Virus record (IMG/VR): IMGVR_UViG_3300028888_000086 | Length of the DNA: 64,000 nt | Direction: 5' to 3' (one strand) | Source of the DNA: a virus | Taxonomy: Duplodnaviria > Heunggongvirae > Uroviricota > Caudoviricetes | Shown: in pieces, positions 1-64,000 of the stretch | Position numbering within the stretch: the first letter of the stretch is position 1 | Layout: each line of letters starts with the position of its first letter | The notes under the pieces: generated by a model | The model's database searches: none | The model's input: the letters and a program-made list of their open reading frames with translations, nothing else | Told to the model about the DNA's origin: nothing | Made by a program: the position numbers and the translations under genes

Positions 1-31
1 ACTACTGCACATGTTAGTTTCTTCATAATCT

Positions 32-730
32 TCAATTATTAATATCAGTATTATAAACTACATCCATTAAATCAATAATTTTAAACTTACCAACTTCCGG
101 AAAATCATATTCTTTTTGTTCTGAATCAATTAATACATTCCAATTATTTTTATCATCACTAAAATTTAAATAATATTTTTTACCAGATTTATGAGAAATT
201 CTAAGTTTATGTATTCTAATCCACAATAAGTCACCATCATCAGTCATAACAATAGCTCCAATATTATGAGAGTATTTAAGAACTTCTGCCTGATTTTTAT
301 CGTCATTTATATACTTGAGAAGATCTATACTTAAATTTTCTCTAGACTTATATAATTTTTTAAGTCTTTCAAAAAATGCTTCATCCTCTACCAATTGACA
401 GTGAAGTGAATAAGGCATAAATCTTTTCATTTCACCGGTTTTTTCAGGATCACCAAATGAAAAACCTTCTGGAATAATTCTTACTTCATGTCTTTTTTTA
501 TCTTCAGTTTTATAAATACAATTATAAGTCATAGTTACAGCATCAAATTCTCTAATACTGTCTATAAGAACTTTTTCCATAGTATTTGTCCACTTGCTAT
601 CTTTATCTTTCTTAAAATCAACTAAAATAACAATCTGTCCAACATACTTTAAAATTTCAGCACCAGGAGTAATATACTTATAACTCCCTTTATCAAATCC
701 ATAAGTCTTTTTTAATTTATTTTTATCCAT
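32..730 (-). CDS. hypothetical protein
   Basis: 232-aa ORF, no recognisable motif; Lys-rich. Confidence 0.5.
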   Translation of the reverse strand: MDKNKLKKTYGFDKGSYKYITPGAEILKYVGQIVILVDFKKDKDSKWTNTMEKVLIDSIREFDAVTMTYNCIYKTEDKKRHEVRIIPEGFSFGDPEKTGEMKRFMPYSLHCQLVEDEAFFERLKKLYKSRENLSIDLLKYINDDKNQAEVLKYSHNIGAIVMTDDGDLLWIRIHKLRISHKSGKKYYLNFSDDKNNWNVLIDSEQKEYDFPEVGKFKIIDLMDVVYNTDINN

Positions 731-818
731 AGTATTTTAAATTTTTTAGATTTATTTTCATAATTAAGGTTTTGATATAACTTAATCCCCTTATATTTGA
801 ATTTCAAACTAAATCAGT

Positions 819-2346
819 ATGGAAGTTAGATTTATAGAGTTAATGTTTTTTAAATTGAAAATAATTATTATTGTTGTTGGTAATAAGGCTTTAGTTTTTG
901 ATAATAAAAGAAGTAATAAATGTAGATATAAATTATCTACAGCTCACTCAGTATTACATCAGTTTCCGGAATTTGAATATAAATTTATACCTGAATCTAG
1001 AGATATAGATATGATAATAATAGAGGTAATGGATAAAATAAAAAAATTATATAGATCTGATAAAATATTGAAACATAATCCAACTATTATTACCAATATT
1101 AATATGCGTATTAAAGAATCAGATAAAAATCTCTTAAATATATATTTATCATAATGATGTGGTTTTATATAGTTTCTAATAAACGGAATAAAAATTATTC
1201 TTTATATATATTATTTAAAGACGGAGATTATTATAAAGCTGTTGGTATTAAAATTAAAGAATATAATAGAAAAATAATAACTACTTATAAAACAATTGAA
1301 GAAAGTAGTGCTAAATCAGTTTTTCATTTCTCTCAAATACCACCAGATTTATTAATTATTAGTGATAATATGAAAGAATTTATGCATATTAATAAAATTC
1401 TTATGGAAAATGAAAATATCTATTATTATAGAGAAGCAAATTTTTCTTCTGAATTAGAAAATAAATTAATAAATATACTTCTTAATTATATTGAAGACTT
1501 TATTGATGATTATAGATACATATGAAAATGTATAGATGGGCAATAATAGAAGAATTTAAAACAGTTCCTTTTAGTAATAAAAAATATTCTTTTTGCTATT
1601 TAATATTTATTAGTAATATTGATTCTGTTAGGACTGGTATATTAGGATTTCGTTTAGATTCACCTAAATTAGTTGGAATAACCTATATAAAAGAAAAAAT
1701 AATTAATAATTTTAATTATTATTTAATATATTTTACTAAAAGTTTAGGGGGTTTTAATTATATCTTAAATCAATTAAATAATAATCCAGAAAATTTTATA
1801 GAAGAATATACTACTATTTCAAATATTAGTAGTAGAATTATATGTAAATTATGTATACCACCATATTTAAATGATTTAATTGATGAAAAAGTACGTTGTT
1901 TGTACACTTAAACTTATAGGATGAAAAAAATATATGTTATAGATGGTAATGTAATAGAGAAAAGTTATTCATTTAGTAAGAATAAAACCTTTAAAAAATC
2001 TTATAGATACATTTTATTTATAATTACTAATAATAAAGTTATAGATAATGAATATTTTTTACTTGGTTTTGGAATAGGAATGAATACAAATAGAAAATAT
2101 ATAACAAAAAAATCTATTATAATATTATTATATTTTCTTACAAAACTTTTAATAGTAGAGGATAAAATATATCAGAACATTAACTATTCTGTTGATATTG
2201 GTAATTTAGATAATTTTGATATTATAGAAAAAATAAAAAATAAACATAAAGTAATAAATGTCAAAAAAGAGTTTATTATAGAATTAGAAGATAATATAAT
2301 AAATGATTTTTTATATTATTATTTTAATTATGGAAAAAAGAAGTAG
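819..2346 (+). CDS. four consecutive small hypothetical ORFs (819-1154, 1154-1525, 1522-1911, 1921-2346), translationally coupled (ATGA overlaps), very AT-rich and low complexity
   Basis: Same-strand chain with overlapping stop/start. The sequences are I/N/K/Y-rich with no motifs, so they could partly be non-coding. Confidence 0.35.
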
Positions 2347-2379
2347 CTAGGTTTTTAATTTCCCAGCTACTTTTATTTT

Positions 2380-3018
2380 TTACATTAATTCTTCATTATA
2401 AACTCTTAATTTTTGTAATCTAAAGTATCTATCTAAACATTTAAATCTTGTTAAAAAATACTGTTTTCTATCTACTTCACCTGATCCACCATAAGAGATA
2501 AATATATCTTCAAAATCTATGTAAGTTTCATTTAATATTAATCTTAAATTTCCATTTTCTAGATATTTTTTAGCAGTACCAGGTTGTAATTCTGCTAATG
2601 ATATATGTGGAGTATAACTATCAAAATCACTACTTACATCATATTTATTTCTTAATCCCTTATTAATATTAAATAATCTTAAATAAAAATCAGTATTCTT
2701 TTTTAGTTTTAATATAATATAATCAGAATCATTTTCAAAACTACTTAATTCAAAAAAATTCAATACTTTAAATGCACATTCTTTTTTACATAAACTTAGT
2801 AATTTATAATAATCTTCATCTCCTAATATTGTTTTTATATCAGGTAATACTTCTTGTTTATTTACTATTTTTCCTTGTGCAAATAGTAAAGTTATATGAG
2901 AGTCCAATTCAACACCCGTATCCTTTAGATCAGTTGTATCGAAAACACAACCAAGATCTACGGGAGTCATTAAATTTACACCTAGCATTAAACAGCTATT
3001 AATTTCTTTATTTTCCAT
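2380..3018 (-). CDS. 2H phosphoesterase superfamily protein (LigT / 2'-5' RNA ligase / cyclic phosphodiesterase-like)
   Basis: Two H-x-T/S-x motifs at the spacing expected for 2H enzymes: DSHITLLFA and YTPHISLAEL; ~210 aa, typical size. Confidence 0.5.
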   Translation of the reverse strand: MENKEINSCLMLGVNLMTPVDLGCVFDTTDLKDTGVELDSHITLLFAQGKIVNKQEVLPDIKTILGDEDYYKLLSLCKKECAFKVLNFFELSSFENDSDYIILKLKKNTDFYLRLFNINKGLRNKYDVSSDFDSYTPHISLAELQPGTAKKYLENGNLRLILNETYIDFEDIFISYGGSGEVDRKQYFLTRFKCLDRYFRLQKLRVYNEELM

Positions 3019-3025
3019 AATCTAG

Positions 3026-4885
3026 TTATTTTTTCGATTTTCCTGCTCTAAATTTATTCTTCATTTTTTCTGTATCTTCTCTCAAACTACTACCACCAAC
3101 TCCATAACCTTCTTCATTAACAACCATAAGACCTAATCCTAATAAGTTGTTTAAGAATTTTTGGTTATCCTCTGTCGTAACTGCTTCTCTTGCTTTTTCT
3201 ATAAACGGTCTTGCATTTCTAGATAACAGAGCAGATAAATCCATCTCACTGATCTTTTGTCCTGTTACTCTATATCTACCTTGACCCATTATAGGTTCAT
3301 CTTTCTTTGGATTAATGTCATGGAAAGCATCGTTACCAAATAAGGATGAAGTTACTTTACTTGAATAAGACGGTATATGATGTAGTTCAATAAGAGTCAT
3401 CCATCCACACTGTAATTTCTTATCAACTGGGACAAATTTACCTGTCATATTTTTAACTACCTTTTCATATTCTTCAGCAGTTAAATTGGCTTTTAATTCA
3501 TCCAGGTCAGTTACAGAAGACTCAGGCATTAAAATTTGACTCTGAGATTCTACATTTAATTCAGTCATCCACTCTTCTACTTTACTAGGTGTGAATTCTG
3601 AATAACAACCTACATTAAAATAGTATACTTCTTCAATAGGTTTAGTATCATGAAGCTTTAAGAATTCATCAACACTTAATTTATCATAACGCCCTTGATA
3701 ATATTTGTTTATAAGTGGCATTATTTTATTTCTTCCTGTTTTTGTTTTCTTATATTCTTCAACCATTTCATATAATCTGTACGCTATCAAACCTAATGAT
3801 TCCTCTAATAATACACCAGCAATTTTTCTATTAATGGTACTATAAGGATTCATAACAACCTCTACCCTATATTGTTTTCCAGTATTTTTATCAACCATTA
3901 TAGGCATCAATTCATCTGGCAAAACAGTAGAAATAACACCTTTACCACCATATCTATTAGTTACTTTAGAACCTACCATAAGAGTTGTTACTTTAATTAA
4001 TCTTATTCTTACAGTATAGACAACTTTATAATCATCTCTATCCATAACAATAGGATCTAAGTTATCAGCAGCCACATACTCGGGGAACTTATCAAAAATT
4101 ATAGATCTATCCTTATTTTTGTTATATTCCTCAATTACAGGCTCAGAAGTAGTAGCAAATTTATAATCTACCTTTACTGACTTCGGAATTTTAGGTTTTT
4201 CATTTTTCTGAATTAATACGTCAGATACATAAGCCTCGTCTATATTATTTGGAACCTTATATCTCTCTTCTGTAGTATATTGTGAGAGATCCTTTTTACC
4301 TTCTTCTCCAAATAATCCACCTAATTTTTCATTAAGGGCTTTATTAATTTCATCTAATCGTCTTGCTGCAAAATATGTAACTAATGAATCTCCAGAATGT
4401 ACCTTAGTTCCAACAGGTATAATCCACTTTAAAGCAGAAGAAGTTTTTATATTTAATCTTATATCAATTAAACTATAGTGAGACATCCTTCTAGCATAAG
4501 ATTCAGATACAACTAAAGCATCTTCATTAACAAGACCAAACATAGCGTGGAATAAAACCAATGTATTTAAACCAGACTTATATGTATCTTCATTTAATCC
4601 AACAGCTCCAGTAATGATATCTCCCTTTTTAACAGTTTGACCTACTTTTACTTTAGGCTCTGTGTAAATACTAATATCATTTAAAGATTGAATTGCTGTT
4701 CTTCTATTAATATCAACAGTTTCACCATTATTGAGTTTAACTGTTACTTTATCAGAATCTATACTTACAACTTTTCCTTCATCATACTCAAATTTTTCAT
4801 TAAGTATGTTATTTTTAAGCTCTTCATCGTGTCCTGTGTCAACTAAAGGACGCTGAGCATTAACTAAAGGGATACTTTGTTTCAT
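3026..4885 (-). CDS. rpoB: RNA polymerase beta subunit, C-terminal exon (exon 2)
   Basis: MKQSIPLVNAQRPLVDTG aligns to bacterial NMQRQAVPL..EAPLVGTG. It also has NRYGGKGVIS (RHGNKGV motif), MNPYSTINRKIAG, and GQGRYRVTGQKISEMDLSAL (GGQRFGEMEVWAL). Confidence 0.9.
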   Translation of the reverse strand: MKQSIPLVNAQRPLVDTGHDEELKNNILNEKFEYDEGKVVSIDSDKVTVKLNNGETVDINRRTAIQSLNDISIYTEPKVKVGQTVKKGDIITGAVGLNEDTYKSGLNTLVLFHAMFGLVNEDALVVSESYARRMSHYSLIDIRLNIKTSSALKWIIPVGTKVHSGDSLVTYFAARRLDEINKALNEKLGGLFGEEGKKDLSQYTTEERYKVPNNIDEAYVSDVLIQKNEKPKIPKSVKVDYKFATTSEPVIEEYNKNKDRSIIFDKFPEYVAADNLDPIVMDRDDYKVVYTVRIRLIKVTTLMVGSKVTNRYGGKGVISTVLPDELMPIMVDKNTGKQYRVEVVMNPYSTINRKIAGVLLEESLGLIAYRLYEMVEEYKKTKTGRNKIMPLINKYYQGRYDKLSVDEFLKLHDTKPIEEVYYFNVGCYSEFTPSKVEEWMTELNVESQSQILMPESSVTDLDELKANLTAEEYEKVVKNMTGKFVPVDKKLQCGWMTLIELHHIPSYSSKVTSSLFGNDAFHDINPKKDEPIMGQGRYRVTGQKISEMDLSALLSRNARPFIEKAREAVTTEDNQKFLNNLLGLGLMVVNEEGYGVGGSSLREDTEKMKNKFRAGKSKK

Positions 4886-4892
4886 TAATATT

Positions 4893-5260
4893 CCACTAGG
4901 TTCGTTATTCCTAGTGCGTTCTCAGATAATAATATCTTGAACTGCTTATACTTTCATATAAGATTAGACTATATCTTCATCCTTAATTACTTAAGGAGCT
5001 TAGCACTTCCACTAGACTTCTAGTGTACTCTCTTTCGAGATAGTCGTTGGGGTTAAATCTATTATACTGAGTTGGTCAATTCTCAGTTTAATTATATTTA
5101 AATTTAACCTGCTGATTGCCCATTGTTTCATATTAACCTTGTTCATCATAAGTGACCAAACCTACTATAGTTAATCTTTAGGGGATTCCAGCATTTCACT
5201 AAGTGTACATAACATATTACTATGTTACTGCTCAATTTTACACAAAGCATAGAGCATCCC
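4893..5260 (-). mobile_element. group I intron (family 1, no ORF) in rpoB-like gene; boundaries +/-10 nt
   Basis: It separates ...RRIPFINSTDSVRISMG (aligns to SLIPFLEHDDANRALMG) from MKQSIPLV. Minus-strand R element CCCCAACGACUAUCUC at ~5036-5053 and S element GGAUGAAGAUAUAGUCUAAUC at ~4957-4978 are in the right order and spacing. The terminal G precedes exon 2. Confidence 0.7.
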
Positions 5261-6567
5261 ATTGAAATACGAACAGAGTCAGTAGAGTTAATAAATGGAA
5301 TACGTCTGGTTGTTGAAGAAAGTCGATAATCAGGGTGTAAGTCTATTAAATCTATTTCTTCTACATTAACCATTTTTCTTTTCATTCTATATTTTACCTC
5401 TACTTGTCCACTTTCATTAGGCTTTAATATTTTCTTATCATAATCAACAAATTCAGATGCACATACTTTAGAATTCAAATAATCAATATAAGGAATAGTT
5501 ATCTTATTAAATTCTTTATCATATACATCAAACATTACACCATCATCAGTAATATGTGTAGATACTGTTAATGAGTTTTGTTTATTTGTATTATTATTAA
5601 TAGGAGTATCAGCTAAGTCAATAAGATCCGTAAAAGTTGTATTAAAAGCCGTAGTTTCAGGTATTTGAATTTTACTACCTAAACTATCCAAATTTATAGC
5701 ATTGATTCCAGGAGGTACTTGTAAATTACTATCTCCTTTTGATTCACTAGTTCCTTTAAAAAATCTAAAAGCTAAAGTTGTAATAGCTGTAACTTCTTCT
5801 TGAATCTTATTATACTTAGTAAAATAACTAGTAATTCTTCTTCTTGCTGATATATAATTACTTCCATTACTAGATCTAAATAAGAAATTCATAAAACTAG
5901 TATATACACTATCTATCTTCTTATCAACTATCAAGTCCTTTAGTCTATCATCCCCGAAAGCTAAACACTCATCAATAAGCTTTGTAGTAATATATTCTGG
6001 CTTATAATCTAAATCTAACTTAATCTGAAATTTCTTTATTTGTATATCAGTAAGTTTTAGTTGTTCTTTTTTATCACCAGTTAGTTTATCAATGTCTTCA
6101 TACTTAATTTCTATAGCTCTTTCTGAAACACTAGGATTTAATTCATTCTGCCTTTTGATTTTTAATACACCTTTTTTGATATCATATTTTCTATTATAGT
6201 CAAAGTTTATATATTGATCTCCTACATCAGACATACGAATCCTACAGTCAAAATCTCCGTCTAATTTATTTGTTGCAATTCTATAAGCTCCTTCGATAAT
6301 AAAAGCTCCATCAATCTCTTTAGGTATTTCAAAAGTTGCATATTTTATCTCAGGGTTATCATTTAATCTATACGAAATTTCTATTAGGTGAGATGCTGTT
6401 AAACTATTTTCTATATAATAAGCAGCTGGTCTTGGTGGTTGTTCTTTAATAGTATAATCTAAATCTACTATACTATATTTCGTATTAAATGAATCCACCT
6501 TATTAAAAAACCTAGTTACTATAGTTTTAATACCATCTCTTTTTAATAATTCATTGAAATTACTCAT
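5146..6567 (-). CDS. rpoB: RNA polymerase beta subunit, N-terminal exon (true exon end ~5257-5261; ORF tail reads into the intron)
   Basis: IDGAFIIEGAYRIA (GxFIINGxERV), LQVPPGINAINLDSLG (ETPEGPNIGLI), RRIPFINSTDSVRISMG. Confidence 0.85.
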   Translation of the reverse strand: MSNFNELLKRDGIKTIVTRFFNKVDSFNTKYSIVDLDYTIKEQPPRPAAYYIENSLTASHLIEISYRLNDNPEIKYATFEIPKEIDGAFIIEGAYRIATNKLDGDFDCRIRMSDVGDQYINFDYNRKYDIKKGVLKIKRQNELNPSVSERAIEIKYEDIDKLTGDKKEQLKLTDIQIKKFQIKLDLDYKPEYITTKLIDECLAFGDDRLKDLIVDKKIDSVYTSFMNFLFRSSNGSNYISARRRITSYFTKYNKIQEEVTAITTLAFRFFKGTSESKGDSNLQVPPGINAINLDSLGSKIQIPETTAFNTTFTDLIDLADTPINNNTNKQNSLTVSTHITDDGVMFDVYDKEFNKITIPYIDYLNSKVCASEFVDYDKKILKPNESGQVEVKYRMKRKMVNVEEIDLIDLHPDYRLSSTTRRIPFINSTDSVRISMGCSMLCVKLSSNIVICYVHLVKCWNPLKINYSRFGHL

Positions 6568-6571
6568 CTTT

Positions 6572-6919
6572 TTATACTAATGATTTTATATTGATTTGTT
6601 TATACTCACAATCAACTGAATTAAAGAACTCCTCTAATTCATTCTTTATTTTATCTTTTATATCCCTAGCAGCAACATACTCACTCATAGGTAATTCTCC
6701 ACTACATCTTATAAATGCACTATAAGATACTAAATAATTATACGTATCTTTTAATTGATATATAACTAACTTTACAGAAAATCTATCATATTTTTCTGGT
6801 ATACTATTCTTTAAAGTTTCGTATAATATATCTCTGGCTTTTGTAATACTTGGATCTAAATTGTCTTCTAATATGTTGTAAGGAATTTCATAAGATAATA
6901 AAATTTCAAAATAATTCAT
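6572..6919 (-). CDS. hypothetical protein between rpoC and rpoB
   Basis: 115-aa ORF in RNAP operon context. Confidence 0.5.
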   Translation of the reverse strand: MNYFEILLSYEIPYNILEDNLDPSITKARDILYETLKNSIPEKYDRFSVKLVIYQLKDTYNYLVSYSAFIRCSGELPMSEYVAARDIKDKIKNELEEFFNSVDCEYKQINIKSLV

Positions 6920-6933
6920 AAACTTTAAAATTC

Positions 6934-7146
6934 TTAAAACTCTGCTGAATCCATAAAGTTATTAGAATTAGCAGATTTTGATTTAACTGTTGCCTTCTTT
7001 TTTATAGCAACTTCTTCTTTCTTGTCAACTGATGGGGTAGTAGAATTAACAACTACTACCTCACCATTCTTTATTGACAATTTAATATTCAAATTTAATT
7101 CATCCTCAAAATTTGGAATCTCTAAACTTAAATTTAAAACTTTCAT
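6934..7146 (-). CDS. hypothetical small protein
   Basis: 70-aa ORF in RNAP operon. Confidence 0.4.
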   Translation of the reverse strand: MKVLNLSLEIPNFEDELNLNIKLSIKNGEVVVVNSTTPSVDKKEEVAIKKKATVKSKSANSNNFMDSAEF

Positions 7147-7147
7147 T

Positions 7148-9244
7148 TTAACCTAATTTGTCGTTTACTAACAAACCTAAAATAACTTCTGACATTACGT
7201 CTCCTTGTAATGAAACCTCTCCTTTTAATGCTTTACTAATTGACTTAGAAGCAAAACCATAAGAAAGAGTTGTATAGAATGAGGGCTTATTTAATACTGC
7301 TGATTGAGTTCCTTGATACTCTATTTCCTCTATTTTTGAAGTTTTAGGATTATAAACAACTCTAGTTAATCCAGCAAATAATAACTCAATAAGCTCTTCT
7401 TGCATTGAGTGTAAATCAGTAATGCCAGTTTTTTGGAATCCATCGTCAGTAACTTCATAAAATTGTTTTCTAAAAATGGTATAAACACTATTAATATCCT
7501 TAACTTTATTAAATCTAGCAGCTATATTATCCATTCTAACAACACCATTACATATTCTATCAAATTTCTTTACTTTAGCACCATCTGGGAAATAATATAT
7601 ACATTTAGGATTATATAAATACTCTTCATTATCTATATAAACATGAATATTACCATTTTTATCCTCATCATATTTTATTATTCCATCATTAATAGCATAA
7701 CAGTCTGATACTAAAACATTTTCTTTCTCAAAATATCTTTGTCCATTACTTCCTCTAGCTCTAAGAAGATTAATTAGGCAGTTTAATTTATAGATAGGAG
7801 ATGTTGTATTATAGGCATAACAAACCTCTTCTCCAGCCTTAAACGTACTTTTACCAACAGTCACTAAATTATCTGGACGTGGATATTTTAATTCTGCTCC
7901 ACGAACTTTAAGGTAAATCCACTTACCCTCTTCTCTAAATGTACAATCTTTAGGGGCTATTAAACAACTAGTTAAATCCAGCTTCCTTTCGTGGCCGCCA
8001 TGTTTTAAGCCAAGAGCTGTTTGAGTTGTACTTTCCATAAGAGAAGTACCAAATGAGAGACCTATAGCAGCACCATCAGTAAAATCAAATTTATTTTTAC
8101 CTAATAAGTCTGGAGTTACTACATTTAAATCTCCTTTATTTTTAGTAACTATAGATCTAACTAGCACTAAATCATCTTCAGAAGGTCTAGCGATCGAGGT
8201 AGTTGGAAATACTTTACCATCTACTGTTGTTCTTCCTAATGCTTTATATCTTGGGATTAATAAACCCTGATTATCTAAATCTTCACCATCTCTATATATA
8301 TAGGAATTTAAACAATAGGAAATTTGACGGTTTAACCATCCGCTCGATGGCACACCGCTAACTTTAATAGATTGTAGTGATCTGTTTTCAATACTATGGT
8401 AGATCATATCTTTTTCATTTAATCCAGTTAATAAAGATCCCCTTGTAATAACAGGTTTTTCATCTATACCAGATATAATGAATTGAGGCATGTTTAGAGC
8501 TGAAATACTAGAAATCTTAACTCTTCCTGCTCTATTTAATTCATCTTTTAAATCGTCTGAAAATTTACCCTCAACTTCTTTTTCATAATCAGCATATTTT
8601 TTAGTTAACATAGCTAATTTTTGTTTGTCAGTAAGTTCTTCAGAGTCAGCTATTCTACAAATTTCTTTATAAGTTTCTGTATCCGTGTCTGCGAATAATG
8701 TTTTGAATGAAAATGTTACAACGCCAGCTTGAGTTACGGCTCTTAATGCCAACTTTTGTAATTCACTTCTTTTTTCTACTCCCTGTTCATCTCTATTTAA
8801 GTAAGAAGATAATTTTACAGCAGCTTTAGCATCCATTCTAGTATATGGATCTTTTAATATATTTAATTTATCTATATCAGCATCCAATATCTTAGAAATC
8901 CTTATTTTACCATAGCATGTTGTTTTACTTTTATAATCTTCACTTCCTATCTTTCCAGTAAAAACAATGGGGGTCCCGTATTTTATCTTTTTTTCAACTT
9001 CAACATCCTTTAGTAAATCCTCGTAGCTTGTATAAAAATATTTTGGATTATCTAAGTCATCGGGATTTTCTAAAACAAACTCGGTTAAAACAGCCAAACC
9101 ATTTAAAGTTTCGTGATTAAATGGAAATATTGGCATGTTATTTTTCTTATAAACATTTACATATCTTGGGGACATTTTATTGTAGGTATCTTCTGCTACA
9201 CTTTCATCAACAAGTTGAATCGAAATTTGATCCCCGTCAAAATC
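7148..9244 (-). CDS. rpoC: RNA polymerase beta' subunit exon 3 (starts at DFDGDQ; the track's TTG start at 9256 is intron sequence)
   Basis: DFDGDQISIQLV is the catalytic NADFDGDQMAVH motif; long C-terminal beta' body. Confidence 0.9.
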   Translation of the reverse strand, partial: DFDGDQISIQLVDESVAEDTYNKMSPRYVNVYKKNNMPIFPFNHETLNGLAVLTEFVLENPDDLDNPKYFYTSYEDLLKDVEVEKKIKYGTPIVFTGKIGSEDYKSKTTCYGKIRISKILDADIDKLNILKDPYTRMDAKAAVKLSSYLNRDEQGVEKRSELQKLALRAVTQAGVVTFSFKTLFADTDTETYKEICRIADSEELTDKQKLAMLTKKYADYEKEVEGKFSDDLKDELNRAGRVKISSISALNMPQFIISGIDEKPVITRGSLLTGLNEKDMIYHSIENRSLQSIKVSGVPSSGWLNRQISYCLNSYIYRDGEDLDNQGLLIPRYKALGRTTVDGKVFPTTSIARPSEDDLVLVRSIVTKNKGDLNVVTPDLLGKNKFDFTDGAAIGLSFGTSLMESTTQTALGLKHGGHERKLDLTSCLIAPKDCTFREEGKWIYLKVRGAELKYPRPDNLVTVGKSTFKAGEEVCYAYNTTSPIYKLNCLINLLRARGSNGQRYFEKENVLVSDCYAINDGIIKYDEDKNGNIHVYIDNEEYLYNPKCIYYFPDGAKVKKFDRICNGVVRMDNIAARFNKVKDINSVYTIFRKQFYEVTDDGFQKTGITDLHSMQEELIELLFAGLTRVVYNPKTSKIEEIEYQGTQSAVLNKPSFYTTLSYGFASKSISKALKGEVSLQGDVMSEVILGLLVNDKLG

Positions 9245-10736
9245 CTTGATATTCAAGCAGTTACGTTACTTCTGCCTCGTTCTCTTATGAACTGCTATAT
9301 GTCTCCATATAGAATAGACTATATCTTCATTATTAAATTTCTTAATAATGTTCCGCTTTTCCACTTACGATTTTAGTGTACTCCTGTAAAAGGATAGTCG
9401 TTGAGGAACAATAAACTTATTAGTCAGATAAGTTTTTTATTTCTTTAAATAATTCATCTAGATCTTCATATACTTTATAAGGATACTTGAAATCACTGTC
9501 TGACTTAGTTTTTATAATATTTGAGTAATAGAATACTCGTAAACCATGTTCTAAACAAAGATTTCGTTTATTATCATCCATTTTAACTCTTTCTTCAAAA
9601 GTATATTTTTTATCAAAAAATTCAGTTGGTTTAAAATGTTGTAATCCTTGACACTCTATAACTGCATTAAAGTCGGGTAAGTAAAAATCTACGTGCTGTT
9701 TTCTTTTATACTTTAACCAATCCCAGGTATATTGTTTTATTATATTAATATTATTATCTTTACAATATAATTCAATATCAACTTCTAAAATAAATCTATC
9801 TCCACAACTAGGACATCCACAATTACTTAAATGTATAGATGGTTGCTGCCAAAACGGTCCATGAGAATTACATATTATCTTAACTGGTGTAGTACAATTT
9901 ACGTACTCAACTTCATCATATCCATAAGTATCTTTATGTATTAATTTTGCGCGACGTATAAATTCTTCAGTATTAATATTAACTCCACCATTACACTCTG
10001 AACACCCATGTCCATATAAATGATCATGTGGTCTTTGAGTAAATTCTTTTTTACACCTATTACAAATCAATTTAACTGGTGTATTGATATTTACATAATT
10101 TACTTCACTGTAATCATATTTATCTTCGCCATGTACTTTTTTAGCTGCTTCTATAAAACTTTCTGTTGTGTATTTTTTATATGGACTTGGATTACATTCT
10201 TTACATCCACATCCCTGTAAAATATCAACCGGCTTAATTTCAAAATACCCATGTATATCACAATTTAGTATAACAGGCGTACTACTATTAATATAATTAA
10301 CTTTATTATATCCGTATCTATCTCCATGAATCTCTCTAGCCTTTTCTATAAACTGTTCCTGTGTATATTTTACTCCACCTTTACAGTTAGGACATCCTTG
10401 TCCACAGAGATGATTGTGTGCAGTCTGAATAAATTCATTTCTGCACTTATTACAAATTATAATAACTTTATCTTTACTTGATGTATAATTTACTTTGCTA
10501 TAATCATATTTATTTTCACCATGTACTTTTTTAGATCTTTCTATAAATTCTTCTGTTGTATATTTTTTCATTATAATTTTAGTTTATATAATTTATTTAT
10601 ATTGTTCCTGCTGATTTTCTCTATTTTATGAATTTTTAGGGTAGGTGACTAAATCCTACATTAACCTCCTATCATAAACCTAGCGAGAGTTTCCAGCATT
10701 TAACGGAATTTTAAAACACCAATTTTAAAATATTTT
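9245..10736 (-). mobile_element. group I intron B of rpoC (family 1), ~1.49 kb, carrying a homing-endonuclease ORF in a peripheral loop just upstream of P7
   Basis: R UUCCUCAACGACUAUCC (~9393-9409) and S GAAGAUAUAGUCUAUUC (~9311-9330) lie downstream of the ORF stop. The intron ends ...AUCAAG before GAU UUU GAC. The 5' exon ends in U (GCU). Confidence 0.65.
9420..10571 (-). CDS. intron-encoded homing endonuclease-like protein: 4 tandem Zn-ribbon repeats plus C-terminal Vsr/PD-(D/E)xK-like nuclease domain
   Basis: The repeat YT.E.FIE...K.HG..YDYS.VNY....P..I.C..HG.F.Q.P..HL.G.GCP.C occurs 4 times. The C-terminus has HVDFYLPDFNAVIECQGLQHF (DFYLP..N.AIE..G.QH). Confidence 0.75.
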   Translation of the reverse strand: MKKYTTEEFIERSKKVHGENKYDYSKVNYTSSKDKVIIICNKCRNEFIQTAHNHLCGQGCPNCKGGVKYTQEQFIEKAREIHGDRYGYNKVNYINSSTPVILNCDIHGYFEIKPVDILQGCGCKECNPSPYKKYTTESFIEAAKKVHGEDKYDYSEVNYVNINTPVKLICNRCKKEFTQRPHDHLYGHGCSECNGGVNINTEEFIRRAKLIHKDTYGYDEVEYVNCTTPVKIICNSHGPFWQQPSIHLSNCGCPSCGDRFILEVDIELYCKDNNINIIKQYTWDWLKYKRKQHVDFYLPDFNAVIECQGLQHFKPTEFFDKKYTFEERVKMDDNKRNLCLEHGLRVFYYSNIIKTKSDSDFKYPYKVYEDLDELFKEIKNLSD

Positions 10737-10814
10737 AGCGTTTAATGGACTACATATGGAGATTGGGAATCTAAGTACATAATCACCATCTCCAGGTTCA
10801 TTTAACCTAACTTT
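10737..10814 (-). CDS. rpoC: rpoC mini-exon 2 (78 nt), encoding KVRLNEPGDGDYVLRFPISICSPLNA
   Basis: It encodes exactly the ~26 aa missing between ...RPPTLH (exon 1) and DFDGD (exon 3). It aligns to bacterial [29 protein letters not shown]. It is preceded by G (10815) and ends in U. Confidence 0.7.
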
Positions 10815-11120
10815 CATACAAAACATTGAATATTCCGAAAAATACTTATATTTTCATATAAGACTAGACTATATCATCATCTATATTTCAAGATGGACTG
10901 CGCTTCAAAAATAGGAATTTCACCTATTTCTTACTCCATATAGGATAGTCGTTACACCTTTTTTGATTTATAATTTCAAAACTTGGCTCGGGATTGCCAT
11001 ATTATATTTCTATAACTTAGGTTTCCCCGATAGCAGAGATTTTATTTTCTCCACACCTAGCATTTACTAGTTCACAGTCTTTGCATTATAAGATCGCTCT
11101 TATAAGTCACAAATTTCTTT
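10815..11120 (-). mobile_element. group I intron A of rpoC (family 1, no ORF, ~306 nt)
   Basis: R GGUGUAACGACUAUCC (~10943-10958) and S GAUGAUGAUAUAGUCUAG (~10867-10884) are present. The 5' exon ends CAU (U). The intron ends UGUAUG. Confidence 0.7.
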
Positions 11121-12281
11121 ATGAAGTGTAGGAGGCCTATTAATAATTACTAGTTGTTTTTCTGCAAATTCCTTAAATAATTTTTGAGTTTCAGGATTAA
11201 ATGCTTCTTCTCTAGTAGCTTTCATAGCCTCTTTGTATGTAAAGTTAAGCTCTTTCTGTAGATGTTCAATAAATTTTTCTCTAAGTAATTCATAAGCAAT
11301 AGATACAGGAATACCAATTTCATCAATCTTCAAATCTGTTGCTGGAACAATTGGACATCTTGCAGAGTTTTTTGTTCTTACTCCAAATAATTCACGGGCT
11401 AAATTTTCTTTGGAGGTATTTAATAATTCAGTAGCTTCTTTTTTACCTGTATTCAAAAAAGCTCTAAGTAATGCAGTATATCTAACTTTTTCGCCAGGAG
11501 TTTTAAAGCGGCCAATTACTTCTTCATAATTCAGGTCATTACTTTTTTTATCCTGTACACAACAAAGTCTAATAATAATACTGTACCAAACTGACAATTT
11601 ACTAGACCCTTGAGTTTTCTTACCATTTTTATATTCAAAGGTAACGGGTCTCATCATTGCAGGTAATACTAAATAATATCGATTTATAAGTTTTCTGAAT
11701 TCGTTTGCTCTTTCTGGGAAGTGTTTTTCTATAATAGCTAACAGACCTTCATAAGAACATTTAGATTCATCTGTTATAAATTCAGATATTTTTAGTTCTT
11801 TCTTTGTGGGACTATAAGTAAATTGGCAAGTATCAAAAACCTTTATAGTTAATTTCTTTCCACCACGACCAGCATATCCTAAGTTTTTGAAATCATTACC
11901 TTGGAAATCTAGTTTGATAGTACTTTCAGAAAATATATCATCAAATAATTCTTTAAATATATCAAATCTCAAGTCATTTAAGTAATAAAAAGGTAATTCT
12001 ATTCTTGCAAATCTTCTCATACCTTCCTCTCTTGTAAAAACTCTAGCTCCACAAAAAGGGCAAGGTTCATGAGAGGCTCTTTTAATTTTACCACAAATAC
12101 AACGATCTTCATAGATTGACCCGAAAGCATCAACATCATAAACTCCTCCAGGTATGGGTTCAGGATAGTTGAATTTCAGGTTAAAGTCTCTATGATCAAA
12201 TAAAACTCTATCTCGACCATCACTTCTTGTATAGTCTAATATAGCTTCATCTGTTAATAATTCTAGTGATACTTTTGACAT
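11121..12281 (-). CDS. rpoC: RNA polymerase beta' subunit exon 1 (through ...INRPPTLH)
   Basis: N-terminal Zn finger CICGKIKRASHEPCPFCG, RFARIELPFYY (RMGHIEL), INRPPTLHK (LNRAPTLHR). The annotated tail EICDL* is intron read-through. Confidence 0.9.
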
Positions 12282-12297
12282 AATTTACTTTTTTTAA

Positions 12298-13383
12298 TCA
12301 TTCTGTATCTTTCCAAATAATTTTACTAGCTAATTCTGAGTCTATAGGATTTGCTTTAGACCACTCTTTCAGCATTTGTTTAACATCGGCTATAGCATCA
12401 GACCTAGTTTTATCTTTTAATTTTTCATATATACCAGGTTCAACAGCTACTTCAATTAAATCAGAAATAACATCTTGAGTTATAGCTTTAGAAGTATTCG
12501 TAAACTTGGCACGATACTCACGATAAATAACTACATCATCATAAGTTAAATTAAGGTCAGCAAATTCAGAAGAGGTTCTAATTTCAGCTGGTTCTTTATT
12601 AAACCAAGATAACTGTAATTTTCTAACACGGGCAGCAACTTGAGGTCTTCCAGCATCTTCATATCTCTGAGCTAATTCTTCTACTATATCATATTTAACA
12701 GACATAATTTTATTTAAAGCTCTATTAATTTGATTAGCATAAACCTCAGGCATTGTTGGACAGTCTATAATTAAATCATATAAACCGGATGAGAATAAAT
12801 AAATAATCAGAGCGGGTAATTGTCTCTGTTTTCTCTTTCTAGATATTGTAGAATCCTTTGATAAATCTCGGGAAGCCAAATAATCAACAAACCTAGCCAT
12901 ATATTCTCTAGCATCATCAGTAAATTTCTTATTAAATGATCCAGATTCATCTCCGAGTAAATTCTCATCCACATCCTCTCCTCTTAAAGGTGTATCAGGA
13001 GCATAAACAGAATTAACCATACGAGCATGACCTTGTCTTTGTAATAGATCTTTAACAATAAAATTAGCTGTATTAGTACTAGAATGTTTAGGATTAGCTA
13101 AAACAATAGAAGTTAAAACATCCTCTAAAGCTGTATCTGGTGATTTCTTTCCTGCTGTAAGAATATCATCATAAGCCGTACATAACCAAATTTCATCTTG
13201 AGTCATTTTACCAGCATATTGACTAGCATCTACATGTTCATTTTTAGATTCACTTTCTTCCTCTGATTCATTAGAGTCTCCTTCAGTCTCATCACCAACA
13301 TCATCGTCTGGCATTGGGAAAAAATAACTATCCTCATTTACATCAGACTCATCATCATTAAAATAATATTGATTATCTTCCAT
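12298..13383 (-). CDS. acidic hypothetical protein, first gene of the rpoC-rpoB operon (possible RNAP-associated factor)
   Basis: 361 aa with a D/E-rich N-terminus. GC is clearly higher than in flanking DNA. It is preceded by a minus-oriented promoter motif at ~13471-13495. Confidence 0.6.
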   Translation of the reverse strand: MEDNQYYFNDDESDVNEDSYFFPMPDDDVGDETEGDSNESEEESESKNEHVDASQYAGKMTQDEIWLCTAYDDILTAGKKSPDTALEDVLTSIVLANPKHSSTNTANFIVKDLLQRQGHARMVNSVYAPDTPLRGEDVDENLLGDESGSFNKKFTDDAREYMARFVDYLASRDLSKDSTISRKRKQRQLPALIIYLFSSGLYDLIIDCPTMPEVYANQINRALNKIMSVKYDIVEELAQRYEDAGRPQVAARVRKLQLSWFNKEPAEIRTSSEFADLNLTYDDVVIYREYRAKFTNTSKAITQDVISDLIEVAVEPGIYEKLKDKTRSDAIADVKQMLKEWSKANPIDSELASKIIWKDTE

Positions 13384-13544
13384 AATTTTAAATATATTTT
13401 ATATTTTCAAAATTTTTTAAAAAATATTAATTTTTATACTGACATGTTTTAATTTTTTTATGTCAGTCTTCATATATAGGATTTTTAAGGGATTTAAAGC
13501 GTGTTTTTATAATTTCAGAATAAAAAGGAAATTTTAAAACCCCG

Positions 13545-13560
13545 AAATCCTTATATATGA
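13545..13560 (+). promoter_or_regulatory. conserved promoter-like motif (AAATCCTTATATATGA) driving the tRNA cluster
   Basis: It is a family member of the AAAGCCTTATATATGTA motif, and the first tRNA starts 7 nt downstream. Confidence 0.55.
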
Positions 13561-13566
13561 TTTAAT

Positions 13567-13654
13567 GGAGAGGTGCCGAAGTTGGTCATAACGGCCTAGA
13601 CTTGAAATCTTGTGTGTCTTTATAGACCCGTGGGTTCGAATCCCACCCTCTCCG
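13567..13654 (+). tRNA. tRNA-Ser(UGA), class II with long variable arm
   Basis: Acceptor GGAGAGG/CCTCTCC, D-arm GCCG...CGGC, anticodon loop CTTGAAA, T-arm GTGGGTTCGAATCCCAC. Confidence 0.8.
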
Positions 13655-13678
13655 CTTTCAAAATAAAATAACAAAAAT

Positions 13679-14088
13679 GGCGGCATGTTGGAATTGGTAG
13701 ACAAGGCGGTCTTTTTGCCAATTAGACAAACAAAAGAGAGTGCATAGGTAAGAAATTCCTATGTAGAACCTCTCAAATTCGGTGGAAGTCTCTATGAGAA
13801 AATACCGAGCTAAATCAGATTTAATTCTGTAAATGTGTAGAGAGCAGAAGGGAGGTACCTAAGTTGAGAAAAGCATTGAGTATGACGGTAGTGCGGAGGT
13901 GTCAGCCTCAGGATTGGTTCGACTCCAAAATGCTGAGTTGCAACTTTTTCAATATGGTAATGGTGTGCTCCAGACCACAACAACACAATTAGTCGCCAAG
14001 CGTCTGAGAAAGTTGGCTATGGTAACATAGTGTGGTAGGAAAAACCGCTCCCAATTATGGGGTCCCAGTTCGACTCTGGGTGTCGCTA
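13679..14088 (+). tRNA. tRNA-Leu(UAA) interrupted by a 326-nt group I intron between U34 and A35 (exons 13679-13713 and 14040-14088)
   Basis: 5' exon GGCGGCA TG TTG GAATTGGTAGA CAA G GCGGT CUU. 3' exon AAAA ACCGC, long variable arm TCCCAATTATGGGG, T-arm CCCAGTTCGACTCTGGG, acceptor TGTCGCT (two G.U pairs with GGCGGCA). The intron ends ...GUAGG. Confidence 0.75.
13714..14039 (+). mobile_element. group I intron (family 2) in the tRNA-Leu(UAA) anticodon loop
   Basis: Canonical cyanobacterial/plastid trnL insertion site. The 5' exon ends in U and the intron ends in G. It has internal P7-like pairing UUCGACUCC / UUAGUCGCC, and shares AAUACCGAGCUAA with the AAA+ ATPase intron. Confidence 0.65.
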
Positions 14089-14136
14089 CAAAAGAGGTGA
14101 AAAATCCTCTTTTATTTTTCCGTCTATAAATCCTTA

Positions 14137-14154
14137 AAAGCCTTATATATGTAA
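14137..14154 (+). promoter_or_regulatory. promoter-like motif AAAAGCCTTATATATGTA preceding a ~140-nt structured non-coding region
   Basis: Motif family member. It sits immediately after the hairpin AGAGGTGAAAAATCCTCT plus T-run. Confidence 0.5.
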
Positions 14155-14335
14155 TGGAGATCGAGCTAATAGTTAATTCCGATTTTCCGGGGTAAAGACG
14201 CACCCGGCAACAGAAGTGGTCAAATTTATGAAAAGGGAAAGCCTGAGAATGCACCATTACGTTAGACTGTGCAAAAAACTTGGGCTTTCCTAATTTTTTT
14301 TCAAGACTTTTATGTCTTTTTATTTTTTTTCTTGA
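14155..14335 (+). ncRNA. candidate small RNA (promoter to double terminator)
   Basis: No ORF. Stems CCGGGG...CCCGG, GGAAAGCC...GGGCUUUCC plus U8, then AAGACUUUUAUGUCUU plus U-run. Promoter upstream and next gene's promoter downstream. Confidence 0.4.
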
Positions 14336-14369
14336 GAACCTTATATGTGAATTTTAAATATATATTAAA

Positions 14370-15989
14370 ATGGAAATATTAATAAATAATTCAGAATTTA
14401 AATTAACAGAAATTAATTATTTAGATCTTAATGATGTTAAAAATAATGGATCTAAATTAGAAAATTATAGATATTTAAGTAAAGGTATTATTAGTGGACC
14501 AGCTGATAATACAGATATTTGGACTTATAAAACATTTGGTGAAATTTTAATACCTATCAATATTTATAAAACTCCAGCTATATCTAAAAATAAATATTTT
14601 ATAATTGAAAGAGGGAAAACTAATATAGTTGATAAAGATTATACAAATGAAGAAATTAGTATAATGTCAGGTATAGCAAGAGCTCTAATACTAGAAAATA
14701 AATCTAAATTAACTATATATAGAAAATTAGAATTATTAGAAGGATTATTAAGATCTATAGGAAGAGTTACACCATTAAAAGAATTTTATACGTTTGGTGA
14801 TAGGCTTGATAATACTTATCAAAGTATCATTAAGTCTTTAGAGATAAATAATTTACTAAAAGATAAAAAAATAGATAAGAGATCACTAAGTTATCCATTA
14901 TATAGAGGGGGTAAGCGTTATAGTATCTATGAATTAATAAATGATTTAATAGAAGATAAGTCATTCATTTTAGATACTAAAGATTTCAAACTAGTATCTT
15001 CTAAAACTATCAATGAAAAAGTAAATACGAAAAGAGTTTCTGATGAATGGTGTAGAATAATAGGAAAAACAGGAAATAAAACAAGAGCTAATATGTCTAT
15101 AGATTTTTTAGCTAATATTCTTGTTGAAATTCCTGAAAATAATGTAGGAATTGAACCTGGAAAAATTATACATGTTACAGCTCCTAGAAAAATTTGTATT
15201 ATAAGAGATGGATTACTTATTAATTCAAAATTAATTATAAAAGTTAATTCAAAAAAATTACAACAAAAATTAGTTGGTGCTAGAATAATAAAAGAGAGAT
15301 TGTTGTATAAAAATGAATTAGTACTTGATCTTACAAAACTTCCTATAATTAATAGGAATAAGCTTAAAGTTGATATATTTGATGTAGCCCAAACTGAAGT
15401 AAGGTATACAATGTCAAGTATCGCATGTGAATATTTAAAAAGAAGAATTTACATGAGAGATAAAAAAGTATCAACTTGTCCCGAAAGATTACCAAAACCA
15501 AAAAAGAGTGACATAGAGAAATATCTAGAAAACTTAGGAATATACGGAAGTAGCTTATGTCCAACTAAAGTAAAGACAGAATCAAACTCTACTTACCTAG
15601 TTAATGAAGTGAGTGGAAAGATTTATGATATGACAAGTAGGTATTACTCTGATGAAGTATATTATTACTTTAATAATATTAGTAAGTGTAATCAAGTAGT
15701 GAAGGATTTCTTAATAGAACTAGATAATTGTTTAAAAACCAACTCATTAGATGAATTAAATGAGGTATGGAGTAAAAAACATAAAGAATATGAAAAGAGG
15801 TTAAGAGATTTAAAATTTAGATTATTATTCGGTAGAACATTCAATTTTAAATGCACTACTAATCAAAAAAAGGTGGACTACTCTTTATACTTTAATAAAG
15901 TAAGTGTTCCTATTCCATTAAGTAATAAGAGTGTATCAGTTGGTTGGAAATTTGAAACTAAAAACGCATATAGTTATGATTTTAGATAA
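14370..15989 (+). CDS. hypothetical protein (539 aa)
   Basis: Long ORF preceded by CCTTATATGTG motif at ~14338. Confidence 0.6.
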   Translation: MEILINNSEFKLTEINYLDLNDVKNNGSKLENYRYLSKGIISGPADNTDIWTYKTFGEILIPINIYKTPAISKNKYFIIERGKTNIVDKDYTNEEISIMSGIARALILENKSKLTIYRKLELLEGLLRSIGRVTPLKEFYTFGDRLDNTYQSIIKSLEINNLLKDKKIDKRSLSYPLYRGGKRYSIYELINDLIEDKSFILDTKDFKLVSSKTINEKVNTKRVSDEWCRIIGKTGNKTRANMSIDFLANILVEIPENNVGIEPGKIIHVTAPRKICIIRDGLLINSKLIIKVNSKKLQQKLVGARIIKERLLYKNELVLDLTKLPIINRNKLKVDIFDVAQTEVRYTMSSIACEYLKRRIYMRDKKVSTCPERLPKPKKSDIEKYLENLGIYGSSLCPTKVKTESNSTYLVNEVSGKIYDMTSRYYSDEVYYYFNNISKCNQVVKDFLIELDNCLKTNSLDELNEVWSKKHKEYEKRLRDLKFRLLFGRTFNFKCTTNQKKVDYSLYFNKVSVPIPLSNKSVSVGWKFETKNAYSYDFR

Positions 15990-16593
15990 TGTAAATAAAA
16001 TAGTAAATTTATTAGATTTTAATAGAACAATTAAATTTTATTATCTCGAAATTATACAGAGAAAAAAAGATAACTCGAATATAATAAAAGATAGAAAAAT
16101 ATATCAAAGATTTATAGTTAGTGCTGAAGAATTATATAAAAATTTAGAAGATATTAAACTATTGTGTAAAGTTTATAATGCTAGGGCTTACATTAGTTTA
16201 ATTGCAAAATCTAATGAAAAATTTACTAAAGAGTGTTTAAAAGCATATACAGAAAAAGTGTGTTCTAATAATTATAGTAATACATTTTTAATTCCAGAAA
16301 AAATAGTATTATTACCTCAATGTAAATGTGGTAATGGGGAGGAATTTTGGATTCTTGATGTAGACATAAAAGATATAGACTATATAAATAAACTTAAAGA
16401 AACTATCGATAAAAATTTAGTAACTGTATATGAAACTCTAAACACTCCAAACGGTTATCATTTAGTAGTTGATACTTTTAATTTAAAACACAAAGGTTTA
16501 ATATATCTTCAGGATGATAACTATGTGTTTGAAAACTTTAAATTTACATTAAGACGGGAGGCATTAACTATACTATATGCAAATATTAATTAG
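15931..16593 (+). CDS. hypothetical protein (true start probably at the internal Met MILDNVNK, ~15976)
   Basis: ORF overlaps the upstream gene end. Confidence 0.5.
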   Translation: MYQLVGNLKLKTHIVMILDNVNKIVNLLDFNRTIKFYYLEIIQRKKDNSNIIKDRKIYQRFIVSAEELYKNLEDIKLLCKVYNARAYISLIAKSNEKFTKECLKAYTEKVCSNNYSNTFLIPEKIVLLPQCKCGNGEEFWILDVDIKDIDYINKLKETIDKNLVTVYETLNTPNGYHLVVDTFNLKHKGLIYLQDDNYVFENFKFTLRREALTILYANIN

Positions 16594-16637
16594 ACTTGAA
16601 ATTCTTATATATGATACATACTTAAATTTAATATACT

Positions 16638-17141
16638 ATGAGTGTAAATGTAAAAATGAAAAGAGTTTACGTAAAATTGAAGAATGGAGAAGAAAGACCT
16701 CTTGAATTTTATCAACCTAATATAGCTGAATTTGATGAAAATGGAAATTTAAAGTTTATATGTGATGGGGGTTGTTCATATTTCAATATCTGTCCTAAAT
16801 TAAGAGACCCAAGAAATCCAGATGATCCGGATTTATGTTTCATAGATTTTTGTCAGGATTTAGGTTCCGATGACGATGGAAATAGAACAGACTTTTCTAA
16901 TATGTGTCCTGTTGATGGAACTATAGAAGCAAATTTAGGAGATCAACTAGATATATTTCAAAATATTATAAAAACTAATCCTTTCATCAGAGTCACGGAT
17001 GTAATTGAAAAAGTATGTAAGGGAGAAGATGAATTTCCTAATTTTTCATGTTATAATGAAAAACATACTAATTGTCGTTATACTAATGATATGTGTATAT
17101 TAAAATCATTGTTTCCTAAGAGCAAAGTTAAAAATGAGTGA
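16638..17141 (+). CDS. Cys-rich hypothetical protein
   Basis: 167 aa with multiple C pairs (CDGGCSYFNICP, CFIDFCQD). Confidence 0.5.
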   Translation: MSVNVKMKRVYVKLKNGEERPLEFYQPNIAEFDENGNLKFICDGGCSYFNICPKLRDPRNPDDPDLCFIDFCQDLGSDDDGNRTDFSNMCPVDGTIEANLGDQLDIFQNIIKTNPFIRVTDVIEKVCKGEDEFPNFSCYNEKHTNCRYTNDMCILKSLFPKSKVKNE

Positions 17142-18021
17142 CTATTTTTCTAATATTAATGAAGAAAAACAGTTTATACCGCCAGATTATAGTGTAGATT
17201 CAGAATCAGAAGAAAAAGAGAGTGAGGATAATATAGATGATTTAGATGAAGAATCCATAACCCCATTTGATGAAAGTGAAGAAGAAGAATTATTAGATTA
17301 TTTACATGGATCTGAAGATAAAAAAACTAAAAAAGAGGAAAAGGAGGAAACTATAATGACAACATCTCCATTTTCAGCTACACCATCAACAACTCCTTCA
17401 TGGGGTGGTTGGGGAAATACTCAACAAAATAATGGAGGAAGTTTTTGGAGTAATACTCAACAAAGTAAATCAAGTTGGGGTGGATTTGGATCATTTGGTC
17501 AGTCAACAACAACCCAAAAAGAACAAATAAATAGAAATAAAAAGGTAATATTTTGTGATTTTTTAGATTGTATTGTAGAGACTTGGCAATCAAATGGTCA
17601 ATCTGGATTACTTCCTAGAGATATATATGATTTAAAACCTAGATTTGAAGTTTGGGCGAAATTAGCAGCTTTTAATCCAGAAAAAATATATATAATTGTT
17701 CCTAGGAATTTATTACCCTCAACAAATGGACCTGATGCTTGGACTATGACATTAAATTATTTTTGCTGTAGTTTAAGTTCATTTATAAGAGTTCCTTTCA
17801 ATTGTTGTCAAATACTAGTTCAACAAATGCTAGGACAACCAAAAGAGTCTATAATTCAATCTATAATAAATTTTCCTAATTTTCCTGTTAAAAAAGAAGA
17901 AATAATTTGTATAGGAATTTATTCGGGAGAAAATGGACAAAGTAATAGAGATATACTTGCAGCTAATTTATGTGGATTGGATTATGTAGATCTAAATAAG
18001 TTAATAAATAATATGTATTAA
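17134..18021 (+). CDS. hypothetical protein with acidic N-terminus and S/T/G/W-rich low-complexity linker
   Basis: TTPSWGGWGNTQQNNGGSFWSNTQQSKSSWGGFGSFG region; start overlaps the upstream stop. Confidence 0.5.
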   Translation: MSDYFSNINEEKQFIPPDYSVDSESEEKESEDNIDDLDEESITPFDESEEEELLDYLHGSEDKKTKKEEKEETIMTTSPFSATPSTTPSWGGWGNTQQNNGGSFWSNTQQSKSSWGGFGSFGQSTTTQKEQINRNKKVIFCDFLDCIVETWQSNGQSGLLPRDIYDLKPRFEVWAKLAAFNPEKIYIIVPRNLLPSTNGPDAWTMTLNYFCCSLSSFIRVPFNCCQILVQQMLGQPKESIIQSIINFPNFPVKKEEIICIGIYSGENGQSNRDILAANLCGLDYVDLNKLINNMY

Positions 18022-18045
18022 TACTAATTAAAATCAATTTAAATC

Positions 18046-18354
18046 ATGATTAAATCTGATAATTACAAATTAAAATGGATTGATGAAGGAGGTATATTTT
18101 TCCCAGTTAATGGAAATACTATATTACATTCATCATTAGGTCCTGGTGTCTGGAAAGTTGTACCTAGTCCTCGTATGAATGATGGAAGATTAGGACTAAC
18201 TAAAGTATGTGATAAATTTGAATTCGAATACAAAATTTATGACATAGGAAATAAAAGCTTCAGAGATAAAGTTATTAATGTCTGGAATTCTGATCTGTTT
18301 ATAGAAGATGGAAGAAATTTAGGCATAATAATGAATGGAACAAAAGGAACGGGT
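18046..18354 (+). CDS. AAA+ ATPase exon 1 (ends ...NGTKGTG, first half of Walker A)
   Basis: The ORF ends exactly at GTKGTG-stop and the exon ends in U (GGU). Confidence 0.7.
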
Positions 18355-18616
18355 TAAATAAATAGCCCTTCTTCTAAGGAATTAGAAGAATTTTTAAGGA
18401 ACGAATTCGGTGAAGGCTGTGATGCTAATACCGAGCTAACAGAAATAATTACGTAAGGTATTTCTGTAGTGTAGAGCATAGTAGTTGAATAAATATAATA
18501 CTACCAAGAGCGCTCCTTACCCCAACTGAAATAAGTGGGTAAAAATATATGCCGAGCTTATAAGAAGAAGAATTATAAGAGTCTAGGGATAAAAAGCTCT
18601 AGAGATAACAAAACTG
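18355..18616 (+). mobile_element. group I intron (family 2) splitting the P-loop codons of the AAA+ ATPase gene
   Basis: Joining the exons gives GTKGTG|KTVSAKLLCNELNMPVLIVDSDF, i.e. GxxGxGKT. The intron contains AAUACCGAGCUAA and CCGAGCUUAUAAG, shared with the trnL intron, and ends ...AACUG. Confidence 0.65.
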
Positions 18617-19549
18617 AAAACCGTATCAGCTAAACTTCTCTGTAATGAACTTAATATGCCTGTATTAATTGTTGATAGTGATTTTGAAGGTAGAATCTTA
18701 GAATTTATACAAAATTTAGATTATGAATGTGTAGTTCTTATTGATGAAGCCGAAAAAACATTTAAAGACGAAAGAGATAACAGTGAAGTTTTATTGAAGC
18801 TTATTGACGGAATATATAATAGATCCAGAAAATTATATATTCTCACTACTAATAAATTAACTGTAAATGAAAATTTATTAGGAAGACCAGGTAGAATCAG
18901 ATATATACAAGAATTCAATAATCTTGATCCTAAATTGATATCACTGTATTTAGATGACAATTTAAAGGATAAAGAAAAGAAACAATACGTAACTGAAATT
19001 GTAGATCTTTTAGAAATCTCAACTATCGACATTCTCAAAAATGTTGTAGATGAGGTTAATATGTTTGGTGAAATTCCTGAAGATTCGCCAATGAATATTC
19101 CAAGAGGTAAGTACGTATTTGATATTCTTAAATTGTGGGGTTGTACCGAAGATGATATTCCAGATGTTAAAAAGTTTCTGGATAAACATAAGACTTCTGG
19201 AAAATCGTTATATGAATGGTTATATAATAAAGCAAATGATGAAGATCTTCCAGAAGAATATAAAGATACAGAAGATAACTACTACAATTATGAACTTCTA
19301 AGAAATGAATTTGGATATACCAATAGTTGTACATATTCTACAATAGATAAACTTTCTACAAAGTATAGTACAATGTGGAAAGACTGTGATACCTCTATAG
19401 GTAGAGTATTAACAGAACCAGATGCATTCCATAAAGAAGGTGGAGATTATAATTTTATGCTAATTGAAGGGAGATATGATAAGGAAGTTTATCTTTGCGT
19501 ATTACTAAAACAAAGAAAATCTCCAACATTATATCATGGAGTATATTAA
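18617..19549 (+). CDS. AAA+ ATPase exon 2 (Walker B VVLIDEAE, sensor-1 TTN, Arg finger RPGRIR)
   Basis: Classic AAA second region of homology LLGRPGRIRY. The frame is open upstream of the annotated Met back to 18617. Confidence 0.75.
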   Translation, partial: KTVSAKLLCNELNMPVLIVDSDFEGRILEFIQNLDYECVVLIDEAEKTFKDERDNSEVLLKLIDGIYNRSRKLYILTTNKLTVNENLLGRPGRIRYIQEFNNLDPKLISLYLDDNLKDKEKKQYVTEIVDLLEISTIDILKNVVDEVNMFGEIPEDSPMNIPRGKYVFDILKLWGCTEDDIPDVKKFLDKHKTSGKSLYEWLYNKANDEDLPEEYKDTEDNYYNYELLRNEFGYTNSCTYSTIDKLSTKYSTMWKDCDTSIGRVLTEPDAFHKEGGDYNFMLIEGRYDKEVYLCVLLKQRKSPTLYHGVY

Positions 19550-19561
19550 AAAAAAGAAAGA

Positions 19562-19592
19562 AGAGTAGAATTATTCTACTCTTTTTATTTTA
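19562..19592 (+). terminator. hairpin AGAGTAGAATTATTCTACTCT plus T-run
   Basis: Inverted repeat followed by TTTTTATTTT after the gene end. Confidence 0.6.
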
Positions 19593-19609
19593 TGTGTCGA
19601 AAAAAAAAG

Positions 19610-19737
19610 AGAAGGTGTCAAAACCTGGGTATATACCCAACCTTCTCAATAGACCTTAAAACCGTCACGGTAAAATATTCTTACCCATTTTAAAGATTAT
19701 GAAACACTCCACATTTATTTCATATATAAGGCTTTGA
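19610..19737 (-). ncRNA. candidate ~110-nt small RNA on the minus strand (promoter at 19721-19737, terminator hairpin GAGAAGGU...ACCUUCUC plus U9)
   Basis: Orphan minus-oriented promoter motif with no ORF downstream (only a 7-codon MGKNILP). Palindromic loop GGGUAUAUACCC. Confidence 0.4.
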
Positions 19738-19763
19738 AGGATTAAAAAAGAATGGGAGATGTT

Positions 19764-22739
19764 TCACTCCACATTCTTTCTAAGATCCATAAGTATGTTA
19801 TCAGTAAACTGCTCAATACTAGAGCTAATATTTTCTGTTTCTTCATTATAGAATCCACATAAAATTTGTTCTGATAATATTCTTTTAGTTCTTATAAAAT
19901 CAAATCTTCTTTTATCCCAAGACCAATTTTCATCAGACTTTAACTGAATTACGACTTGTGGAATATAGACGTTTATCTCTGAAAATTTAGATCCACGTCT
20001 AGCTATTCTCCCAACTAACTGCACATAATCAGCATTAGTCCACGGTAAACTTAAGATTACTATTTTATTACAGCATTTTTGAAGTCCATCAATACCGGTT
20101 CCAATAGGGCTAGATGCAATAATAATATCACAATCTCCACTAATGAATTTATCCTCTAGTATTGAATTTCTATCTTTTACATCAACTTCTCCAGTATATA
20201 TTTCATAGGTAAATCCTTTTTCTTTTACCCACGACTCAATAATTGGAATAGATAACGTACTAATACTATAAATAATAGTTTTAGATTTAATTTCATCTTT
20301 AACTGAATCAAGTTTAATTCTAGTTAAGGCTTTATCAACTGTACTCCATGACATCTTATCTTGACTTATAAGACTGCTTTTAATATCAGTTCCATTAACT
20401 TCATTAAAATATGTATTAGTCTTTATGTCAAAATCAGAATTTCCAAAGATTCTAATACCGTTTTCAAATAACTCATACCTAGCAAGAACTTTATTTTTTA
20501 TAGTCCTGTTTCTAGTTTTGAATTTAGGATTTACACCACTAAGTAATCCCAAGACTGAATGAAGCTCAGTTAGGTCATTCTTAAAAGGTGTTGCTGATAA
20601 TCCTAAGACCTTGAGTTTTGGATTGTGTTTTTGTGCTTCCATTCTCATAATCTTTAGATATCTGTAAGTATTAGACTCTTTTGAATCTTCCATCTTTTTT
20701 GCTCTCTGTATTTCATCAAGTACTATAAAATCAACCATACCAGATTTAACTAGATTCATTATAGGTTCCTCTAAAATATCAGAAGTCCTAAATTTATCAT
20801 AGTTAATCAAGATATAATTAAATTTGTTCTCATCTATAGCATCAAGACAATTTTTATTTCCATTATAATCAATTACTATGCTATCTTTTTTATAGCATTT
20901 CTTTATTTCTCTTTTAACTGTATCTTTAACAGACAAAGGAGAAACATATATAGTAATTCTCATTCTGGAATATCTTGAAGCATACAGAGCACTTAATGTT
21001 TTACCACTACCAACTTCGGACCAGTTTCCAAAATACGGAGTCCTATTTAATTTATAAGCTACGTATTTTTGAAGTAAATCAGGTCTTAATGTATCTGGTA
21101 AACAATATATACAGGTAGTATCAAGATTAAAAACTTCATTGTACTCTCCTAATACAATTTCTCTTATCTCCCACAACCAATCTGAATGTTCAGATTTCTT
21201 TAATGATTTTAATTCTTCGATTGTAATATATAAATTGCTATAAGAGTCATTAATTATCTCTTGCCAAAAATCTTTGACCTTCTTTACTTTAAGTAGATCA
21301 TATAATTCCCCACTTAAAGTAATATTAGCAAGTATTTTTTCAAGAGTAAGCACGGTTTTCATACATCTAGAAATGCCAAATATTTTTTCTCTTTCTGGCA
21401 TCTCATAACCCAGATCCTCAGCTAATCTTCCTATAGTATCTCTTCTGTTCTGAGTATCTATTTCCGTTGATGCTATCTTATCTATAGCACTTCCAGAACA
21501 CTCAAGACCCAAAAGAACTAAATCATCAAAATCAAGATATTCAAAATCAAAAATTGTAATATCCTGAAGTCTTGGATCCAGGTTATATATAGGACCTTCT
21601 TTATATTTTTCTATCAGCTCTTTGAATTTAGGTTCATTTTTATGTACATAGAGAAAATTGTATAATCCAATTTCCTTTTTATTAGAGGGTTTAGGAAGTC
21701 TATTGTGTTTTATACAAAATTCTTCCAATTCTTCATATGTATAGTGGTTAAATCTATCATATTTTTCCCACAGTTCCTTAAATCTAGGTTCATTTTTATG
21801 CTTTCTAAAAAATTGATATAAACCAGTTTCAGTTTCCCCTCTATACTGACTAGGAAGTCTATTATTCTTTTTACAAAATTCTTCCAATTCTTCATACGTA
21901 TAATAATGAATTTTATTATATTTTTTATATAATTCTTTAAATCTTGGTTCATTTTTATGCTTTCTAAAAAATCGATATAAACCACCTTCTTCTTTATATT
22001 CACTACTTGGAAGTCTATTATGTTTTATACAAAATTCTTCCAATTCTTCATACGTATACTTCTTATCAGATTTACCATATTTTTCTATTAATTTCTTAAA
22101 CCTAGGCTCATCTTTATCTCTATGATAAACTAGAAATTGATATAATCTAATTTCTTCTTTATCAGAAGATTTAGGAAGTCTATTGTGTTTTATACAAAAT
22201 TCTTCCAATTCTTCATACGTATACTTCTTATCAGATTTACCATATTTTTCTATTAATTTCTTAAATCTAGGCTCATCTTTATGTATTCTAAGATATTGAT
22301 ATAGACCTTTTTCACTATATTTAGGAAGTCTATTGTGTTTTATACAAAATTCTTCCAATTCTTCGAATGTATTAAAATGATAGAGCCTGTGGAGTTTACC
22401 ATATTTTTCTATCAATTTCTTAAACCTAGGCTCATTTTTATGTATTCTAAGAAATTGATATAAACCAGTTTCCCCTTTATTTTTATTTTGTGGAAGTCTA
22501 TTATTCTTTTTACAAAATTCTTCCAGATCTTCATATATATATTTTTTATGGATTTTACTATAATTTTCCCACAATTCTTTAAATCTTGGTTCATTTTTAT
22601 ATTTCCAAAAAAATCGATATAAACTGCTTTCTTCTCTATACTTTTTTTGTGGAAGTCTATTATTCTTTTTACAAAATTCTTCCAATTCTTCATACGTATA
22701 AATTTTACTTTTGTTTCTTTTTTCTTCTTTGTTTTTCAT
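19764..22739 (-). CDS. SF2 helicase with 9 N-terminal ~45-aa tandem repeats (helicase-associated 'HA'-domain-like)
   Basis: Repeat YTYEELEEFCKKNNRLP...GLYQFL..HKNEPRFKELxEKY occurs 9 times. Helicase motifs GSGKT (I), VLDEIQ (II), GLSATP (III), GTGIDGLQ. Confidence 0.8.
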   Translation of the reverse strand: MKNKEEKRNKSKIYTYEELEEFCKKNNRLPQKKYREESSLYRFFWKYKNEPRFKELWENYSKIHKKYIYEDLEEFCKKNNRLPQNKNKGETGLYQFLRIHKNEPRFKKLIEKYGKLHRLYHFNTFEELEEFCIKHNRLPKYSEKGLYQYLRIHKDEPRFKKLIEKYGKSDKKYTYEELEEFCIKHNRLPKSSDKEEIRLYQFLVYHRDKDEPRFKKLIEKYGKSDKKYTYEELEEFCIKHNRLPSSEYKEEGGLYRFFRKHKNEPRFKELYKKYNKIHYYTYEELEEFCKKNNRLPSQYRGETETGLYQFFRKHKNEPRFKELWEKYDRFNHYTYEELEEFCIKHNRLPKPSNKKEIGLYNFLYVHKNEPKFKELIEKYKEGPIYNLDPRLQDITIFDFEYLDFDDLVLLGLECSGSAIDKIASTEIDTQNRRDTIGRLAEDLGYEMPEREKIFGISRCMKTVLTLEKILANITLSGELYDLLKVKKVKDFWQEIINDSYSNLYITIEELKSLKKSEHSDWLWEIREIVLGEYNEVFNLDTTCIYCLPDTLRPDLLQKYVAYKLNRTPYFGNWSEVGSGKTLSALYASRYSRMRITIYVSPLSVKDTVKREIKKCYKKDSIVIDYNGNKNCLDAIDENKFNYILINYDKFRTSDILEEPIMNLVKSGMVDFIVLDEIQRAKKMEDSKESNTYRYLKIMRMEAQKHNPKLKVLGLSATPFKNDLTELHSVLGLLSGVNPKFKTRNRTIKNKVLARYELFENGIRIFGNSDFDIKTNTYFNEVNGTDIKSSLISQDKMSWSTVDKALTRIKLDSVKDEIKSKTIIYSISTLSIPIIESWVKEKGFTYEIYTGEVDVKDRNSILEDKFISGDCDIIIASSPIGTGIDGLQKCCNKIVILSLPWTNADYVQLVGRIARRGSKFSEINVYIPQVVIQLKSDENWSWDKRRFDFIRTKRILSEQILCGFYNEETENISSSIEQFTDNILMDLRKNVE

Positions 22740-22816
22740 AATTTTTTTAATTTTAATTGTTAATACTTGAAAATAAAAACAAGTAAATAGGATTTTATTA
22801 CCTATTTACTTCTCTA

Positions 22817-22833
22817 CATATATAAGGCTTTTA
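22817..22833 (-). promoter_or_regulatory. promoter motif (minus orientation) for the 991-aa helicase gene, followed by 5'-UTR hairpin GTAAATAGG...CCTATTTAC
   Basis: ACATATATAAGGCTTTT; divergent with the plus-strand motif at 22887-22904. Confidence 0.55.
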
Positions 22834-22923
22834 AGAATTATTAAATGGAATTTCTGAAATGCTTAAAACACGCTTAAAACGGTTAAAAATTCTTATATAT
22901 GTAAATATTAAATTTTATTAATT

Positions 22924-23313
22924 ATGTCAAATGAATTTTTATTAAATCTAGAAAACAAATTACAAGGTTGTGGTACTAGATTAAAAGAACTACATTGGAA
23001 CGCACCTAGTTTAAGTGTTCATAAATTAGTTGATGAATTTACAACAGAATTTAGAGAATTTGAAGATAATTTAATGGAAAATGCTCAGGCTCTTTTTGGT
23101 TTTATCGAAGTTGGTGATTTAAATCCAGTATTACCTGAAGCTAAAAATTTTATTGAATTATTAGAAGATGTAAGAGGTATGCTTGTAAATATTAAAAAAG
23201 AAGCTAAAGATAGTTTAATGTGGAGTGGAATTATAAATATCGTAGATGACTTCTTTGCAACTATTAATAAATATATCTACTTATCTAATATAGTAAAACG
23301 TTCTAATGATTAA
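22924..23313 (+). CDS. hypothetical protein
   Basis: 129-aa ORF with promoter motif 20 nt upstream and a terminator hairpin at ~23324-23348. Confidence 0.6.
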   Translation: MSNEFLLNLENKLQGCGTRLKELHWNAPSLSVHKLVDEFTTEFREFEDNLMENAQALFGFIEVGDLNPVLPEAKNFIELLEDVRGMLVNIKKEAKDSLMWSGIINIVDDFFATINKYIYLSNIVKRSND

Positions 23314-23417
23314 AAACTAAGGGATAGAAGTTAAGTTTCTATCTCTTTTTATTTTCTTAAAAACCTTATTTATGATAAATTAGAATAAAAAAATAAATAT
23401 AAATATAAATAAATAAT

Positions 23418-24856
23418 ATGAAAGAAGAAAGGGCTAGAGAAATATATAAAAAGGTTAAGGATTTTGCTTGGAATAATACAGATAAACAAGAAGAATTTTG
23501 GAGAACTTTATTAAATGAAACAACTCCAGAAGATAGAAAAGATATCTATATTTTCCTAGATAATGATTTTACGGAATTTTCATTTATTAGTGAAACACCT
23601 AATGCACCTGATGATACCTGTAGATGTTTAATTGATGAAAAAGATGGAGTTAAAAATTACTGCTTCTATCTAAGTCCTGGAATCTACTGGCAGAACGTCC
23701 ATCACTTATTAAATGCATTGGGATTTACAGCAGAACCAGCATGAAATTCGATGATTTAAAGATTGGAGATAATCTAGTATGTCTAAGAATAAAAGATGAT
23801 ATAGCTATTCATTTTAATCTAAAAATTACTGCAAAAGCTCTCTATAGTTTTTCTGTTATTTCTGATACGTTAGATACATATACTTTTATTGTACCAACGG
23901 ATAAAAAAGTAAACGGAAAAATTGTATTGTTAGATAATGGCAGTGATAATTTTGATGAGAGTATTCGAGAGTATTTATTTGAAACCCTCGAAGATTGTAA
24001 GAAATTCGCTATTAACTATTATAAACAGAGAATAAAAAACTATGAAGAAACTATTCAAAGAGTTAAAACCTGGTGATACTATATTTTTAGTAGGAAGCCC
24101 AGATTTTATAGCACATGAAGATTTAGTAGAGAATTTTAGTCTTTTTAAAATCAAAGATATTATTCCTACGTTAGATGGAAAAAGAAATCAAATCATATGT
24201 CTAAGTGGAGAATTTTATAGTATACTTACAGATATAAAAGAAAAAAAGATTTCTTATTTTACTACTTTAAAAGATGTGGATATTACAGGTCATCAAGCTT
24301 CAATACGAATTGATGAGTGGTCTGAAAAATTTACAAAAACTATATCAGAGTATAGAACTTTCTTATGTTTTCCTGATGTTAATTCTGGACTTGATTTCCT
24401 AGAAAAAAGATTCAAGAAATATTTAGAAGATATAAAAGAAAGTAAAGAAATAAACAAAAAAATTATAGAAAAGTGAAAATACTATTACTTATGATATTAT
24501 GTCATATTATTGATGATTTTGTACTTCAGCCAATATGTCTAAGTAAATTAAAACAAAAAGAATGGTGGGAACGTAATATTGGAACTAAAGAATATGGAAT
24601 GCCACTTATGTATAAATGCGATTATAAAGCTGCTCTAATTATACACTCACTAAGTTGGTCAATAATGATAAACTTACCTTTGTTTTTATTTACTTCAGAT
24701 TTAGCTATTGGATTATCTGTATTTATTAATTGTATTATTCATTATATTATAGACGATTTAAAAGCTAATAAAAAGAAAATAAACCTTCAAATTGACCAAA
24801 GTATACATATTGTACAAATTTTCTTGACATATATTATATTATCACTTCTAAAATAA
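23418..24856 (+). CDS. operon of four translationally coupled hypothetical proteins (23418-23744, 23741-24076, 24042-24476, 24473-24856; the last is a multi-TM membrane protein)
   Basis: ATGA overlaps join the ORFs. 24473-24856 has four hydrophobic segments. Confidence 0.55.
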
Positions 24857-24904
24857 ATAAAAAAGAAAGATAGATTAATTTCTATCTTCTTTTATTTTTA
24901 TATC

Positions 24905-25756
24905 TTAGTTAGAGAACAGTTTATTATATTTTTCTAATGTCTCATCTTCTGCTTCTTTACCCCATCTTGAATAAATAACTACACCCCTTGAAGTTAATGA
25001 GCAAATAAATGGGTCTTCTGGTCGTCTGTAGAATCTTATACTTCTAGGAGCATCTTTCATTTCATTTCTAGGAGCAGCTATAAACATTTTACTATCCACT
25101 TTATGAACAGTTACGTCACAGATTTTTCTCACTTCTTTTTCTGGTAAATAAGATCTTAAATAATTTTTTATATAAGATTGAGAGCTCTCTCTTATTAATA
25201 TAAATGGTAGAGTTTTTAAAAACTTTTTAGTAGACAGTCTTAAATCTCCTGAAGAACGAAACGTATGTATCTCTGTTATTCTATATGTATTAAGATTATA
25301 ATATTCTCTCAACATTAATGGTGATGGACTTATAAAGTTATGACTGAGATTTTCTATCTTATCTTTGGCATTTTTTATCTCTTGTAGATTTTTATCTGGT
25401 ACAACTCCAAGATAATCAGAAAATTCTCTACAAATAAGATTATACTTTTTAATTAAATAAATAAAGTCTTCTATTTTAATTAATATTGTATTTTCTCCAA
25501 AATAATTCTTTAATTCTTTTATAAGCAATAATGACTCTAAAGCGGTTTTAATGGTATTATTAAAATTCTCACCTTTTTTAATTATTTCTGTTCTATCTCT
25601 TAGTATCTTAGAATTAAAAAATCCCAATTCACCCATTAACTCTAAACTATTATTTTTTGATGAATTAAGTTTAGAATTTAATTTACTAAGAGCTGTTAAA
25701 TCATTTACAAAATTAACTGTTTTTTCTTCTAGTTCTTTTTCTAATGTACTAAACAT
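24905..25756 (-). CDS. hypothetical protein
   Basis: 283-aa ORF; a convergent terminator hairpin lies at 24863-24888. Confidence 0.55.
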   Translation of the reverse strand: MFSTLEKELEEKTVNFVNDLTALSKLNSKLNSSKNNSLELMGELGFFNSKILRDRTEIIKKGENFNNTIKTALESLLLIKELKNYFGENTILIKIEDFIYLIKKYNLICREFSDYLGVVPDKNLQEIKNAKDKIENLSHNFISPSPLMLREYYNLNTYRITEIHTFRSSGDLRLSTKKFLKTLPFILIRESSQSYIKNYLRSYLPEKEVRKICDVTVHKVDSKMFIAAPRNEMKDAPRSIRFYRRPEDPFICSLTSRGVVIYSRWGKEAEDETLEKYNKLFSN

Positions 25757-25843
25757 AATATTTTATTTTTAATAATTTACATATATTAGGTTTTGAAATA
25801 CTTATAATTGAATATAAAATAAACAACTTAATCGTCAATAGTT

Positions 25844-26416
25844 ATGTTTAATAGTAAATTAAAAAATGCTACACTAGATGAAATGATGGTAGCTATTAAA
25901 AGAAATGTTAAACCTTCAAAATGTATAGAAAATTTTGAAGGATTGTTGAGAGAAATTAAAGATGAACGAATTATTAACATTTTTATTAAAGAAATGTATG
26001 GATTCTTATCTGATTTATTTAATTTATTTCATGAGATAGATAAAATAAGCAGTAAAGAAATAAAAGCAAAGATGTTAACAAAAGAGTTCATTAAGCCAGA
26101 AAATTACTTTAAAAACTCTAAAAAGTTAGCAGATAAAATAATGAGATACAGAGCAGCTTATGAGTTTTTAAATAAAAGGTTTACAACATTTACTAGAACA
26201 ACAAATAAAACTCCAGTAAATATTAAGTATAAAGAAGCAGTGGAGTTAGTAAATGATAAAACTTGGGATAAAACAGAAGATGAAATAAAAGAATTAGCAA
26301 GAAAAGTAATGCTTCTGTATAATCATATTCCGGCTATATATAAAGCTCTCATACAAACAAAAAGAAGAAAATTAGGACTTGATTGTAATTCTAAAAAGTT
26401 TAAAGAACAGGTATAG
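25844..26416 (+). CDS. hypothetical protein
   Basis: 190-aa ORF; terminator at 26439-26468. Confidence 0.55.
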   Translation: MFNSKLKNATLDEMMVAIKRNVKPSKCIENFEGLLREIKDERIINIFIKEMYGFLSDLFNLFHEIDKISSKEIKAKMLTKEFIKPENYFKNSKKLADKIMRYRAAYEFLNKRFTTFTRTTNKTPVNIKYKEAVELVNDKTWDKTEDEIKELARKVMLLYNHIPAIYKALIQTKRRKLGLDCNSKKFKEQV

Positions 26417-26475
26417 TCCATAATTATCTTCAAAAAAAAGAAGAATAGAAGTTAAATCTACTCTTCTATTATTTT

Positions 26476-27018
26476 TTATATACTAGCTATTATAGTATAA
26501 TCATCAGAAAATTCTATAATTAAATTTTGTAAACACTCATTTAAAGACTTAGTAAAATTTAATAAGGTTTCATATGTTCCCCAACCATTAGGAGAGTTAA
26601 ATTTTTCTAGATCCGTTTTATTATCTTTTAAATATTTATAACCAATTTCTATACCATCAATATATTTTTGATCTACATATTTAAAATTTAATACATCAGG
26701 ATGCCATAAATAATCATACAATGTCTTATCATTTATTGGAACATTTCTAGCCATTTGACCTAGATTATGTGTTATATTACCACTCCAAATAGTATTAGTC
26801 TCATATTCTACTTCATTAATATTACTTAAGTCTATATTAGGAAAATAAGCTTTAACCTCATCTATTGTTTTTAATTCTACAACTTCTCCATCCTTCCTTA
26901 CATATACGCCGGTTCCTTTATGTTTTACTGGTTTAGTTGAAATAATATCTAAATCTAAACTCATATATTTAATTGATTTATAAACTTTTCTTTTCCATGC
27001 TCTGTATTTAATTCCCAT
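26476..27018 (-). CDS. hypothetical protein (likely starts at the internal Met MSLDLDI, ~26961)
   Basis: ORF downstream of the Thg1-like gene. Confidence 0.5.
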   Translation of the reverse strand: MGIKYRAWKRKVYKSIKYMSLDLDIISTKPVKHKGTGVYVRKDGEVVELKTIDEVKAYFPNIDLSNINEVEYETNTIWSGNITHNLGQMARNVPINDKTLYDYLWHPDVLNFKYVDQKYIDGIEIGYKYLKDNKTDLEKFNSPNGWGTYETLLNFTKSLNECLQNLIIEFSDDYTIIASI

Positions 27019-27758
27019 CCATCATGAGATTTCCATACACTTCTTAAATAATCACCATATTCTTCTGAGTGATGCATTTCTTCTTCTTTCCATATAAATC
27101 TACCAAACTTTTTACCAGCATCATAATCATTCCAATCTATATTATATTTAGACTTTAATAATTCTATCTGCTCATCTGAATTTAAATTTAGTAGATCATT
27201 GTGAGATATGTAAGTTTGAGCTGCCTGTTGTTTGCTATTCTTTATACAGTCTAATTGTCTATATAAAAACCAAGCATAAACATCATTATCATTATCTACA
27301 TTAAAAGCTTTACAGTCAAACTGAAAAGGCTTATATTTACTAAATAAATCATTAACTCCTTCAATAATATCTCTAAAACTGGCACATTCACAGATAGATA
27401 AATTATGCTTTATCATCTCTAAGTTAAAAAATCCAGTTGCAATAGAAGAAATTAAACTATTTAACTTACATAACCTATATTCAAAAAATGGCTGATTTAT
27501 TTCATTTCTAGAGTCAATAAAGAAAGAAATCTCATCACTTTGAACATAAGCAAATTTACAACATTGAATTTCTTTACTTGTATATTCCGCTGTTTTATTC
27601 ATTAAGTCTATAAAGAAATCATCGAATGGCCTCTTAAATTTCTTCTTTATTCTCTTACTAAAACTCCTACCATCTATCATACAAATTAATGGTAAATCCT
27701 TGTTTAATTTATAATTAACTCTCTCTCTATACTCATTAAACTTTTCTTCTAATGTCAT
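26961..27758 (-). CDS. Thg1-like protein (tRNA-His guanylyltransferase / 3'-5' nucleotidyltransferase family)
   Basis: ICMIDGRSFSK matches Thg1 VVRIDGKKFHEF, and AYVQSDEISFF matches AFGESDEYSFIL. The size fits. Confidence 0.6.
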   Translation of the reverse strand: MTLEEKFNEYRERVNYKLNKDLPLICMIDGRSFSKRIKKKFKRPFDDFFIDLMNKTAEYTSKEIQCCKFAYVQSDEISFFIDSRNEINQPFFEYRLCKLNSLISSIATGFFNLEMIKHNLSICECASFRDIIEGVNDLFSKYKPFQFDCKAFNVDNDNDVYAWFLYRQLDCIKNSKQQAAQTYISHNDLLNLNSDEQIELLKSKYNIDWNDYDAGKKFGRFIWKEEEMHHSEEYGDYLRSVWKSHDGWELNTEHGKEKFINQLNI

Positions 27759-27760
27759 AA

Positions 27761-27973
27761 TTACTGTTTTATTCTATTAAAAAATGAAGGTAATAATAAT
27801 TTAGATAAAATGAATAAACAACATGCTCCTAAATAAGTTATTTTACTTAAATTAAAAATAGGCATAACTAAATTCCAACAGGGCCATATTATCAATCCAT
27901 AAAAGAAACCTTTAATTAAAATAACTAATAAACTTAATAAATTCGTTGCTACTATTTCAATTAGATCTTTCAT
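27761..27973 (-). CDS. small membrane protein
   Basis: 70 aa with 2 hydrophobic helices. Confidence 0.45.
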   Translation of the reverse strand: MKDLIEIVATNLLSLLVILIKGFFYGLIIWPCWNLVMPIFNLSKITYLGACCLFILSKLLLPSFFNRIKQ

Positions 27974-28032
27974 AATAATTTATATATTCAATTATAAGAT
28001 TTTTAAAACCTTATATATGTAAAATTTTAATT

Positions 28033-28761
28033 ATGACTAAAATACAAGAAACTATAGAAAAAGAATCAAAAGAACTAAATATAAAAGAACAAGAACTAAA
28101 TAAAAAAATAGAGGAATTATTAGAATCTTTTGACTATTATAATAACATAGTAGAAAAATTAAGAAAAATGTTTATCGAGTATGAAATATATGATAATATA
28201 ATATGTTTTTCTACTTTAGAAAATAATAGTGATATCTTAAACATTAATCTTGATATAAACTATGTTATTAAAATACTTTATAACGATAATATATTTCAAT
28301 TTAATGCGGTTGATTTTAAAAATAATGATACAAAATTCAATGTATACATATATAATATAAAAAATAATATAATTAAATATACATCAGATAATTTTGAAAA
28401 TTTAAAAAATGATATAATTAAATGGTTATTAACTATCTAAAAATAAAATATGTTTAAAGATTTTATAGAATTGTTTAAAAAGAAAGAATTTAATGCAGAA
28501 AATTGTAGAAATATACAAAATAAATCAATATTAGGAAAATCAAATATTAAAATAAACGAAATAACTTCTTTAATAAAATATAAAGTTTCTAATTCAAATT
28601 ATGAAACTACTGTTATATTTACAATTGATAAAGATGAAGAAATTATTTACCAAGAAGTTACTAAGCATTTTAAAGATTTAGGGTTTATAGTATTGGTTAA
28701 AAAGTTTGAAGAATTGGGAGATCAAGAGTTTATAATAATATCTTGGGTAAAACCTGAATAA
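28033..28761 (+). CDS. two hypothetical proteins (28033-28440, 28450-28761)
   Basis: Promoter motif at 28005-28022, 11 nt before the ATG. Confidence 0.55.
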
Positions 28762-28784
28762 AATAAAAAGAGTAGAAATTTAAT

Positions 28785-29237
28785 CTACTCTTTACTTTTT
28801 ATTTTAGCTATACCAGAAAAAGTTTTATTAATAAATTCCTTTTCAAGTTCTGTTAATTTTTTTCCTTTTGTATAATCCAACATATAATTACCTAATAATT
28901 CTTGCTCCTCTATTTCATTCTTTATTATTATATTTACAGTATTCCAGAAATTTCTAATCTCTTGTGGAATACTACCATTATTAATTATTAACTTATTTAC
29001 AACAACCACACCTTTATTATAAATTTCATATAATAATAATGCTTGGTCTATTTTTTCTATAGAGTACTTCAAAAATTTTTCACTTACTCTATTAGAATCA
29101 TTTGTCAATTCATCTGTAATATATTCAGTTGTTTCTAATTCAAGCCTTTCTATTTTATTTAGAGAATCTTTTGCTTTTTCTAATAATTCATTTAGATTAC
29201 TTACTAACTTTTCAATACTTACTTCATTCATACTCAT
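28785..29237 (-). CDS. hypothetical coiled-coil protein
   Basis: 150-aa ORF downstream of the helicase. Confidence 0.5.
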   Translation of the reverse strand: MSMNEVSIEKLVSNLNELLEKAKDSLNKIERLELETTEYITDELTNDSNRVSEKFLKYSIEKIDQALLLYEIYNKGVVVVNKLIINNGSIPQEIRNFWNTVNIIIKNEIEEQELLGNYMLDYTKGKKLTELEKEFINKTFSGIAKIKSKE

Positions 29238-29241
29238 ATTA

Positions 29242-31293
29242 TTAATCTTTTTTCTTTATTAATTCATATCCTCTATCATATTTTCCAGTCTCTTTATTTA
29301 ATACAGTACAATCCTTAACTTCAAAATACTCCTCGAGATCACTAGCCTTTGCTTTCTTAGTATAATTTAGGGAATCATATAAGTTTTGTAAATCTTCTTT
29401 TATTGAGTTTCTAGAATATTTACTACCCTCTTGATAATTAGAATATATTTTATCTTTTAAATCTTCTTTATTAAACAAAGTAGCTTGATATTCTTTTTCA
29501 ATCTTAGTAATGTTATATCCTAATGCATATAATCTACTGGGCCCTAAAATCTCATAATATTTTTTATAAGTTAGTGGGATTTGATCTAATACTATTCCTC
29601 TTTCATTATCAGTTAAAGGATAAGTACATAACATTCCCATCTTTTCTCTAAATAATTTCTTATCCAAGAAGTCTACTAAAAAATCATGTATTTTATTAGA
29701 AAATTTATCGGATACTAAGTTATTTTCTTCAAGTGAATTAAAAACAGTAAATCTATCTTTGTAATCTACCTGTTGTATTTCAAATGCTCTTTTTTCAGAT
29801 ATCATTACTAACTTATTAAAAACTGGGTAAATATTTTCTCCAGAATGTTTATCTACTGCTACATAATTATTTTTATAATTAAAAGATTTTGCAACATCTT
29901 GATAAGTTTCTGCTAAATCATGTTTTGCATCTAGTGTAGAAGTCTCACTATAAGATTGTAATAAATTTTGAGTTTTCTTTGTCTTTGCTTGTATATATTC
30001 TTCAAACTCTTCTTGGGATTTCTTATCCTTAGATGATTTGTAATAAAACTCAGCACGATTCTTCCAGGGATTCTCTATTAATCTTTGTCTACCAAGTATC
30101 TGAGGAAGATCTAATGAAATATCAACAGAAAGAGTCTCAAAGTTAGCATCTGATAGTATAAAAGTTCTTGCATTTGTAGAATAAAAGTCTGCACCAAGAT
30201 AAACAGTACGAGTACAAAAAGTAAACATTTTATGTTTCTCTCCCCTTACAGGAATTTTACCAATATCAAATCCTTTACCTAATTTTTTCTTTATCTTAGT
30301 GTTATTGTTTAGGTCAGATTGAGAACATAATATATTACATTCTTCTGGTAATAGTTTACATCCCTTAATTATATCACATATATTTTTTACAGAATTAACA
30401 AAAAATACAGCTTCTCTAGACTCTATTATATTAATATTTCCTTGTTCATCCTTATAAGTAAACTTCTCAAAATTACCAGATTTATATTCATTAATAATCT
30501 CTTTTGCTTTACTTACTATTGATTTTGTAAATCTAACTTTCAAGTCCGGTTTTACTACTCTACCAGGTTGCTCACTTTCCCAATCTAACTCATAATAGGG
30601 GAGATCTTTAAATTCATCTAGTTCTTTTAAGTATTTATCTATCATAGGTGTAGCAGAAACAAAACATACTTTATTAATATTTTGTAATTGATTAACAAAA
30701 GTAAGTTCAGTATCTGACTTAAAACGTGAGTCTGTAAAAATGCTTTGGAACTCATCAATAATTATATGAAATTCTTGTATAATATTTCTATAAGATAAAT
30801 ACTCTTTAAGAATCCTAAAAGAGTCATAGGTAACAATTATTTTTGGAGTTCTTTTATTAAATATACAATCATGTAAGTAATTATCCAAGTCCATATTAAG
30901 TTTAGCAATAGATTCTTTTATCTTTTTATTTAATTCTTCTTTTTCTTCTTTGGTTAACTCTCTAGGTATCGATCCTCTAGTAATTTTAGTCAAATCTTTA
31001 TCTACAAAAAGATCTCTAATATACTCATTTCTGTAATAAAATAATTCCCCTTTATGCTGATCATATTTATTCTGGAGTAACATTAATCTAGGGGAACATA
31101 ATATTATAGGAATATTACAAGTTAAGCAATATTCAGTATAACCGCATCCTGGTATTTTTTTATCTAATATATGAGGAAACTGAAAGCTATTTAAATTATA
31201 TTCTTTCCAATTTCCTATATATCTTATTCCTCCTGGTACAATAATAGAATATTTATTTTCTTCTAATTGTATAATATTTAAACTACTATTCAT
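29242..31293 (-). CDS. SF2 (DEFQ-box) helicase
   Basis: HIIIDEFQ (motif II) and VCFVSATP (motif III); 683 aa. Confidence 0.65.
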   Translation of the reverse strand: MNSSLNIIQLEENKYSIIVPGGIRYIGNWKEYNLNSFQFPHILDKKIPGCGYTEYCLTCNIPIILCSPRLMLLQNKYDQHKGELFYYRNEYIRDLFVDKDLTKITRGSIPRELTKEEKEELNKKIKESIAKLNMDLDNYLHDCIFNKRTPKIIVTYDSFRILKEYLSYRNIIQEFHIIIDEFQSIFTDSRFKSDTELTFVNQLQNINKVCFVSATPMIDKYLKELDEFKDLPYYELDWESEQPGRVVKPDLKVRFTKSIVSKAKEIINEYKSGNFEKFTYKDEQGNINIIESREAVFFVNSVKNICDIIKGCKLLPEECNILCSQSDLNNNTKIKKKLGKGFDIGKIPVRGEKHKMFTFCTRTVYLGADFYSTNARTFILSDANFETLSVDISLDLPQILGRQRLIENPWKNRAEFYYKSSKDKKSQEEFEEYIQAKTKKTQNLLQSYSETSTLDAKHDLAETYQDVAKSFNYKNNYVAVDKHSGENIYPVFNKLVMISEKRAFEIQQVDYKDRFTVFNSLEENNLVSDKFSNKIHDFLVDFLDKKLFREKMGMLCTYPLTDNERGIVLDQIPLTYKKYYEILGPSRLYALGYNITKIEKEYQATLFNKEDLKDKIYSNYQEGSKYSRNSIKEDLQNLYDSLNYTKKAKASDLEEYFEVKDCTVLNKETGKYDRGYELIKKKD

Positions 31294-31643
31294 ATTATAT
31301 TATATTAAATTTATTTACATTATTTTCACAGACGGGCTGGCCTTGTGCAAGCCCAACCTAATAAATTACTGATTTTTATATTTATTTTATTTCTTTTTTT
31401 CATATATAGGATTTTTAAGGGATAATAAGTGTGTTTTTTACATTTCATGAGAAAATTTTAGGGATGTTACAAAGAATACTATTAAATATGTAAAAATGAG
31501 AAAAAATGTAAAATATCTCATAAATAACACAGGGGTCTATTCAAGAGTAAAAAAGTCTGGAAATTTTTTCTGTAACGAAGTGGAAAGAAAAAATTTGGGC
31601 AACTCCTAGGCTGCCCCTCTGTCTTTAAAAATGGGAAATTTTC

Positions 31644-31934
31644 TTATTTTCTTTCTATTTTCCAATTAAGTTTTATGATAAGTTTCAGTGTTTCCATCGC
31701 TGTATTTCTATCATACTCTTTTTCTGATTCTGGTAATTCATTGTAAGGGACTAAGCATGGGTGTTGTTTTAATTCATCATTTCTAACTTCTCCATAGCTC
31801 CATCCTTGATCAATTCTTTGTTTAGCCCAGATATCGTGTACATTTTCTGCAATTTGTTCACGTAATTCAATAAGTTCTTCTGGTAATTTAATTCCTTCTG
31901 TGTTAATTGGTTTAGGATTATAAGTTTCTTTCAT
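31644..31934 (-). CDS. RyR-domain protein
   Basis: AENVHDIWAKQRIDQGWSYG...HPCLVPYNELPESEKEYDR matches the RyR repeat consensus. GC is higher than in flanks. A GC-rich terminator hairpin lies at ~31598-31620. Confidence 0.6.
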   Translation of the reverse strand: MKETYNPKPINTEGIKLPEELIELREQIAENVHDIWAKQRIDQGWSYGEVRNDELKQHPCLVPYNELPESEKEYDRNTAMETLKLIIKLNWKIERK

Positions 31935-32154
31935 TTTACTTAGATTTAATTTAATTTAATTTCAATAATAAGGATTTGAAGAATTATTAAAAAAGAAGGA
32001 AGTTTCACCATCCCGGCTACTTCTTCCTAAAAATGTCATACAAAAACAACTGAATTATTGAGAATCATGCTTCCTCACATATATAAGGATTTCAGCTCTC
32101 TTTATTTTTAATTTATTTTTTACCATCTTTAAGTATTTTAATTTTTTCATAGTA

Positions 32155-33000
32155 TTAATTTATAATTTTATATTTATTTAATTCTCTTATTAATTCTTCC
32201 TTGGTAATCTCATTAAGGTTTATATATTCTTTTTCTATATACATTCCGGACTGTACCTGTGTTTGTATAACCCCATATAAATTACCATATAAAAAATCTA
32301 TATAAACAGAAAATAATGATACTTCTTCATAAAATTCTTCTTCTTTTTTAAGAAAATCTAATCTTATTTCATTATTTTCAATAGTATTAGTGATTAAATT
32401 AATATAACTCTTACAAACAGCTCCTATAGATTCCATTACAGGTTTTATTACAGGATCTATTATTTTATTGCAATAATATATATAATTTTGGAGTAAGAAA
32501 TTTATGTGTGGTGTTTTATCTTGACAATCTTGAATATATAAAACCTCTTCTAAGTTTTTTAAGTTTAGTCTATAAAATGGATTTATATTTTGATAAGATG
32601 TATCTTCTTCTATTAATCCAATTCCTCCTTTATAACCATCATCACCACACAATGTTTCATTTAAGGATAAGAAGGAATCTATTATATTAATTTCACCATA
32701 GACAATAATAGATTCACAGTAAAACCAATCATAGTTAATCTTTTTATCTATTTCTTTATATTTTATTCCACTACATAAATCATCTTCACTATATGGTATA
32801 TTTTCATTAAAAGAATATATATCTATACAATAAAGAATCATTTCTACAGATACTTTATTATTATTGTTGCTAGTATAGATTCTGTGGGTATATAAATCTT
32901 GTACTTTATTATTTTCAATATAAGGGTCAAATATAATACCACTTAGTTTAAAATTTTTCTTTTCTAAAAATTCTATATAGTCTTTTCCTGTTGTAGACAT
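32155..33000 (-). CDS. hypothetical protein
   Basis: 281-aa ORF. Confidence 0.5.
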   Translation of the reverse strand: MSTTGKDYIEFLEKKNFKLSGIIFDPYIENNKVQDLYTHRIYTSNNNNKVSVEMILYCIDIYSFNENIPYSEDDLCSGIKYKEIDKKINYDWFYCESIIVYGEINIIDSFLSLNETLCGDDGYKGGIGLIEEDTSYQNINPFYRLNLKNLEEVLYIQDCQDKTPHINFLLQNYIYYCNKIIDPVIKPVMESIGAVCKSYINLITNTIENNEIRLDFLKKEEEFYEEVSLFSVYIDFLYGNLYGVIQTQVQSGMYIEKEYINLNEITKEELIRELNKYKIIN

Positions 33001-33069
33001 TATTTATTTTATATTATCATTTATAAGAGTTTTAAATTCCTTATATATGAAAATTAAAAAAATATTAAT

Positions 33070-33453
33070 ATGTTAGCAGAAATTATTTTATGTGTATTGT
33101 TTGTATTATTTATCTTTCTTTTTATATTTTGTTTTATAGAAGAGAGAAAAAATTTAGGAGTTTTAAGTCTCATTTTAGCTTTATTTGCTGGTGTATTTTT
33201 TATATCTATACCATCTAAGGAGTATATAAATAATACTATAGATTATTATAACAGTTTAAAAAATCAGGTAGAGGTATTACAAGAATTAGATCCAGAATGT
33301 AAAGAGGTTGTTATAAATACTTTTTCACCTAGATTGTATTCTGAAGTTAATCGTATTAATGAATTAATAGAGTTTAATAAATCTAGAATTGGAACTTGGA
33401 ATGAGTTTATGATTTCTAAAGATATAGCAAGTTTAGAAAAAATAGAATATTAA
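33070..33453 (+). CDS. 2-TM membrane protein, paralog family A
   Basis: N-terminal hydrophobic helices; the C-terminal RIGTWNEFMISKDIASLEKI resembles the 34417 and 59342 paralogs. Confidence 0.55.
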   Translation: MLAEIILCVLFVLFIFLFIFCFIEERKNLGVLSLILALFAGVFFISIPSKEYINNTIDYYNSLKNQVEVLQELDPECKEVVINTFSPRLYSEVNRINELIEFNKSRIGTWNEFMISKDIASLEKIEY

Positions 33454-33458
33454 ATATT

Positions 33459-34214
33459 ATGAAAATATATCGTGCAGTTTTTGAATATAATAATGCAGAT
33501 TCTTGTGAATGGGAAAGATGGGATAGAGAGGTATCATCTTGGTATTTGAATAGAGAATTAGCAGAAAGTCATATACCTTTTCTTAAAAATTTTAAAGATT
33601 ATTTGCAGGATTATTATTCAGATAGTTATTGTTTTAGATGTAACGATCCATTTATAGAAGAACGAGAAGTATCTGAAAAAATCATCCCTCTTAATTTAGT
33701 AGATGCAGATAATATTCCTTTTACTGAGTTTAAGTATTTGAAATATAATGGACCTTTAGAAATAACTGAAAGACTATTAAAAGTTGATTTTCCAGTAGGT
33801 TTAAGTAGTTTTGATCTTATTTTATATATAGGTGATGAAGAATTTATTGTTAATGTAAATAGTGGAAATGTTTATAGAGTTAGTAAAAAATCAAACTATT
33901 ATAAATATTCTCAAGATGTAAGAGATAGACTTATTAATATTTGTAAAGAATATTATATTTCTATGAAAGCTTTATATAAAAAATTTGAAAAATCTTATAA
34001 AGCACTAGATAATGAAGAAAAAAGTAATTGGTGGGAACTTCAGAGAGTTTGTGGAGTTGAGTATGTTATAAAATTTTTATCTCAAGACTATAGATTAAAG
34101 TTAACAGAAGATTCAAAACATGGATTAAAAGAAGAATTAATTAGTTGGAGAAGTAAAAGTTTTCCTAAATATAGAGAATCATTAAAAAAATTATTAGAAT
34201 TTATACAAAAATGA
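33459..34214 (+). CDS. hypothetical protein
   Basis: 251-aa ORF. Confidence 0.5.
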   Translation: MKIYRAVFEYNNADSCEWERWDREVSSWYLNRELAESHIPFLKNFKDYLQDYYSDSYCFRCNDPFIEEREVSEKIIPLNLVDADNIPFTEFKYLKYNGPLEITERLLKVDFPVGLSSFDLILYIGDEEFIVNVNSGNVYRVSKKSNYYKYSQDVRDRLINICKEYYISMKALYKKFEKSYKALDNEEKSNWWELQRVCGVEYVIKFLSQDYRLKLTEDSKHGLKEELISWRSKSFPKYRESLKKLLEFIQK

Positions 34215-34416
34215 CAGAAGAAGAATTTTATCAGAATGCAGCTATATCAGCAATGCAAGGACTTATGGAAATAGGTGGAAAACTTGGGCTTGTTGTTGAT
34301 GCATTTCCTGAATTTTTAGCTGAACATTCATTTAAAATAGCTGATGAATTATTAAAAGAGTATAAAAAAAGAAGACCTAAGAGTGATTAAAGCTCTTAGA
34401 TTTTCTTTATATATTT

Positions 34417-34821
34417 TTATTCTTTTTCTACGTAATTAAGTAATTGTAAATTTGCGATTTTTTCTGAATATAACCAACCAACCCACCATGAATCTTTATA
34501 GACTTTATGTTTTTCTATATATTTATTCATTTCGTAGATATCATCAAATAGTTCTGATTGAGCTATTATTTTATTGTTATTTTCAGATGATATATTATTA
34601 TTTACTTGTTCTATTGCTATTTTTAATTCTTCATATTTAGCAATATCATATTTTATTTTATTTTTCCAGGGAAGATCAATAATTAAAGCTATAAGAACTA
34701 TTGATAACATAAGTCCTAAAATTGTAATAGGATATACAAAATCACTATCATTATTAATTCCCTTAATAAATCCAATAATACATATTACTAATAAAATTGT
34801 AATAATTGTAAATACTAACAT
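34417..34821 (-). CDS. 2-TM membrane protein, paralog family A
   Basis: C-terminal DSWWVGWLYSEKIANLQLL matches DSWWDGYQYSEKIGNLKKI of 59342-59749. Confidence 0.55.
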   Translation of the reverse strand: MLVFTIITILLVICIIGFIKGINNDSDFVYPITILGLMLSIVLIALIIDLPWKNKIKYDIAKYEELKIAIEQVNNNISSENNNKIIAQSELFDDIYEMNKYIEKHKVYKDSWWVGWLYSEKIANLQLLNYVEKE

Positions 34822-34863
34822 ATTTTAATTTGTTATTGTTATTATATATAAGGGTTTGAGAAC

Positions 34864-35865
34864 TTATTTATCATTTATTAGACTGCTTGAATATTGAGAA
34901 ATTACTTGACATTCAGCTGTATTTCTAAAAGTATCTAAATCTCGAGAATTACAATATGACATAGCAGAACATAAGTAATCATGCATATTTTCTACCCATC
35001 CTTCTAAAGTATATTGTTTCTTTAATATAATTTCTCTCCCTTCTGATGTTTTTAATTCTGTAGATTTTTTACCCATTTGTTTTTGTGCTTTTTTAGTAGA
35101 CATTCCATAATAAGATACTGGATCACCTACATTTTCTCCTTTTTTAGCAGCTACAGTAAATAATTTTCCACACATTACATAATCAGCACCTAAAGCAATA
35201 CACTTTATAACCTCTGAATAACTAGAGATACCTCCATCAGCTATAATTTTACATTTACCTAATATTTTTGTTTTTATTTTTCTTATATCATCAAGTAAGG
35301 AAGCTAATGGATAGTGTACTCCAGTTTGCGTAGAAGATAAACAAGATGATCCCCCACCAATCCCCACTCTAATAAAATCCGCACCAGCATTTTCGTATTT
35401 TTCATAAGTTTCTGGATTTGCTATATTTCCTACCATTACAACAACATTAGTACCAAATTTATTTTTTAATTTTTTACATAAGTCTATTTGTTTTTTCATA
35501 TGTCCATTAGCTACATCAATTAAAATATGATATCTAATACTTTTTGCAGGTACAGGAAACTCTAATATATCTTCTACTTCTTTAATTGAAAAAGCACAAA
35601 AATATTTAGTCATTAATTCAACTCTTTTTTTAGATGATACTGTTCTAGGAATTATAACAGATATACCCAATTTATCATATTCCTTATAATTATTTTCATC
35701 TAATACACAGGACATAGGAGCAGTAATAAGAGGTAAATATTCTTCTCTTTTTCCAGTAATATCAAAACAAGTAGGATTACATTCAGATCTACTTTCAATT
35801 TCACTTATAACACTAGGAATAATACTAATATCCCTTAATGAATACAATGTTTCTTTATAAATCAT
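34864..35865 (-). CDS. guaC: GMP reductase / IMP dehydrogenase-family TIM-barrel enzyme (GuaC-like, no CBS domains)
   Basis: IDVANGH (IDVANGY), IRVGIGGGSSCLSSTQTGVHYPLASL ([27 protein letters not shown], catalytic Cys), ADGGI; ~333 aa. Confidence 0.65.
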   Translation of the reverse strand: MIYKETLYSLRDISIIPSVISEIESRSECNPTCFDITGKREEYLPLITAPMSCVLDENNYKEYDKLGISVIIPRTVSSKKRVELMTKYFCAFSIKEVEDILEFPVPAKSIRYHILIDVANGHMKKQIDLCKKLKNKFGTNVVVMVGNIANPETYEKYENAGADFIRVGIGGGSSCLSSTQTGVHYPLASLLDDIRKIKTKILGKCKIIADGGISSYSEVIKCIALGADYVMCGKLFTVAAKKGENVGDPVSYYGMSTKKAQKQMGKKSTELKTSEGREIILKKQYTLEGWVENMHDYLCSAMSYCNSRDLDTFRNTAECQVISQYSSSLINDK

Positions 35866-36012
35866 ATATTTTAATTATTTTAGTATTTTCATATATAAGA
35901 TTAGAGAGCATTTTAAAGAGCATTTTTTATATTTTAAAAATTAAGCCTGAAATCCTTAATTATGAAATGAATAAATTAATTATAATTAACAAACTTAAAA
36001 AAAATAAATGTT

Positions 36013-36576
36013 ATGAATTTTTATAGTTTTTATGGATTTATTGCGTTACTTACATCATTATTATTTTTAGGACAATTAGTTTTAGGTCTTATTGGCGGAC
36101 TTGATTTCGGAATTGATGTTGATGTTGATTCCGATACAGATCTAGATGTAAGTGCAGATAATGACGTTGGATTTGAGATTAGTTCTCTAGTATCACCAAA
36201 AGGAATATTACATTTCTTGCTTGGTGGGTCTTGGTATTTAGTTTTAGCTGAATATACAAGAGGAGGATCTTTAACCTGGTATGATTATTTAATAGCTATT
36301 GGAGTTGGTTTTATACTAGCTCTTATGATGGCATTGCTCTACTGGGGAATGAGTAAATTAGAGTCAGAAAAGAAAAAGGAATCCGGAGAAGATTTAGTTG
36401 GAAGAGGTGGAACTATTTATTTAGCATCGAATGAAAGTGGTATTCACATTATAACTACTGTAATAAATGGTGCCTCTACTGAATTAACCGTAAAATCTAA
36501 ATCTGGAAAAGAATATAAAACTGGTGATTTAGTTACAATCCAGAGTTATGAACAAGGAATTTATTATATTGAATAA
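36013..36576 (+). CDS. NfeD-like membrane protein (partner of SPFH/flotillin proteins)
   Basis: N-terminal TM helices, acidic linker, and C-terminal OB-like segment GRGGTIYLASNESGIHIITTVINGASTELTVKSKSGKEYKTGDLVTI. It sits immediately upstream of the flotillin gene, as in yuaF-floT. Confidence 0.65.
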   Translation: MNFYSFYGFIALLTSLLFLGQLVLGLIGGLDFGIDVDVDSDTDLDVSADNDVGFEISSLVSPKGILHFLLGGSWYLVLAEYTRGGSLTWYDYLIAIGVGFILALMMALLYWGMSKLESEKKKESGEDLVGRGGTIYLASNESGIHIITTVINGASTELTVKSKSGKEYKTGDLVTIQSYEQGIYYIE

Positions 36577-36618
36577 CCTTATAACTAACTTAATTATTAA
36601 CAACAAAATTCAAAAGTC

Positions 36619-38781
36619 ATGAGTACACAATTAATTTTTGTGATCGTGAGTATAGTAGCATTAGTGTTACTATCGACTGTTGTACTGATCTTAACTCGGT
36701 ACAAAAAATGTAAATCAGACGAACTTCTAATCGTCTATGGTAGAACTTCAAAAAAGAAACTAAGATCTGCCAAGGATGGTGAGAAGGTTGAAATCGATTC
36801 TAGCAACTGTAAGTGCATTCAAGGTGGTGCAAAGTTTATTATCCCAGTAATTCAGGGATATTCGATCCTTAAGATGACACCGAAACAAATTGTATGTAAC
36901 TTAACGAATGCTCTTGACCTTCAAAAGATTGAGACATCGGTTAAGACTGTTATTACTGTTGCTATTTCTAAGACTCCAAGCGTTCAAATTAATGCCGCGA
37001 CTAGATTATTAGGATTAGATGACAAAGAAACTAGTTCGCTCATAAGTGAGATCTGTTTCGGTTCTTTGAGACTAGTGGTTTCTGAGATGTTACTTGAAGA
37101 TCTTGTTAATTCGAGAGATAAGTTTTTGGAACTCTGTAAGACAAGAATTGGATCTGAACTTGAAAAGATTGGTTTTGACTTAATCAATATCAATATTTCA
37201 GAAATTTCCGATAATGCTCACTACCTAGAAAATCTTGGTAAGAGTGCTGAGGCACGTGCTACATTTACTGCAAAGAGTGAGATTGAAAAGCGTACTAAGG
37301 AAGGTGAAATCGCGATAGCCACTCAGAAACAAGAGAAGGAAGTAAAACTCTCTGAAATTTCTCGTGATAAGGAAATTCAAGTTTCTGAAAACAAGAAACA
37401 GCAGGATATTAGAACTGCTGAAATTGAACGTGATAGGGTTACCACAACGGAAACAACTAAGAAGGAACAGGAAGTTTCTCTTAGGGATATCGAACGTGAG
37501 AAAAAAGTTCAAATAGCTGAGAAAGCCAAAGAGGAAACAGTTAAGATTCGTGAAGTTGAAAAGAATCAAACTTTGGAAACAGCCTCACTTGAAAGAGAAG
37601 AGGCTGAAAAGAAGTCTGAAATTGAACGTGATAAGCAAATTACTATTGCAACGAATCAGAGTGAACAAGCCCAGAAAGTGGCTGAACAAGAAAAACTTAA
37701 ACAATCTGAAGTTGCAAAACAATCTGCTGAGGCTCAAACTGCTGTTGCTACCGCTAATGCAGAACGTGATGCTAAGATTGCTGAACAAGAATCAAAATCT
37801 GAGGCGGCCCAAGCTAAATCTCGTCAAGATGCAGCAGCTAGTGTAGTAGAGGCTGAACAAAATGCTGAAGCTAGAAAAGAAACTGCTAAACAAGAGGCTA
37901 TAGCTAAGAAGAAAGAGGCTGAACAAAAATCAGAATCTGCTCAGGCTAAGGCTACTCAAGAGAAAGAAGCTCAAATAGCAGAATATGACTCTAGTCGTCG
38001 TAAGAGAACAGCTGAAGCAGATAAAACTGCTACAATTACGGAAAATACTGCTGGTATTGAAATTGCAAAATCAGATGCTCAGTTAGGTAAGGAACAAGCT
38101 GAGTCTCAGAAAATCATTGGTGAGAGTAAAGCTCAGTCTGAACAGGCTATTGGTATCGCCCAAGCCAGGAAGGATGAGGAAATTGCAGTAGCTCAGGCTA
38201 AGGCAGAAAAAGCCAAGCAGGAAGCAACTATCATGGTTGGTACTGAAATTGAGGCCGACAGAAAGAGAACTGAAGCTAAAGGTAAGAAGGATTCTACTAT
38301 TACTGAAGCTGAAGGTGAAGCCGAAGCAATTAAATTGAAAGCTTTTGCAGAAGCTGAAGCAATTAAGGCTAAAAAACTTGCAGAAGCTCAAGGAGAACTT
38401 GCTCTTGCAGAAGTACAAAAAGTACTTGAAGCAGCTAAATCCGAATCTTTGGCGAATCTTGCAAAAGCTAATGTTGCTGCAGAAGCTCAAATTAGTTGGA
38501 TTCTTAGAGATCAGTATGCTGAGATGATTGAAGCTGATTCAAAGAAATTTGAACATCTTACAACAGGTGATATCAAGATTATTGGTGGTACTGATACTGC
38601 TGGTAAGTTTTTGAAAGACACCGTTCAAGCTGTTCAACAATCTTCAATGCTCAGTGAATTTTTACCAGGTCTTGGAGGAGTTTTAGGAAAATTGGATAAA
38701 TTCGATAAAAAGAATCAAGTCCAATCGAGTGAAAATTCAGAGCAATTAGAAGCTCCAGAAGAACCTGAGTCAAAAGAATAA
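36619..38781 (+). CDS. floT: flotillin-like SPFH-domain protein with long E/A/K/Q-rich coiled coil (FloT/YuaG-like)
   Basis: N-terminal TM helix, SPFH-like region, AEAEAIKAK...AEAQ flotillin-type EA repeats, and conserved C-terminal IIGG.D. GC is ~40% against ~25% in the surroundings. Confidence 0.75.
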   Translation: MSTQLIFVIVSIVALVLLSTVVLILTRYKKCKSDELLIVYGRTSKKKLRSAKDGEKVEIDSSNCKCIQGGAKFIIPVIQGYSILKMTPKQIVCNLTNALDLQKIETSVKTVITVAISKTPSVQINAATRLLGLDDKETSSLISEICFGSLRLVVSEMLLEDLVNSRDKFLELCKTRIGSELEKIGFDLININISEISDNAHYLENLGKSAEARATFTAKSEIEKRTKEGEIAIATQKQEKEVKLSEISRDKEIQVSENKKQQDIRTAEIERDRVTTTETTKKEQEVSLRDIEREKKVQIAEKAKEETVKIREVEKNQTLETASLEREEAEKKSEIERDKQITIATNQSEQAQKVAEQEKLKQSEVAKQSAEAQTAVATANAERDAKIAEQESKSEAAQAKSRQDAAASVVEAEQNAEARKETAKQEAIAKKKEAEQKSESAQAKATQEKEAQIAEYDSSRRKRTAEADKTATITENTAGIEIAKSDAQLGKEQAESQKIIGESKAQSEQAIGIAQARKDEEIAVAQAKAEKAKQEATIMVGTEIEADRKRTEAKGKKDSTITEAEGEAEAIKLKAFAEAEAIKAKKLAEAQGELALAEVQKVLEAAKSESLANLAKANVAAEAQISWILRDQYAEMIEADSKKFEHLTTGDIKIIGGTDTAGKFLKDTVQAVQQSSMLSEFLPGLGGVLGKLDKFDKKNQVQSSENSEQLEAPEEPESKE

Positions 38782-38825
38782 TAAAATTAGAATAGATAAG
38801 AAATAAAATCTTATCTATTCTTTTA

Positions 38826-38846
38826 TTAAGAAAAAAAAGAAAGGCT
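38826..38846 (+). terminator. GC hairpin AAAGGCTCAAAGGCCTTTTTT after floT-like gene
   Basis: Palindromic AGGCCT core plus T-run. Confidence 0.6.
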
Positions 38847-38954
38847 CAAAGGCCTTTTTTAAAATTTGATAACGGTTTCCAGGTTTAACCTGGTTATTTA
38901 TATAATTTGTAGTGTCTTATATCGCTTTTTCTACTATTATGCGGGTAATTATTT

Positions 38955-39143
38955 TTACCAATCTTCGCCGCTAAATAGCGACACAATTACCATCACTGCA
39001 ATAATGGGCCAACAAAGTCCTGTTATACAGCAACGAATGACTCCCTTAAGAGTACTACTTTCGGGATGTACTAATACCCCGACAATCATGGCTATGATAG
39101 CCGATATGATTAAATATAAATAAACAGTCATAAAACAATACAC
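38955..39143 (-). CDS. small hydrophobic membrane protein (62 aa), relatively GC-rich
   Basis: Driven by the minus-oriented promoter at 39233-39252 plus a 5' hairpin. Sequence MTVYLYLIISAIIAMIVGVLV. Preferred over the overlapping plus-strand ORF 38866-39123. Confidence 0.5.
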   Translation of the reverse strand: MYCFMTVYLYLIISAIIAMIVGVLVHPESSTLKGVIRCCITGLCWPIIAVMVIVSLFSGEDW

Positions 39144-39199
39144 TATTTTTTACAGAGGTTGTGGTTCCTCTTTTAGTTAATATTTGATTACGATACAAA

Positions 39200-39900
39200 A
39201 AAAAATAAACAGATATATTAATTTACCTGTTTACATATATAAGGCTTTCAAGGATTATTAAACGGTCGAAAATTTAAAGCCAAAAAAAATCAATTAAAAT
39301 ACTTAAATTTATAATTGAATATCAGGCTTTTATTACTACGACCGAAATTAATAAAACACACTTTATAAACATTAAAAATCTTATAAATAGAAAAAAAGAA
39401 CCCAGCTTTAATGCCGAGAAAGAAATTTAGGTTTTCTTATTATATTAGAAGTTATTGTTTTCTTAATTTAATTTTGACTTCACTTATTATTGATTTATAG
39501 TTATATCGTTTTGTGAATTTAATATAATCTAAATCTTTTATTCTTAGTCTAGGTAATATCATAACAACACCTCCTTTCAAATTTTTACCTAGGGTTCTTT
39601 TACCAGCAATGTTATATTTTGCTGGTTTTTTTTGTTAATAATTTCGAAAATAAAAATAAACAAGTATTTAATTTACCTGTTTACATATATAAGGTTTTGA
39701 AGGATTATTAAACGGTCGACACTTTAAAGCCAAAAATCAATTAAATACTTAGATCTATAATTGAATATTCTCGGCTTTTATTATTACGACCGAAATTAAT
39801 AAAACACACTTTATAAACATTAAAAATCTTATAAATAGAAAAAAAAGAAAGAACCCAAGATTAAACTTAGGAAAGAAAGAATAATTTGCTTTCTTATCTA
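39200..39900. repeat. two tandem ~250-bp repeat copies (~39200-39445 and ~39648-39900; period ~450 bp). Each holds a minus-oriented promoter plus TSS hairpin and a conserved structured element (nested stems CGGTCG...CGACCG / AAAGCC...GGCTTT) with an identical 60-nt block
   Basis: Direct sequence comparison: cgaccgaaattaataaaacacactttataaacattaaaaatcttataaatagaaaaaaa is identical in both copies. Confidence 0.7.
39500..39610 (-). CDS. small ORF (~35 aa, MILPRLRIKDLDYIKFTKRYNYK...) with the only canonical Shine-Dalgarno (GAAAGGAGGTG) seen in the window
   Basis: Downstream of the repeat-copy-2 promoter on the minus strand. The SD sits 7 nt before the ATG. Confidence 0.35.
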
Positions 39901-40202
39901 TCGTAGAATTAAGTCTTTTTACGGAACTTAATTATATTTTCTTTTGTAATGGATTTTTGATTATATTTGGTTCTTAATTTTACATAATCTATATTATCCA
40001 TATTAGTTTTAAGTTTAAATTCTATCAATTTTCTTACACATCCTTTCTAATTTTTGATAGACTTTCTTTTCCTAGGATTTTAATAGTCCTAGGTTTTTCT
40101 TTTTTGTTAATTTGTTTCGAATAGGGAGATATTTCACTCCCTGGGTTTTAAGTTGTTGCGTTTGATATTAATCGATTAATGTCTTCTTCTGTTGATAATA
40201 CT

Positions 40203-40451
40203 TCATTTTGTGAAGTTTTTAACCAATCTAGTAATGTTACTAGTAGTGCAAAGCATAGGAACTAAAATACCTGCAATTAAACAGTTATTTTCAGTATTTT
40301 TATAGTACATTTTAGTATTCCTGTATTTACTTGGACTTGGAACATTACCTATAAATATCTCTCTTATCTCACTCTTTTTATTATTCTTTTTCACTTTTTG
40401 TTTTTTCTCAATTTTAATGAGTTTTAGAATTTTTTTAATAGATTTTTTCAT
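40203..40451 (-). CDS. small basic hypothetical protein
   Basis: 82-aa K-rich ORF. Confidence 0.35.
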   Translation of the reverse strand: MKKSIKKILKLIKIEKKQKVKKNNKKSEIREIFIGNVPSPSKYRNTKMYYKNTENNCLIAGILVPMLCTTSNITRLVKNFTK

Positions 40452-40489
40452 ATTGTTAAATTTTAAATTGTTATTGTTTCGATGGAAGG

Positions 40490-41107
40490 TTAAATAACCT
40501 CCCCAGATTTTTGCTTGTTTATGAAATTTATTACAAAGCTAAATGTAAATAGTTTTCCATCCTTGAAGAAACCTAGTCTTATGTTCATTAGTTCTTCTAC
40601 GGATTTCTTGCCCATACCATCAGCATTCTTGTCAATATTGAAGTAAAATAAGTCTCCTATAGCATTCCATGCAGTTCTTTTATAACTCTTCTCTTTTTTC
40701 TCTTCCCAATCTTTCCACTTGAGTCCACGTTCTCCCATATAAGTTCTTTCATATTCCTCTTCATGGCGATCGATACAGTTTATCAATCTAACTGAAATAT
40801 TATTTTTATTATGGTACTTCATTAAATCTACCAAATTCATAGATTTAAGCATCACTAATGAGTTGTTATCCAGCTCATCAGATAATACTTCATATAGATT
40901 TAAAAGTTTCTTCTCATTCTCAAGTTGTTTTAATTTTGAGAGAGTTACTAATCCTCCATCTCTTATTTCTCCTTCTTTTCTTATTTGTTCAACTGTCTTT
41001 AGCCCTCGCATTTCCATAACAAGGCTTTTCAAGTCTTTTACCTTTATTGTGATTGTGTCTTCTGGATCACAATTATCACAAATAATTTTAATCGTTTCAT
41101 AATTCAT
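40490..41107 (-). CDS. hypothetical protein
   Basis: 205 aa; promoter (minus) at 41232-41252 with a 5'-UTR module. Confidence 0.55.
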   Translation of the reverse strand: MNYETIKIICDNCDPEDTITIKVKDLKSLVMEMRGLKTVEQIRKEGEIRDGGLVTLSKLKQLENEKKLLNLYEVLSDELDNNSLVMLKSMNLVDLMKYHNKNNISVRLINCIDRHEEEYERTYMGERGLKWKDWEEKKEKSYKRTAWNAIGDLFYFNIDKNADGMGKKSVEELMNIRLGFFKDGKLFTFSFVINFINKQKSGEVI

Positions 41108-41306
41108 AATTTATCCTTTCTTTTTTTGTTAATTTAATTCTTGAAAATAAAATAAATGTTATCATAATTTTACCTATAATAACATTTACTACTATGTGTT
41201 CCGACTTCGTTCCGTAAACTTCACTAGTCTTCACATATATAAGGCTTTCAAGAATTATTAAATGGAAAAATAAAAAGAGAGAATTTTATTTTCCCTCTTT
41301 ATTTTT

Positions 41307-43033
41307 TTAATTTAATGAGTTTAATAATGTATTGAATTCATCTTCTTCTTTCTTTTCATTTGTATAAAAATCTGGAAGTTTATTTAATACATTTTCAACT
41401 TTCTCTAATTCCTTTAATGATTTGATTTTTACAATTAATTTCTCAAAATCATTTCTCCATGAGGAAAATTTAAACCCACCAATAATAACATCATCTCTAT
41501 CAATATCTTTTCCTAACAATTCTTTAGTAGCTTGAATCATAAAGGTAGTTCTCCCTACTAAACTTGCATAGATATTAATTAACTTTTCTTCATTATCAAT
41601 AATTCTCAGAGGAGTAGATTTATTATTTTCATCCCATAGAATAAGATTAGTCTCATACTCCTTTGAATTTTTCTCTACTAATTTCTCTAATTCTTCTTTT
41701 CTTTTTGTTAATTCTTTTACTTTTTTCTGAATTAACTCATCTCTGTTTTCTTTTTTACTCATATTTCTTTTATATCTTTAACTGGTAATTTGAAATGTGG
41801 TATATTTTTACAATCTGATATATAACTTAAATTATTATCTTTTAGTAAATCATATAAAGAATCACTGTAATATCCATCTTTTGTTTTGTATATTAAGTTG
41901 GTTCCATTAGATATACAGTCATCTTCATATTTAGTTCTATTTCTTTTTATATCATTTATCACACTTATATCAACTTCTGGATAAACTATTTCTCCGTACC
42001 AAGCTCCATCTTTACGTTCACTTTTTCCAATATCAGAGAATTTATTTATTACATTTCCAGACTTTCCAACTTCAATAAATGGATATAGAGAGTAATAATG
42101 CTGTCCTCTATAATATGCATCTCTAGTATCAACTTCTATACCTTTACATAGTTTTACAGATTTACCATCATCTAAAATAATAGCTCTGGTATTCCAATAT
42201 GCTTCCCAAGTTAAATCTCCAGTTCCTACATATCTATATTCTTTACATTTTTTAGTAGGTATAGGTATAAATGTTTCTATAAATTCATCACTACTATTCC
42301 AAAACTCTAGAGAATAAGCAGTTAAAGAAAATCTATATTTAATATCATTTATTTCCTCTTTATCAATAACATTATCTAAGACCTTTACTAATATTGAATT
42401 TAAATTTTTAGAATACAATATCTTTTTCTTGTTTGGATCTATAAATAATGACTTAGTAAAATATTTTGTTCCTAGTCTATTTTGTATTTTGAAATCCCCA
42501 ACATAAACTAGAATTTCATCACCTTTGAATTTATATGAACTACCAATAACTAAATCAGACTTTTTTGTTTCGGGCTTACTAAATAAACTATCAGAAAGTG
42601 TTTTAGACTCCTTATAATCATCTGTACACTCTGGAATAAGAACTAAATCTATACCATTCCACCCATAACAAAATTTTCCATCTAAGCCTTTTCCTTTATA
42701 ACAGTCAACCCAATCTAAAATCCAAAGTAAATTATCTATTGTTATTTCTATTTCAAAACCACGAGGATCATAAACCCTACAATATGACTGTCTATGATTC
42801 CATCCTGAACTATATCCACCAGCATGTTTATTTAATATGAAACCACTTATAGGATCATTAGAAAAAATATTATCACCTAAACTTGAATCTCTCCATGATT
42901 GCCAGGATGTTTCTTTTCTTAATTCTCCTTTTTGATCATAATAAATAACATAAGCTAATTTTCCAGTATATGTACCACCTCTTTTTTGATATCCTACTTT
43001 AATCTGTTTTGGTATAAAAAATGTACTACTCAT
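41307..43033 (-). CDS. two-gene operon of unknown function (41759-43033, 424 aa; 41307-41762, 151 aa coiled-coil), translationally coupled
   Basis: ATGA overlap; no recognisable catalytic motifs. Confidence 0.55.
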
Positions 43034-43162
43034 TTATATTTATTGTTTAATCTCATTTATAAGGTTTTTCAGTGTTATATTTTTGCTTTTCATTTAACTT
43101 ATTTTCCTTATATTTGGACTAGATAATAAAGTCTAGTCTTTGTATATTAATATTAAAGTAAA

Positions 43163-45650
43163 ATGAATAGAAGAATAGTAATTATTGATCCAGAAGAAAC
43201 CCAAGATAGTGTAAAATATTGGGGATTAGGATTAGGAACTGAGATTTATTTAACAGACTCTCTCAGTAAATTAAGCGATCAAGAGTTAAAAAATGGATTA
43301 AGTTTGGGACCTACTGATGCTGCTATGTTAGTCGGTGGAGGTGGATTTAACTTCTTCTTTGAAAAAACTGGTCTTCATGCTGGGATTAGAAGTGAGAACT
43401 GGTTTGATTGTACTAAGTTAGATCGTCTTAGTGTTGAAGGTGGATCTTATGTTAAAGTTCAAGCAGATTTACCAACACTAGAAGAGATTAAGTATTTTAT
43501 GAGTCCTGAATTTACTCAAGATGTAGATTTCTCATGGTTTAAGTCTAAGGTTATTCATGATTTCCAAGGCGCTATGAGATTCTTAGATTGGTTAGATAGT
43601 TTGCCAATGGATGAAGATTTTGCGGCGGATATCGAGGCAAGTGGTTTCCCGATGGATAAATGGTATGAGTGGTCTGGTGTATCAATCTGTAATAAAAACT
43701 TTGGAGGATTTATTAGCTTTACAGATATTAGATTTACTGCAACTAAAGAACAATATGAAGAGTTATTAAAGAAGTTAGGATTCTTTCTTACTAAACGAAT
43801 GAGTCATATTTGGACTTTTAATATGGGTTATGAGTTCCTGGCGTTTCATAGGATGTTAGGAGTAGATCTTTATAATTTATGTGATGCTGGAGTTTATAAT
43901 ATACTTGACGGATACCATAAAGATAAAAAATATAGTTTAAAGTGGACTGCACAGAGAGTAGTAAAAGCAAAAGTCTGGGATACTGAATTTGATTGGATTT
44001 CTGATATAGTTGATTCAATGCTTTATACAGTTGAAGGAAAGTTGAAAAAGGAAAAACATAAAGTGCTAAAAGTAACTCCAGAAAATTATAAATTAACAAA
44101 TGAATGGAAAGCTTTATGTAATAGATATCCTGAATATGTAAATGAATTTGAATCACTTATGTCTATCTATTTTGGAAATCCTTACATGATAATTCCTAGT
44201 GAGATTTTAGGTAAGTATTGTAATTTAGATGCTTTCTATACTTTGATGATACATTTGACTGAAAAACATTTATATACAGATAAAGCTAGAGAAGTATTTT
44301 TAGATAATATGAGATTAGCAACTAGACTTCACTCGTGTGGAATGCCTAAAGATGAAGAATATAGAGCAGCTTATGAACAATACTGTAAAGAGCAATCTGC
44401 ATTTGGAATTACTTATACAGCTATGGCCCGTTGTTTCTATAAGATGGAAAAACATAAAAAACTCATGGCAAATATAGATAAGTATTCAGACGTTGCTAAA
44501 AAAATGCTATATTCAAATAGATTCTTTAATGGTGATCCTATTGCTATTACTAAAGATATCCTAATTAATAATGTAGATGAACTTGATGCTTATGAATTAG
44601 GTTTAAATGAGGGAAAGTTATTAATGGATTATGGACCTGAATTTGCCGAAAAATTTATAGAGTATACAAGAGAAGCTATGGAAGAGTGTGAGATGATTAA
44701 GCTATATAAGAAAACAGGCCAAAAAGTATTAAAAAAGAAAATAGATAATACTGTTGGTGGGAAGAAAAAACTTATACAGGTACTTAGTCAAAAAATCATA
44801 CCTTTAATTGGACTTGATAAAATAAAAATTAATAATAAACATATAGAGCTTGAAAAATATTTATATTATAAAAGAGCTTATGATGAATTAACAAACGTAG
44901 TTAATACTCAATTAGGGGATATCTATCATATTCCTAAAGAAGTATATGCATTTGGTAGAAGAATGGAATTACTTGAATATAATAATTTAATAGTTTCTGA
45001 ATATTTTAAATGTTCTTCACCTATAGAAAACGACGAAATAGCAAAAGAATTAACAGAACTATTTAAACCACAGACTATATTTCTTGCTACCATATTTACG
45101 ATGACTCAGCAACTTCCAAATGCTGAAAAATACTATAGTGAATTAGGTATTAACACAATTGAAGAAGCTTATGAACATTTTATGAGTAATTGGAAAGCTT
45201 ATGCAAATGATGGTATACCTGTAGGACAAACACAATATCCAGAACAAATTTATACAGAGGCAGGTACATTCTATAAAAACATATCTTTAGATCCAGTTAA
45301 AGATGTTTGGACTTCCTTCGATGGATATCATGCAGAGTCCCAATTTTTCAAGTATGTAGATGATCAGTATTTAGAATATGAAAAACCATTTAGTCCAAGT
45401 GATTTAGATAATATTTGGTTCTTTCATAGAAAAATGACAATTAATTATTTAAGATATAAGAAATATGAAAAGATAAGAAGTACGTATTTATGTGGAATGT
45501 TTGAAGCAACTGATAAATGGGTTCTCGAAGATCCTAATAGTCATGTTGTTATTAGAGAATGTGATGAAAATGAACCAGGAGCAATAAAAAAGATGTTTGC
45601 TCATTTCGCTTGTATGGAGAAACAAACAAAGCGCTGGTCATCGGGTGAAA
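43163..45650 (+). CDS. polA: family A DNA polymerase exon 1 (3'-5' exonuclease plus N-terminal polymerase region; exon end approximate, the ORF tail to 45679 reads into the intron)
   Basis: DIEASG (Exo I DxE) and QTKRWSSGE (TGRLSSSDP region). Confidence 0.75.
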
Positions 45651-45894
45651 TGTTAGCCCCTCTATATAGTGATATATAGAGAAAATCCTGAATATGCTGG
45701 AAACTCCTAAAGCTTTATCTACCAAAGTGTGAAAATGATAAAGATATTACAATGGACAATCAGCAGGGATAACTCTGTAAAAAGAGAAGCCCTCAACGAC
45801 TACCAAGGGACATCTAAAATAAAATTAGATGAAGGTATAGTCTAAACCCAAAATAAAATATCTCGAAAGGGAGGGTATCAATTGTATCACACAA
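45651..45894 (+). mobile_element. group I intron 1 of polA (family 1, no ORF; boundaries +/-30 nt)
   Basis: R CCUCAACGACUACC (~45790-45803) and S GAUGAAGGUAUAGUCUAAACCC (~45829-45850) on the plus strand. These are reverse complements of the rpoB/rpoC intron elements. Confidence 0.6.
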
Positions 45895-46529
45895 TAATCT
45901 CAAAATCAGATATAAAAAGTACCATTTGTTCTTATCCAGGACATTTATTAAGTTATTTTGATATAAGTTCAGCGGAGGTAAAGAGTGCTGGATTTATGTC
46001 GAAAGACGAAAACTTAATAAATATGTTTAAAAATAATATTGATGTATATATAGCAACAGCAAAATCGTATCTTCAAGATAGATGGGATACATTAACTAAA
46101 AAAGAGCAAAAAGCATTTAGAAAAACATTTAAAACTGTTACACTTGCACTTATTTACGGGCAGGGCGTTAATGCCCTAGCTAGTAGATTAAACATTACTA
46201 AGCAGGATGCTCAAGCTATTGTAGATCAAGTTTATACTTCTTATCCAAAACTTAGAGAATATATTAAAGAACAACAAGAATATCCATTACATCACAACGG
46301 AAGAGTGCGAACTTTCTTTGGAGATGTTTTGGTTGCAGAAGAATGGAAATATTATTTAAAAGCTACAGATCCATATGAAAAAAAAGCATTAGCCGCTCGA
46401 ATTGGCAGGGCTGGGAGCAACTATCCCATACAAGGTGGCACGAGCCTGGCGATGAGCAGTGGTTTCTTTAACGACCTACGAGTAGCAAAACAAGAAGGTT
46501 GGGATTTAACAAGTTTTATAACGGTCCAT
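45895..46529 (+). CDS. polA: family A DNA polymerase exon 2 (motif A through motif C His)
   Basis: SYFDISSAEVK (DYSQIELR), TLALIYGQGVNALASRL...YTSYPKLREYI (motif B/O-helix region), NYPIQGGTSLAMS, ending ...TVH| at the H of the catalytic VHDE. Confidence 0.8.
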
Positions 46530-46815
46530 AAGTAAAATTGTGGCATACTGAAGTAATTTAGTATGAAAAAGATTGTGAACTCATATATGTGAGGTGTCTA
46601 AGAAAATAAAAAATCTTAGGCTAACGGTAAAAGCTAAGTTAGAAATAATATGCTAATACCGTGCCAAGTCAGAAATGAAAGGTGTAGAGACTATCCTTTA
46701 TGGAGTAGGTTTATAGTGAAATTCTATATTCCGAAGTGCAATCCATCTTGCAATATAGATGATGATATAGTCCAGCTCTAATGGAAACATTAGGAGAAAG
46801 CGGATTCTAATACTT
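46530..46815 (+). mobile_element. group I intron 2 of polA (family 1), inserted inside motif C between His and Asp
   Basis: The 5' exon ends CAU. R GGUGUAGAGACUAUCC (~46678-46693) and S GAUGAUGAUAUAGUCCAGC (~46759-46777) are nearly identical to rpoC intron A. The 3' end is approximate. Confidence 0.6.
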
Positions 46816-47186
46816 GTGATTTTCCAGCAGATAAATTATGGGATATCAGAAAATTTTACGATCATAACTTTACAGATTTTTGCTATGAAATGACAGGAAT
46901 TCAGTTATTGTTTGATATCTTAATTGGAGCGTCATATCAAGATGCATGTGAAGCTAAATCAATAGATGATAATACTGTAGAATTAACGGGTAACGCACGA
47001 TCCCATTTAATGATTATACAAAAACTAAATGAATGTCCTGGTCTAAAATATACTATAGACATGAATATAGATGATATAGTACCAGATTTTGAAACTAATT
47101 GTACAAAAAGATTTATAAAAGAAGCAGGATGTTCGTTTGTTATGGATAATTCAAAATATTCAATCAAGTATACAAGATTGAGTTAA
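46816..47186 (+). CDS. polA: family A DNA polymerase exon 3 (C-terminal tail; contains annotated ORF 46890-47186)
   Basis: The open frame extends upstream of the Met to ~46795 and would begin DDFPAD... after VH, giving VHDD. IIQKLNECPGLKYTIDMNI resembles the Pol I C-terminal IHQLMENCTRLDVPLLVEV. Confidence 0.5.
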
Positions 47187-47227
47187 AAATAAATAGAGGA
47201 AGGAAATTAATCCAACCTCTATCTTTT

Positions 47228-48850
47228 TTATTTGGTTTTATATGTATTAATCTCTTTTATCAGACCCTCTTTATTAGTTATTATTGGCGAAAAATAATTT
47301 GATATGCTATTATTTATAAGTACTTTCTCTTCTTTTCCAGCACCAGATAAATTGGGATCATAATAATAAAGAATTTTTATATTGTGTTGATTACATAAAT
47401 TATACTTTGTTAAATCTCTTTTATACCCTTCATTAAATGCTAGTAAACCTCCAAAATAATCTACTGGAATAAAATGTTGATCTCCATGAGCTTCTATAGC
47501 TATGTTAAAGTCTTCTAAATAAAAATCTAGTTTTAAATTTTTATTATATTTTAGCCACGTAAATGTTTTCTGAAAGTGATATTTTATTTTTAGTTCGTCT
47601 AATATCTCTCTAACTGAGTTTTCTAGCATTGAAATTATTTCATCTACATATACTAATTGTTCAGGAAGTGTTAATGATTTTCGATAAAGAGAATAGTATC
47701 TCTTTTGAAATTCCGATGGATTTTTTATATTATTTGTATTTATAAACTCTTGAAATTCTTGTACAGTATTTATATTATCAATTAATCCATTTGGTAAAAA
47801 TTTTTGTATTCTATTTGGATAGATAACTTTTGAAGTTAGTTTAAGATGTGTTAGCCTACTATAGATATCATTAAATCTTTTTCTAAAATCAGAAGGAGAT
47901 TGTATATTTTCTTTATTTATCAATTCTTGGAAGTCTGTTTCAGAATTGTACTTTTTTAATTCTGAATTAGATTTTGGTCTTAAAGGAAACTCTAATTTTG
48001 AATCCCACTTATTTCTTAGTATTTTAGCATACATAGACATATTAGACCTTCTTATTTCATCTAAATATACTATTTTATTTACTATTATATAATTTTGTAT
48101 ATAATCAAAAGTATATAAATCTAATTCCGAGTTTTGTAATTTTAATTCTGTATATCCAACATCTTCAGATTTTATGCCAAGCTTCCTCATACGTTTATCA
48201 ACTTTAGGGAACCTATTTAACATATCAGCTACATTCTTAATATTATTCTCTTCTATGAATTTCTTGAAGTCTTCAATTGTATTTAATTTCGAAGTATCTA
48301 ACCATCCAGGAAATGTTAATAGTCTATTTCCCTTCTTAAGATATCCAAAGTCCAGTGCCCATTTATACTCAGTTTTATAATTTTCTCGAAAGTCCTTTGG
48401 GCTAGATATATTATTATCGTTAATAAACTTCTGAAATTCTTCTATAGATCTTAATTTATTTTCCCTTTCGTATTTTAATGGATTTTTATATTTTATCTCT
48501 TTAGCTAGATGTTTTCCAACTAATTTTTTATATGTTGAGGGAAATCTGGAATTAAAGTCTGAATAATTCTCTATATTGTTCTCGTCAACAAATTTTTGAA
48601 AGTCTTCTAAATTATTCAGATTTTTATTCGTTTTAAAATCTCTAGTCTTTTCAGTATACACTACATCATCATTGAACTTCAGATATTTAAGTCTACTATG
48701 AACCTTAAGATATCTTTTCTTTAAATCAGAGTTACTTTTTATATTGTTATTCGCAATAAATCTCTGAAAATGATCTAATTCTGTGAAATCTTTTGCATTT
48801 ATTTCATCATTAGATACTCCAATTTTGTCAAAACTTTTTATATTATTCAT
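47228..48850 (-). CDS. homing-endonuclease-like protein: 6 N-terminal ~40-aa repeats plus C-terminal Vsr/PD-(D/E)xK-like nuclease (paralog of the rpoC intron ORF nuclease domain)
   Basis: Repeat (L/I)E(D/E)FQKFI.ENNI....DF..R(F/Y) occurs 6 times. The C-terminus has LKLDFYLEDFNIAIEAHGDQHF. Confidence 0.7.
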   Translation of the reverse strand: MNNIKSFDKIGVSNDEINAKDFTELDHFQRFIANNNIKSNSDLKKRYLKVHSRLKYLKFNDDVVYTEKTRDFKTNKNLNNLEDFQKFVDENNIENYSDFNSRFPSTYKKLVGKHLAKEIKYKNPLKYERENKLRSIEEFQKFINDNNISSPKDFRENYKTEYKWALDFGYLKKGNRLLTFPGWLDTSKLNTIEDFKKFIEENNIKNVADMLNRFPKVDKRMRKLGIKSEDVGYTELKLQNSELDLYTFDYIQNYIIVNKIVYLDEIRRSNMSMYAKILRNKWDSKLEFPLRPKSNSELKKYNSETDFQELINKENIQSPSDFRKRFNDIYSRLTHLKLTSKVIYPNRIQKFLPNGLIDNINTVQEFQEFINTNNIKNPSEFQKRYYSLYRKSLTLPEQLVYVDEIISMLENSVREILDELKIKYHFQKTFTWLKYNKNLKLDFYLEDFNIAIEAHGDQHFIPVDYFGGLLAFNEGYKRDLTKYNLCNQHNIKILYYYDPNLSGAGKEEKVLINNSISNYFSPIITNKEGLIKEINTYKTK

Positions 48851-49178
48851 GAGTTTTAATGTTTTTAATTTTAATCCCAGAACAATAACTGGATCAAGTA
48901 AGTTAATTTATTGTAATTGTGATTCCATAATGTTTATAGTGAAGGGCTTTCTCAGTTAGCTAATCTAATACTCACCCTTCAAACATCATGAATAATTTGA
49001 AACTTGAGAGAACGAACAAAAGGAGTACGCAAAAATACACACTCTTCTCATTGTCTCCTCTCACTTATAAGATTCAAACCCCGTCATAAGCGCATTTTTA
49101 TCATTTCAGGCATTATAAAACTTAGAATACGCTTATAGACTTTTTATTTCAAGCGATATTTAGTTTTTAATATTTGAA

Positions 49179-50885
49179 ATGAAGTTTTTGCGCTTTATAA
49201 GTTTGTTTAGCTTTATATATGAGAGAAAAAACTTAATATATATGATAGATAAAGAAACTTTTACTAATGAGATAGAAAAATTAGAAACAACGAAAGAAAA
49301 GGGAGATTATTTTTTAGAAGTATTATCTAAAGAGTTTTTTCCAGAAGAGGAGATTACTTTCTTAGATGGCTCAGGTGATGGAGGAATTGATGCTTATTTT
49401 ACTTGTATCGATGAAAATATAAGTAAATGGTCTATAATACAATCTAAACATGGAAGTTCTTATAAAGGTACTGATTCCATTTGTTGTGATTTTTCTAAAA
49501 TATTTATACACCTAGAAGATAAAGAGTATTATGGAAAAGATAATGTATTTTTATATTTAAGAGATTTTATAAAAGAATCTAGTGAAAAAATAATTATACT
49601 CTATCTTTTAACAGATAATAAAATAAGTGACTCTGAATTAAATTCATTCAAAACAATAAAAAATATATTTTCTGAACGATATAATATTAAATTTGAAGTT
49701 GAAAATTTATATCCTGATCTATTATATGAAAAAACATCTACAGAAAAGATATATAATATTGAATTACCTGGAAATTTTATAAAAGATGATGGATCTGGGG
49801 AACTAGTAGGAAAAGTAAAAATTAGTGATTTATTTAATTTCATGAAGAATTTTAAATCACTAGCTGGCGATATTAAATTATTATATAAATCAAATATTCG
49901 TCTTTACTTATCAAATAAACTAGCAAAAGCCATAGCTAGTACACTTAGTAATGATCCTGATAAATTTTTTGAATATAATAATGGAATAACAATTCTTACT
50001 AATGGAATAAATTATAATGAAAAAGGAGTATTAATTTTATGTAATCCTGATTGTAACAATGGATGTCAAACATCATTGACTATCTATAAATATATTGAAA
50101 ATTCTAAAATAGTTCCTAATTCTAATTTATGTGTTACTATAATTGATATTTCTAAAAAATCAAAAGAAGAAATAGTAAAAATAACAGAATGTAGAAATAA
50201 ACAAACAGCTGTAAAATCTGTTGGAAGTATATTTGTTCTGGATAAAAGAGTTGAGGAAATAAAAAACATACTTAAAAATGATTATGGAAAAATATTACAG
50301 ACTAAAAAAGGAGAATATAGTCCTAAAAAGATCGATTTTGTAGATTTAATGAGTATGTGTTTTTGTATAATTGATGGTACTCCTGGTATAGCTAAATTAA
50401 AAAATGCCGAACACTATAATTCTAAAACAGGTGATGATTTTATAACAAAATTAAAAGATGATAGAGAATTATTATTATTGAGTTATAGATTAGCGGAGAT
50501 TTGTGAATTACTTAATAAAAGATCATATAAATATCGAGTAGAGAGTTTAAGATATGCTCAAATATCAATTCTTTACACAATACTAGAAAAAGCTGTTGGA
50601 TCTGATAAAGGAAAAATGTTAAAAATACTCAATGACAATGATTTATATGATTATTTTATGAAATCAGCTACTGGATTAATCAGAATATATACAGATATTA
50701 AATCAAGGACAAAGGCAAAGTTTTTGTTTGATTATGAGAATGTAGATAATTTAGAAAGATTGAGTAAGTTATTAGATTTAAATACATCTCCAAAATTAAA
50801 TGAATTAATATCTAGTTGGTTTGAATTTACTTATAAAGAAAAAACTGATATTATAGATAAAGTTGAAAAAATATTAAAAAGTTAA
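49179..50885 (+). CDS. AIPR-like abortive-infection / PD-(D/E)xK nuclease-family protein (true start probably the Met of MIDKETF at ~49242, downstream of the promoter motif at 49208-49224)
   Basis: The N-terminus has GSGDGGIDAYFTCIDEN...IIQSKH (D..E.K nuclease-like signature) followed by a long alpha-helical body, matching AIPR architecture. Confidence 0.5.
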   Translation: MKFLRFISLFSFIYERKNLIYMIDKETFTNEIEKLETTKEKGDYFLEVLSKEFFPEEEITFLDGSGDGGIDAYFTCIDENISKWSIIQSKHGSSYKGTDSICCDFSKIFIHLEDKEYYGKDNVFLYLRDFIKESSEKIIILYLLTDNKISDSELNSFKTIKNIFSERYNIKFEVENLYPDLLYEKTSTEKIYNIELPGNFIKDDGSGELVGKVKISDLFNFMKNFKSLAGDIKLLYKSNIRLYLSNKLAKAIASTLSNDPDKFFEYNNGITILTNGINYNEKGVLILCNPDCNNGCQTSLTIYKYIENSKIVPNSNLCVTIIDISKKSKEEIVKITECRNKQTAVKSVGSIFVLDKRVEEIKNILKNDYGKILQTKKGEYSPKKIDFVDLMSMCFCIIDGTPGIAKLKNAEHYNSKTGDDFITKLKDDRELLLLSYRLAEICELLNKRSYKYRVESLRYAQISILYTILEKAVGSDKGKMLKILNDNDLYDYFMKSATGLIRIYTDIKSRTKAKFLFDYENVDNLERLSKLLDLNTSPKLNELISSWFEFTYKEKTDIIDKVEKILKS

Positions 50886-50944
50886 GAGAGCTGAAATATG
50901 TTCTCTTTTTCTTTTTCTTTTTATTTTTCCTTCTAATATTCCTT

Positions 50945-50962
50945 GAAAGCCTTATATATGTA
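50945..50962 (+). promoter_or_regulatory. promoter motif AAAGCCTTATATATGTA plus TSS hairpin AAACAGG...CTTGTTT plus downstream module TTTATTTTCAAAATATTAACAAT
   Basis: The same composite occurs at 52002-52078, 22745-22833(-), 41130-41252(-), 39180-39252(-). Confidence 0.55.
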
Positions 50963-51042
50963 AACAGGTAAATTAAATACTTGTTTATTCTTTTTTATTT
51001 TCAAAATATTAACAATTAAAAACCTCGCAATGTATAGGTTAA

Positions 51043-51381
51043 TTGTATATTACTATGAGATTTATGTATTTCGTAGAAGGTGGATTTGATTGTCCTAGTA
51101 TTTACAAATCACTCAAAGATTTATCAACCTGGATTGAACGTGTTTGTGATCATGAGAAAACAAACTTTACTGCAATGCTTGATATAGATGATTATGAATG
51201 TGGGATTTATCTTGTGACACATATTGACTTCAGTGTCAAGAGAAACATAAGGTGTTTGAAAAATCACTTTTACAAGCCGGGACTATATCAACAAGTCGAA
51301 AGTGTTCTTTTAAGGTTTGGTGATGGTGGTGATACGTATAAGATAACCAGGGCAGTCTTATCTGAAATAAACAAGGGATGA
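51043..51381 (+). CDS. hypothetical protein
   Basis: 112 aa; terminator hairpin GGGATGAAACACTCCC at ~51376-51392. Confidence 0.55.
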   Translation: MYITMRFMYFVEGGFDCPSIYKSLKDLSTWIERVCDHEKTNFTAMLDIDDYECGIYLVTHIDFSVKRNIRCLKNHFYKPGLYQQVESVLLRFGDGGDTYKITRAVLSEINKG

Positions 51382-51416
51382 AACACTCCCTTTTATTTTT
51401 CCGTCTATAAAACGTT

Positions 51417-51600
51417 GAAAGCCTTATATATGTACAATAAGTACAAAAAATTCAGTTGGTGACGCCTGGAACTCACTGCAAATAAAAACGAGAGAAGGAA
51501 AATAGGGCATTTTATAAGAGTTGAGATAGATATTCTCAACTCTTTTTTTCGGTCGTATATTTAGAATTTAATTTTCGCTTATATATTATTTCTTTTAAGC
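51417..51600 (+). ncRNA. candidate small RNA unit: promoter (51417-51434), ~110 nt without a credible ORF, terminator GAGTTGAGATAGATATTCTCAACTC plus T7, then a second long hairpin TTCGGTCG...CGACCG plus T6
   Basis: Only a 10-codon ORF starts inside the promoter motif. Two consecutive terminator structures follow. Confidence 0.35.
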
Positions 51601-51679
51601 GTTATTTTAATTCTTATATTTCGACCGTTTTTTATTCTTCAAAGCCTTATATATGTATTAACAATTTAAATTATTAACT

Positions 51680-51949
51680 ATGAATAAAGACAAACTAATT
51701 TCAATTGGTATTTCCTCAATAGTAGGAGGATTATTTGGAGGGCTTGTATGTTGTATTAAAGATGCCCTGTTTGAGAAAGATGTAAAAAAGTCAACCAGTT
51801 TAAAAGAAGCTGGGAAATCATTTGGTAGAGGATTTTTAATTGGATCTGCTCTAAGTGGACTTCAAGAGACTTTCTTCTATGACGGAAGAGAAAAGTTCAA
51901 AGAAAAAGTGATTGAAGAAGAAGTGAGAAGGAGAACTACTAACAAATGA
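51680..51949 (+). CDS. small membrane/glycine-zipper protein
   Basis: GISSIVGGLFGGLVCC and GFLIGSALSG; promoter at 51641-51657. Confidence 0.5.
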   Translation: MNKDKLISIGISSIVGGLFGGLVCCIKDALFEKDVKKSTSLKEAGKSFGRGFLIGSALSGLQETFFYDGREKFKEKVIEEEVRRRTTNK

Positions 51950-52080
51950 GAATAAGGAGGGTTGAAATATACCCTTTTGTTTTTTCCGTCCATTAATCCT
52001 TAAAAGCTTTATATATGTAAGCAGGTAAAAAAATACTTGTTTATTTTTATTTTCAAAGTTTAACAATAAAACAAGAAACT

Positions 52081-52257
52081 ATGGAAGATTATCAAATTAT
52101 TTTACATTCGGATGGAGAGGTTGAAATTATAGATCATGTAGCTAGTTATGATCGTGAAGTTGAAGATAATAATTTTGACCTTATACAGTTTGAAAAGAAT
52201 GTTGAAGAAGATTTGAGAATTTTAGAAGAGTTAAGAATAATGTTGGAGAGTAATTAA
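52081..52257 (+). CDS. small acidic ORF (58 aa, MEDYQIILHSDGEVEII...) not in the track
   Basis: Preceded by the composite promoter/5'-UTR module at 52002-52078; ends TAA. Confidence 0.4.
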   Translation: MEDYQIILHSDGEVEIIDHVASYDREVEDNNFDLIQFEKNVEEDLRILEELRIMLESN

Positions 52258-52418
52258 TCCAACATTTTTTTATCCCTTCAAACCCTTATATATGTGAAGG
52301 CTAATAAAGTCGGAACAATAAGTAAATGTTATTGTAAGTAAAACTATAATAATATTTATTTTTATTTTTCGAGAATTAAATTAACAAGAATTATTAACAA
52401 ATTAAAATAGAATAAATT

Positions 52419-55400
52419 ATGAGAAAAAATAATGGAAAAGAAATTATGCCAGAAGAAATGTTAAGAAACTATATGATTTCTAAAGGCGTGGATAAAGCAA
52501 TAGATATAACTATAGAGTGGAATAAAGTAAAAAAGAATTATAACGGAGAGTATTTTATTCCTGATAGTAATTATGTAAAAAAGATTTTTGGTAAAACAAT
52601 ATTTGAATTCCTAAACATGAGTAAAAAAGGTAAAATGAAAAATGCAATGCCTGAGGATATGTTAAGGAATTTAATGATTGAAAACGGTGTTGATAAAGCA
52701 ATAAATATAAAAAATGCATGGAATAAAGTAAAAAAGAATTATAACGGAGAGTATTTTATTCCTGAATCGACATACGTAATAAAAACTTATGGTAAAACAA
52801 TACATCAAATTTTATGTATACCTACATTATCATCTCTTATGCCAGAGGATATGTTAAGGGATTTGATGATTGAAAACGGTGTTGATAAAATAAGAAACAA
52901 TCGAAAAATTTGGGATAAAATAGTGGATAAATATGATGGAGAATATTTTATTCCAAAATCAACAAATGTAAAAAGGGCTTATGGTAAAACAATACATCAA
53001 ATTTTAAATATGTCTTTGATCATGCCTGAGGATATGTTAAGGAATTTAATGATTGAAAACGGTGTTGATAAAGCACAAGATAAATGGAGAGAGTGGAATA
53101 AAGTAAAAAAGAATTACAACGGAGAGTATTTTATCTGTAGCTCTGGAGGTGTAAAAAGAATTTATGGAAAGACTGTATATGAGTTTTTTAATGAATTAGG
53201 ATATTATTTAAAAGAACGAGTTATTAATTTTCTTTCACTCCACATTGAAGACCTAGCTATGATGGATAAACCAGAGCTTCTTCAGTTAGGAATGTTAGGA
53301 GATTTGCCGAAAGAAGAACATAAAAAACTCATTGACTATCCTAAAGGGGAAGAGAAAGTAGGATTTATTAAAGAAATGGTTGAACGTCTAAAAAATCCTA
53401 AAGAAAATCAAGAGGAGGTAGAGACGTTTAATGAATTTCTAAATGAAGATGTTGATAAACCTGAAGAAACAGAGTCTTCTAATAAAGAAGAAACTGAATT
53501 TGAAAAAGGGCTTCATAAAGGATTAGAAATTGTTGAGAATTCTAAATCATATAACTTAGAAAAGCAAATCTCAGATCTTTTTGGTGGATTGAATGCTTTA
53601 GGTAATTTCAAACATAGTGATTTTACTAGTGAGGAAGCAATAGATTATATTGTAAGTTTCGAAATTCAGAAACTTTGGAATATAGTCATCTGCAATCCCA
53701 CCGAAGCTATGAGATTAATTGAAGAACAAATGCTTCAAAGAGGGAGTAGTGAGTTTTTCAGGAAAGTTATTAATGAGTTTATAAGACAGCATAATGAAGT
53801 AATTAATTTTATAATTCCGGATGGTTATTCATTTCCGTTCCAACCAACTTTAATGCAAAAATTGACTGCATTTATGGTTCTAGAAAAAGAACAGACAGCT
53901 AATTGGAGTGAAACTGGTTCGGGAAAAACTTTATCTGGAGTTCTATCATCAAGAGCTATAGATTCAAGAATAACTTTTGTAATAGCCGTAAACTCAACTA
54001 TAAATAACTGGACAGATGATGCTATTAAAAAAGCTTATCCAGACAGTAAAGTTTATAGAAAGAGTAATATAACAGATACTACAATTTTAGATAGAAATTT
54101 TCATAATTACGTAGTAGTTAATTATGAGGAGTTCCAAAATTCTAATAAATTCTTGAATAAATGGAAACCGTTCTTGATAAATAATAAAGTAGATTTTGTT
54201 ATCTTAGATGAAATTCAAAAAGTAAAAGCGAATAGTCGAGATAGCATGACTAACCGAAGAATAGTCATAGAAAATCTACTACAAGAGATAGACAAGAAAT
54301 GTGGTCGTGATTTAGAAAAAGAAGGTCGTAAAGTACCTATTCTTGCTCTATCTGCTACTCCTGTGATCAATAGTGTTAATGAGGGATTATCTATTATATC
54401 TCTCTTAAGGGGGATAGATTATACTAGTAAAAGAAATACTAGAAAGTCTGCATTAGCTTGTCATTTTGATATAGTTAAAATGGGCTTAAGACTAGTTGAA
54501 GAATCTCCTGCTATTGAGAAGTTAATTACATTCCCAATAAAAAGGGATATAAAAGATATTTCTGGAATTAATATAAAAGGAAATAAAAACTTCTTAGTCG
54601 CTATTGATGTTTGTGGTTGCTTGATTAAAATTGGAGAGTGCATCAGAAGAGGATATTTACAGCCAGGAATTCCTACTGTAATTTATACTGAATTAGTTAC
54701 TGATGTTATTGATCCTATTATTGGATTTCTTCAAGCAAACAATTTCAGAGTTGGTGAATTTACTGGTAGAAATGAAAGTACAAGAGAGATAATAAAAGAA
54801 GGTTTTATTGCAGGTAAATATGATGTATTAATTGCATCTAAACCAATTACAACTGGTGTAAATGGATTACAGAAAGTATGCAATAGGATTATTCCGATAG
54901 TTCTCCCGTGGACTTATGCAGAATATCATCAACTTATTGGAAGATTAAATCGTAAAGGAACTATATTTGATGAAGTACAGGTTATAATACCTACCATCGA
55001 GTATACTAATTCCGACAATGAAGTTTGGTCGCTTGATAATAATAGATTAGCTAGAATACATTATAAACAAATATTAGCTGATGTTATTATGACTGGAAAT
55101 ATTCCTGATGATATAATAACTACAGAACAAGCTTATAAATTAGCTAAAGATAAATTTCTTACCTTTATAAATAATGAAGGAGGTAGTGAAAAATCTAGGG
55201 AAATTCCAGTACAAGCAGCTGAACTTAAACCTGCACCACCTAAAGCAAGACCTGAGGGACAAGGAAATCAGAGAGATTACTTTTCTGAATTTCAAGGTAT
55301 TAATCAAAGAATATCAACCTCAACTTGTGATGGTGTATTTAGTAAGATCTTCAAAAATAAAGAAGATTGGGAAAATTACCACAACTTAAGAGAAAAGGCA

Positions 55401-55847
55401 ATTGGACAAAACCAGCCGCTAAAAATTATATCTCAAGATTTCTTAAAGTCTAAAAAACATAAGATTATTGGAGATATGGGATGTGGTATGAATCAGTTTA
55501 AAACATTATTACCAGAAAACTATGAAGTTATTTCTGTGGATATGTATGCGGCTGATGATACAGTGAAAGTATGTAATCTTATGGATACCTCAAAAATTAT
55601 TCCAAATGAAAGTTTAGATATCGCAGTATATTGTTTATCATTATGGAGTAGAGATTGGAGAGAAATTTTAAAAGATGCATACAGAATTTTAGATTATGAT
55701 GGAAAGATTATAATAGTTGAACCTGTTAGCTCATCATCGAAAAGTATTGATAAAATGAGACAAACCTTAATTGAAAATGGATTTACAAACATTTCAACAA
55801 CTAAGGATGGAGAAGATAAATTCTATTATATGACAGCCAATAAATAA
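52419..55847 (+). CDS. giant multidomain protein: 4 N-terminal ~55-aa repeats, then SF2 helicase, then C-terminal class I SAM-dependent methyltransferase
   Basis: Repeat MPEDMLRNLMIENGVDKA...WNKVKKNYNGEYFIP...YGKTI occurs 4 times. Helicase motifs GSGKT, ILDEIQ, LSATP, TTGVNGLQ. MTase motifs IIGDMGCGMN (motif I) and IIIVEP (motif IV region). Confidence 0.75.
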   Translation: MRKNNGKEIMPEEMLRNYMISKGVDKAIDITIEWNKVKKNYNGEYFIPDSNYVKKIFGKTIFEFLNMSKKGKMKNAMPEDMLRNLMIENGVDKAINIKNAWNKVKKNYNGEYFIPESTYVIKTYGKTIHQILCIPTLSSLMPEDMLRDLMIENGVDKIRNNRKIWDKIVDKYDGEYFIPKSTNVKRAYGKTIHQILNMSLIMPEDMLRNLMIENGVDKAQDKWREWNKVKKNYNGEYFICSSGGVKRIYGKTVYEFFNELGYYLKERVINFLSLHIEDLAMMDKPELLQLGMLGDLPKEEHKKLIDYPKGEEKVGFIKEMVERLKNPKENQEEVETFNEFLNEDVDKPEETESSNKEETEFEKGLHKGLEIVENSKSYNLEKQISDLFGGLNALGNFKHSDFTSEEAIDYIVSFEIQKLWNIVICNPTEAMRLIEEQMLQRGSSEFFRKVINEFIRQHNEVINFIIPDGYSFPFQPTLMQKLTAFMVLEKEQTANWSETGSGKTLSGVLSSRAIDSRITFVIAVNSTINNWTDDAIKKAYPDSKVYRKSNITDTTILDRNFHNYVVVNYEEFQNSNKFLNKWKPFLINNKVDFVILDEIQKVKANSRDSMTNRRIVIENLLQEIDKKCGRDLEKEGRKVPILALSATPVINSVNEGLSIISLLRGIDYTSKRNTRKSALACHFDIVKMGLRLVEESPAIEKLITFPIKRDIKDISGINIKGNKNFLVAIDVCGCLIKIGECIRRGYLQPGIPTVIYTELVTDVIDPIIGFLQANNFRVGEFTGRNESTREIIKEGFIAGKYDVLIASKPITTGVNGLQKVCNRIIPIVLPWTYAEYHQLIGRLNRKGTIFDEVQVIIPTIEYTNSDNEVWSLDNNRLARIHYKQILADVIMTGNIPDDIITTEQAYKLAKDKFLTFINNEGGSEKSREIPVQAAELKPAPPKARPEGQGNQRDYFSEFQGINQRISTSTCDGVFSKIFKNKEDWENYHNLREKAIGQNQPLKIISQDFLKSKKHKIIGDMGCGMNQFKTLLPENYEVISVDMYAADDTVKVCNLMDTSKIIPNESLDIAVYCLSLWSRDWREILKDAYRILDYDGKIIIVEPVSSSSKSIDKMRQTLIENGFTNISTTKDGEDKFYYMTANK

Positions 55848-55863
55848 TCAAAATATAAGGGAA

Positions 55864-55895
55864 GGGAGTGAAATATCTCCCTTTTTATTTTTTTT
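55864..55895 (+). terminator. hairpin GGGAGTGAAATATCTCCC plus T-run
   Basis: Perfect inverted repeat after the giant gene, immediately followed by promoter motif 55901-55916. Confidence 0.65.
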
Positions 55896-55932
55896 TCTTT
55901 AAACTCTTATATGTAATATAAATCTAAAAAGT

Positions 55933-57220
55933 ATGAAATTAAATATATTATCTGAGAAAACTACAGTAAAAAGAAAACCTGAGTATTGGGTTAGTCTATA
56001 TTATGAAAATGAAACAGTTGGAAAATATATATTTTCTAAACTTACAAATGACCTAGAAAGATTTATAGAAATTCTTCAGGATATTAGTAAAAGGTATGAA
56101 ATAGAAAATGGAAAATTCTGTTGTTATTTTTCAGATGAGTTAAATAGAATGTTTGAAGAAGATCATGAAGCATACGATTTCTTAATGTGTCTAAACAGTC
56201 ATAATTACTGTTATGATTTAGTAAATGAAGATAATGAATTTGAGTATGCATTTATGGGATTTAAAGTAGAATATATAGACGAAAACGGAGATTGGCATAA
56301 CATAAAAATAGAAAATGATGAAAAATAAAAACAGCAAGAATAATACAACTCCAGAAGAAAGGAGAATTTTAGCAGAGTCTTATCTTAGGTGGTTAAAAGA
56401 ATATGGAGATGATTTTGATAAAAGTCAAATAGTTGAAACAGATGAGAGAATATTTTTATTATGTGCTGAAAAAGAGTATGACTATGGAGGCCTTAGTTTA
56501 AAAAATATTGGATATACGCCAGAAGAGATAGAACAAGGATTAATAAAAAGTGGATATTACAAGGAAAATAAATCAGTTAAGCACTTTATAGATTGGTTTA
56601 ATGAAAAATATTAAAAAAATAGAAAATGGCTAAACATAAGAAAATTAGTAAGAAAGATAAAAAAATTAAGAATATTTATAAAGTAGATAATAGATCTAGT
56701 CGAGATACTTTCTTAAAATGGTTAGATGAATGTGGAAATGATTTACTGTATTTTAGTGGAGTCTTAAGTTGTTGTGGTTCTGACGGTCCTAATATAACAT
56801 TAGATAAAGTAGGTAAAGCTCATTTTAACATGCCTGAAGAAGTAGAAGATTACTTACAGGACCAAGGATTATATGAAGAAATGGATGTAATATGTGATAC
56901 GGTTCATTATAATCCTCCGTCTAAACACTATATAGACTGGTTTAAAGAAAAAATTATCCATAAAAATGAGTAAAACATATAAAAAGAAAGTTAAGTCTAA
57001 TTTATTTAAAAACGGAGAACATGGCCACCACAATACTTTATCTAGAGAATTTAAAGGGGTAGATGCTGGTGGTTGGTTAGTTAAATCATTCAGAGGACTT
57101 ATTGATAGACGTGATTATGAGTCTGATAGAAATAAAGGTATTAGACGAATTATGAATAAGAAAAGACGTATATCAATGAAAAGAAATGTACAAAAAGAAT
57201 TAAAGAATGAATTAGAATAA
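55933..57220 (+). CDS. four small hypothetical proteins (55933-56328, 56315-56614, 56626-56973, 56966-57220); the 2nd and 3rd are paralogs
   Basis: YLRWLKEYGDDF...HFIDWFNEKY matches FLKWLDECGNDL...HYIDWFKEKI. Confidence 0.5.
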
Positions 57221-57253
57221 AAAGAAGTAGAGGGATTTGTTTCCCTCTATTTT

Positions 57254-59087
57254 TTACCACTTATTTGTACGTGTTTTTATATAATCTCTATAAATTATAT
57301 TAAGAACATTAAGCGGAATATTTTGTTTGTTTAATGTTTTTAATTTTATTGTATGTCCTGATTTACTAATTATTCTTCCACCGCTTACTTCAAATAATAG
57401 TGCTGGTTTAGTATAATTAGATCCATATTGCTGAAATGATTTAATTTTTCCACTATACTCTAAACCATACCTTTTTATTGTAAATTCTATTTCTGGTATA
57501 CAAACATAACTATAGGTTGGTCCAAAATAGAAATGATTGAATATAGTTTTTATTAAATCTTCCTTTTTCATATTATTTTTTAACTTTTAATTGTCTATAT
57601 AGTGTGTGTATCCAATATCCATAGAGCTCATTATATAATTCTGGAAACTCTTTTAGTAATTCATTAATATCAAATAAATTATACACTCTACATATATAAT
57701 TTCTGTTTTTAATATCTACTAACTCAAAAGATTCCGAATTTATAGTTGCTTCGACTTTTAATATATCTAAGCATCTAATTTCTCCTCTAGAATTCAAACA
57801 ATCTTTTATCTTTTTTAAATCTTCTTTTTTCATACTATTTCTTCTTTATCATTCTTATACTGTTTCATAAGCCATCTCATAAATCTCCGCCTACCTGAAA
57901 ATAAACCATAAGATTTCATAGGCCACCAATAACCACTAAAATTACGACTTGCCCCAAACCTTTTTGCGTTTTCAAATGTAAGATATGAGAAGAAAAGGTC
58001 TAAAGGTTCTTCTATATATACACCCTTTATTGGAATTGATCTGAATATTCTTAATATTGCAATACATATTCCACACTCCTGTTTATTTCTAAGTAATTTA
58101 TGAGCTTCTTTTAGTATATCAATTCTTTTCATATATTTTAATTTCTTCTTTATCATTTCTATATTTCCACATAAGCCATCTCATAAATTTACGGCGTCCT
58201 GAAAATAAACCGTATTCTCCTGGTTCCCACCAATATGGTCTTTCAGGATCTGCCCCAAAAGGTTCAGCATATTTTCTCTTCAGCAAGGGAAAAATATCGT
58301 TAGGGCTACAAGATAATCCATAAGCGTTTATCAGGAATGAAATTGCAGTACATATACCGTTATTCCCATGTCTTTTTAGCAAATAATGAGCTTCCTTAAG
58401 TATATCAATTCTTTTCATTTTTTATCTAATATTTTATGAACTACTACCAGAACTAACTTACTATTAGCCCCATCAATAATTCTTTTATCTACATAATAGA
58501 ATTCTAAATTTTCATTATTATCTCCAAAATGTAGAATAATTGAATCATGTCGTTGTGGTATTTCTCCATTCCAATTTGGCCACTGTTTAATATAGTTGCC
58601 TTCTTTGTCTATAAATTCAAGTGTCATATTATATTAAATTTTCAAGTACATATAAAATTCCAGCTTCTGTTGCTTGTTCAGGACTATCACAATTTCCTTC
58701 TTGCCAAAATGCTCTATCATCATATCTAGAATCAATAAGGCCAGTTTCTCCAAGATGTTGAATAAAAGTCCATATTGTATAACTGTATGAGATTTTTAAT
58801 TTACCATCTTTAGTTGTTAAATAATCATCCATAACAGTTTCTACAATGATATTATATTTCTTTCTAATCCATTTACAAGCTACATTAAGAGTTGGAGCAG
58901 GTATCCAAGTATCTTCTGGTAGTGAAAATTCATCTATTTTATCAAATAATTCTGCAAAACCATCTTCATGAATAAGATAATATTTTATAACTTCTCCTTC
59001 AAATCCCTTTTCGTTTAGGAGTTTTGCTATTTCACTTGATACATAATCTTCTTTAATATTATTTTCTTGTATATTCTTATTAATCAT
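57254..59087 (-). CDS. six small hypothetical proteins on the minus strand (57254-57571, 57573-57833, 57830-58156, 58119-58418, 58415-58627, 58629-59087), including a tandem paralog pair 57830/58119
   Basis: MKRIDILKEAH...YGLFSGRR(R/K)FMRWLM..Y(K/R)NDKEEI is shared. The convergent terminator AGAGGGATTTGTTTCCCTCT lies at 57226-57246. Confidence 0.5.
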
Positions 59088-59341
59088 ATTTTATTTATTT
59101 TTCTATAAATAAGGCTTTGAAATTAGATTTTTACGTTTTATAAGTTCGATTAGCTTTATATATGTGAAAACCTAGTTTATTTTTTAATTAATCTATATAG
59201 TGGTTATAATATTATTCAAATAAATGCATTAAGAAGTAGTGATGATAAAAATGCAAAATGTAGACAAATAAAAGAAAATCTAATTATGAATTATTAAAAC
59301 CTTAAAACTCTTATATATGTAAAAATTAAAATTATAAAATT

Positions 59342-59749
59342 ATGGGAGTAATATATTTAAATATTGGATTAGCAATTTTTAATTTTATTTTAGCATGTAT
59401 TATTATTGCACTTGGGTTTTTTAATAATAAATCTTCTTTTGTATATGCAGGTATATTTAATTTAGTTGTTGCTTTATTTATCTCTTATATTACTTATTCT
59501 ACATATAATAGAAATGTAATGACTAAAATAAAAGAAGAAGATATCGAATCTTATTATAAATACTTGGTAGAAAAAATAAAACAGGATACCACCACATTGA
59601 ATAAAACGGATTTATTATTTTCAATAGAACCTGAAGTAGATGAAATAAATAAAATTATTGAAATTAATAGAAATAATTATGATTCTTGGTGGGATGGATA
59701 TCAGTATTCAGAAAAAATTGGAAATTTAAAAAAGATTAGATTATATTAA
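59342..59749 (+). CDS. 2-TM membrane protein, paralog family A
   Basis: Same architecture and C-terminal motif as 34417-34821; promoter at 59305-59322. Confidence 0.55.
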   Translation: MGVIYLNIGLAIFNFILACIIIALGFFNNKSSFVYAGIFNLVVALFISYITYSTYNRNVMTKIKEEDIESYYKYLVEKIKQDTTTLNKTDLLFSIEPEVDEINKIIEINRNNYDSWWDGYQYSEKIGNLKKIRLY

Positions 59750-59850
59750 AAGCCTATATAGAAAAAGAAGTAAATACGGAAAATTAAATCCGTATTTATT
59801 TTTTATACATACATTCATGTGATTCAATAGCTAATCCTTTTTCTTTATAC

Positions 59851-60759
59851 TCATATTTGAATATTATTAAATAAAGATAATGCTTCAGATAGCAAGTAAA
59901 CAAAATTCTGTTTATTGCCAACATAACCTTCGTAAATTCTTCTGCTATTAAGGAAATGCCAACCATCATCTTCACCTAAAGTAAGAATATTAAAATACCT
60001 CTTATTATTAGATACAATAGCGATTCCCCCATTACTATCAAGAGCATATACTCTAACAATATTACTATCCCTATATACTCTTGTAATTGGAAAATTAGTA
60101 TACATTCCATCTTGACCACCAACTTCTCTCCATATTTTTGACATATCGCTGTTAATAGTACAATCAAGCTCTAAATCTTCAGATATATCTTGTTTTGTGG
60201 CCATTTCTTTTCTATAATTAAAGACTTCTTCTCGATTTTTATCATAATCTTTAATATAAAATAATGGAATTTCAATAATGTTAGTCTTTTCAATTTTTGC
60301 CATAAACTTTTATTTATTATTCAATTTATACATATCCTCAGGTGCTTCTAATGCCAATCCTTTTTCAATTAATCCTCTATAATCAAAGTAATGTGCGTTA
60401 AGCCAATTAAATAAAGTTATATATTCTTCTGTTGGACACTCTGTTTCATCATCCCACAGCCCTTGACGATGATATCTGATCTGTACTTGTCCACTCCAGA
60501 TATTCCAAACATATTTTTTTGATAATTCTTTTTTCTCCTCATCTGTCATTGATGATAAAGATCGGAGATAAGGCTTGACATCTTCTATTGTATAAGTTAG
60601 TCCAAAATCATCCATAATATCACAATGTCCATCTTCTTCATCAATAAACAGGCATTGAATTATATGATACTGTCTGACTGTACCACAATATATTTTTATT
60701 TTATAAGGAAACCTCGCACATAGGTCTTTTAGTAATAGTTCCTTTTCTTCTTGTGTCAT
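59851..60759 (-). CDS. two hypothetical proteins (59851-60303, 60310-60759)
   Basis: 150- and 149-aa ORFs. Confidence 0.5.
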
Positions 60760-60766
60760 AATTAAA

Positions 60767-61207
60767 TTAACTTAAAATTAATCTTATTGATAATAGTTCA
60801 ACTTGTTTATAAATTCCACAAAGTTTTAGAACATGTTGAAGTTCATGGACATACCTAATATGAATACCATCTACATGACAATACTGACAACTTATCTCAA
60901 CAAAGAAATTAGAAGGGTCGTCCATATATACACTAACAAACATTCTTTCGTCTGGTGTTTCTTGATGACTCCACACATAGGTATTATCACAACAGTCTAT
61001 CTCTTTAATAGACGTAATGCTTTTAGGTATTCTGTTTTTCTTAAACCCATTCTTTTCAAGGATTTCTGGAATGAGTGGTACTGGTTGGAAATTAAATATA
61101 TCATCATCAGATAAAGAGAAAGTTTCTTCTGTAACTTGAAAATAATATTTCTTTCCCTATGCTTCCCAACTATACCAACCCCCAATCATTAACTCTTCTT
61201 TTTTCAT
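60767..61207 (-). pseudogene. 147-codon gene with a single in-frame TAG (~61157-61159) between MKKEELMIGGWYSWEA and GKKYYFQVTEETF...; could be a pseudogene, a sequencing error or programmed readthrough
   Basis: One frame stays open from ATG 61207 to stop 60767 except for one amber. The track splits it into 60767-60976 (GTG start) and an out-of-frame 60997-61185. Confidence 0.4.
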
Positions 61208-61213
61208 CTTATT

Positions 61214-61696
61214 TTATATTAATAATATATTTTTAATTTTTAATGCTTTTTCAATTGGAATTAATACACTTTTTGGTATACGTGGTTCACTTAAATACCA
61301 ACATGCGCATTTTATAGGTTCATCATAATCCCAATCTTTTCCAACATAAGCACAATCTTTTCTAGGAGATCCAGCACAACATTTTTCATCACCTTCTTTG
61401 TTTTCATATCCACAAGAAAACTCACGAAGTTCATACAATTCTCCTACAGGTGTGAGTTTTTTATCATGTTTTTCAATTAACTCTTTTGTATAATTATATG
61501 GTTCACCAATTAATGTTTTTGGATGTGGCTTATTATACCAAGAGAGACATCTATTATCGTGAGGAGCTCCAGGTATAAACGCATACTCTACATATCTGCC
61601 CTTTTCATCTTCACGTAAATAAACATATTTATCTAATTCGTGATATAGAGTAGCCTCTAATTCTAATTTTTCTAGATCTTCTTTAGTTGGTATCAT
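61214..61696 (-). CDS. Cys-rich hypothetical protein
   Basis: 160 aa; CxxC-like pairs (CCAGSPRKDC, CACW). Confidence 0.5.
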   Translation of the reverse strand: MIPTKEDLEKLELEATLYHELDKYVYLREDEKGRYVEYAFIPGAPHDNRCLSWYNKPHPKTLIGEPYNYTKELIEKHDKKLTPVGELYELREFSCGYENKEGDEKCCAGSPRKDCAYVGKDWDYDEPIKCACWYLSEPRIPKSVLIPIEKALKIKNILLI

Positions 61697-61741
61697 ATTA
61701 TATTATATTTTCATAGTTAAGGGTTTGACTAAAAAAAAATA

Positions 61742-61770
61742 AGAGGAGTTTATTTCCTCTTTATTATTGT
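61742..61770 (-). terminator. hairpin AGAGGAGTTTATTTCCTCT plus U-run (on the minus strand) ending the minus-strand tRNA operon
   Basis: Inverted repeat with adjacent A9 on the plus strand, which is a T-run on the minus strand. Confidence 0.55.
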
Positions 61771-61774
61771 TGTG

Positions 61775-61848
61775 TCGGAACGAAAGGATTTGAACCTTCG
61801 ACATCTTGGTCCCAAACCAAGCATTCTACCGAGCTGAATTACGTTCCG
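61775..61848 (-). tRNA. tRNA-Pro(UGG)
   Basis: Acceptor CGGAACG/CGTTCCG, anticodon arm CTTGG TTTGGGA CCAAG, T-arm GAAGGTTCAAATCCTTT. Confidence 0.8.
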
Positions 61849-61876
61849 AAGTTTTTTGTTATTTGTTTTGAAAATG

Positions 61877-61962
61877 CGGAGGCTACTGGGCTCGAACCAG
61901 TGCGTCCTTTCAGACCTACCAGTTTAGCAAACTGGCCCCTTCACCAACTTGGGTAAGCCTCC
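61877..61962 (-). tRNA. tRNA-Ser(GCU), class II
   Basis: Acceptor GGAGGCT/AGCCTCC, anticodon arm CCAGT TTGCTAA ACTGG, long variable arm, T-arm CTGGTTCGAGCCCAG. Confidence 0.8.
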
Positions 61963-61979
61963 ATTTGTTATTTATCTTG

Positions 61980-62052
61980 AGTAGTAGACGGGTCTCGAAC
62001 CCGCGACCTCGAACTTGGAAGGATCGCGCTCTACCAACTGAGCTACTACTAC
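61980..62052 (-). tRNA. tRNA-Gly(UCC)
   Basis: Acceptor GTAGTAG/CTACTAC, D-arm GCTCAGTTGGTAGAGC, anticodon loop CTTCCAA, T-arm GCGGGTTCGAGACCCGT. Confidence 0.75.
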
Positions 62053-62078
62053 TTGTTATATTTATGATGTGAAACTTT

Positions 62079-62162
62079 TTACAAATAGTAGAAGTGGGTG
62101 GATTCGAACCACCGAACCTATAAAGGAGCGGATTTACAGTCCGCCGCAATTGACCAACTATG
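62079..62162 (-). tRNA. tRNA-Tyr(GUA), bacterial-type with long variable arm
   Basis: Acceptor AGAGGTG/CACTTCT (one G.U), anticodon arm GCGGA CTGTAAA TCCGC, T-arm GGTGGTTCGAATCCACC. Confidence 0.75.
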
Positions 62163-62259
62163 CGACACCTCTACAATCACCAACTATAAGGATTTCAAGG
62201 CTTTCAAACTGCAATAAATAAAATATAAAATAAAGGGATAGAATAAATCCCTTTATCAA

Positions 62260-62733
62260 TTAATTGCATATGTTCCACTTTCCACCTGATGTTCCCCAAA
62301 TAATATTTCTATCATCAAAAGTGGGATAAGGCGATATCGATGGTGGAAATAAATATTGTAATTGATTTGATATATAATAGAATTTATCTTCTAAAGACTT
62401 AATATCTTTTTTACAAGATTCTAATTCTTGTTTATACTTATTTATTTCTTCATCTTTTTCTTTTAAGAATTCTTTTATGAGATTTTCTGGATTATCTATA
62501 TTCTCTTCTATAAATCTAAATAAATACATTTTCATAATTTCTATAGTTTCATCTTTATCTAAAATCTCATTTATTCTCTTAGTAAGTTCTTCTTTTATTA
62601 TTTTATCATCTACGTTGTTGCTGTTAGAACATAGATTTTCTATTAGTCCATCCCAAGTAGTAGCACTGGCTCCGGTGTATAGTTTATTATCAGTAATAAC
62701 ACTATTAGGTACTTTCATTTTAATTCCTTCCAT
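62260..62733 (-). CDS. hypothetical coiled-coil protein
   Basis: 157-aa ORF. Confidence 0.5.
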   Translation of the reverse strand: MEGIKMKVPNSVITDNKLYTGASATTWDGLIENLCSNSNNVDDKIIKEELTKRINEILDKDETIEIMKMYLFRFIEENIDNPENLIKEFLKEKDEEINKYKQELESCKKDIKSLEDKFYYISNQLQYLFPPSISPYPTFDDRNIIWGTSGGKWNICN

Positions 62734-62737
62734 TATT

Positions 62738-63469
62738 TTAGTTTATTTTTCCTTGAGGGTTATGATTTATTTTATAAGGTGCTTCAAACAATTCCATAAT
62801 TCCTAAACACCTATAAACTATATTATTATAGGATCCAGAGTAATGTGTATGATAATGACCATAAAACCAATAATCAGTATTTATAGACTCTAATACATAA
62901 TTTAAATATTTTCTGGAATCTATAATATTTTTATATTGATATTCTGGTAAGTTACCTCTTTTTATTATTGGTTCAAAACATAGAGGAGCTTCATGAGAGA
63001 TTATAATATCTACTCTTCCTGGTAAATCATTATATTTTTTCTCAATAACTTCATTTTCCCACCAACAAGGTAATTTATGTTTTCTTTTTCTTATTTCATT
63101 ATCTTTTATTCTATCTTCTATATCAGTACTATTGGCTCCACCTATTGTATATATTTTTCTTCCTGATATATTATAAATTTTATGATCTTCAAGAAATTCT
63201 AATCTTTTATAATTTTTTGGATTTATAAAAAAGCTAGGGTCATCATGATTTCCTCTAATTGTATGAAGGTTAATATCATTTTTCTCTAATCTTTTTTCTA
63301 CATTTTTATAAACACTATTCAATGTTTTATCAAAGCCAACTCCAAAATCACCTAATATTATAACATCAGCTTTATTTATATTAAATCTCTCTGTTAAATT
63401 ATAAACCAAATTTTTTAATTCTCCATGTATATCTCCACAAAAGATTAATAATCTATCGTCGTCATTCAT
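62738..63469 (-). CDS. calcineurin-like metallophosphoesterase
   Basis: The three classic motifs of the phosphoesterase fold are present: GDIHGE, GDFGVGFD and GNHD, later followed by SHEAP and GHYHTHYS. Confidence 0.65.
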   Translation of the reverse strand: MNDDDRLLIFCGDIHGELKNLVYNLTERFNINKADVIILGDFGVGFDKTLNSVYKNVEKRLEKNDINLHTIRGNHDDPSFFINPKNYKRLEFLEDHKIYNISGRKIYTIGGANSTDIEDRIKDNEIRKRKHKLPCWWENEVIEKKYNDLPGRVDIIISHEAPLCFEPIIKRGNLPEYQYKNIIDSRKYLNYVLESINTDYWFYGHYHTHYSGSYNNIVYRCLGIMELFEAPYKINHNPQGKIN

Positions 63470-63678
63470 ATTAAATTTGGGTCATTTAAAATTAATTCCA
63501 TAAGTTCTCTTTTTTCTTCAAAATTTAATTTTTTATAGAGCTCCGGTAAAGCTTTATGCATTTTTATTTCTCCTATAGCTATAGATATCATACTATCATC
63601 TGAAATTATATTTATATCTTTAGAATAATAATTACCATAATCATCTGGGTAAAATATTTTACTATAGTGTTCTTCCAT
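63466..63678 (-). CDS. small hypothetical protein
   Basis: 70-aa ORF coupled to the phosphoesterase gene. Confidence 0.4.
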   Translation of the reverse strand: MEEHYSKIFYPDDYGNYYSKDINIISDDSMISIAIGEIKMHKALPELYKKLNFEEKRELMELILNDPNLI

Positions 63679-64000
63679 ATTTAAATATCTATTTTTAAAA
63701 TCATATCTAAAAACTTCATTTTACCATCTGATGATAATTTCTTGTAATCATTAGCTAATTTATTAATCAAATCCGATTCGTAGATAATACTACTTTGTTG
63801 AATATCAGCAGTGGTAGTAGCTGTAGCTGTATTATAATAATATGCTTTCATTTAATTCATTTTTTATTTCAGTTGTTAATATATAATCCATTATTTTATA
63901 TTTAGTATCTATATCTGCTTTATTAAATAAATCAACAAAATCAATAAAAACTTTATTTTGACCTTTTGTATACGCTCTTATATGCTTATTAAAAGATTCT

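Follow-up and report, generated by a model that had tools for sequence, protein, structure and literature searches.

Does this stretch of phage DNA carry one toolkit for RNA repair and tRNA maintenance, or a set of separate genes? The first-pass annotation favoured the former: it linked a LigT/2H-like enzyme, a Thg1-like polymerase and two tRNA clusters into one system that would counter host anticodon nucleases or mature the virus's own tRNAs. Our analysis of the window (the whole 64-kb stretch) leads to a different picture, in which the 2H gene, the Thg1-like gene and the tRNA genes are real but separate and scattered. The reading we prefer, with a probability of roughly 0.55, is that of three genuine, separately organised RNA-metabolism features with the functions proposed below. 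Genes of these kinds are not unexpected, as comparative genomics has already predicted this RNA-repair repertoire for jumbo phages (PMC7824862).

The source is an uncultivated, AT-rich huge phage. At the nucleotide level, its similarity to known phages amounts to one 271-nt endonuclease fragment and nothing further, and its RNA polymerase beta protein is only 26-27% identical to those of Staphylococcus jumbo phages. TAG is recoded in Lak-like phages, which makes the genetic code relevant here; under the standard code, ORFs of at least 100 aa already cover 59 of the 64 kb, so an alternative code was rejected. One ORF-free stretch (39123-40203) gave no match in an Rfam scan.

The 2H protein

2380-3018, minus strand: 2H phosphoesterase-fold protein, 212 aa, LigT/CPDase-like in shape, divergent subfamily

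Both H-x-T/S motifs that had been claimed for this ORF are present, as HITLLF (H41-x-T43) and PHISLAEL (H138-x-S140), and each is followed by a hydrophobic residue (H41-I-T43-L and H138-I-S140-L), as the superfamily requires. H41, T43, P137 and H138 never vary across 34 homologues, each of which has Ser or Thr at position 140. In the predicted model (pLDDT 90), beta-strands E41-47 and E138-144 each start at a motif, and the protein has the two-lobed alpha+beta fold common to LigT, CPDase and Usb1.

In a viral structure library, phage proteins of LigT/CPDase-like type (E 1e-8 and TMt up to 0.69) matched the 2H protein better than Acb1 did (E 1e-4, TMq about 0.4, TMt about 0.5). The Pfam LigT models (PF02834 and PF13563) gave no match to the window protein at E <= 0.01, and among the 34 family members they matched only below threshold (PF13563 in 27, best 2.4e-5; PF02834 in five). 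The Acb1 model (PF23474) scored the window protein at 15.9 bits, short of its gathering cut-off of 27, and matched 28 of the 34 members weakly (best 6.3e-7), so in Pfam the family scores equally well against Acb1 and LigT-type models, weakly in each case. There was also a partial match to PHROG 755 'RNA ligase' (1.3e-4), while a sequence-level PDB search with the 2H profile returned spurious matches only and NCBIfam matched neither this protein nor the Thg1-like protein. The subfamily has at least 276 metagenomic members, and the family is acidic (median pI 4.75), which is atypical for RNA-binding enzymes. Judged by its sequence and predicted model, the protein is a 2H phosphoesterase, a divergent LigT/CPDase-like one, with predicted phosphodiesterase activity.

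The RNA polymerase operon

3026-6567, minus strand: RNA polymerase beta gene in two exons (about 5245-6567 and 3026-4888), adjoining the 2H gene upstream
6572-13383, minus strand: rest of the conserved RNA polymerase module, comprising the next three entries
12298-13383, minus strand: 361-aa protein
11118-12272, 10737-10841 and 7154-9244, minus strand: beta' gene in three exons with two introns (Pfam RNA_pol_Rpb1_2; exons from tblastn-type blocks)
6934-7146 and 6572-6919, minus strand: two small ORFs
1-25, minus strand: start of a NUDIX hydrolase gene (eight codons, MKKLTCAV) that runs off the left edge, recognised by comparison with relative L004 (MKKTTCAI...)

The 2H gene is the final gene of the phage RNA polymerase operon. 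The beta gene (Pfam RNA_pol_Rpb2_6 at 1.6e-15; two blocks in the window with the uninterrupted beta of relative L001 as tblastn query) lies directly upstream on the same strand in 77/77 related loci, which represent about 9-11 lineages, and it is the only invariant neighbour of the 2H gene among them. The two genes are 7 nt apart in the window and 1-10 nt apart in 33 of the 77 loci, a terminator-like hairpin lies 3' of the 2H stop codon, and 2H is probably translationally coupled to beta. The gene order of the module is identical in L001 and L004. The link is a clade-level one only, since a 28%-identical homologue in LR756502 has no RNA polymerase beta within 12 kb, and we therefore rejected deep conservation of the linkage.

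The closest relative, L004, whose beta is 94% identical to that of the window, shows what may lie beyond the left edge. There, a NUDIX gene (Pfam 7.8e-11) and then a Tpt1/KptA RNA 2'-phosphotransferase gene (Pfam 7e-41, PHROG 3e-59) lie 3.4-4.4 kb from the 2H gene. From this we infer a Tpt1 gene in the window's genome too, although Tpt1 is close to the 2H gene in just 2/77 loci.

The Thg1-like protein

26961-27758, minus strand: Thg1-like protein (TLP type), predicted 3'-5' nucleotidyltransferase, 265 aa

The segments by which this ORF had been called Thg1-like, IDGRSF (D29) and SDEISF (D75/E76), are there, and Pfam PF04446 matches residues 9-153 at 78.6 bits (cut-off 29.2, E 5.3e-22), with PHROG 4717 covering residues 2-246 at 1.6e-46. 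The best PDB match is the Bacillus thuringiensis TLP (4KGK), at 2.5e-21 with the single sequence and 1.2e-41 with a profile; the same profile reached 1.3e-15 to 8.9e-12 against eukaryotic Thg1 and 2.7e-11 against the archaeal TLP 5AXK. D29, S74, D75 and E76, which include the SDE motif, do not vary across 27 homologues and line up with their counterparts in BtTLP and in human Thg1, whose metal-binding carboxylates are D29, D76 and E77. The HINNLYN motif is absent: where Candida Thg1 has DChINNLYN, the aligned family consensus reads DCI[RK]NSKQQ, with the His missing. We therefore rejected a eukaryotic Thg1 proper, i.e., a tRNA-His-specific guanylyltransferase, and by homology the protein is a bacterial-type TLP, nearer the characterised TLPs than eukaryotic Thg1. 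The proteins closest to it (47% identity) come from Lak and other huge phages, and viral Thg1/TLP loci number at least 571.

According to PMC6471195, the HINNLYN His stacks on anticodon base G36, and TLPs add G-1 opposite C73. In vitro, TLPs mend 5'-truncated tRNAs whatever the anticodon, as described in PMC3061083 and PMC6471195. Within the window, no substrate of this kind is evident, since there is no tRNA-His in the 64 kb and the acceptor stems of all six tRNAs are intact. Nor does the enzyme's gene travel with tRNA genes: a tRNA gene lies within 2 kb of Thg1 in only 7/80 viral loci, so physical Thg1-tRNA linkage was rejected.

tRNA genes and introns

13567-13655, plus strand: tRNA-Ser(UGA) (ARAGORN; Rfam 50.5 bits)
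13679-14088, plus strand: tRNA-Leu(UAA), split between U34 and A35
13714-14039, plus strand: tRNA-Leu intron, 326 nt (Rfam RF00028)
61774-62172, minus strand: four-tRNA cluster of Tyr(GUA), Gly(UCC), Ser(GCU) and Pro(UGG) (ARAGORN; Rfam 55-66 bits)

The count of six tRNA genes, one with an intron, is confirmed: ARAGORN and Rfam give five, and the spliced tRNA-Leu sequence is called by ARAGORN as tRNA-Leu(taa) with a full cloverleaf. Two clusters had been placed between 2380 and 27758; both exist, with the second outside that interval. A promoter-like motif, CCTTATATATG, was found by motif scan at 13549-13559 ahead of tRNA-Ser(UGA), and a terminator-like hairpin (14090-14113) lies 3' of tRNA-Leu. 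Acceptor stems are fully paired in all six tRNAs, and a need for tRNA 5'-editing was rejected for this reason. As a side observation, 14108-14225 has a sub-threshold tmRNA score in Rfam (26.6 bits), and ARAGORN calls no tmRNA there.

The intron in tRNA-Leu matched RF00028 at 32.5 bits (E 3e-6 in a local 1.1-kb scan), under the gathering score of 50. Its borders fit a group I intron, with U ending the 5' exon and G ending the intron, and the region's fold has a z of -5.1. A 52-nt core also has matches within genes annotated as coding for collar/head-to-tail proteins in Pectobacterium phages. The window has at least six group I introns, including those in tRNA-Leu, beta, beta' and PolA: that of beta is ORF-less (RF00028 match at 4945-5254, 74.7 bits), one in beta' lies at 10845-11101 (69.4 bits), and the second beta' intron contains an endonuclease-like ORF (9420-10571). 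The tRNA-Leu intron is thus assigned to group I and predicted to be self-splicing. Dependence on protein splicing enzymes was rejected on account of this class, and the idea that the intron-bearing tRNA creates a need for maturation falls with it, as a self-splicing intron requires neither a ligase-type nor a Thg1-type enzyme.

One system or separate genes

Spelled out, the toolkit idea is that the 2H protein, the Thg1-like protein and the tRNAs make up one counter-defence system which repairs or replaces tRNAs cut by host anticodon nucleases. All of the component types match the RNA repair proposed for jumbo phages (PMC7824862), and some relatives bring such genes together: L057 has beta, 2H, tRNA-Leu, tRNA-Arg, Thg1 and tRNA-Arg within 3 kb, L004 has its Tpt1 gene near 2H, and L158 has an RlaP nucleotidyltransferase about 6 kb from Thg1. 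However, distances of 10-35 kb separate these genes in the window, where they occupy different strands and separate transcription units, and the promoter-like motif stands ahead of the Ser/Leu tRNA unit, not of 2H or Thg1. L004 lacks tRNA genes beside its RNA polymerase operon, the count of 7/80 above speaks against a Thg1-tRNA unit, and none of 120 listed Thg1 clusters shares its longest contig with a listed 2H cluster, which is a weak indication. The chemistry is also against it: a 5'-end polymerase does not mend anticodon-loop cuts, and breaks in that loop require a ligase. A scan of about 50 window ORFs, and of the genes called in the 20 kb around 2H in L001 and L004, gave no match to any RNA ligase or polynucleotide kinase family, so the genes found do not support a complete healing-and-sealing pathway. 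Many window ORFs have no family match, and a divergent ligase could be among them. On balance, we consider a single linked system unlikely, while a role of the individual genes in RNA or tRNA maintenance is plausible, given its agreement with the jumbo-phage prediction and some support from the NUDIX-Tpt1 pair of L004.

The 2H protein and the TLP each have rival readings of their own. With a sequence as close to Acb1 as to LigT, the 2H protein may be an anti-defence phosphodiesterase unrelated to tRNA, destroying immune second messengers as Acb1 and viral 2'-5' PDEs do; candidate substrates would be CBASS cyclic di- and trinucleotides, type III CRISPR cyclic oligoadenylates or 2'-5'-linked signals. 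We regard this as improbable: LigT/CPDase-like models outperform Acb1 in the structural comparison, the protein is about 60 residues longer than Acb1, all Acb1 matches fall below the Pfam cut-off, and the invariant beta link and nearby Tpt1 point to RNA. Alternatively, the 2H protein may assist the phage's multisubunit RNA polymerase and process transcript ends co-transcriptionally, for example by trimming 3' ends as Usb1 does, with a protective 2',3'-cyclic phosphate left behind, or by removing such ends. This is quite improbable in our view, and slimmer still is the chance that 2H is a dedicated RNA polymerase component of this clade, made in step with beta and acting on nascent or finished transcript ends; we know of no 2H enzyme that works on transcript ends for any RNA polymerase. 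For the TLP, the rival is maturation, not repair, i.e., the enzyme would only add G-1 to a phage tRNA-His elsewhere in the genome. Such addition opposite C73 is attributed to TLPs in PMC6471195, and two of the five tRNA-His genes found within 10 kb of a viral Thg1 gene have no encoded G-1 (C73 in L141, A73 in L139). The other three encode it, however, the window has no tRNA-His, and without the anticodon-reading HINNLYN no tRNA-His specificity is evident, so we view this reading as possible but doubtful.

Proposed functions

In the preferred reading of separately organised features, the fold and family identities, catalytic motifs, gene order with its conservation and the intron are observed, whereas what the proteins act on, whether the parts cooperate and whether they counter host defences is inferred. 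The 2H protein would hydrolyse 2',3'-cyclic phosphate esters: the RNA>p termini that metal-independent host RNases produce, or Appr>p (ADP-ribose 1''-2'' cyclic phosphate) made by Tpt1. More broadly, its substrate may be RNA>p or Appr>p, a cyclic-nucleotide signal or a transcript end. Together with the putative NUDIX-Tpt1 pair beyond the left edge, it could serve NAD-dependent RNA end-healing and 2'-phosphate removal. The TLP would add Watson-Crick-templated nucleotides to 5'-shortened tRNAs, including G-1 opposite C73 on any tRNA-His without an encoded G-1. The six phage tRNAs would supplement or replace host tRNAs, the Ser/Leu pair at least with a phage promoter-like motif, and the tRNA-Leu intron would be one of many mobile introns of this genome.

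This locus is a concrete case, in a huge phage, of the RNA-repair repertoire predicted for jumbo phages, and it corrects the picture from a cassette to dispersed accessory genes. With its gene always closing the RNA polymerase operon in the related loci, the 2H subfamily is a defined candidate for telling apart RNA-end healing, Tpt1 by-product clearance, immune-signal destruction and transcript processing. Phage TLPs are common, and those co-resident phage tRNA-His genes that have no encoded G-1 offer them a testable natural candidate substrate. A tRNA-Leu(UAA) intron at 34/35, in a genome with this many group I introns, bears on intron spread.

Comparison with known systems

Healing-and-sealing systems (T4 Pnkp/Rnl1, RtcB, Pnkp/Hen1, Trl1/Tpt1) co-encode a ligase with healing enzymes, and that combination was not found here. 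The fungal and plant tRNA-healing pathway (Trl1 CPDase domain plus Tpt1) is a near parallel to a 2H-Tpt1 pairing, as are yeast Cpd1 and plant CPDase, which clear Appr>p. Unlike in that pathway, no ligase or kinase domain was found in the window, the phage proteins are separate and not in one operon, and Tpt1 lies outside the window.

Compared with the LigT/CPDase branch (E. coli LigT, Pyrococcus PH0099, D. radiodurans CPDase and phage 'LigT-like' proteins), the window's 2H protein falls below the Pfam LigT thresholds, is acidic and has about 30-40 additional residues, with a helix at the C-terminus (194-211); its gene invariably takes the 3'-terminal place in the RNA polymerase operon of the related loci. 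To our knowledge, this context has not been described for LigT. Acb1 of phages T4 and FBB1 differs in its shorter length and its genomic context, and the window protein is structurally nearer to LigT-like phage proteins.

The Thg1-like protein resembles the B. thuringiensis TLP (PDB 4KGK/4KGM) in PF04446, D29 and S74-D75-E76, in a profile match over residues 4-229 (E 1e-41) and in the TLP-type D-x-x-K-N-S segment that replaces the eukaryotic HINNLYN. It differs in coming from a phage and in having about 20 more residues, with 17 inserted between its halves and an extension at the C-terminus.

The tRNA-Leu intron shares its host gene and the classic U34/A35 site with the cyanobacterial and plastid tRNA-Leu(UAA) group I intron, a likeness of site and borders. 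In contrast to that intron, it is phage-borne, one of at least six in its genome, scores 32.5 bits against a generic Rfam model and has its 52-nt core in common with the Pectobacterium phage collar/head-to-tail gene sites.

The 2H gene and the RNA polymerase operon

The most informative new result is the genomic context of the 2H gene (2380-3018, minus strand; 212 aa), which carries both HxT/S motifs, HITLLF and PHISLAEL, as the first-pass annotation had claimed. A 7-nt gap separates it from the stop codon of beta, a subunit of the multisubunit RNA polymerase (RNAP) of this phage, and it is followed on its 3' side by a hairpin and then a T-run. The module runs ~365-aa protein, beta', two small ORFs, beta, 2H, and the same order is found in 56%- and 83%-identical relatives. 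Beta lies immediately upstream on the same strand in 77/77 loci with a 2H homologue (72 from IMG/VR plus five from ENA and Logan, representing about 9-11 lineages at 70-90% identity), with a beta-2H spacing of 1-10 nt in 33 of them. On the downstream side of 2H, these loci have no conserved flank. RNAP beta was not found near the 28%-identical 2H homologue of the 642-kb phage LR756502, so the link between 2H and beta is limited to this clade.

The 2H family comprises at least 276 metagenomic proteins, and H41, T43, P137 and H138 are unchanged throughout its alignment. The window's protein matches no Pfam or NCBIfam model at threshold, and a search of the family profile against PDB sequences gave nothing meaningful. 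An AlphaFold2 model built from the family alignment is confident (pLDDT 90.3, pTM 0.87), and in it a beta-strand begins at each HxT/S motif. Its top matches among predicted viral structures are annotated as phage cyclic phosphodiesterase / 2'-5' RNA ligase (E 1e-8 to 1e-6, TMt up to 0.69). On its motifs and predicted structure, we take the protein to be a true 2H enzyme from a divergent subfamily with a LigT/CPDase-like shape.

The modelled fold does not single out a substrate; of three candidate roles, we favour the healing of RNA>p or Appr>p. 2H CPDases open the 2',3'-cyclic phosphate of RNA, a ligase seals, and Tpt1 strips the resulting 2'-phosphate; Appr>p is a by-product of Tpt1 and is also cleared by 2H CPDases (see also PMC7824862). 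In the closest related locus (L004, ENA ERZ28633675 scaffold_415; beta 94% and 2H 83% identical to the window's), genes for a NUDIX hydrolase and a Tpt1/KptA RNA 2'-phosphotransferase (Tpt1 Pfam 7e-41) lie 3.4-4.4 kb past 2H. Window bases 1-25 encode MKKLTCAV, which agrees with the N-terminus of that NUDIX protein, so this genome very probably carries the NUDIX-Tpt1 pair too, just beyond the window edge. Such a neighbourhood fits Tpt1/CPDase chemistry; however, no RNA ligase or kinase was found among the roughly 50 window ORFs scanned.

Acb1-like breakdown of signals is a less favoured alternative. Sub-threshold Pfam matches in the 2H family are about equal for Acb1 (28/34) and 2_5_RNA_ligase2 (27/34), whereas in the viral-structure ranking Acb1 proteins (anti-CBASS phosphodiesterases) fall below the LigT/CPDase-type ones, at E 1e-4 and weaker. 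A transcription-linked role is also suggested, in that the operon position never varies (77/77 loci).

Separately, a Metallophos gene lies ~6 kb from 2H in L001, another related locus with the RNAP-2H module.

The Thg1-like protein

The Thg1 signatures claimed for the 265-aa ORF at 26961-27758 (minus strand), IDGRSF and SDEISF, are both present, and the protein matches Pfam PF04446 (E 5e-22) and PHROG 4717 (E 1.6e-46). Catalytic D29 and S74-D75-E76 are invariant across the family. Among solved structures, the Bacillus thuringiensis Thg1-like protein 4KGK matches best (2.5e-21 with a single sequence, 1.2e-41 with a profile), whereas eukaryotic Thg1 enzymes reach only ~1e-15. The eukaryote-specific HINNLYN motif, the His of which reads the tRNA-His anticodon (PMC6471195), is absent from the phage protein, which has DCI[KR]NSK in its place. 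The 4KGK match and the replaced motif together identify the phage protein, at the level of sequence, as a Thg1-like protein (TLP). PMC3061083 and PMC6471195 describe TLPs as adding Watson-Crick-templated nucleotides in vitro to 5'-truncated tRNAs of any identity. TLP genes are common in large phages (123 GenBank phage records; at least 571 IMG/VR stretches), where many already carry the annotation tRNA-His guanylyltransferase, and the closest GenBank phage relatives of this one are in Lak megaphages (47% identity).

tRNA genes and candidate substrates

All six previously proposed tRNA genes, including one with an intron, were confirmed: five are reported by ARAGORN and Rfam, and the sixth comes from reading the sequence.

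13567-13655 (+): tRNA-Ser(UGA); ARAGORN, Rfam
13679-14088 (+): tRNA-Leu(UAA), the sixth tRNA, with intron 13714-14039
61774-62172 (-): tRNA-Tyr, Gly, Ser(GCU), Pro cluster; ARAGORN, Rfam
62738-63469 (-): calcineurin-like metallophosphoesterase; Pfam 9.5e-13

The acceptor stems of all six are fully paired and none of the six is a tRNA-His, so the window holds no evident TLP substrate. A lead comes from other viral loci: five tRNA-His genes lie no more than 10 kb from a viral TLP gene, and two of them do not encode G-1.

L141, 19177-19249: tRNA-His, T at -1 instead of G; discriminator C73
L139, 3510-3585: tRNA-His, T at -1 instead of G; A73; CCA encoded

Judging by these genes, both tRNAs would need post-transcriptional addition of G-1, which is exactly the case where a TLP would be required. 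The metallophosphoesterase gene shares the strand of the four-tRNA cluster and lies two genes upstream of it; its product could serve as a phosphatase in the healing of RNA ends, a reading to be taken with the great breadth of its family in mind.

Group I introns

The 326-nt intron splits tRNA-Leu(UAA) between U34 and A35. A local Rfam scan gives a group I signal between the tRNA halves, at 32.5 bits (E 3e-6), which is short of the gathering score. The last base is U in the 5' exon and G in the intron, and the predicted folding of the region is much stronger than that of shuffled sequence (z = -5.1). With the intron removed in silico, ARAGORN reports tRNA-Leu(taa) with a complete cloverleaf. 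A 52-nt core is shared with sites inside Pectobacterium phage genes annotated as collar/head-to-tail proteins. Further introns lie in the polymerase genes:

4945-5254 (-): beta intron, group I, by Rfam (74.7 bits); split at about 4889-5244
10845-11101 (-): beta' intron 1, group I; 69.4 bits
about 9245-10736 (-): beta' intron 2, ~1.5 kb
9420-10571 (-): treble-clef zinc-finger endonuclease-like ORF, inside beta' intron 2
45637-45865 (+): DNA polymerase intron, group I; 48 bits
46572-46794 (+): DNA polymerase intron, group I; 52.7 bits
47228-48850 (-): large free-standing homing/HNH endonuclease gene, adjoining the DNA polymerase gene

The RNAP genes (3026-12281, minus strand) are thus riddled with group I introns, whereas those of relatives such as L001 are uninterrupted; a mini-exon of 35 codons (10737-10841) remains between the two beta' introns. 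The family A DNA polymerase gene (43163-47186, plus strand) appears to be three ORFs split by two group I introns. Because group I introns splice autocatalytically and an ordinary 3'-5' linkage results, the tRNA-Leu intron gives no reason to invoke the 2H enzyme, Tpt1 or the TLP. Given the introns in beta, beta' and DNA polymerase, it is no sign of special tRNA biology in this genome.

Promoter-like motif and possible non-coding RNAs

The 11-mer CCTTATATATG, allowing up to one mismatch, is strongly over-represented in the window (28 sites vs 4 expected; examples at 13549, 14141, 14339, 28009, 39234, 39684, 50950 and 51422). Sites that were checked (e.g., 13549, 14141, 14339 and 28009) are intergenic and oriented to the downstream gene. 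Such a site stands ahead of tRNA-Ser and many ORFs; in the window scan, neither the TLP gene nor the RNAP/2H operon has one. The motif has the look of a promoter for one class of phage transcription.

14141-14335 (+): motif at 14141, ~150 nt without an ORF, then T-rich runs
39123-40203: ~1.1 kb with no credible ORF; minus-strand motifs at 39234 and 39684

The first may be a small non-coding RNA beside the tRNA pair; an Rfam match to alpha_tmRNA at 14108-14225 scores 26.6 bits, which is sub-threshold, and no tmRNA is called here by ARAGORN. The second, which matches no Rfam family, may be a source of non-coding RNAs.

Gene content of the window

The window is AT-rich (G+C ~27%), with a high coding density under the standard genetic code, and has no close nucleotide relative in 50,697 GenBank phage records. 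Its gene set (multisubunit RNA polymerase, family A DNA polymerase, helicases, homing endonucleases and numerous ORFs without any family match) is that of a huge phage, and metagenomic viral contigs of 200-450 kb also carry homologues of the 2H protein and the TLP. Other genes include:

34864-35865 (-): GMP reductase / IMP dehydrogenase-like protein; best NCBIfam score 128 bits vs an equivalog cut-off of 344
36619-38781 (+): SPFH/Band 7 protein, 720 aa, with a long charged tail
49179-50885 (+): AIPR-type (abortive-infection phage-resistance-like) protein; Pfam 2.2e-23

The AIPR and SPFH/Band 7 genes are unusual phage cargo, and the GMP reductase / IMP dehydrogenase-like gene is, by its scores, a divergent auxiliary nucleotide-metabolism gene.

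Separate genes and comparison with known phages

The first-pass annotation had combined the 2H protein, the TLP and the tRNAs into a toolkit against anticodon nucleases or for tRNA maturation. The identities of the components are confirmed, but the integrated system is not, as the genes are dispersed and TLP-tRNA links are few. Approximate positions are 2.4 kb for the 2H gene, 13.6 kb for the Ser/Leu tRNA pair, 27 kb for the TLP gene and 62 kb for the four-tRNA cluster, and their strands and transcription units differ. Any tRNA lies within 2 kb in 7/80 viral TLP loci and within 10 kb in 26/80, and no tRNA genes were found beside the RNAP operon of the closest relative. Truly adjacent parts occur in one locus of the 77, L057 (positions 1-4600), where beta, 2H, tRNA-Leu(UAA), tRNA-Arg(CCU), a Thg1-like gene and tRNA-Arg(UCU) all sit inside 3 kb, so the parts can travel together. 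As to whether they form one system in this genome, the evidence says no.

Iyer and colleagues (PMC7824862) had already put forward the idea that jumbo phages resist attacks on the translation apparatus with a combination of tRNAs, RNA ligases, 2H phosphoesterases, CCA-adding enzymes and, sporadically, Thg1. The toolkit interpretation is that prediction restated for a new genome, and the sole point that could prove new is a divergent 2H subfamily linked to the RNAP operon.

Follow-up and report, generated by a model that had tools for sequence, protein, structure and literature searches.

The DNA analysed here, an AT-rich stretch of 64,000 nt with a G+C content of 27% (hereafter 'the window'), comes from an uncultivated jumbo phage that encodes its own multisubunit RNA polymerase, and within 42 kb of it seven insertions disrupt four essential protein-coding genes and a tRNA gene. 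These insertions are very probably genuine group I introns, which we infer to be spliced from the transcripts. One interrupts the RNA polymerase beta gene (rpoB), two the beta' gene (rpoC), two the family A DNA polymerase gene (polA), and one each is found in a tRNA-Leu(UAA) gene and a gene for an AAA ATPase. A preliminary description of the sequence had proposed seven group I introns between positions 4886 and 46816, all in highly conserved sites and only one retaining an open reading frame (ORF). These three points hold: all seven interruptions are present and have recognisable group I cores, every insertion site falls in a conserved motif, and only rpoC_i2 carries an ORF. The genes and introns concerned are as follows.

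3026..6567, minus strand: rpoB, exon 1 at 5245-6567 and exon 2 at 3026-4882
4883-5244, minus strand: rpoB_i, ORF-less group I intron of 362 nt
7148..12281, minus strand: rpoC, exons at 11121-12281, 10737-10835 and 7148-9244
10836-11120, minus strand: rpoC_i1, ORF-less group I intron of 285 nt
9245-10736, minus strand: rpoC_i2, group I intron of 1492 nt with an ORF
9420..10571, minus strand: ORF of rpoC_i2, predicted intron-encoded homing endonuclease of 383 aa
13679..14089, plus strand: tRNA-Leu(UAA) gene
13714-14039, plus strand: trnL_i, group I intron of 326 nt
18046..19549, plus strand: AAA ATPase gene, exons at 18046-18354 and 18617-19549
18355-18616, plus strand: AAA_i, ORF-less group I intron of 262 nt
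43163..47186, plus strand: polA, exons at 43163-45646, 45885-46529 and 46803-47186
45647-45884, plus strand: polA_i1, ORF-less group I intron of 238 nt
46530-46802, plus strand: polA_i2, ORF-less group I intron of 273 nt
47228..48850, minus strand: free-standing homing-endonuclease-like gene, 540 aa

The inserts contain stop codons, and their excision in silico leaves open frames of 1059 (rpoB), 1118 (rpoC), 1170 (polA) and 413 aa (AAA ATPase), as well as an 85 nt RNA that folds as tRNA-Leu(taa); the interrupted form of the latter gene is found by ARAGORN when introns are allowed. Every protein junction aligns without gaps to intron-less homologues. These include 35 beta' proteins of 1113-1131 aa and many DNA polymerases of 1150-1230 aa, which cover 100% of the respective spliced products, and an 89% identical relative (P0220) in which the AAA gene is intron-less. 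Pfam matches likewise improve on splicing and extend across the junctions: the Rpb1_2 score of rpoC rises from 36 to 65 bits, and the AAA score from 24.7 to 46.2 bits as the profile match grows from positions 43-129 to 2-129. The rpoB gene matches Rpb2_6, and DNA_pol_A gives a single match over both polA junctions (profile positions 80-379 of 381), in a run that used a provisional 3' junction of polA_i1 three residues (YQL) longer than the final one.

Within rpoB, the insertion splits ...GCSML|KQSIPL..., the equivalent of GANMQRQAVP in Escherichia coli. The first rpoC intron splits NRPPTLH|EYSMF and the second the catalytic motif PLNA|DFDGDQ, which is continuous (...PLNADFDGD...) in intron-less homologues. 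The polA introns are found just upstream of polymerase motif A (KRWSSG|YHTIIS) and within motif C (FITVH|DSNT), while AAA_i interrupts the Walker A loop at NGTKGTG|KTVSAK and trnL_i lies in the anticodon, between U34 and A35. P1 can be read directly in all seven introns, in each case placing a U·G wobble pair at the 5' splice site: UGCUU/GAGCA in rpoB_i, UCAUAAA/UUUGUGA in rpoC_i1, AACGCU/GGUGUU in rpoC_i2, UCUU/GAGA in trnL_i, CCAU/GUGG in polA_i2 and GGGU/GCCC in both AAA_i and polA_i1. All seven also end in G (omega-G), with junctions established from intron-less homologues or, for trnL_i, from the tRNA fold; alignment to such homologues set the 3' splice sites of polA_i1 and of rpoC_i1, the latter after ...UUUUUCG.

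Further features of a group I core are evident internally. P7 pairs at five of five positions in each intron, with compensatory variants of the canonical GACUA/UAGUC in trnL_i (GAGCA/UGCUC) and AAA_i (GCAUA/UAUGC), although statistics for P7 covariation are inflated because the sequences from outside the window had been chosen for P7 complementarity. P4 is formed by four different complementary sequences. Except for P1, P4 and P7, helices were identified by visual inspection; on this basis, hairpins between P7 and P3' (P7.1 and P7.2) are present in rpoB_i, rpoC_i1, rpoC_i2 and polA_i2, with one such hairpin in AAA_i and none in polA_i1 or trnL_i. P9.1 and P9.2 were also identified in rpoB_i, and a long P8 arm is found in trnL_i. 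P7.1 and P7.2 are the peripheral helices typical of subgroup IA2 (T4 td-like), and subgroup IC3 (tRNA-Leu-like) has a compact core that lacks both; by eye only, the subgroup may be IA2-like.

Two covariance models were applied to the same regions. The Rfam model RF00028 matches five of the seven introns: rpoB_i (74.7 bits), rpoC_i1 (69.4), polA_i2 (52.7), polA_i1 (48.0; E 7.6e-11) and trnL_i (32.5), the last two falling under its gathering threshold of 50 bits. The RF00028 search gave no match to AAA_i, and rpoC_i2 could not be matched whole because of its ORF; the latter is recognised by its P1, its terminal G and its similarity to rpoB_i. A second model, R1, was trained on 26 elements, all from other viral contigs, and scanned over both strands of the whole window with filters off. 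Its seven best matches coincide with the seven introns, in the order AAA_i (84.2 bits; E 3.5e-14), trnL_i (71.8), rpoC_i1 (49.4), polA_i2 (42.5), polA_i1 (21.3; E 0.035), rpoB_i (19.8; E 0.07) and the 3' half of rpoC_i2 (12.9; E 1.4), all other matches in the window being at most 12.3 bits, with E of at least 1.8. The training elements had been picked via a P4 motif common to trnL_i and AAA_i, and the model therefore favours these two; taken singly, the R1 scores of rpoB_i, polA_i1 and rpoC_i2 are weak, and R1 adds little for rpoC_i2, as 12.9 bits barely exceeds the best background match. Failure of covariance models on these regions had been named at the outset as grounds for abandoning the group I assignment; since the regions are recognised by covariance models, the assignment is not refuted. 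No eighth intron was found in the window by nhmmer with 82 intron queries or by inspection of the remaining non-coding gaps, and no group II intron was found in this phage DNA.

Following transcription, each intron would fold into a P3-P9 catalytic core, whereupon free guanosine would attack the 5' splice site marked by the U·G pair of P1, and the freed 5' exon would in turn attack after the terminal G of the intron, joining the exons precisely. These steps are established group I chemistry, and ligation would restore RpoB, RpoC, PolA, the AAA ATPase and tRNA-Leu(UAA).

The ORF of rpoC_i2, situated in the P6 loop (GGAACAAT...ATTGTTCC), is predicted to encode a zinc-finger homing endonuclease. 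It combines repeated treble-clef zinc-finger (DUF4379) modules with a C-terminal nuclease domain and matches Pfam DUF4379 (1.8e-9), PHROG 559 (2e-91), PHROG 681 and PHROG 9084 (2e-17), the last annotated as 'homing endonuclease'. This agrees with a published architecture in which three to five treble-clef modules, each of ~60 aa, precede a C-terminal nuclease domain of ~100 aa (PMC12350094), and the counterpart of the ORF in a relative with 92.6% DNA identity (contig L122) matches DUF723, DUF4379 and CapR. The gene at 47228-48850, convergent with polA and immediately downstream of it, had been put forward as a free-standing endonuclease, and it is indeed homing-endonuclease-like: over 70 aa, its C-terminal domain has 46% identity (E 5e-17) to the nuclease domain of the intron ORF, and residues 406-502 match PHROG 9084, 19778 and 559. 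It has only this domain in common with the CapR/DUF4379 plus EDxHD/Vsr-like endonuclease architecture, and a Pfam search of it returned no match.

The introns are likely to be mobile at the DNA level, now or recently, and comparison with relatives lends good support to movement between phages. L122 is without exactly the rpoB_i segment, and its intron-less rpoB encodes 1059 aa that are 98.2% identical to the spliced product here; 10 of the 24 nt flanking the insertion site differ, as against ~7% elsewhere. A second relative, L121, has an intron-less rpoC and harbours rpoB_i at the same site, where the intron is 90.6% identical but the flanking exons only 72-73%. Presence and absence at one site among relatives, together with an intron better conserved than its exons, are the marks by which a homing intron is recognised, and the ORF-less rpoB_i has clearly either moved or been lost in the recent past. 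Among relatives, polA homologues end prematurely at six or more different conserved positions. The endonuclease of the rpoC NA|DFDGD intron may cut intron-less alleles in co-infecting relatives, with repair copying the intron in, and the six ORF-less introns may be relics of such a homing cycle or be moved by endonucleases acting in trans. Residence in invariant motifs could be attributed to these offering conserved targets across diverged phages, and to imprecise deletion there being lethal.

The more specific proposal that all six ORF-less introns are mobilised in trans by the product of 47228-48850 or by the rpoC intron endonuclease ('collaborative homing') is conceivable, if rather unlikely; trans-acting or free-standing endonucleases such as 47228-48850 had been suggested in the preliminary description. 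The former gene has the nuclease domain of the intron ORF and adjoins polA with its two ORF-less introns, the recent movement or loss of rpoB_i concerns an intron of this type, and in phage LPJP1 the group II introns without an ORF have been proposed to be mobilised in trans (PMC12350094). However, five unrelated exon sequences are unlikely to be targets of a single endonuclease, no further endonuclease gene was found among the screened subset of window ORFs, and ORF-less introns are accounted for equally well by simple recombination between co-infecting phages or by an ORF being lost once its intron is fixed.

Ongoing movement of introns between genes within this genome, from rpoC to polA, is very unlikely. 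The preliminary description had divided the introns into two families and read near-identical segments in rpoC and polA as a sign of ongoing intragenomic mobility, but by sequence they fall into three or four clusters that share a single consensus core: rpoB_i and rpoC_i2 (72.5% identity, z = 14), more loosely joined by polA_i1; rpoC_i1 and polA_i2; and trnL_i and AAA_i, which have only a P4-P6 motif in common that is also present in over 120 other viral contigs. The rpoC_i1 and polA_i2 introns are mutual closest relatives (z = 21.6) with two unusual hairpins between P3 and P4 in common, the 5' strand of P3 seemingly lying upstream of these two extra hairpins in a departure from the textbook layout. 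Nevertheless, their overall identity is just 77.8%, with best stretches of 40 and 30 nt at 90-92%. A best pair so diverged, far more than rpoB_i is across phages with exons only 73% identical, gives no indication that introns are currently moving about the genome. The ~92% identical stretch of 40 nt, moreover, spans the 3' strand of P3, P8, J8/7 and the 3' strand of P7, a segment constrained in all group I introns, and insertion at a new site would further require the P1 guide sequence and the endonuclease target to change.

That the interruptions are not introns at all, and represent natural gene splits (like those of phages with beta and beta' in separate genes), inteins, pseudogene decay or assembly errors, can be set aside as extremely improbable: natural splits are common in the RNA polymerase genes of jumbo phages (PMC7598289), and N-terminal beta' ORFs of ~720 aa in some relatives suggest a further split or an intron elsewhere, but all seven inserts have group I cores, their excision restores motifs exactly as in intron-less homologues, the same introns recur in the independent assemblies L121 and L122, and the stop codons within the inserts mean they are not inteins.

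Classical phage introns of this kind include those of the T4 td, nrdB and nrdD genes, those of the DNA polymerase genes of SPO1, SP82 and Bastille, and those of Twort. The introns of the window resemble them in having the same kind of core consensus (R element ...AACGACUA, S element AAGAUAUAGUC), in the extra hairpins between P7 and P3' described above, and in their insertion into conserved motifs of polymerase and nucleotide-metabolism genes; the position of the rpoC_i2 ORF in the P6 loop corresponds to that of I-TevI in td. By contrast, each of these phages has far fewer introns, T4 carrying three in 169 kb. In the case of trnL_i, the insertion site is identical to position 34/35, where the tRNA-Leu(UAA) intron of bacteria and plastids is inserted (PMC13011429), and the two introns resemble each other in the sequence pattern of P7-P3'-P8; trnL_i differs in being phage-encoded, in its greatly extended P8 arm and in its low RF00028 score. 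Introns of this type are also found in the tRNA-Leu(UAA) genes of two other viral contigs (L027 and L031).

Interrupted RNA polymerase genes are also known from other jumbo phages. AR9, PBS1 and related phages have beta' gene introns with CapR/DUF4379/DUF723 plus EDxHD/Vsr-like endonucleases (PMC12350094), and have in common with the phage described here a group I intron in the beta' gene that encodes ~60 aa treble-clef modules followed by a ~100 aa nuclease domain, as well as homologous free-standing endonuclease copies in the same genome; these cultured phages are nevertheless at most ~32% identical to it in RNA polymerase protein. Similarly, a mobile group I intron bearing an endonuclease, gp210, interrupts the gene for a virion RNA polymerase subunit in the jumbo phage PhiPA3 (PMC11620839; reviewed in PMC12908238), although this belongs to another phage family. 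When a related phage co-infects, the gp210 nuclease attacks its allele that lacks the intron (PMC11620839, PMC12908238).

The density in the window, previously termed exceptional, is high, but the term overstates it: the genomes of Jug gut jumbo phages contain a mean of 18.5 group I introns each (PMC12880540). In Jug and crAss-like phages, many short (~206 nt) and mostly ORF-less group I introns fragment essential genes including DNA polymerase, many stand-alone homing endonucleases are present, and splicing has been confirmed by metatranscriptomes (PMC12880540). They are huge phages associated with animal guts, rich in AT (27-30% G+C) and equipped with RpoC and a DNA polymerase (PMC12880540), a description to which the window has an indirect likeness through its matching G+C content and through its polA homologues (57-60% identical) and AAA homologues (~46-52%), which sit on contigs of ~350-416 kb. 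On the other hand, Jug genomes are 360-402 kb long and the closest complete relative of the phage described here is 294 kb, the local density of seven introns per 42 kb is higher than the Jug genome average of ~1 per 20 kb, and the genes highlighted in Jug phages are terL, nrdD and DNA polymerase, with no such emphasis on rpoB, rpoC, the Walker A loop or trnL (PMC12880540). The intron pattern is a striking one, but already described for gut jumbo phages, and this phage is a good new example of a phenomenon that is itself known.

Seven group I introns interrupt five genes in the window, at the positions given in a preliminary description made from the sequence alone, and four lines of evidence concur on them: Rfam matches, a covariance model derived from other viral contigs (R1), RNA features and in-silico splicing. 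The introns and their insertion sites are as follows.

4883-5244, minus strand: rpoB intron (rpoB_i), between GCSML and KQSIPL, the counterpart of bacterial ANMQRQAVP (E. coli beta)
9245-10736, minus strand: rpoC intron (rpoC_i2), between PLNA and DFDGDQ, in the catalytic aspartate triad
10836-11120, minus strand: rpoC intron (rpoC_i1), between NRPPTLH and EYSMF, in a conserved beta' motif
13714-14039, plus strand: tRNA-Leu intron (trnL_i), between U34 and A35 of the anticodon
18355-18616, plus strand: AAA ATPase intron (AAA_i), between NGTKGTG and KTVSAK, in the Walker A loop
45647-45884, plus strand: polA intron (polA_i1), between KRWSSG and YHTIIS, just upstream of polymerase motif A
46530-46802, plus strand: polA intron (polA_i2), between FITVH and DSNT, in polymerase motif C

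These sites are invariant or nearly so in alignments of homologues, in keeping with the proposal that insertion occurred at highly conserved positions. The tRNA site, between U34 and A35, is the classical location of bacterial tRNA-Leu introns (PMC13011429).

The window illustrates how poorly default Rfam filters detect group I introns when phage DNA is AT-rich: over the whole 64 kb none of the seven reached the gathering threshold and one the E-value threshold, and a scan of an 8.6-kb stretch missed both polA introns. These misses are filter losses, as introns were recovered from short stretches, in which the Rfam group I intron model (RF00028) scored rpoB_i at 74.7 bits, polA_i2 at 52.7, polA_i1 at 48.0 and trnL_i at 32.5, with no match to AAA_i; rpoC_i1 scored 69.4 bits. 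A P4-P6 motif common to trnL_i and AAA_i (TTCGGTG...TACCGAGCTAA) is found in more than 120 IMG/VR contigs, and R1 was made by aligning 26 elements with this motif, none of them from the window, for which RNAalifold recovered P4, P5 and P7 unaided. A joint MAFFT alignment of all seven cores had been dropped, as it misplaced P4 of rpoB_i, rpoC_i2 and polA_i1, and R1 was therefore built solely on sequences from outside the window. When R1 was applied unfiltered to the full 64 kb, both strands included, its top seven matches were exactly the seven introns (84.2, 71.8, 49.4, 42.5, 21.3, 19.8 and 12.9 bits), with background from 12.3 bits down. The proposal that these regions are group I introns, which was to be abandoned if covariance models failed to fold them, is not refuted, the models recognising the regions. 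The count in the window is put at seven by this ranking, by an nhmmer search with 82 intron queries that found no further introns, and by the remaining long non-coding gaps (31294-32154, 41108-41306 and 50886-52418), which were rejected as introns on inspection, consisting of ordinary terminator-plus-promoter intergenic DNA.

As read from the sequence, all seven introns possess a P1 helix with a U·G pair at the 5' splice site and a terminal G. P7 is fully paired in each, as GACUA/UAGUC in five, GAGCA/UGCUC in trnL_i and GCAUA/UAUGC in AAA_i, and the P4 helices comprise four different complementary sequences. Covariation statistics for P7 are usable for the seven window rows alone, being partly circular because the outside sequences were preselected for P7 complementarity. 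Removal of the introns in silico leaves open frames for RpoB (1059 aa), RpoC (1118 aa), PolA (1170 aa) and the AAA protein (413 aa), with Pfam matches that are improved and continuous over the junctions, and an 85-nt class II tRNA-Leu(UAA). Every protein junction aligns without gaps to intron-less homologues. For instance, RpoB of L122, a 10.9-kb contig 92.6% identical in DNA to the window, is uninterrupted, exactly 1059 aa long and 98.2% identical to the spliced product. Alignment to intron-less homologues also ruled out two alternative 3' splice sites, one in rpoC_i1 after ...AUAUAAG, adding YFS, and one in polA_i1, adding YQL. Three other identities for the interruptions were rejected: inteins, group II introns and natural gene splits.

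The P3 helices of rpoC_i1 and polA_i2 seem to have a layout unusual for a group I core. The sole good partner of the 3' strand (CGCAGUC and UGCAAUC, respectively) is GACUGUG or GAUUGUG, located upstream of two extra P3-P4 hairpins; one compensatory change, from C-G to U-A, backs the pairing, and the RF00028 match to polA_i2 in effect lacks P3.

A single intron retains an open reading frame, as first described: 9420-10571, in the P6 loop of rpoC_i2, encodes repeated DUF4379 treble-clef modules and a C-terminal nuclease domain, the architecture reported for endonucleases that reside in beta' genes of AR9, PBS1 and similar phages (PMC12350094). The L122 version has a diverged N-terminal half and matches DUF723, DUF4379 and CapR. 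The region of the rpoC junction, used as a protein query for comparison with the AR9 insertion site, gave distant, uninformative matches only. The nuclease domain alone is held in common (46% identity over 70 aa) with the product of 47228-48850, an ORF convergent with polA, and on this basis the latter is, as had been suggested, a free-standing homing-endonuclease-like gene.

The introns are less closely related to one another than was originally thought. The supposedly near-identical segments of rpoC_i1 and polA_i2 are 77.8% identical overall, reaching about 92% only over a 40-nt run that spans the 3' strand of P3, P8, J8/7 and the 3' strand of P7, and the ongoing intragenomic mobility read from them is not borne out. 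Instead of two families, there are clusters of rpoB_i with rpoC_i2 and, loosely, polA_i1, and of rpoC_i1 with polA_i2; the relationship between trnL_i and AAA_i is only weak (z = 4.7).

The window has a G+C content of 27.5%. Besides tRNAs and numerous orphan ORFs, it encodes the beta and beta' subunits of a multisubunit RNA polymerase of phage type, a DNA polymerase of family A and helicases, as well as the following.

26961-27758, minus strand: Thg1-like tRNA-His guanylyltransferase
34864-35865, minus strand: GMP reductase/IMPDH-family enzyme
36619-38781, plus strand: SPFH/Band 7 protein of 720 aa with a long charged tail
49179-50885, plus strand: AIPR/Abi-alpha-like protein, adjoining the free-standing endonuclease gene
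52419-55847, plus strand: helicase-methyltransferase fusion of 1142 aa

The window comes from an uncultivated jumbo phage: megablast against 50,697 records of cultured phages gave nothing near-identical, and the many relatives in metagenomes, more than 100, include the 293.7-kb contig L121, the beta' of which is 72% identical. Relatives are also present in ENA ERZ28662269 and Logan ERR14218453. Identity of the RNA polymerase proteins to cultured-phage counterparts does not exceed about 32%, the distant matches including phages of Staphylococcus, Bacillus (AR9/PBS1), Listeria, Rhizobium and Ralstonia. Scanning IMG/VR at the protein level for polA exon 2 gave no match.

Comparison with these relatives makes movement of the introns between phages clear. 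The rpoB intron is precisely absent from L122, and the exon flanks of the site (5245-5256 and 4871-4882, minus strand) differ from L122 (5288-5311) at 10 of 24 nt, against about 7% elsewhere, the junction residues being GCSML/K in the window and GTSML/R in L122; the pattern resembles a co-conversion tract or the effect of selection at a site targeted by an endonuclease. In L121 the rpoB intron is 90.6% identical, while the rpoB exons are 72-73% identical, and rpoC is without introns. The nearest AAA relatives have both interrupted and continuous Walker A loops, and intron-less alleles are represented by P0220 for the AAA gene and P0099 for polA. The polA ORFs of metagenomic relatives (P0101-P0183) end at at least six distinct conserved positions (KRWSSG, YFDI(SSAEV), WRKR(F/Y), LPIQG, (I/V)VVH and SSKR), both window sites included, which indicates many alternative intron sites in this family. 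Some beta' homologues measure about 720 aa, which suggests another split or intron around residue 720. Two unrelated viral contigs with large tRNA arrays have trnL_i-type introns in tRNA-Leu(UAA) and, as called by ARAGORN, in a second tRNA, at the following positions.

L027: 3811-4092 and 5493-5766
L031: 4317-4608

No publications on phage tRNA-Leu introns were found in the literature searched.

Phage genes for polymerases, nucleotide metabolism and RNA polymerase are classical hosts of group I introns, and it is equally well established that these introns favour conserved motifs and are associated with intronic or free-standing endonucleases (PMC12908238). The Jug gut jumbo phages, with 27-30% G+C, RpoC and a DNA polymerase, harbour a mean of 18.5 group I introns per genome, mostly of about 206 nt and ORF-less, the splicing of which is backed by metatranscriptomes (PMC12880540). 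The phage may belong to or neighbour this clade, since homologues of its polA and AAA genes lie on contigs of roughly 350-416 kb. With seven introns in 42 kb the window is locally denser than the Jug average, yet it holds the favourite target genes, and high densities, such as that Jug mean, are already published (PMC12880540), so the density cannot be called exceptional. The element type is already known, and the window is a well-documented further example; apart from this epithet, the near-identity, the mobility and the two families, the preliminary interpretation is largely right.

Several further features were observed. The motif CCTTATATATG occurs at 28 sites in the window at one mismatch or fewer, against 3.3 expected by chance (for example 13549-13559, 14141-14151, 28009-28019, 39234-39244 (minus), 41234-41244 (minus), 50950-50960, 51422-51432 and 52284-52294). 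It is nearly always intergenic and in the orientation of the downstream gene, often directly past a terminator-like hairpin and often within a longer repeat, ...(a/t)CCTTgAAAgCCTTATATATGTaa, and probably serves the phage's own RNA polymerase as its promoter. Just downstream of tRNA-Leu, at 14108-14300 (plus), there may be a small non-coding RNA, preceded by this motif (14141-14151), terminating in a hairpin of terminator type with a T-run near 14285-14300, and giving a weak partial alpha_tmRNA match (26.6 bits, E 6e-4); ARAGORN made no tmRNA call there, and an opposite-strand ORF of 102 aa (13949-14257) is probably spurious. At 39200-40100 (minus), a cassette of about 450 nt is present in two diverged tandem copies, each combining the promoter-like motif with a small ORF (MILPRLRIKDLDYIKFTKRYNYKSI... 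and ...MDNIDYVKLRTKYNQKSI...) and, as its tail, a long stretch of conserved non-coding sequence (...TTCTATTTATAAGATTTTTAATGTTTATAAAGTGTGTTTTATTAATTTCGGTCGTA...).

It is conceivable, if rather unlikely, that introns and endonucleases form a joint weapon-and-shield system in phage-phage competition, in which the rpoC intron endonuclease and the free-standing one beside polA would cleave the genes of co-infecting relatives without the introns at codons of catalytic motifs, and ORF-less introns would persist through destroying target sites and so shielding their carrier. If true, this would account for the occupation, within one genome, of invariant transcription and replication enzyme motifs, a Walker A loop and a tRNA anticodon. 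A side reading, likewise conceivable but rather unlikely, is that phage tRNA arrays are vehicles by which the tRNA-Leu(UAA) 34/35 intron spreads through bacteria. The main value of the window lies in correct gene models and a clean allele series, without a new kind of element. Gene callers fragment rpoB, rpoC, polA and the AAA ATPase gene and wholly miss tRNA-Leu, and the exact junctions mend all five. Together with its metagenomic relatives, the window supplies alleles with and without introns that form a natural series, in which homing, co-conversion of exons and competition mediated by introns can be studied for jumbo phages.

Follow-up and report, generated by a model that had tools for sequence, protein, structure and literature searches.

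Two predicted group I introns around a 99-nt mini-exon in the RNA polymerase beta-prime gene of an uncultured jumbo phage

Gene layout and exon boundaries

The beta-prime (rpoC-like) gene of an uncultured AT-rich jumbo phage was located at 12281..7148 on the minus strand of the window, the whole 64-kb stretch of DNA analyzed, and is interrupted twice. Going by its sequence, the gene very probably consists of three pieces, with two group I introns around a 99-nt mini-exon beside the catalytic DFDGD (Table 1). No near DNA match to the window was found in the phage collection.

Table 1. Features of the beta-prime locus and the predicted introns (a slash marks a splice site)
Feature	Position	Strand	Description	Basis
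Beta-prime exon 1	11121..12281	-	387 codons, end ...NRPPTLH, final base U	ORF list, tblastn and alignment to intact homologues P0001-P0035
Intron 1	10836..11120	-	285 nt, ORF-less group I, IA-like with P7.1 and P7.2, terminal G	RF00028, hand structure
Intron 1 internal guide UUUGUGA	11107..11113	-	P1 with UCAU/AAA, U.G at splice site, GAAA loop	Sequence reading
Intron 1 R element GUAACGACUAUCC	10943..10955	-	P7 5' strand; P7 pairs intact in 7/7 sequences	
Intron 1 S element GAUGAUAUAGUCUA	10865..10878	-	P7 3' strand	
Mini-exon	10737..10835	-	99 nt, 33 aa, EYSMFCMKVRLNEPGDGDYVLRFPISICSPLNA, final base U	Intact-homologue alignment
Intron 2	9245..10736	-	1492 nt, group I, ORF in P6 loop, terminal G	7-orthologue alignment
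Intron 2 internal guide AAAAUU-GGUGUUU	10714..10726	-	P10 with 3' exon GAUUUU; P1 with 5' exon AAACGCU	
Intron 2 P6 5' strand GGAACAAUA	10600..10608	-	ORF between two P6 strands	
Putative endonuclease ORF	9420..10571	-	383 aa; four treble-clef zinc-finger repeats and C-terminal Vsr-like PD-(D/E)xK domain (predicted)	
Intron 2 P6 3' strand UAUUGUUCC	9405..9413	-		
Intron 2 R element UCAACGACUAUCC	9392..9404	-		
Intron 2 S element GAAGAUAUAGUCUA	9315..9328	-		
Beta-prime exon 3	7148..9244	-	698 codons and stop, begins DFDGDQ	ORF list, homologue alignment

Both ORF ends on which the original prediction was built, ...INRPPTLH and a start at DFDGDQ, were found. ORF 12281..11100 (-) runs to ...INRPPTLH and then, out of register, through 6 more codons to a stop (393 aa), and its exon 1 part matches Pfam RNA_pol_Rpb1_2 (E 9e-9). 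ORF 9256..7148 (-), of 702 aa, includes DFDGDQ from 9244. Uninterrupted homologues (1113-1131 aa, 63-72% identical) read PTLH-EYSMFCMKVRL...PLNA-DFDGD, and around the mini-exon the intact homologues follow the pattern LH-EY(S/N)M(F/Y)(A/C)(C/M)K..PL(N/G)A-DFDGD. Exon 1, the mini-exon and exon 3 are collinear with these proteins, with zero residues missing or extra. The spliced reading frame is open over 1118 aa, contains no frameshift or stop in its exons and aligns end to end with the homologues; on this reading, ...ACACUUCAU is joined to GAAUAUUCA... and ...UUAAACGCU to GAUUUUGAC....

The two ORFs had been proposed to be linked by a minus-strand mini-exon of 78 nt, starting at 10814 with a junction of CAU to AAAGUU. 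A mini-exon was indeed present between them, encoding the segment immediately preceding the catalytic NADFDGD loop, but its length is 33 aa (99 nt). Homologues show seven further conserved codons directly upstream of KVRL, EYSMFCM (gaa tat tca atg ttt tgt atg in the window), and the mini-exon was extended to 99 nt because of this conservation. The first junction is therefore CAU to GAAUAU and intron 1 ends at 10836 (...UUUUUCG), the earlier 3' splice site having been placed 21 nt too far downstream. Since a G also precedes 10814, the terminal-G rule alone cannot separate the two versions. The shorter one would, however, remove seven residues found in every intact homologue, and the same seven codons stand in frame right after intron 1 of two other phage genomes (L002 and L105), which carry the same mini-exon with many synonymous differences. 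The 78-nt version is almost certainly wrong.

Structure of the two introns

The proposed search with Rfam model RF00028 was successful in part. Scores were obtained only on slices shorter than about 700 nt, whereas scans of the whole window and of a 2.4-kb slice detected no introns, which is attributed to speed filters; in very AT-rich phage DNA, an ordinary Rfam scan of an entire contig can overlook group I introns. On short slices, the gathering score of 50 was exceeded by intron 1 (full model, 69.4 bits, E 7.5e-18) and by an ORF-less orthologue of intron 2 in L056 (78.5 bits). Intron 2 itself carries a 1.15-kb loop insert that keeps the covariance model from scoring it whole. Its 3' half alone gave a truncated match to RF00028 positions 113-253 (38.9 bits, E 6e-9).

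Hand-built structures were compared with slid controls, in which pairing partners were shifted by 1-3 columns. For intron 1, 90.4% of cells were paired among 7 homologues (controls, 36-44%), with compensatory changes in 37 of 81 pairs, and most of its helices were found independently by RNAalifold. For 7 orthologues of intron 2, with loop inserts removed, pairing reached 92.3% (controls, 38-46%), with compensatory changes in 40 of 90 pairs. The conserved core (P3-P9, the P4-P6 domain and the P3/P7 pseudoknot) was supported by covariation in both introns, and all core helices are intact. Compensatory P3/P7 variants include GAUUGUG/UGCAAUC in the window's DNA-polymerase intron; in a phi3T relative of intron 1, P3 reads GUCAGUG/CGCUGAC and P7 GACCAU/AUGGUC. 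P7.1 and P7.2, the mark of subgroup IA, are present and covarying between P7 and P3' in both introns, which may be IA2, given a resemblance to T4 td. The R and S elements claimed for both gaps are in place, GACUAU...AUAGUC lying within each quoted pair, and both strands of the window together contain GATATAGTC just 5 times, 4 of these within Rfam-confirmed introns. Covariance model and covariation thus agree on the group I identity put forward for both inserts.

As had been noted, U is the last base of each 5' exon and G that of each intron. In P1 of both introns, the 5' splice U is wobble-paired (U.G) to the internal guide, for intron 2 in 7 of 7 sequences. At intron 1, an exon U to G change in L002 is offset by A to C in the guide, and exon and guide co-vary in L002 and L105. 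Across the 7 intron 2 sequences, P1 was paired at 95.9% and P10 at 88.1%. The terminal G of each intron falls at junctions set independently by protein collinearity, intron 2 ending in ...AUAUCAAG.

Introns 1 and 2 belong to different lineages. Intron 1 has two P3-P4 hairpins outside the Rfam consensus model. Over ~100 nt, its core is 76-82% identical to Bacillus phage sequences, the phi3T match sitting in a gap between two yonO fragments, and shorter stretches match Staphylococcus and Streptococcus phages.

Two other kinds of insert were considered and rejected. Against an intein, the reading frame of exon 1 closes 7 codons inside intron 1, stop codons interrupt the exon frame in the inserts, and the ORF begins and ends with a start and a stop of its own. 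For a group II intron, no group II family appeared in any Rfam scan of the region and the ORF is predicted to encode a zinc-finger nuclease, not a reverse transcriptase.

The RNA structures also bear on whether beta-prime is truly split, as in phiKZ, with the 393-aa and 702-aa ORFs translated separately and their products assembling, and with the DNA between them being spacer and a free-standing endonuclease gene. Jumbo-phage RNA polymerase subunits are often encoded by separate N- and C-terminal genes (PMC7598289), and an in-frame TTG occurs at 9256 in the C-terminal ORF. In phiKZ-type splits, however, two genes account for the whole protein, whereas here 33 conserved codons absent from both ORFs sit in frame between them and are kept under purifying selection in three genomes. 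The supposed spacers are covariation-supported ribozymes that end exactly at the exon ends, and close relatives encode a single continuous protein. A split gene is thus very improbable.

For the interrupted gene, gene callers yield two truncated proteins and an orphan endonuclease, so that correct annotation requires recognition of the introns. Without both splices, the phage seems to lack an intact beta-prime catalytic centre.

Putative endonuclease and proposed course of splicing and homing

The putative endonuclease gene announced for the second intron is present, between the two P6 strands and unfused to the exons. The ORF matches Pfam DUF4379 (E 1.8e-9) and PHROG 559, 681 and 9084 (endonuclease / homing endonuclease; E 2e-91 to 2e-17), and one homologue carries the JGI name very-short-patch-repair endonuclease. 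Pfam and PDB sequence searches with the C-terminal nuclease domain gave no match. An AF2 model of this domain (pLDDT 74) was most similar to Vsr (1vsr/1cw0), followed by other PD-(D/E)xK nucleases, with TM values of only 0.36-0.48; the predicted Vsr-like fold is accordingly that of a medium-confidence model. The same P6 loop holds homologous ORFs with 1-3 repeats in L001, L002 and L105. Among relatives in general, the same intron carries different ORFs, with 1-4 zinc-finger repeats or, in L080, a GIY-YIG enzyme.

For self-splicing, endonuclease specificity and the homing route, we infer the following. Both ribozymes would be carried on one beta-prime pre-mRNA. Each guide would pair with the upstream exon end to form P1, with the U.G wobble at the cleavage site, and free guanosine would attack at the 5' splice site. 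The released exon would then attack after the last G of the intron, joining exon 1, the mini-exon and exon 3 into an mRNA that encodes beta-prime as one uninterrupted chain of 1118 aa, its catalytic segment having the normal sequence ...NRPPTLH-EYSMFCM...PLNA-DFDGDQ.... By analogy with other phage intron endonucleases, the intron 2 enzyme may cut or nick intron-less alleles in co-infecting relatives, repair copying the intron in. Intron 2 is only 99 bp away, and the ORF-less intron 1 could undergo co-conversion with it or could have arrived separately and then lost its ORF.

In vivo, splicing of AT-rich group I introns often has to be assisted by proteins, and in the three-intron gene of phage Twort exon skipping has reportedly occurred. 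The introns could likewise be real yet splice weakly, being dependent on a protein from phage or host or a defective allele in a metagenomic assembly, or the mini-exon could sometimes be skipped. Against this stand the intact core helices of both introns, the open exons and an architecture kept across three diverged genomes (71-75% protein identity), which leave weak or incomplete splicing improbable.

Distribution among relatives and known systems

Relatives of the window differ in intron content. The two-intron architecture recurs in exactly this form in two other phage genomes (L002/L003 and L105), and a near-identical fourth contig is cut off before intron 1. Other relatives have introns at site 380/381 plus 420/421, at a single site or at none. 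At site 420/421, an intron is present in the window, L001, L002/3, L054-68, L072, L077/78, L080 and L105 but absent from P0001-P0035, L004-L010 and numerous others, so that intron presence at the same site is observed to differ among related genomes. Two independent homing events had been suggested; the different intron lineages and the independent occupation of the sites in relatives are what separate insertions would lead one to expect.

The 45 codons around the beta-prime catalytic loop may form a multi-site homing hotspot in this gut jumbo phage family, with unrelated intron lineages, co-conversion of intron 1 and a possible weapon against co-infecting relatives, a reading given slightly less than even chances. 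At least three insertion sites were found, following residues 380, 387 and 420, with a further one between DFDG and D in L072. Exons at these sites are as short as 12 nt, comprising nothing but the sequences that the flanking ribozymes recognize through P10 and P1. Intron lineages found here may also move between RNA polymerase and DNA polymerase genes. If the hotspot reading is true, intron 1 persists through co-conversion with the intron 2 endonuclease, and the pair might act against co-infecting relatives as shown for PhiPA3. At the active site of a phage RNA polymerase, the locus offers a defined target for studies of intron homing, co-conversion and interference competition.

The closest cultured-phage relative of intron 1 is an unannotated intron in yonO, the single-subunit RNA polymerase gene of phi3T/SPbeta-like phages (82% identity over the P7-P8 core, the same two P3-P4 hairpins, compensatory P3 and P7). 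Because the phi3T intron lies ~80 residues downstream of DxDGD, in a polymerase of unrelated length, the two sites are non-homologous. Twort orf142 is said to contain three group I introns, and the T4 td intron reportedly has its ORF in the P6 loop. Several IA-type introns per phage gene, short exons and an endonuclease ORF looped from a peripheral helix would be shared with these systems, which concern other genes and other hosts; in DNA sequence, the intron 1 core is similar to Staphylococcus phage sequences.

It is already established that essential genes of jumbo phages, those for RNA polymerase subunits included, can carry mobile group I introns. In PhiPA3, a putative group I intron with an endonuclease ORF (the gp210 intron) interrupts the gene for the beta subunit of the virion RNA polymerase (Birkholz et al., Science 2024, PMC11620839), and the enzyme targets the intron-less homologue of a co-infecting phage (PMC11620839). 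As here, a multisubunit RNA polymerase gene of a jumbo phage is interrupted at catalytic residues. PhiPA3 has one intron, located in beta and encoding an HNH enzyme, whereas the present locus, known from sequence alone, has two, in beta-prime, with a zinc-finger and predicted Vsr-like enzyme. According to bioRxiv 10.1101/2020.12.14.422802, which cites the AR9 genome paper, genes for RNA polymerase subunits are likewise disrupted by introns in Bacillus phage AR9 and Staphylococcus MarsHill-like jumbo phages, which represent other lineages (< 30% protein identity to this beta-prime). For Jug (jumbo gut) phages, the accessible text describes genomes of 360-402 kb with ~18 group I introns per genome and metatranscriptome support for splicing of 37 of 76 introns (Sci Adv 2026, PMC12880540). 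These phages resemble, in size range and intron load as given there, the IMG/VR relatives identified in this analysis (contigs of 230-400 kb). The split genes named in that text are terL, nrdD and DNA polymerase, not rpoC (PMC12880540). Introns in jumbo-phage RNA polymerase genes are already published (PhiPA3, AR9, Jug phages), and this beta-prime gene is a clean new example.

Exon limits of the split beta-prime gene

A search of a large protein collection returned 35 full-length uninterrupted beta-prime homologues (1113-1131 aa, 63-72% identical, 100% query coverage), together with more distant intact ones. In all homologues, the gap between TLH and KVRL holds seven more residues (EYSMFCM or near variants) than the spliced product of the original prediction. 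Codons for these residues (gaa tat tca atg ttt tgt atg) are found in frame, immediately 5′ of the mini-exon as first drawn. Its limits, 78 nt with a junction of CAU to AAAGUU, were therefore wrong, and inclusion of the seven conserved codons resulted in a mini-exon of 99 nt. The correction leaves a U at the end of each 5′ exon and a G at the end of each intron, as had been stated. The intact homologues are collinear with the joined frame, which comprises 1118 open codons. Predicted spliced junctions are ...CCUACACUUCAU joined to GAAUAUUCAAUG... and ...CCAUUAAACGCU joined to GAUUUUGACGGG... Readings of the locus as an intein, a group II intron or a true split gene were rejected.

The window has a G+C content of 27.5%. 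Among 50,697 phage records, no near DNA match to the window and no megablast match to the gene were obtained. The beta-prime protein shares 22-31% identity with its known phage and bacterial counterparts, tblastn matches being at most 31% identical.

Features of the beta-prime locus and of other interrupted genes in the window
Feature	Coordinates	Strand	Length	Remarks
N-terminal beta-prime ORF	12281 to 11100	-		Pfam RNA_pol_Rpb1_2; ends ...VIINRPPTLH, then six unrelated codons and stop
Exon 1	12281..11121	-		corrected limits, homologue alignment
Intron 1	11120..10836	-	285 nt	
Mini-exon	10835..10737	-	99 nt	EYSMFCMKVRLNEPGDGDYVLRFPISICSPLNA
Intron 2	10736..9245	-	1492 nt	
Putative endonuclease ORF	10571..9420	-	383 aa	between the two P6 strands of intron 2; with non-coding DNA, separates the two beta-prime ORFs
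Exon 3	9244..7148	-		corrected limits, homologue alignment
C-terminal beta-prime ORF	9256..7148	-		DFDGDQ starting at 9244
Beta-subunit gene intron	4883-5244	-	362 nt	group I, ORF-less; RF00028 74.7 bits
Family-A DNA polymerase intron	46530-46802	+	273 nt	group I, between FITVH and DSNT (motif C); RF00028 52.7 bits
Candidate compact group I intron, same polymerase gene	about 45654-45877	+		between KRWSSG and YHTIISKSD

Group I folds of introns 1 and 2

Intron secondary structures were built by hand and then tested on homologues, with slid 3′ partners as a control. For intron 1, 90.4% of the helix positions were paired across seven lineage members versus 36-44% in the slid controls, and 37 of 81 pairs were compensatory. 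RNAalifold, run without hand input, recovered P2, P3, P4, P5, P6, P7.1, P7.2 and P8. P3 and P7 are invariant among the seven members. P3 covaries (GAUUGUG/UGCAAUC) in the window's other intron of this lineage, and Bacillus phage phi3T carries compensatory versions of both helices (P3 GUCAGUG/CGCUGAC, P7 GACCAU/AUGGUC). P1 pairs UCAU and AAA, on either side of the splice site, with UUUGUGA and is closed by a GAAA loop; exon base -4 and its guide partner co-change in L002 and L105, two contigs with the same two-intron layout. Two covarying hairpins are located between the 5′ strand of P3 and P4 in the window (11025-11072, minus strand) and in all intron 1 relatives; there, the Rfam group I consensus provides no more than a short joining stretch.

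Two alternative pairings were discarded. P4 of intron 1 as GCUAGG/CCGAGC is disrupted in L002; all sequences are compatible with CGGGG/CCCG plus a flanking swap from U-A to A-U. In the Rfam alignment, P3 falls on the second extra hairpin (its 3′ strand); this placement was rejected because GACUGUG/CGCAGUC covaries in two relatives and the hairpin covaries internally.

The intron 2 model consists of P1, P3, P4, P5-P5c, P6, P7 (pseudoknot), P7.1, P7.2, P8, P9, P9.1, P9.2 and P10. Following alignment of seven orthologues, with loop inserts removed, 92.3% of cells were paired versus 38-46% when 3′ partners were slid by 1-3 columns, and 40 of 90 pairs showed compensatory double changes (5-12 in the slid controls). 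All seven keep the U.G at the 5′ splice site. By forming P10 with GAUUUU and P1 with AAACGCU, the guide AAAAUU-GGUGUUU aligns both exons. P7.1 and P7.2, a mark of subgroup IA, occur in both introns. Their resemblance to T4 td would put them in IA2, and Twort is a further possible comparison. Both ribozyme folds have ends that match the protein-defined exon ends, with correct P1 and omega-G geometry.

The RF00028 covariance search originally proposed was negative on long DNA and positive on short slices. No group I match was obtained in the whole 64-kb window at the gathering threshold, nor in a 2.4-kb slice (9000-11400) at E<=10. These misses are an artefact of the speed filters, which hide the introns in AT-rich DNA and are laxer on short slices: slices of 190-650 nt gave 39-79 bits, and the introns missed in the long scans reach 52-75 bits in slices below 700 nt. 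Intron 1 then matched the full model at 69.4 bits (gathering score 50, E 7.5e-18), and the 3′ half of intron 2 gave a 5′-truncated match of 38.9 bits (E 6e-9); an ORF-less orthologue of intron 2 in the related phage contig L056 scored 78.5 bits. With the pairing and covariation in seven homologues each, these short-slice scores support both inserts as group I introns.

The putative intron 2 endonuclease and other introns of the window

The ORF in intron 2 encodes four treble-clef zinc-finger repeats (Pfam DUF4379; relatives match DUF723) and a C-terminal domain of ~125 aa. Matches to PHROG endonuclease and homing endonuclease families (E 2e-91 to 2e-17) are in keeping with the idea that the second intron carries a putative endonuclease gene, positioned in the P6 loop. 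The C-terminal domain was modelled with AlphaFold (mean pLDDT 74), and the model came nearest to the Vsr nicking endonuclease, followed by other PD-(D/E)xK nucleases, with modest TM-scores. A Vsr-like nuclease fold is predicted from this model with moderate confidence; one homologue is named very-short-patch-repair endonuclease. Pfam and PDB sequence searches with the domain returned nothing useful. Next to the DNA polymerase gene, an independent ORF of 540 aa (47228-48850, minus strand) ends with a Vsr-like motif (LDFYLEDFNIAIEAHGDQHF...NLC...YY) shared with the intron 2 enzyme and may be a free-standing homing endonuclease paralogue.

Orthologous introns contain the same enzyme family with one repeat in L002 and three in L105 and in L001, a contig with 97% identity to the window in the flanking exon. 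In L080 a GIY-YIG enzyme takes its place, and the orthologues in L054-L068 are without ORF. The locus combines a putative endonuclease gene in a peripheral loop with polymorphism at the site.

An insert also divides the adjacent beta gene: ORF 6567..5146 runs to ...RISMGCSML followed by junk residues, and ORF 4885..3026 opens with (M)KQSIPLV. The near-identical contig L001 encodes an intact 1059-aa beta reading SMLRQSIPLV. The DNA polymerase intron at motif C is of the beta-prime intron 1 lineage, with a compensatory P3 change. A second group I intron is probably present in this gene, as judged by eye from P, Q, R and S motifs (AUGCUGGAAAC, CAAUCAGCAGG, CAACGACUACC, GAAGGUAUAGUCUA). Metagenome contigs L094 (5515-5808) and L099 (4794-5077) were initially taken for RNA polymerase genes containing micro-exons of 16-19 nt; this was rejected, since comparison with the window gene identified them as family-A DNA polymerase. 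They apparently hold two introns around an exon of ~16-19 nt (GGTxS...), with approximate upstream boundaries.

Distribution, proposed mobility and known systems

Beta-prime relatives were found in 73 IMG/VR contigs (many of 230-400 kb) and several metagenome contigs. By exon mapping, interruptions recur at many positions and number up to seven or eight per gene. In L011-L079 (IMG/VR, 230-400 kb), beta-prime of many is divided over up to 8-9 tblastn blocks, far more than in the window, with recurrent breaks near residues 380, 420, 603, 637, 674, 718, 815/836 and 904/918. Nearly all IMG/VR relatives have an insert after residue 380. The site after 387 (intron 1) is occupied in the window, L002/L003 and L105 alone; that after 420 (intron 2) is occupied in these and about twenty others. 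Several relatives and 35 of 35 intact proteins have no intron in the catalytic segment. L105 and L002 copy the window architecture exactly, their mini-exons differing mostly by synonymous changes. In L072 (IMG/VR 3300012979_000028), a 12-nt micro-exon (9445-9456, GATTTTGATGGT, DFDG) is flanked on each side by a group I intron (RF00028 56.7 and 43.5 bits) and contains nothing but the sequences that its neighbours recognise in P10 and P1.

The closest intron 1 relatives reside in other genes, among them family-A DNA polymerase (metagenomes and window) and yonO of phi3T; introns 1 and 2 therefore have separate histories, in line with the independent origin first suggested. An exact-pattern scan for the intron 1 P3-hairpin motif gave 0 matches in IMG/VR and 25 stretches in metagenomes, only 5 of them introns. 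In phi3T (KY030782.1, ~51.5-51.9 kb), the unannotated intron cuts yonO, an SPbeta-type single-subunit RNA polymerase gene, into 'hypothetical' CDSs phi3T_60 and phi3T_59.

By established group I biology, two-step, guanosine-initiated splicing would restore the beta-prime mRNA. The endonuclease, if it acts like known intron endonucleases, would cut intron-less alleles in co-infection. Intron 2 would then spread by recombinational repair, and ORF-less intron 1, 99 bp off, would probably be carried along by co-conversion.

Comparable cases have been described. In PhiPA3, the virion RNA polymerase beta gene is interrupted at catalytic aspartates by a putative group I intron with an HNH endonuclease, and this enzyme works against co-infecting PhiKZ (PMC11620839). 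For AR9 and MarsHill-like Staphylococcus jumbo phages, RNA polymerase subunit genes are described as often intron-disrupted (10.1101/2020.12.14.422802). Jug gut jumbo phages have ~18 group I introns per genome, located in terL, nrdD and DNA polymerase, and metatranscriptomes support splicing (PMC12880540). The beta-prime locus is therefore a further case of something already known. Particular to it are the two introns around the segment preceding NADFDGD and the zinc-finger/Vsr-like enzyme: PhiPA3 combines an HNH enzyme with the beta gene, whereas the window combines a predicted zinc-finger plus Vsr-like enzyme with the beta-prime gene.

What the first reader, a model, noticed from the sequence alone, without database searches (positions are those of the whole stretch)
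9420..10571. Intron-encoded endonuclease with four Zn-ribbon repeats plus a Vsr-like nuclease, and a free-standing paralog with a different repeat array at 47228-48850
Two proteins share a C-terminal PD-(D/E)xK-type domain (DFYLPDFNAVIECQGLQHF and DFYLEDFNIAIEAHGDQHF) but carry different N-terminal repeat arrays (4 x a ~60-aa CxxC...HLxGxGCPxC module, versus 6 x a ~40-aa (I/L)E(D/E)FQKFIxENNI module). One sits in the P6-like loop of rpoC intron B. The other lies on the opposite strand directly after polA exon 3. This looks like modular DNA-recognition repeats fused to a common cleavage domain.
Basis: partly seen in the sequence, partly recalled or inferred. Interest (0 to 1): 0.6.

Follow-up and report, generated by a model that had tools for sequence, protein, structure and literature searches.

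The report
Two modular Vsr-type phage homing endonucleases
Two selfish "homing" nuclease genes in an uncultured giant phage share one DNA-cutting domain but carry different repeat arrays; the zinc-finger type was described in 2025, whereas the helical repeat of the second matched no library I searched.

Summary
ORF A (9420-10571, minus strand, 383 aa) has four ~65-aa zinc modules of the CapR/DUF4379/DUF723 type followed by a Vsr-like nuclease domain. It lies in the P6 loop of a group I intron (10736-9245) that splits the RNA polymerase beta' gene just before the DFDGD catalytic motif. ORF B (47228-48850, minus strand, 540 aa) has seven, not six, three-helix repeats with a ~56-aa period, plus the same nuclease domain (46% identity over 70 aa). 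It is free-standing and convergent with the last polA exon.

Related phages show that both elements are mobile. The A architecture was already described in NAR 2025 (PMC12350094), in the same kind of gene, so A is a new member of a known but biochemically untested kind.

The B repeat matches nothing in Pfam, PHROGs, NCBIfam or PDB. It occurs in 884 protein clusters at 2-21 copies per protein, mostly with this nuclease, sometimes with GIY-YIG, and sometimes mixed with the zinc modules. No cleavage or DNA binding was tested; these functions are inferred.

The parts
9420..10571 (-). ORF A, 383 aa: intron-encoded homing endonuclease candidate (4 zinc modules + Vsr-like nuclease)
   Evidence: ORF list. 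Pfam PF14311. PHROG 559/9084. More than 7000 homologues carrying PF14311+PF05265. AF2 model with pLDDT 87.7.
10374..10571 (-). Zinc module 1 (residues 1-66), C4 type: C40, C43, C60, C63
   Evidence: Module alignment. CxxC positions. AF2 predicts a helix plus beta-hairpin.
10179..10373 (-). Zinc module 2 (residues 67-131), C-H-C-C type: C104, H107, C123, C126
9984..10178 (-). Zinc module 3 (residues 132-196), C4 type: C170, C173, C190, C193
   Evidence: It is 62% identical to module 1, and the 390-nt DNA repeat covers both.
9792..9983 (-). Zinc module 4 (residues 197-260), C-H-C-C type: C234, H237, C253, C256
9423..9791 (-). Vsr-like (EDxHD-type) nuclease domain of ORF A (residues 261-383). Conserved residues: E263, D295, E306, Q308, H312, D332, K335
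   Evidence: Invariant columns. Profile against PDB: AbaSI E=1.6e-4, I-Bth0305I E=8e-3. Foldseek: 1vsr and 1cw0 at probability 1.0.
9245..10736 (-). rpoC (beta') intron B, a group I intron of 1492 nt carrying ORF A in its P6 loop
   Evidence: Boundaries taken from the uninterrupted beta' of L001. The 5' exon ends in U and the intron ends in G. P1 covaries between the window and L005. The 3' core matches Rfam Intron_gpI at 39.3 bits, E=3.8e-8, below the gathering score.
10601..10608 (-). 5' arm of the P6-like stem (GGAACAAT) that closes the ORF-bearing loop
   Evidence: Pairs with 9405-9412. Two compensatory changes in L006 (GGAATAGT/ACTATTC).
9405..9412 (-). 3' arm of the P6-like stem (ATTGTTCC), followed directly by the CAACGACTA core element
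   Evidence: The ORF-less polA intron 1 has the homologous arrangement (CAGCAGGG...CCCTCAACGACTA).
10737..10835 (-). beta' mini-exon of 33 codons (EYSMFCMKVRLNEPGDGDYVLRFPISICSPLNA), lying between introns A and B
   Evidence: This stretch is contiguous in L001, L005 and L006.
10836..11120 (-). rpoC intron A, an ORF-less group I intron of 285 nt
   Evidence: Rfam Intron_gpI 69.4 bits (gathering score 50), E=7.5e-18. Absent from L001, L005 and L006.
11121..12281 (-). beta' exon 1, ending ...NRPPTLH
   Evidence: Pfam RNA_pol_Rpb1_2. Alignment to L001.
7148..9244 (-). beta' exon 3, starting DFDGDQISIQ (the catalytic Mg-binding motif). The exon 2/3 junction is the presumed homing site of ORF A.
47228..48850 (-). 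ORF B, 540 aa: free-standing homing endonuclease candidate (7 helical repeats + Vsr-like nuclease)
   Evidence: ORF list. AF2 model with pLDDT 85.3. Homologues.
47648..48796 (-). Array of seven three-helix repeats. Residues 19-65, 75-121, 130-175, 186-233, 242-288 (degenerate), 298-344 and 357-401
   Evidence: Motif scan. HMM domains with E from 1e-14 to 1e-22. AF2 predicts three helices per repeat.
47231..47644 (-). Vsr-like nuclease domain of ORF B (residues 403-540). Conserved residues: E410, D442, E453, H455, H459, D479, K482
46890..47186 (+). 3' part of the last polA exon. Its stop codon is 41 nt from the stop of ORF B (convergent genes). The exact 5' end of the exon was not determined.
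   Evidence: polA introns by Rfam at 45637-45865 and 46572-46794.

Best explanation
Both genes most likely encode homing endonucleases of the Vsr-like (EDxHD-type) lineage, and both have a bipartite build.

Build. An N-terminal tandem array of small, independently folding modules is inferred to lay the protein along a long, degenerate DNA target. ORF A uses four CapR/DUF4379-type zinc fingers. ORF B uses seven three-helix bundles. A C-terminal Mg-dependent Vsr-like domain is inferred to cut nearby. Its predicted active-site residues are E263/D295/E306/H312/D332 in A and E410/D442/E453/H459/D479 in B. By analogy with I-Bth0305I, it probably cuts as a dimer and makes a staggered double-strand break.

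ORF A. It rides in the P6 loop of a self-splicing group I intron inserted between the codons for ...PLNA and DFDGD... of the phage RNA polymerase beta' gene. In a mixed infection it would cut an intron-less beta' allele at that junction. Repair from the intron-bearing genome would then copy the intron plus ORF A into the cut allele. Splicing keeps the host gene functional.

ORF B. It is a free-standing version of the same strategy and occupies the slot just downstream of polA. It would cut genomes that lack it, in or next to the polA 3' end, and be copied in by repair together with flanking markers.

What is shown here: the domain architecture, the nuclease fold, conservation of the catalytic residues, the intron structure and insertion site, and presence/absence or replacement polymorphism in related phages.

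What is inferred: DNA binding by the arrays, the cleavage chemistry and geometry, the actual target sequences, and homing itself.

For: Arrays. A matches PF14311 above its cut-off, with four conserved Cys/His ligands per module. CapR/DUF723/DUF4379 repeats are described as the DNA-binding arrays of phage homing endonuclease genes (HEGs) in PMC10055350. The same arrays fused to an EDxHD/Vsr-like domain are described in PMC12350094. In the metagenome-derived library, copy number of the B repeat varies from 2 to 21. Of the top 150 repeat proteins, 110 carry this nuclease and 2 carry GIY-YIG. P0267 and P0313 mix helical and zinc modules.

Mobility of A. L001 has an uninterrupted beta' at both intron sites. 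L005 and L006 have intron B plus an A homologue (83% and 75% identical) at the same site, but lack intron A. P1 and P6 covary.

Mobility of B. In L014 the flanks are 94% and 85% identical to the window, yet the slot holds a different B-family gene. That gene is 391 aa, has the order repeats-nuclease-repeats, and is ~26% identical to B. L012 and L015 carry two further B-family genes there, on the other strand. B homologues are free-standing genes in phage-like contigs of 180-370 kb.

Intron turnover. L002 is 81-96% identical to the window over the aligned blocks of this region and has two extra polA introns.
Against: - No enzymatic, DNA-binding or homing data exist for these proteins. I also found none for any close relative of this outgroup.
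- Sequence similarity to the one characterised family member, I-Bth0305I, is marginal (profile E=8e-3). The histidine lies 3 residues after the conserved glycine, as in DUF559, not 4 as in Vsr and I-Bth0305I.
- No genome with an empty slot downstream of polA was found, so B's target is unknown and its mobility is inferred only from cassette replacement.
- The B repeat has no detectable relative of known function, so its DNA binding rests on context alone.
- The 5' half of intron B was not matched by Rfam, and the 3' half scores below the gathering threshold.
Confidence: 0.8

Rival explanations
1. One or both proteins are domesticated or regulatory derivatives of homing endonucleases. On this view the arrays bind phage or competitor DNA to repress or modulate it, as CapR does in the PLE satellite, and cleavage is lost or secondary.
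For: CapR itself is a domesticated DNA-binding derivative with the same type of zinc module, as cited in PMC10055350. ORF B lies next to a window-specific AIPR (abortive infection) gene, at a boundary where homology to two relatives stops.
Against: All predicted catalytic residues are intact in A and B and invariant across their families. A sits in the classic intron position for a homing endonuclease. The polA slot shows HEG-like cassette turnover.
Confidence: 0.07
2. The proteins act on RNA. ORF A would be a splicing helper (maturase) for intron B. ORF B would be a helical-repeat RNA-binding endoribonuclease, analogous to the FASTK/RAP-domain proteins of organelles.
Against: The matches cover essentially the nuclease domain, 138-157 aligned residues with high rmsd. 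The repeat here is a 56-aa three-helix unit, not a ~37-aa helical hairpin. The same repeats occur with GIY-YIG DNA nucleases and with CapR-type DNA-binding fingers. B is not associated with any intron. Cassette replacement at a fixed genomic slot is a DNA-level behaviour.
Confidence: 0.05
3. The proteins are weapons of inter-phage or phage-host conflict rather than homing elements. They would be restriction-like nucleases that cut competitor or modified DNA, as the Vsr-like domain of AbaSI/PvuRts1I does, without copying themselves.
For: The best PDB sequence match of the nuclease profile is AbaSI. Eight of 40 members hit PvuRts1I-like_N. Nuclease genes at boundaries of genetic exchange between phages are documented in PMC10055350. 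Homology to relatives breaks ~250 nt upstream of ORF B.
Against: There is no SRA-like or other modification-reading domain. A is inside a self-splicing intron at a conserved active-site codon junction, which is typical of homing. This rival overlaps with homing rather than excluding it, because cutting a competitor and gene conversion go together.
Confidence: 0.06

Closest known systems
[quoted passage not shown]
   Same: ORF A has the same architecture: several ~60-aa CapR/DUF4379/DUF723-like zinc domains followed by a ~100-aa Vsr-like domain. It also has the same genomic setting, namely introns in multisubunit RNA polymerase beta' genes of jumbo phages. The family size is likewise in the thousands.
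   Different: This phage has no match in the GenBank phage collection: DNA around rpoC and the beta' exon-3 protein both found nothing. Its best HEG relatives among deposited phages are below 42% identical. That paper reports no biochemistry. It does not, as far as I read it, describe the helical-repeat version (ORF B).
I-Bth0305I, prototype of the EDxHD homing endonuclease family (PMC3239194; PDB 3r3p)
   Different: Its N-terminal modules are helix-turn-helix (NUMOD) repeats with no detectable relation to either array here (hhalign probability 1.6%). Sequence similarity of the nuclease domain is marginal (E=8e-3). The spacing from the conserved Gly to the His is 4 residues in I-Bth0305I and 3 here. 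Its ORF lies in the P1 loop (PMC2677866); here it lies in the P6 loop.
T5orf172/GIY-YIG-type phage HEGs with repeated CapR/DUF723/DUF4379 zinc fingers (PMC10055350)
   Same: Both have tandem, copy-number-variable zinc-finger DNA-binding arrays fused to a nuclease. Both show recombination or duplication between repeats; ORF A has a 390-nt two-module duplication. Both sit at boundaries of genetic exchange.
   Different: The nuclease domain is T5orf172 in those proteins and Vsr-like here.
FASTK/RAP-domain and related organellar helical-repeat proteins
   Same: Both combine a helical repeat array with a Vsr-like PD-(D/E)xK domain. These proteins are among the best structural matches.
   Different: They are eukaryotic RNA-binding proteins with ~37-aa helical-hairpin repeats. 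There is no sequence relation. The structural match is essentially limited to the nuclease-like domain.

Membership tests
EDxHD / Vsr-like homing endonucleases | Vsr-like alpha/beta nuclease fold | tested here: met
EDxHD / Vsr-like homing endonucleases | Composite catalytic motif E...D...x...H...D (I-Bth0305I E170, D196, N208, H213, D222) | tested here: met
   A has E263, D295, Q308, H312 and D332. B has E410, D442, H455, H459 and D479. These positions are invariant or nearly so across 40 and 22 homologues and align to 3r3p. The His lies one residue closer to the Gly than in I-Bth0305I and Vsr.
EDxHD / Vsr-like homing endonucleases | Significant sequence similarity to established members | tested here: inconclusive
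   Profile against PDB: I-Bth0305I E=8e-3, AbaSI E=1.6e-4, DUF559 E=0.22. The single sequences find nothing. This fits the 'outgroup' status stated in PMC12350094.
EDxHD / Vsr-like homing endonucleases | Residence in a mobile context (intron, intein or free-standing) with presence/absence polymorphism | tested here: met
   A lies in a group I intron that is absent from L001 and present at the same site in L005 and L006. The B slot holds different family members between conserved flanks.
EDxHD / Vsr-like homing endonucleases | Site-specific DNA cleavage at or near the insertion site | not testable with these tools
   This requires purified protein and substrate DNA.
CapR/DUF4379/DUF723 zinc-finger DNA-binding modules (ORF A array) | Match to the family profile and four conserved Zn ligands per module | tested here: met
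   PF14311 scores 38.1 bits against a cut-off of 24.5, in two stretches. Precomputed PF14311+PF05265 hits are on nearly all homologues. The ligand columns are invariant or nearly so.
CapR/DUF4379/DUF723 zinc-finger DNA-binding modules (ORF A array) | Zinc binding and DNA binding | not testable with these tools
   Inferred from the literature on CapR, as cited in PMC10055350.
Group I intron (intron B, host of ORF A) | Covariance-model match to Intron_gpI | tested here: inconclusive
   Only the 3' core matches, at 39.3 bits (gathering score 50), E=3.8e-8. The 1152-nt ORF in P6 prevents a full-length match. The neighbouring ORF-less intron A scores 69.4 bits.
Group I intron (intron B, host of ORF A) | U at the end of the 5' exon paired to G in P1, a terminal G, and exon ligation that restores a conserved reading frame | tested here: met
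   GCU|...G| boundaries. P1 is AACGCU/GGUGUU in the window and AGGAGCU/GGGUUCCU in L005. The P6 stem has two compensatory changes in L006. The joined exons read ...SPLNA-DFDGDQ..., as in the uninterrupted L001.
NUMOD-type helix-turn-helix repeats of I-Bth0305I (considered for the ORF B array) | Profile similarity to the I-Bth0305I N-terminal repeats | tested here: not met
   hhalign probability 1.6%. There is also no relation to the zinc module of ORF A. Pfam, NCBIfam and PDB give no match, and no PHROG matched the B repeats except within one long phrog_559 alignment (B residues 60-496) that ends in the nuclease domain.

The most novel reading that the evidence does not exclude
The ~56-aa three-helix repeat of ORF B would be a previously undescribed nuclease-associated DNA-reading module. 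Each unit would contact a fixed step of DNA through its variable helix-2/helix-3 surface positions. Arrays of 2-21 units, freely combined with CapR-type zinc fingers and with Vsr-like or GIY-YIG nucleases, would then form a naturally re-programmable targeting system, closer in logic to TALE or zinc-finger arrays than to classical homing endonucleases.
Probability: 0.12. Interest if true: 0.8.

Novelty: new variant of a known kind. Interest (0 to 1): 0.45.

Why it matters
ORF A adds a clean, well-delimited example to a very large family that was only recently recognised and has not been tested biochemically. That family is the CapR-like plus EDxHD/Vsr-like homing endonucleases. The example comes with a precise predicted target, the codons around the DFDGD catalytic motif of a phage RNA polymerase. 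It also comes with natural intron-plus and intron-minus alleles, which makes it a convenient candidate for a first biochemical characterisation.

ORF B shows that the same cleavage domain is also coupled to a second kind of tandem array, a helical one with no family annotation. This array is copy-number variable, is shared with GIY-YIG nucleases and can be mixed with zinc modules. If it binds DNA it is a new nuclease-associated modular domain. That would be of interest for understanding how homing endonucleases acquire new targets, and possibly as a building block for engineered nucleases.

The locus also illustrates how densely introns and endonuclease genes turn over in the core replication and transcription genes of an uncultured jumbo-phage lineage.

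Tried and rejected
- Rfam on the whole window and on 8900-11400 found no introns. This was an effect of the speed filters. The same introns are found when short stretches are searched.
- Single-sequence searches of the PDB found nothing relevant for either protein. A profile was needed.
- DNA around rpoC (8500-12500) and the beta' exon-3 protein gave no match in the GenBank phage collection. The host phage lineage could therefore not be named.
- The search for related loci with polA pieces found no relatives in IMG/VR. An empty-site allele for ORF B was not obtained. The polA-exon-3 homologues that I could fetch all carry a B-family gene in the slot.
- The B repeat profile has no significant match in the PDB. 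It has no hhalign relation to the I-Bth0305I N-terminal repeats or to the zinc module of ORF A. NCBIfam gave no match.
- I considered whether the B repeat is a zinc-less derivative of the A module, because both start with T-x-E-(E/D)-F. I rejected this for lack of any profile signal.
- I considered a TALE/PPR/HPR-like solenoid for B. The Foldseek full-length alignments to mitoribosomal repeat proteins have rmsd above 25 A and TM about 0.15. I therefore treat the resemblance as limited to the nuclease domain.
- The promoter/terminator scan around ORF B was uninformative.
- Window 18330-18680 and 50880-52430 were checked for further introns, after a DNA similarity and a core-motif match respectively. 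Neither gave an Rfam hit.
Full report
**1. What is in the sequence**

BLASTP between them aligns only the C-terminal regions: A280-349 with B427-496, 46% identity, E=5e-17. A six-frame HMM scan of the window finds this domain in these two ORFs only.

**2. ORF A array**

- Residues 1-260 form four ~65-aa modules, 40-62% identical to each other.
- Modules 1 and 3 carry CxxC...CxxC. Modules 2 and 4 carry CxxH...CxxC, which is the consensus form in the family (KVxIICPxHGEFxQxPxxHLxGxGCPxC).
- Pfam DUF4379, described as a probable treble-clef zinc finger, is hit above its curated cut-off. Homologues carry precomputed PF14311+PF05265 (DUF723).
- The AF2 model has mean pLDDT 87.7. It shows four copies of helix + beta-hairpin + short helix, followed by an alpha/beta domain.
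- At the DNA level a 390-nt, two-module unit is duplicated at 70-86% identity. Modules 1-2 and 3-4 therefore look like a tandem duplication.
- The family is very large. More than 7000 proteins pass E<=1e-3 among 8000 scored candidates, and 971 GenBank phage records have a tblastn match. These are annotated variously as hypothetical protein, endonuclease, homing endonuclease or HNH endonuclease.

**3. ORF B array**

- A repeat HMM and the AF2 model (mean pLDDT 85.3) add a seventh, degenerate copy at residues 242-288.
- Each unit has three helices of about 10, 7 and 9 residues plus a linker. The period is ~56 aa.
- The conserved positions are mostly hydrophobic and presumably core (F, F, I, I, F, F/Y, Y, L, Y), together with a conserved Q and N. 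Variability is concentrated before helix 2 and on helices 2 and 3.
- The repeat has no match in Pfam, NCBIfam or PDB. In PHROGs, B's hits rest on the nuclease domain, apart from one long phrog_559 alignment over B residues 60-496.
- hhalign finds no relation to the helix-turn-helix repeats of I-Bth0305I or to the zinc module of ORF A.
- A profile search of 1.84 billion representative proteins found 884 clusters at E<=1e-3, with 2-21 matched stretches per protein.
- Of the best 150 hits, 110 carry the same Vsr-like domain, and in 100 of these it lies C-terminal to the repeats. Most of the remaining 40 look like fragments.
- Two hits, P0283 and P0311, carry a GIY-YIG catalytic domain instead.
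- P0267 combines two helical repeats, two zinc modules and the nuclease. P0313 combines three helical repeats with one zinc module.
- The modules therefore behave as interchangeable parts.

**4. The shared nuclease domain**

- In an alignment of 40 diverse C-terminal domains, the columns E263, D295, E306, G309, H312, D332 and K335 (ORF A numbering) are invariant. The equivalents in the B family are E410, D442, E453, G456, H459, D479 and K482.
- A profile of this alignment hits three PDB entries. They are the N-terminal Vsr-like cleavage domain of AbaSI (E=1.6e-4), the catalytic domain of the homing endonuclease I-Bth0305I (3r3p, E=8e-3) and a DUF559 protein (E=0.22).
- Individual members hit Pfam PvuRts1I-like_N (8 of 40) and DUF559 (7 of 40).
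- The aligned residues correspond to the I-Bth0305I active site E170/D196/N208/H213/D222 defined in PMC3239194.
- One difference: the His follows the conserved Gly by 3 residues, as in DUF559, not by 4.
The fold is there.

**5. Context of ORF A**

A related viral contig (L001, beta' 66% identical) encodes an uninterrupted stretch ...NRQPSLHEYSMFCLKVRLVDDEYALKFPISICTPLNADFDGDTISIQ.... Mapping the window onto it gives these parts:

- Exon 1, ending at 11121 (...PPTLH).
- Intron A, 11120-10836 (285 nt).
- A 33-codon mini-exon, 10835-10737.
- Intron B, 10736-9245 (1492 nt).
- Exon 3, starting at 9244 (DFDGDQ...).

Intron A is a group I intron by Rfam (69.4 bits, E=7.5e-18).

The evidence for intron B is as follows.

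- Its 5' exon ends in U, and the intron ends in G.
- A P1 pairing exists: exon AACGCU with intron GGUGUU.
- Its 3' core matches Intron_gpI at 39.3 bits, E=3.8e-8, which is below the gathering score.
- ORF A is enclosed by the stem GGAACAAT/ATTGTTCC, directly upstream of the CAACGACUA core element.
- The ORF-less polA intron 1 has the same arrangement (CAGCAGGG-loop-CCCTCAACGACTA).

Two metagenomic relatives (L005 and L006) carry ORF A homologues that are 83% and 75% identical. Both have intron B with the ORF at the same site and lack intron A. Their sequences show compensatory changes in P1 (L005: AGGAGCU/GGGUUCCU) and in P6 (L006: GGAATAGT/ACTATTC). The insertion site lies immediately before the catalytic DFDGD motif of beta'. 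This is an extremely conserved target, of the kind homing endonucleases typically exploit.

**6. Context of ORF B**

- polA is on the plus strand and is split by two ORF-less group I introns. Rfam places them at 45637-45865 (48 bits) and 46572-46794 (52.7 bits).
- ORF B converges on the last polA exon, and the two stop codons are 41 nt apart.
- A related phage contig (L002) aligns to the window at 96.5% identity across ORF B, polA exon 3 and polA intron 2, and at 81-94% across the rest of polA. It has the same ORF B (99% identical protein) but two additional polA introns. Its homology to the window stops at 49094, about 250 nt upstream of ORF B.
- In L014 the flanks are 94% (46707-47257) and 85% (48991-49094) identical to the window. 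Between them lies a different member of the B family: 391 aa, three repeats, then the nuclease, then two repeats, ~26% identical to B.
- L012 and L015 have two further B-family genes in the same slot, 433 and 537 aa, on the other strand.
- The slot is thus a hotspot that different members of this family have invaded or replaced. This resembles the replacement of free-standing endonuclease genes in T4-like phages, for example SegH and Hef replacing mobC and mobE. I know that case only from my own knowledge and from its citation in PMC3239194.
- More distant B homologues are free-standing genes in contigs of 180-370 kb.
- I found no genome with an empty slot, so the target of B is not known.

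**7. How it most likely works**

Both proteins are best explained as bipartite homing endonucleases. A tandem array positions the protein on a long, degenerate DNA site. The Vsr-like domain then cuts nearby, and recombinational repair from the element-bearing genome copies the element in.

- For A, the group I intron removes the element from the beta' mRNA.
- Dimeric cleavage with a 2-nt 5' overhang is an analogy to I-Bth0305I (PMC3239194). It is not a result obtained here.

I put the confidence at about 0.8. The rivals are domesticated regulators, RNA-directed proteins resembling RAP/FASTK, and restriction-like conflict nucleases. All three are listed with their evidence. None fits the intact active sites, the intron position and the cassette turnover as well as homing does.

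**8. Comparison with what is known**

- The EDxHD/Vsr-like homing endonuclease family was predicted in 2009 (PMC2677866) and characterised through I-Bth0305I in 2011 (PMC3239194).
- Repeated CapR/DUF723/DUF4379 zinc fingers in phage endonuclease genes were described in 2023 (PMC10055350).
- The exact architecture of ORF A was described in 2025 (PMC12350094): three to five CapR-like domains plus a distant EDxHD/Vsr-like domain. [quoted passage not shown] - ORF A is therefore a new member of a known, untested kind.
- ORF B couples the same nuclease to a repeat that I could not find described or modelled anywhere I searched. I rate it a new variant of a known kind. The caveat is that absence from Pfam, PHROGs, NCBIfam, PDB and the searchable literature is not proof that it is undescribed.

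**9. Verdict**

The finding is biologically ordinary in principle: selfish endonuclease genes in a phage rich in introns. It is well delimited, and it contains a possibly new DNA-recognition repeat. Interest 0.45.

Noticed in passing
window 10836-11120 (-) and 10737-10835 (-): The beta' gene carries a second, ORF-less group I intron only 99 nt upstream of intron B, which leaves a 33-codon mini-exon between them. This intron is absent from three relatives (L001, L005, L006), so it is polymorphic in this phage group.
   Followed up: yes
window 45637-45865 (+) and 46572-46794 (+); L002 4281-4562 and 5032-5315: polA is split by two ORF-less group I introns. The related contig L002 (81-96% identical over the aligned blocks) has two additional insertions in polA, at window positions ~45965 and ~46436/7. 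These resemble other introns of the window.
   Followed up: partly
window 4945-5114 (-): There is a group I intron-like element (Rfam 46.5 bits, E=5e-11, just below the gathering score) between two ORFs. The downstream ORF (3026-4885) hits RNA polymerase Rpb2 domain 6; the upstream ORF (5146-6567) has no Pfam hit. The beta-like subunit gene may also be interrupted.
   Followed up: partly
window 49095-50885 (+): A 568-aa AIPR (abortive infection) family gene lies just beyond ORF B. Homology of both L002 and L014 to the window stops at 49094, so this gene appears specific to the window. It lies at a recombination boundary next to the endonuclease gene.
   Followed up: partly
window 18407-18613: This stretch is 71% identical to an insertion in the polA gene of L002 (L002 4287-4484). 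It lies between ORFs 18046-18357 and 18656-19549, the latter AAA-like. Rfam finds no intron there.
   Followed up: partly
window 51289 (-): A GATATAGTCC motif, typical of the group I P7 core, lies in the region between the AIPR gene and a 1142-aa helicase-methyltransferase ORF. Rfam gave no hit in 50880-52430.
   Followed up: partly
L001 6900-7351: The beta' gene of the related contig L001 is uninterrupted at both window intron sites. It is broken at a different place, after ...QSIKQSGV, by ~450 nt. This may be another intron at a third site.
   Followed up: no
window 61775-62172 (-) and 13567-13654 (+): There is a cluster of four tRNA genes and one isolated tRNA gene. This fits a large phage genome.
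   Followed up: no
window 7148-13383 and whole window: Neither the DNA around rpoC nor the beta' exon-3 protein has any match in 50,697 GenBank phage records. The closest relatives are metagenomic contigs of 183-219 kb. The window appears to come from an uncultured jumbo-phage lineage with a multisubunit RNA polymerase.
   Followed up: partly
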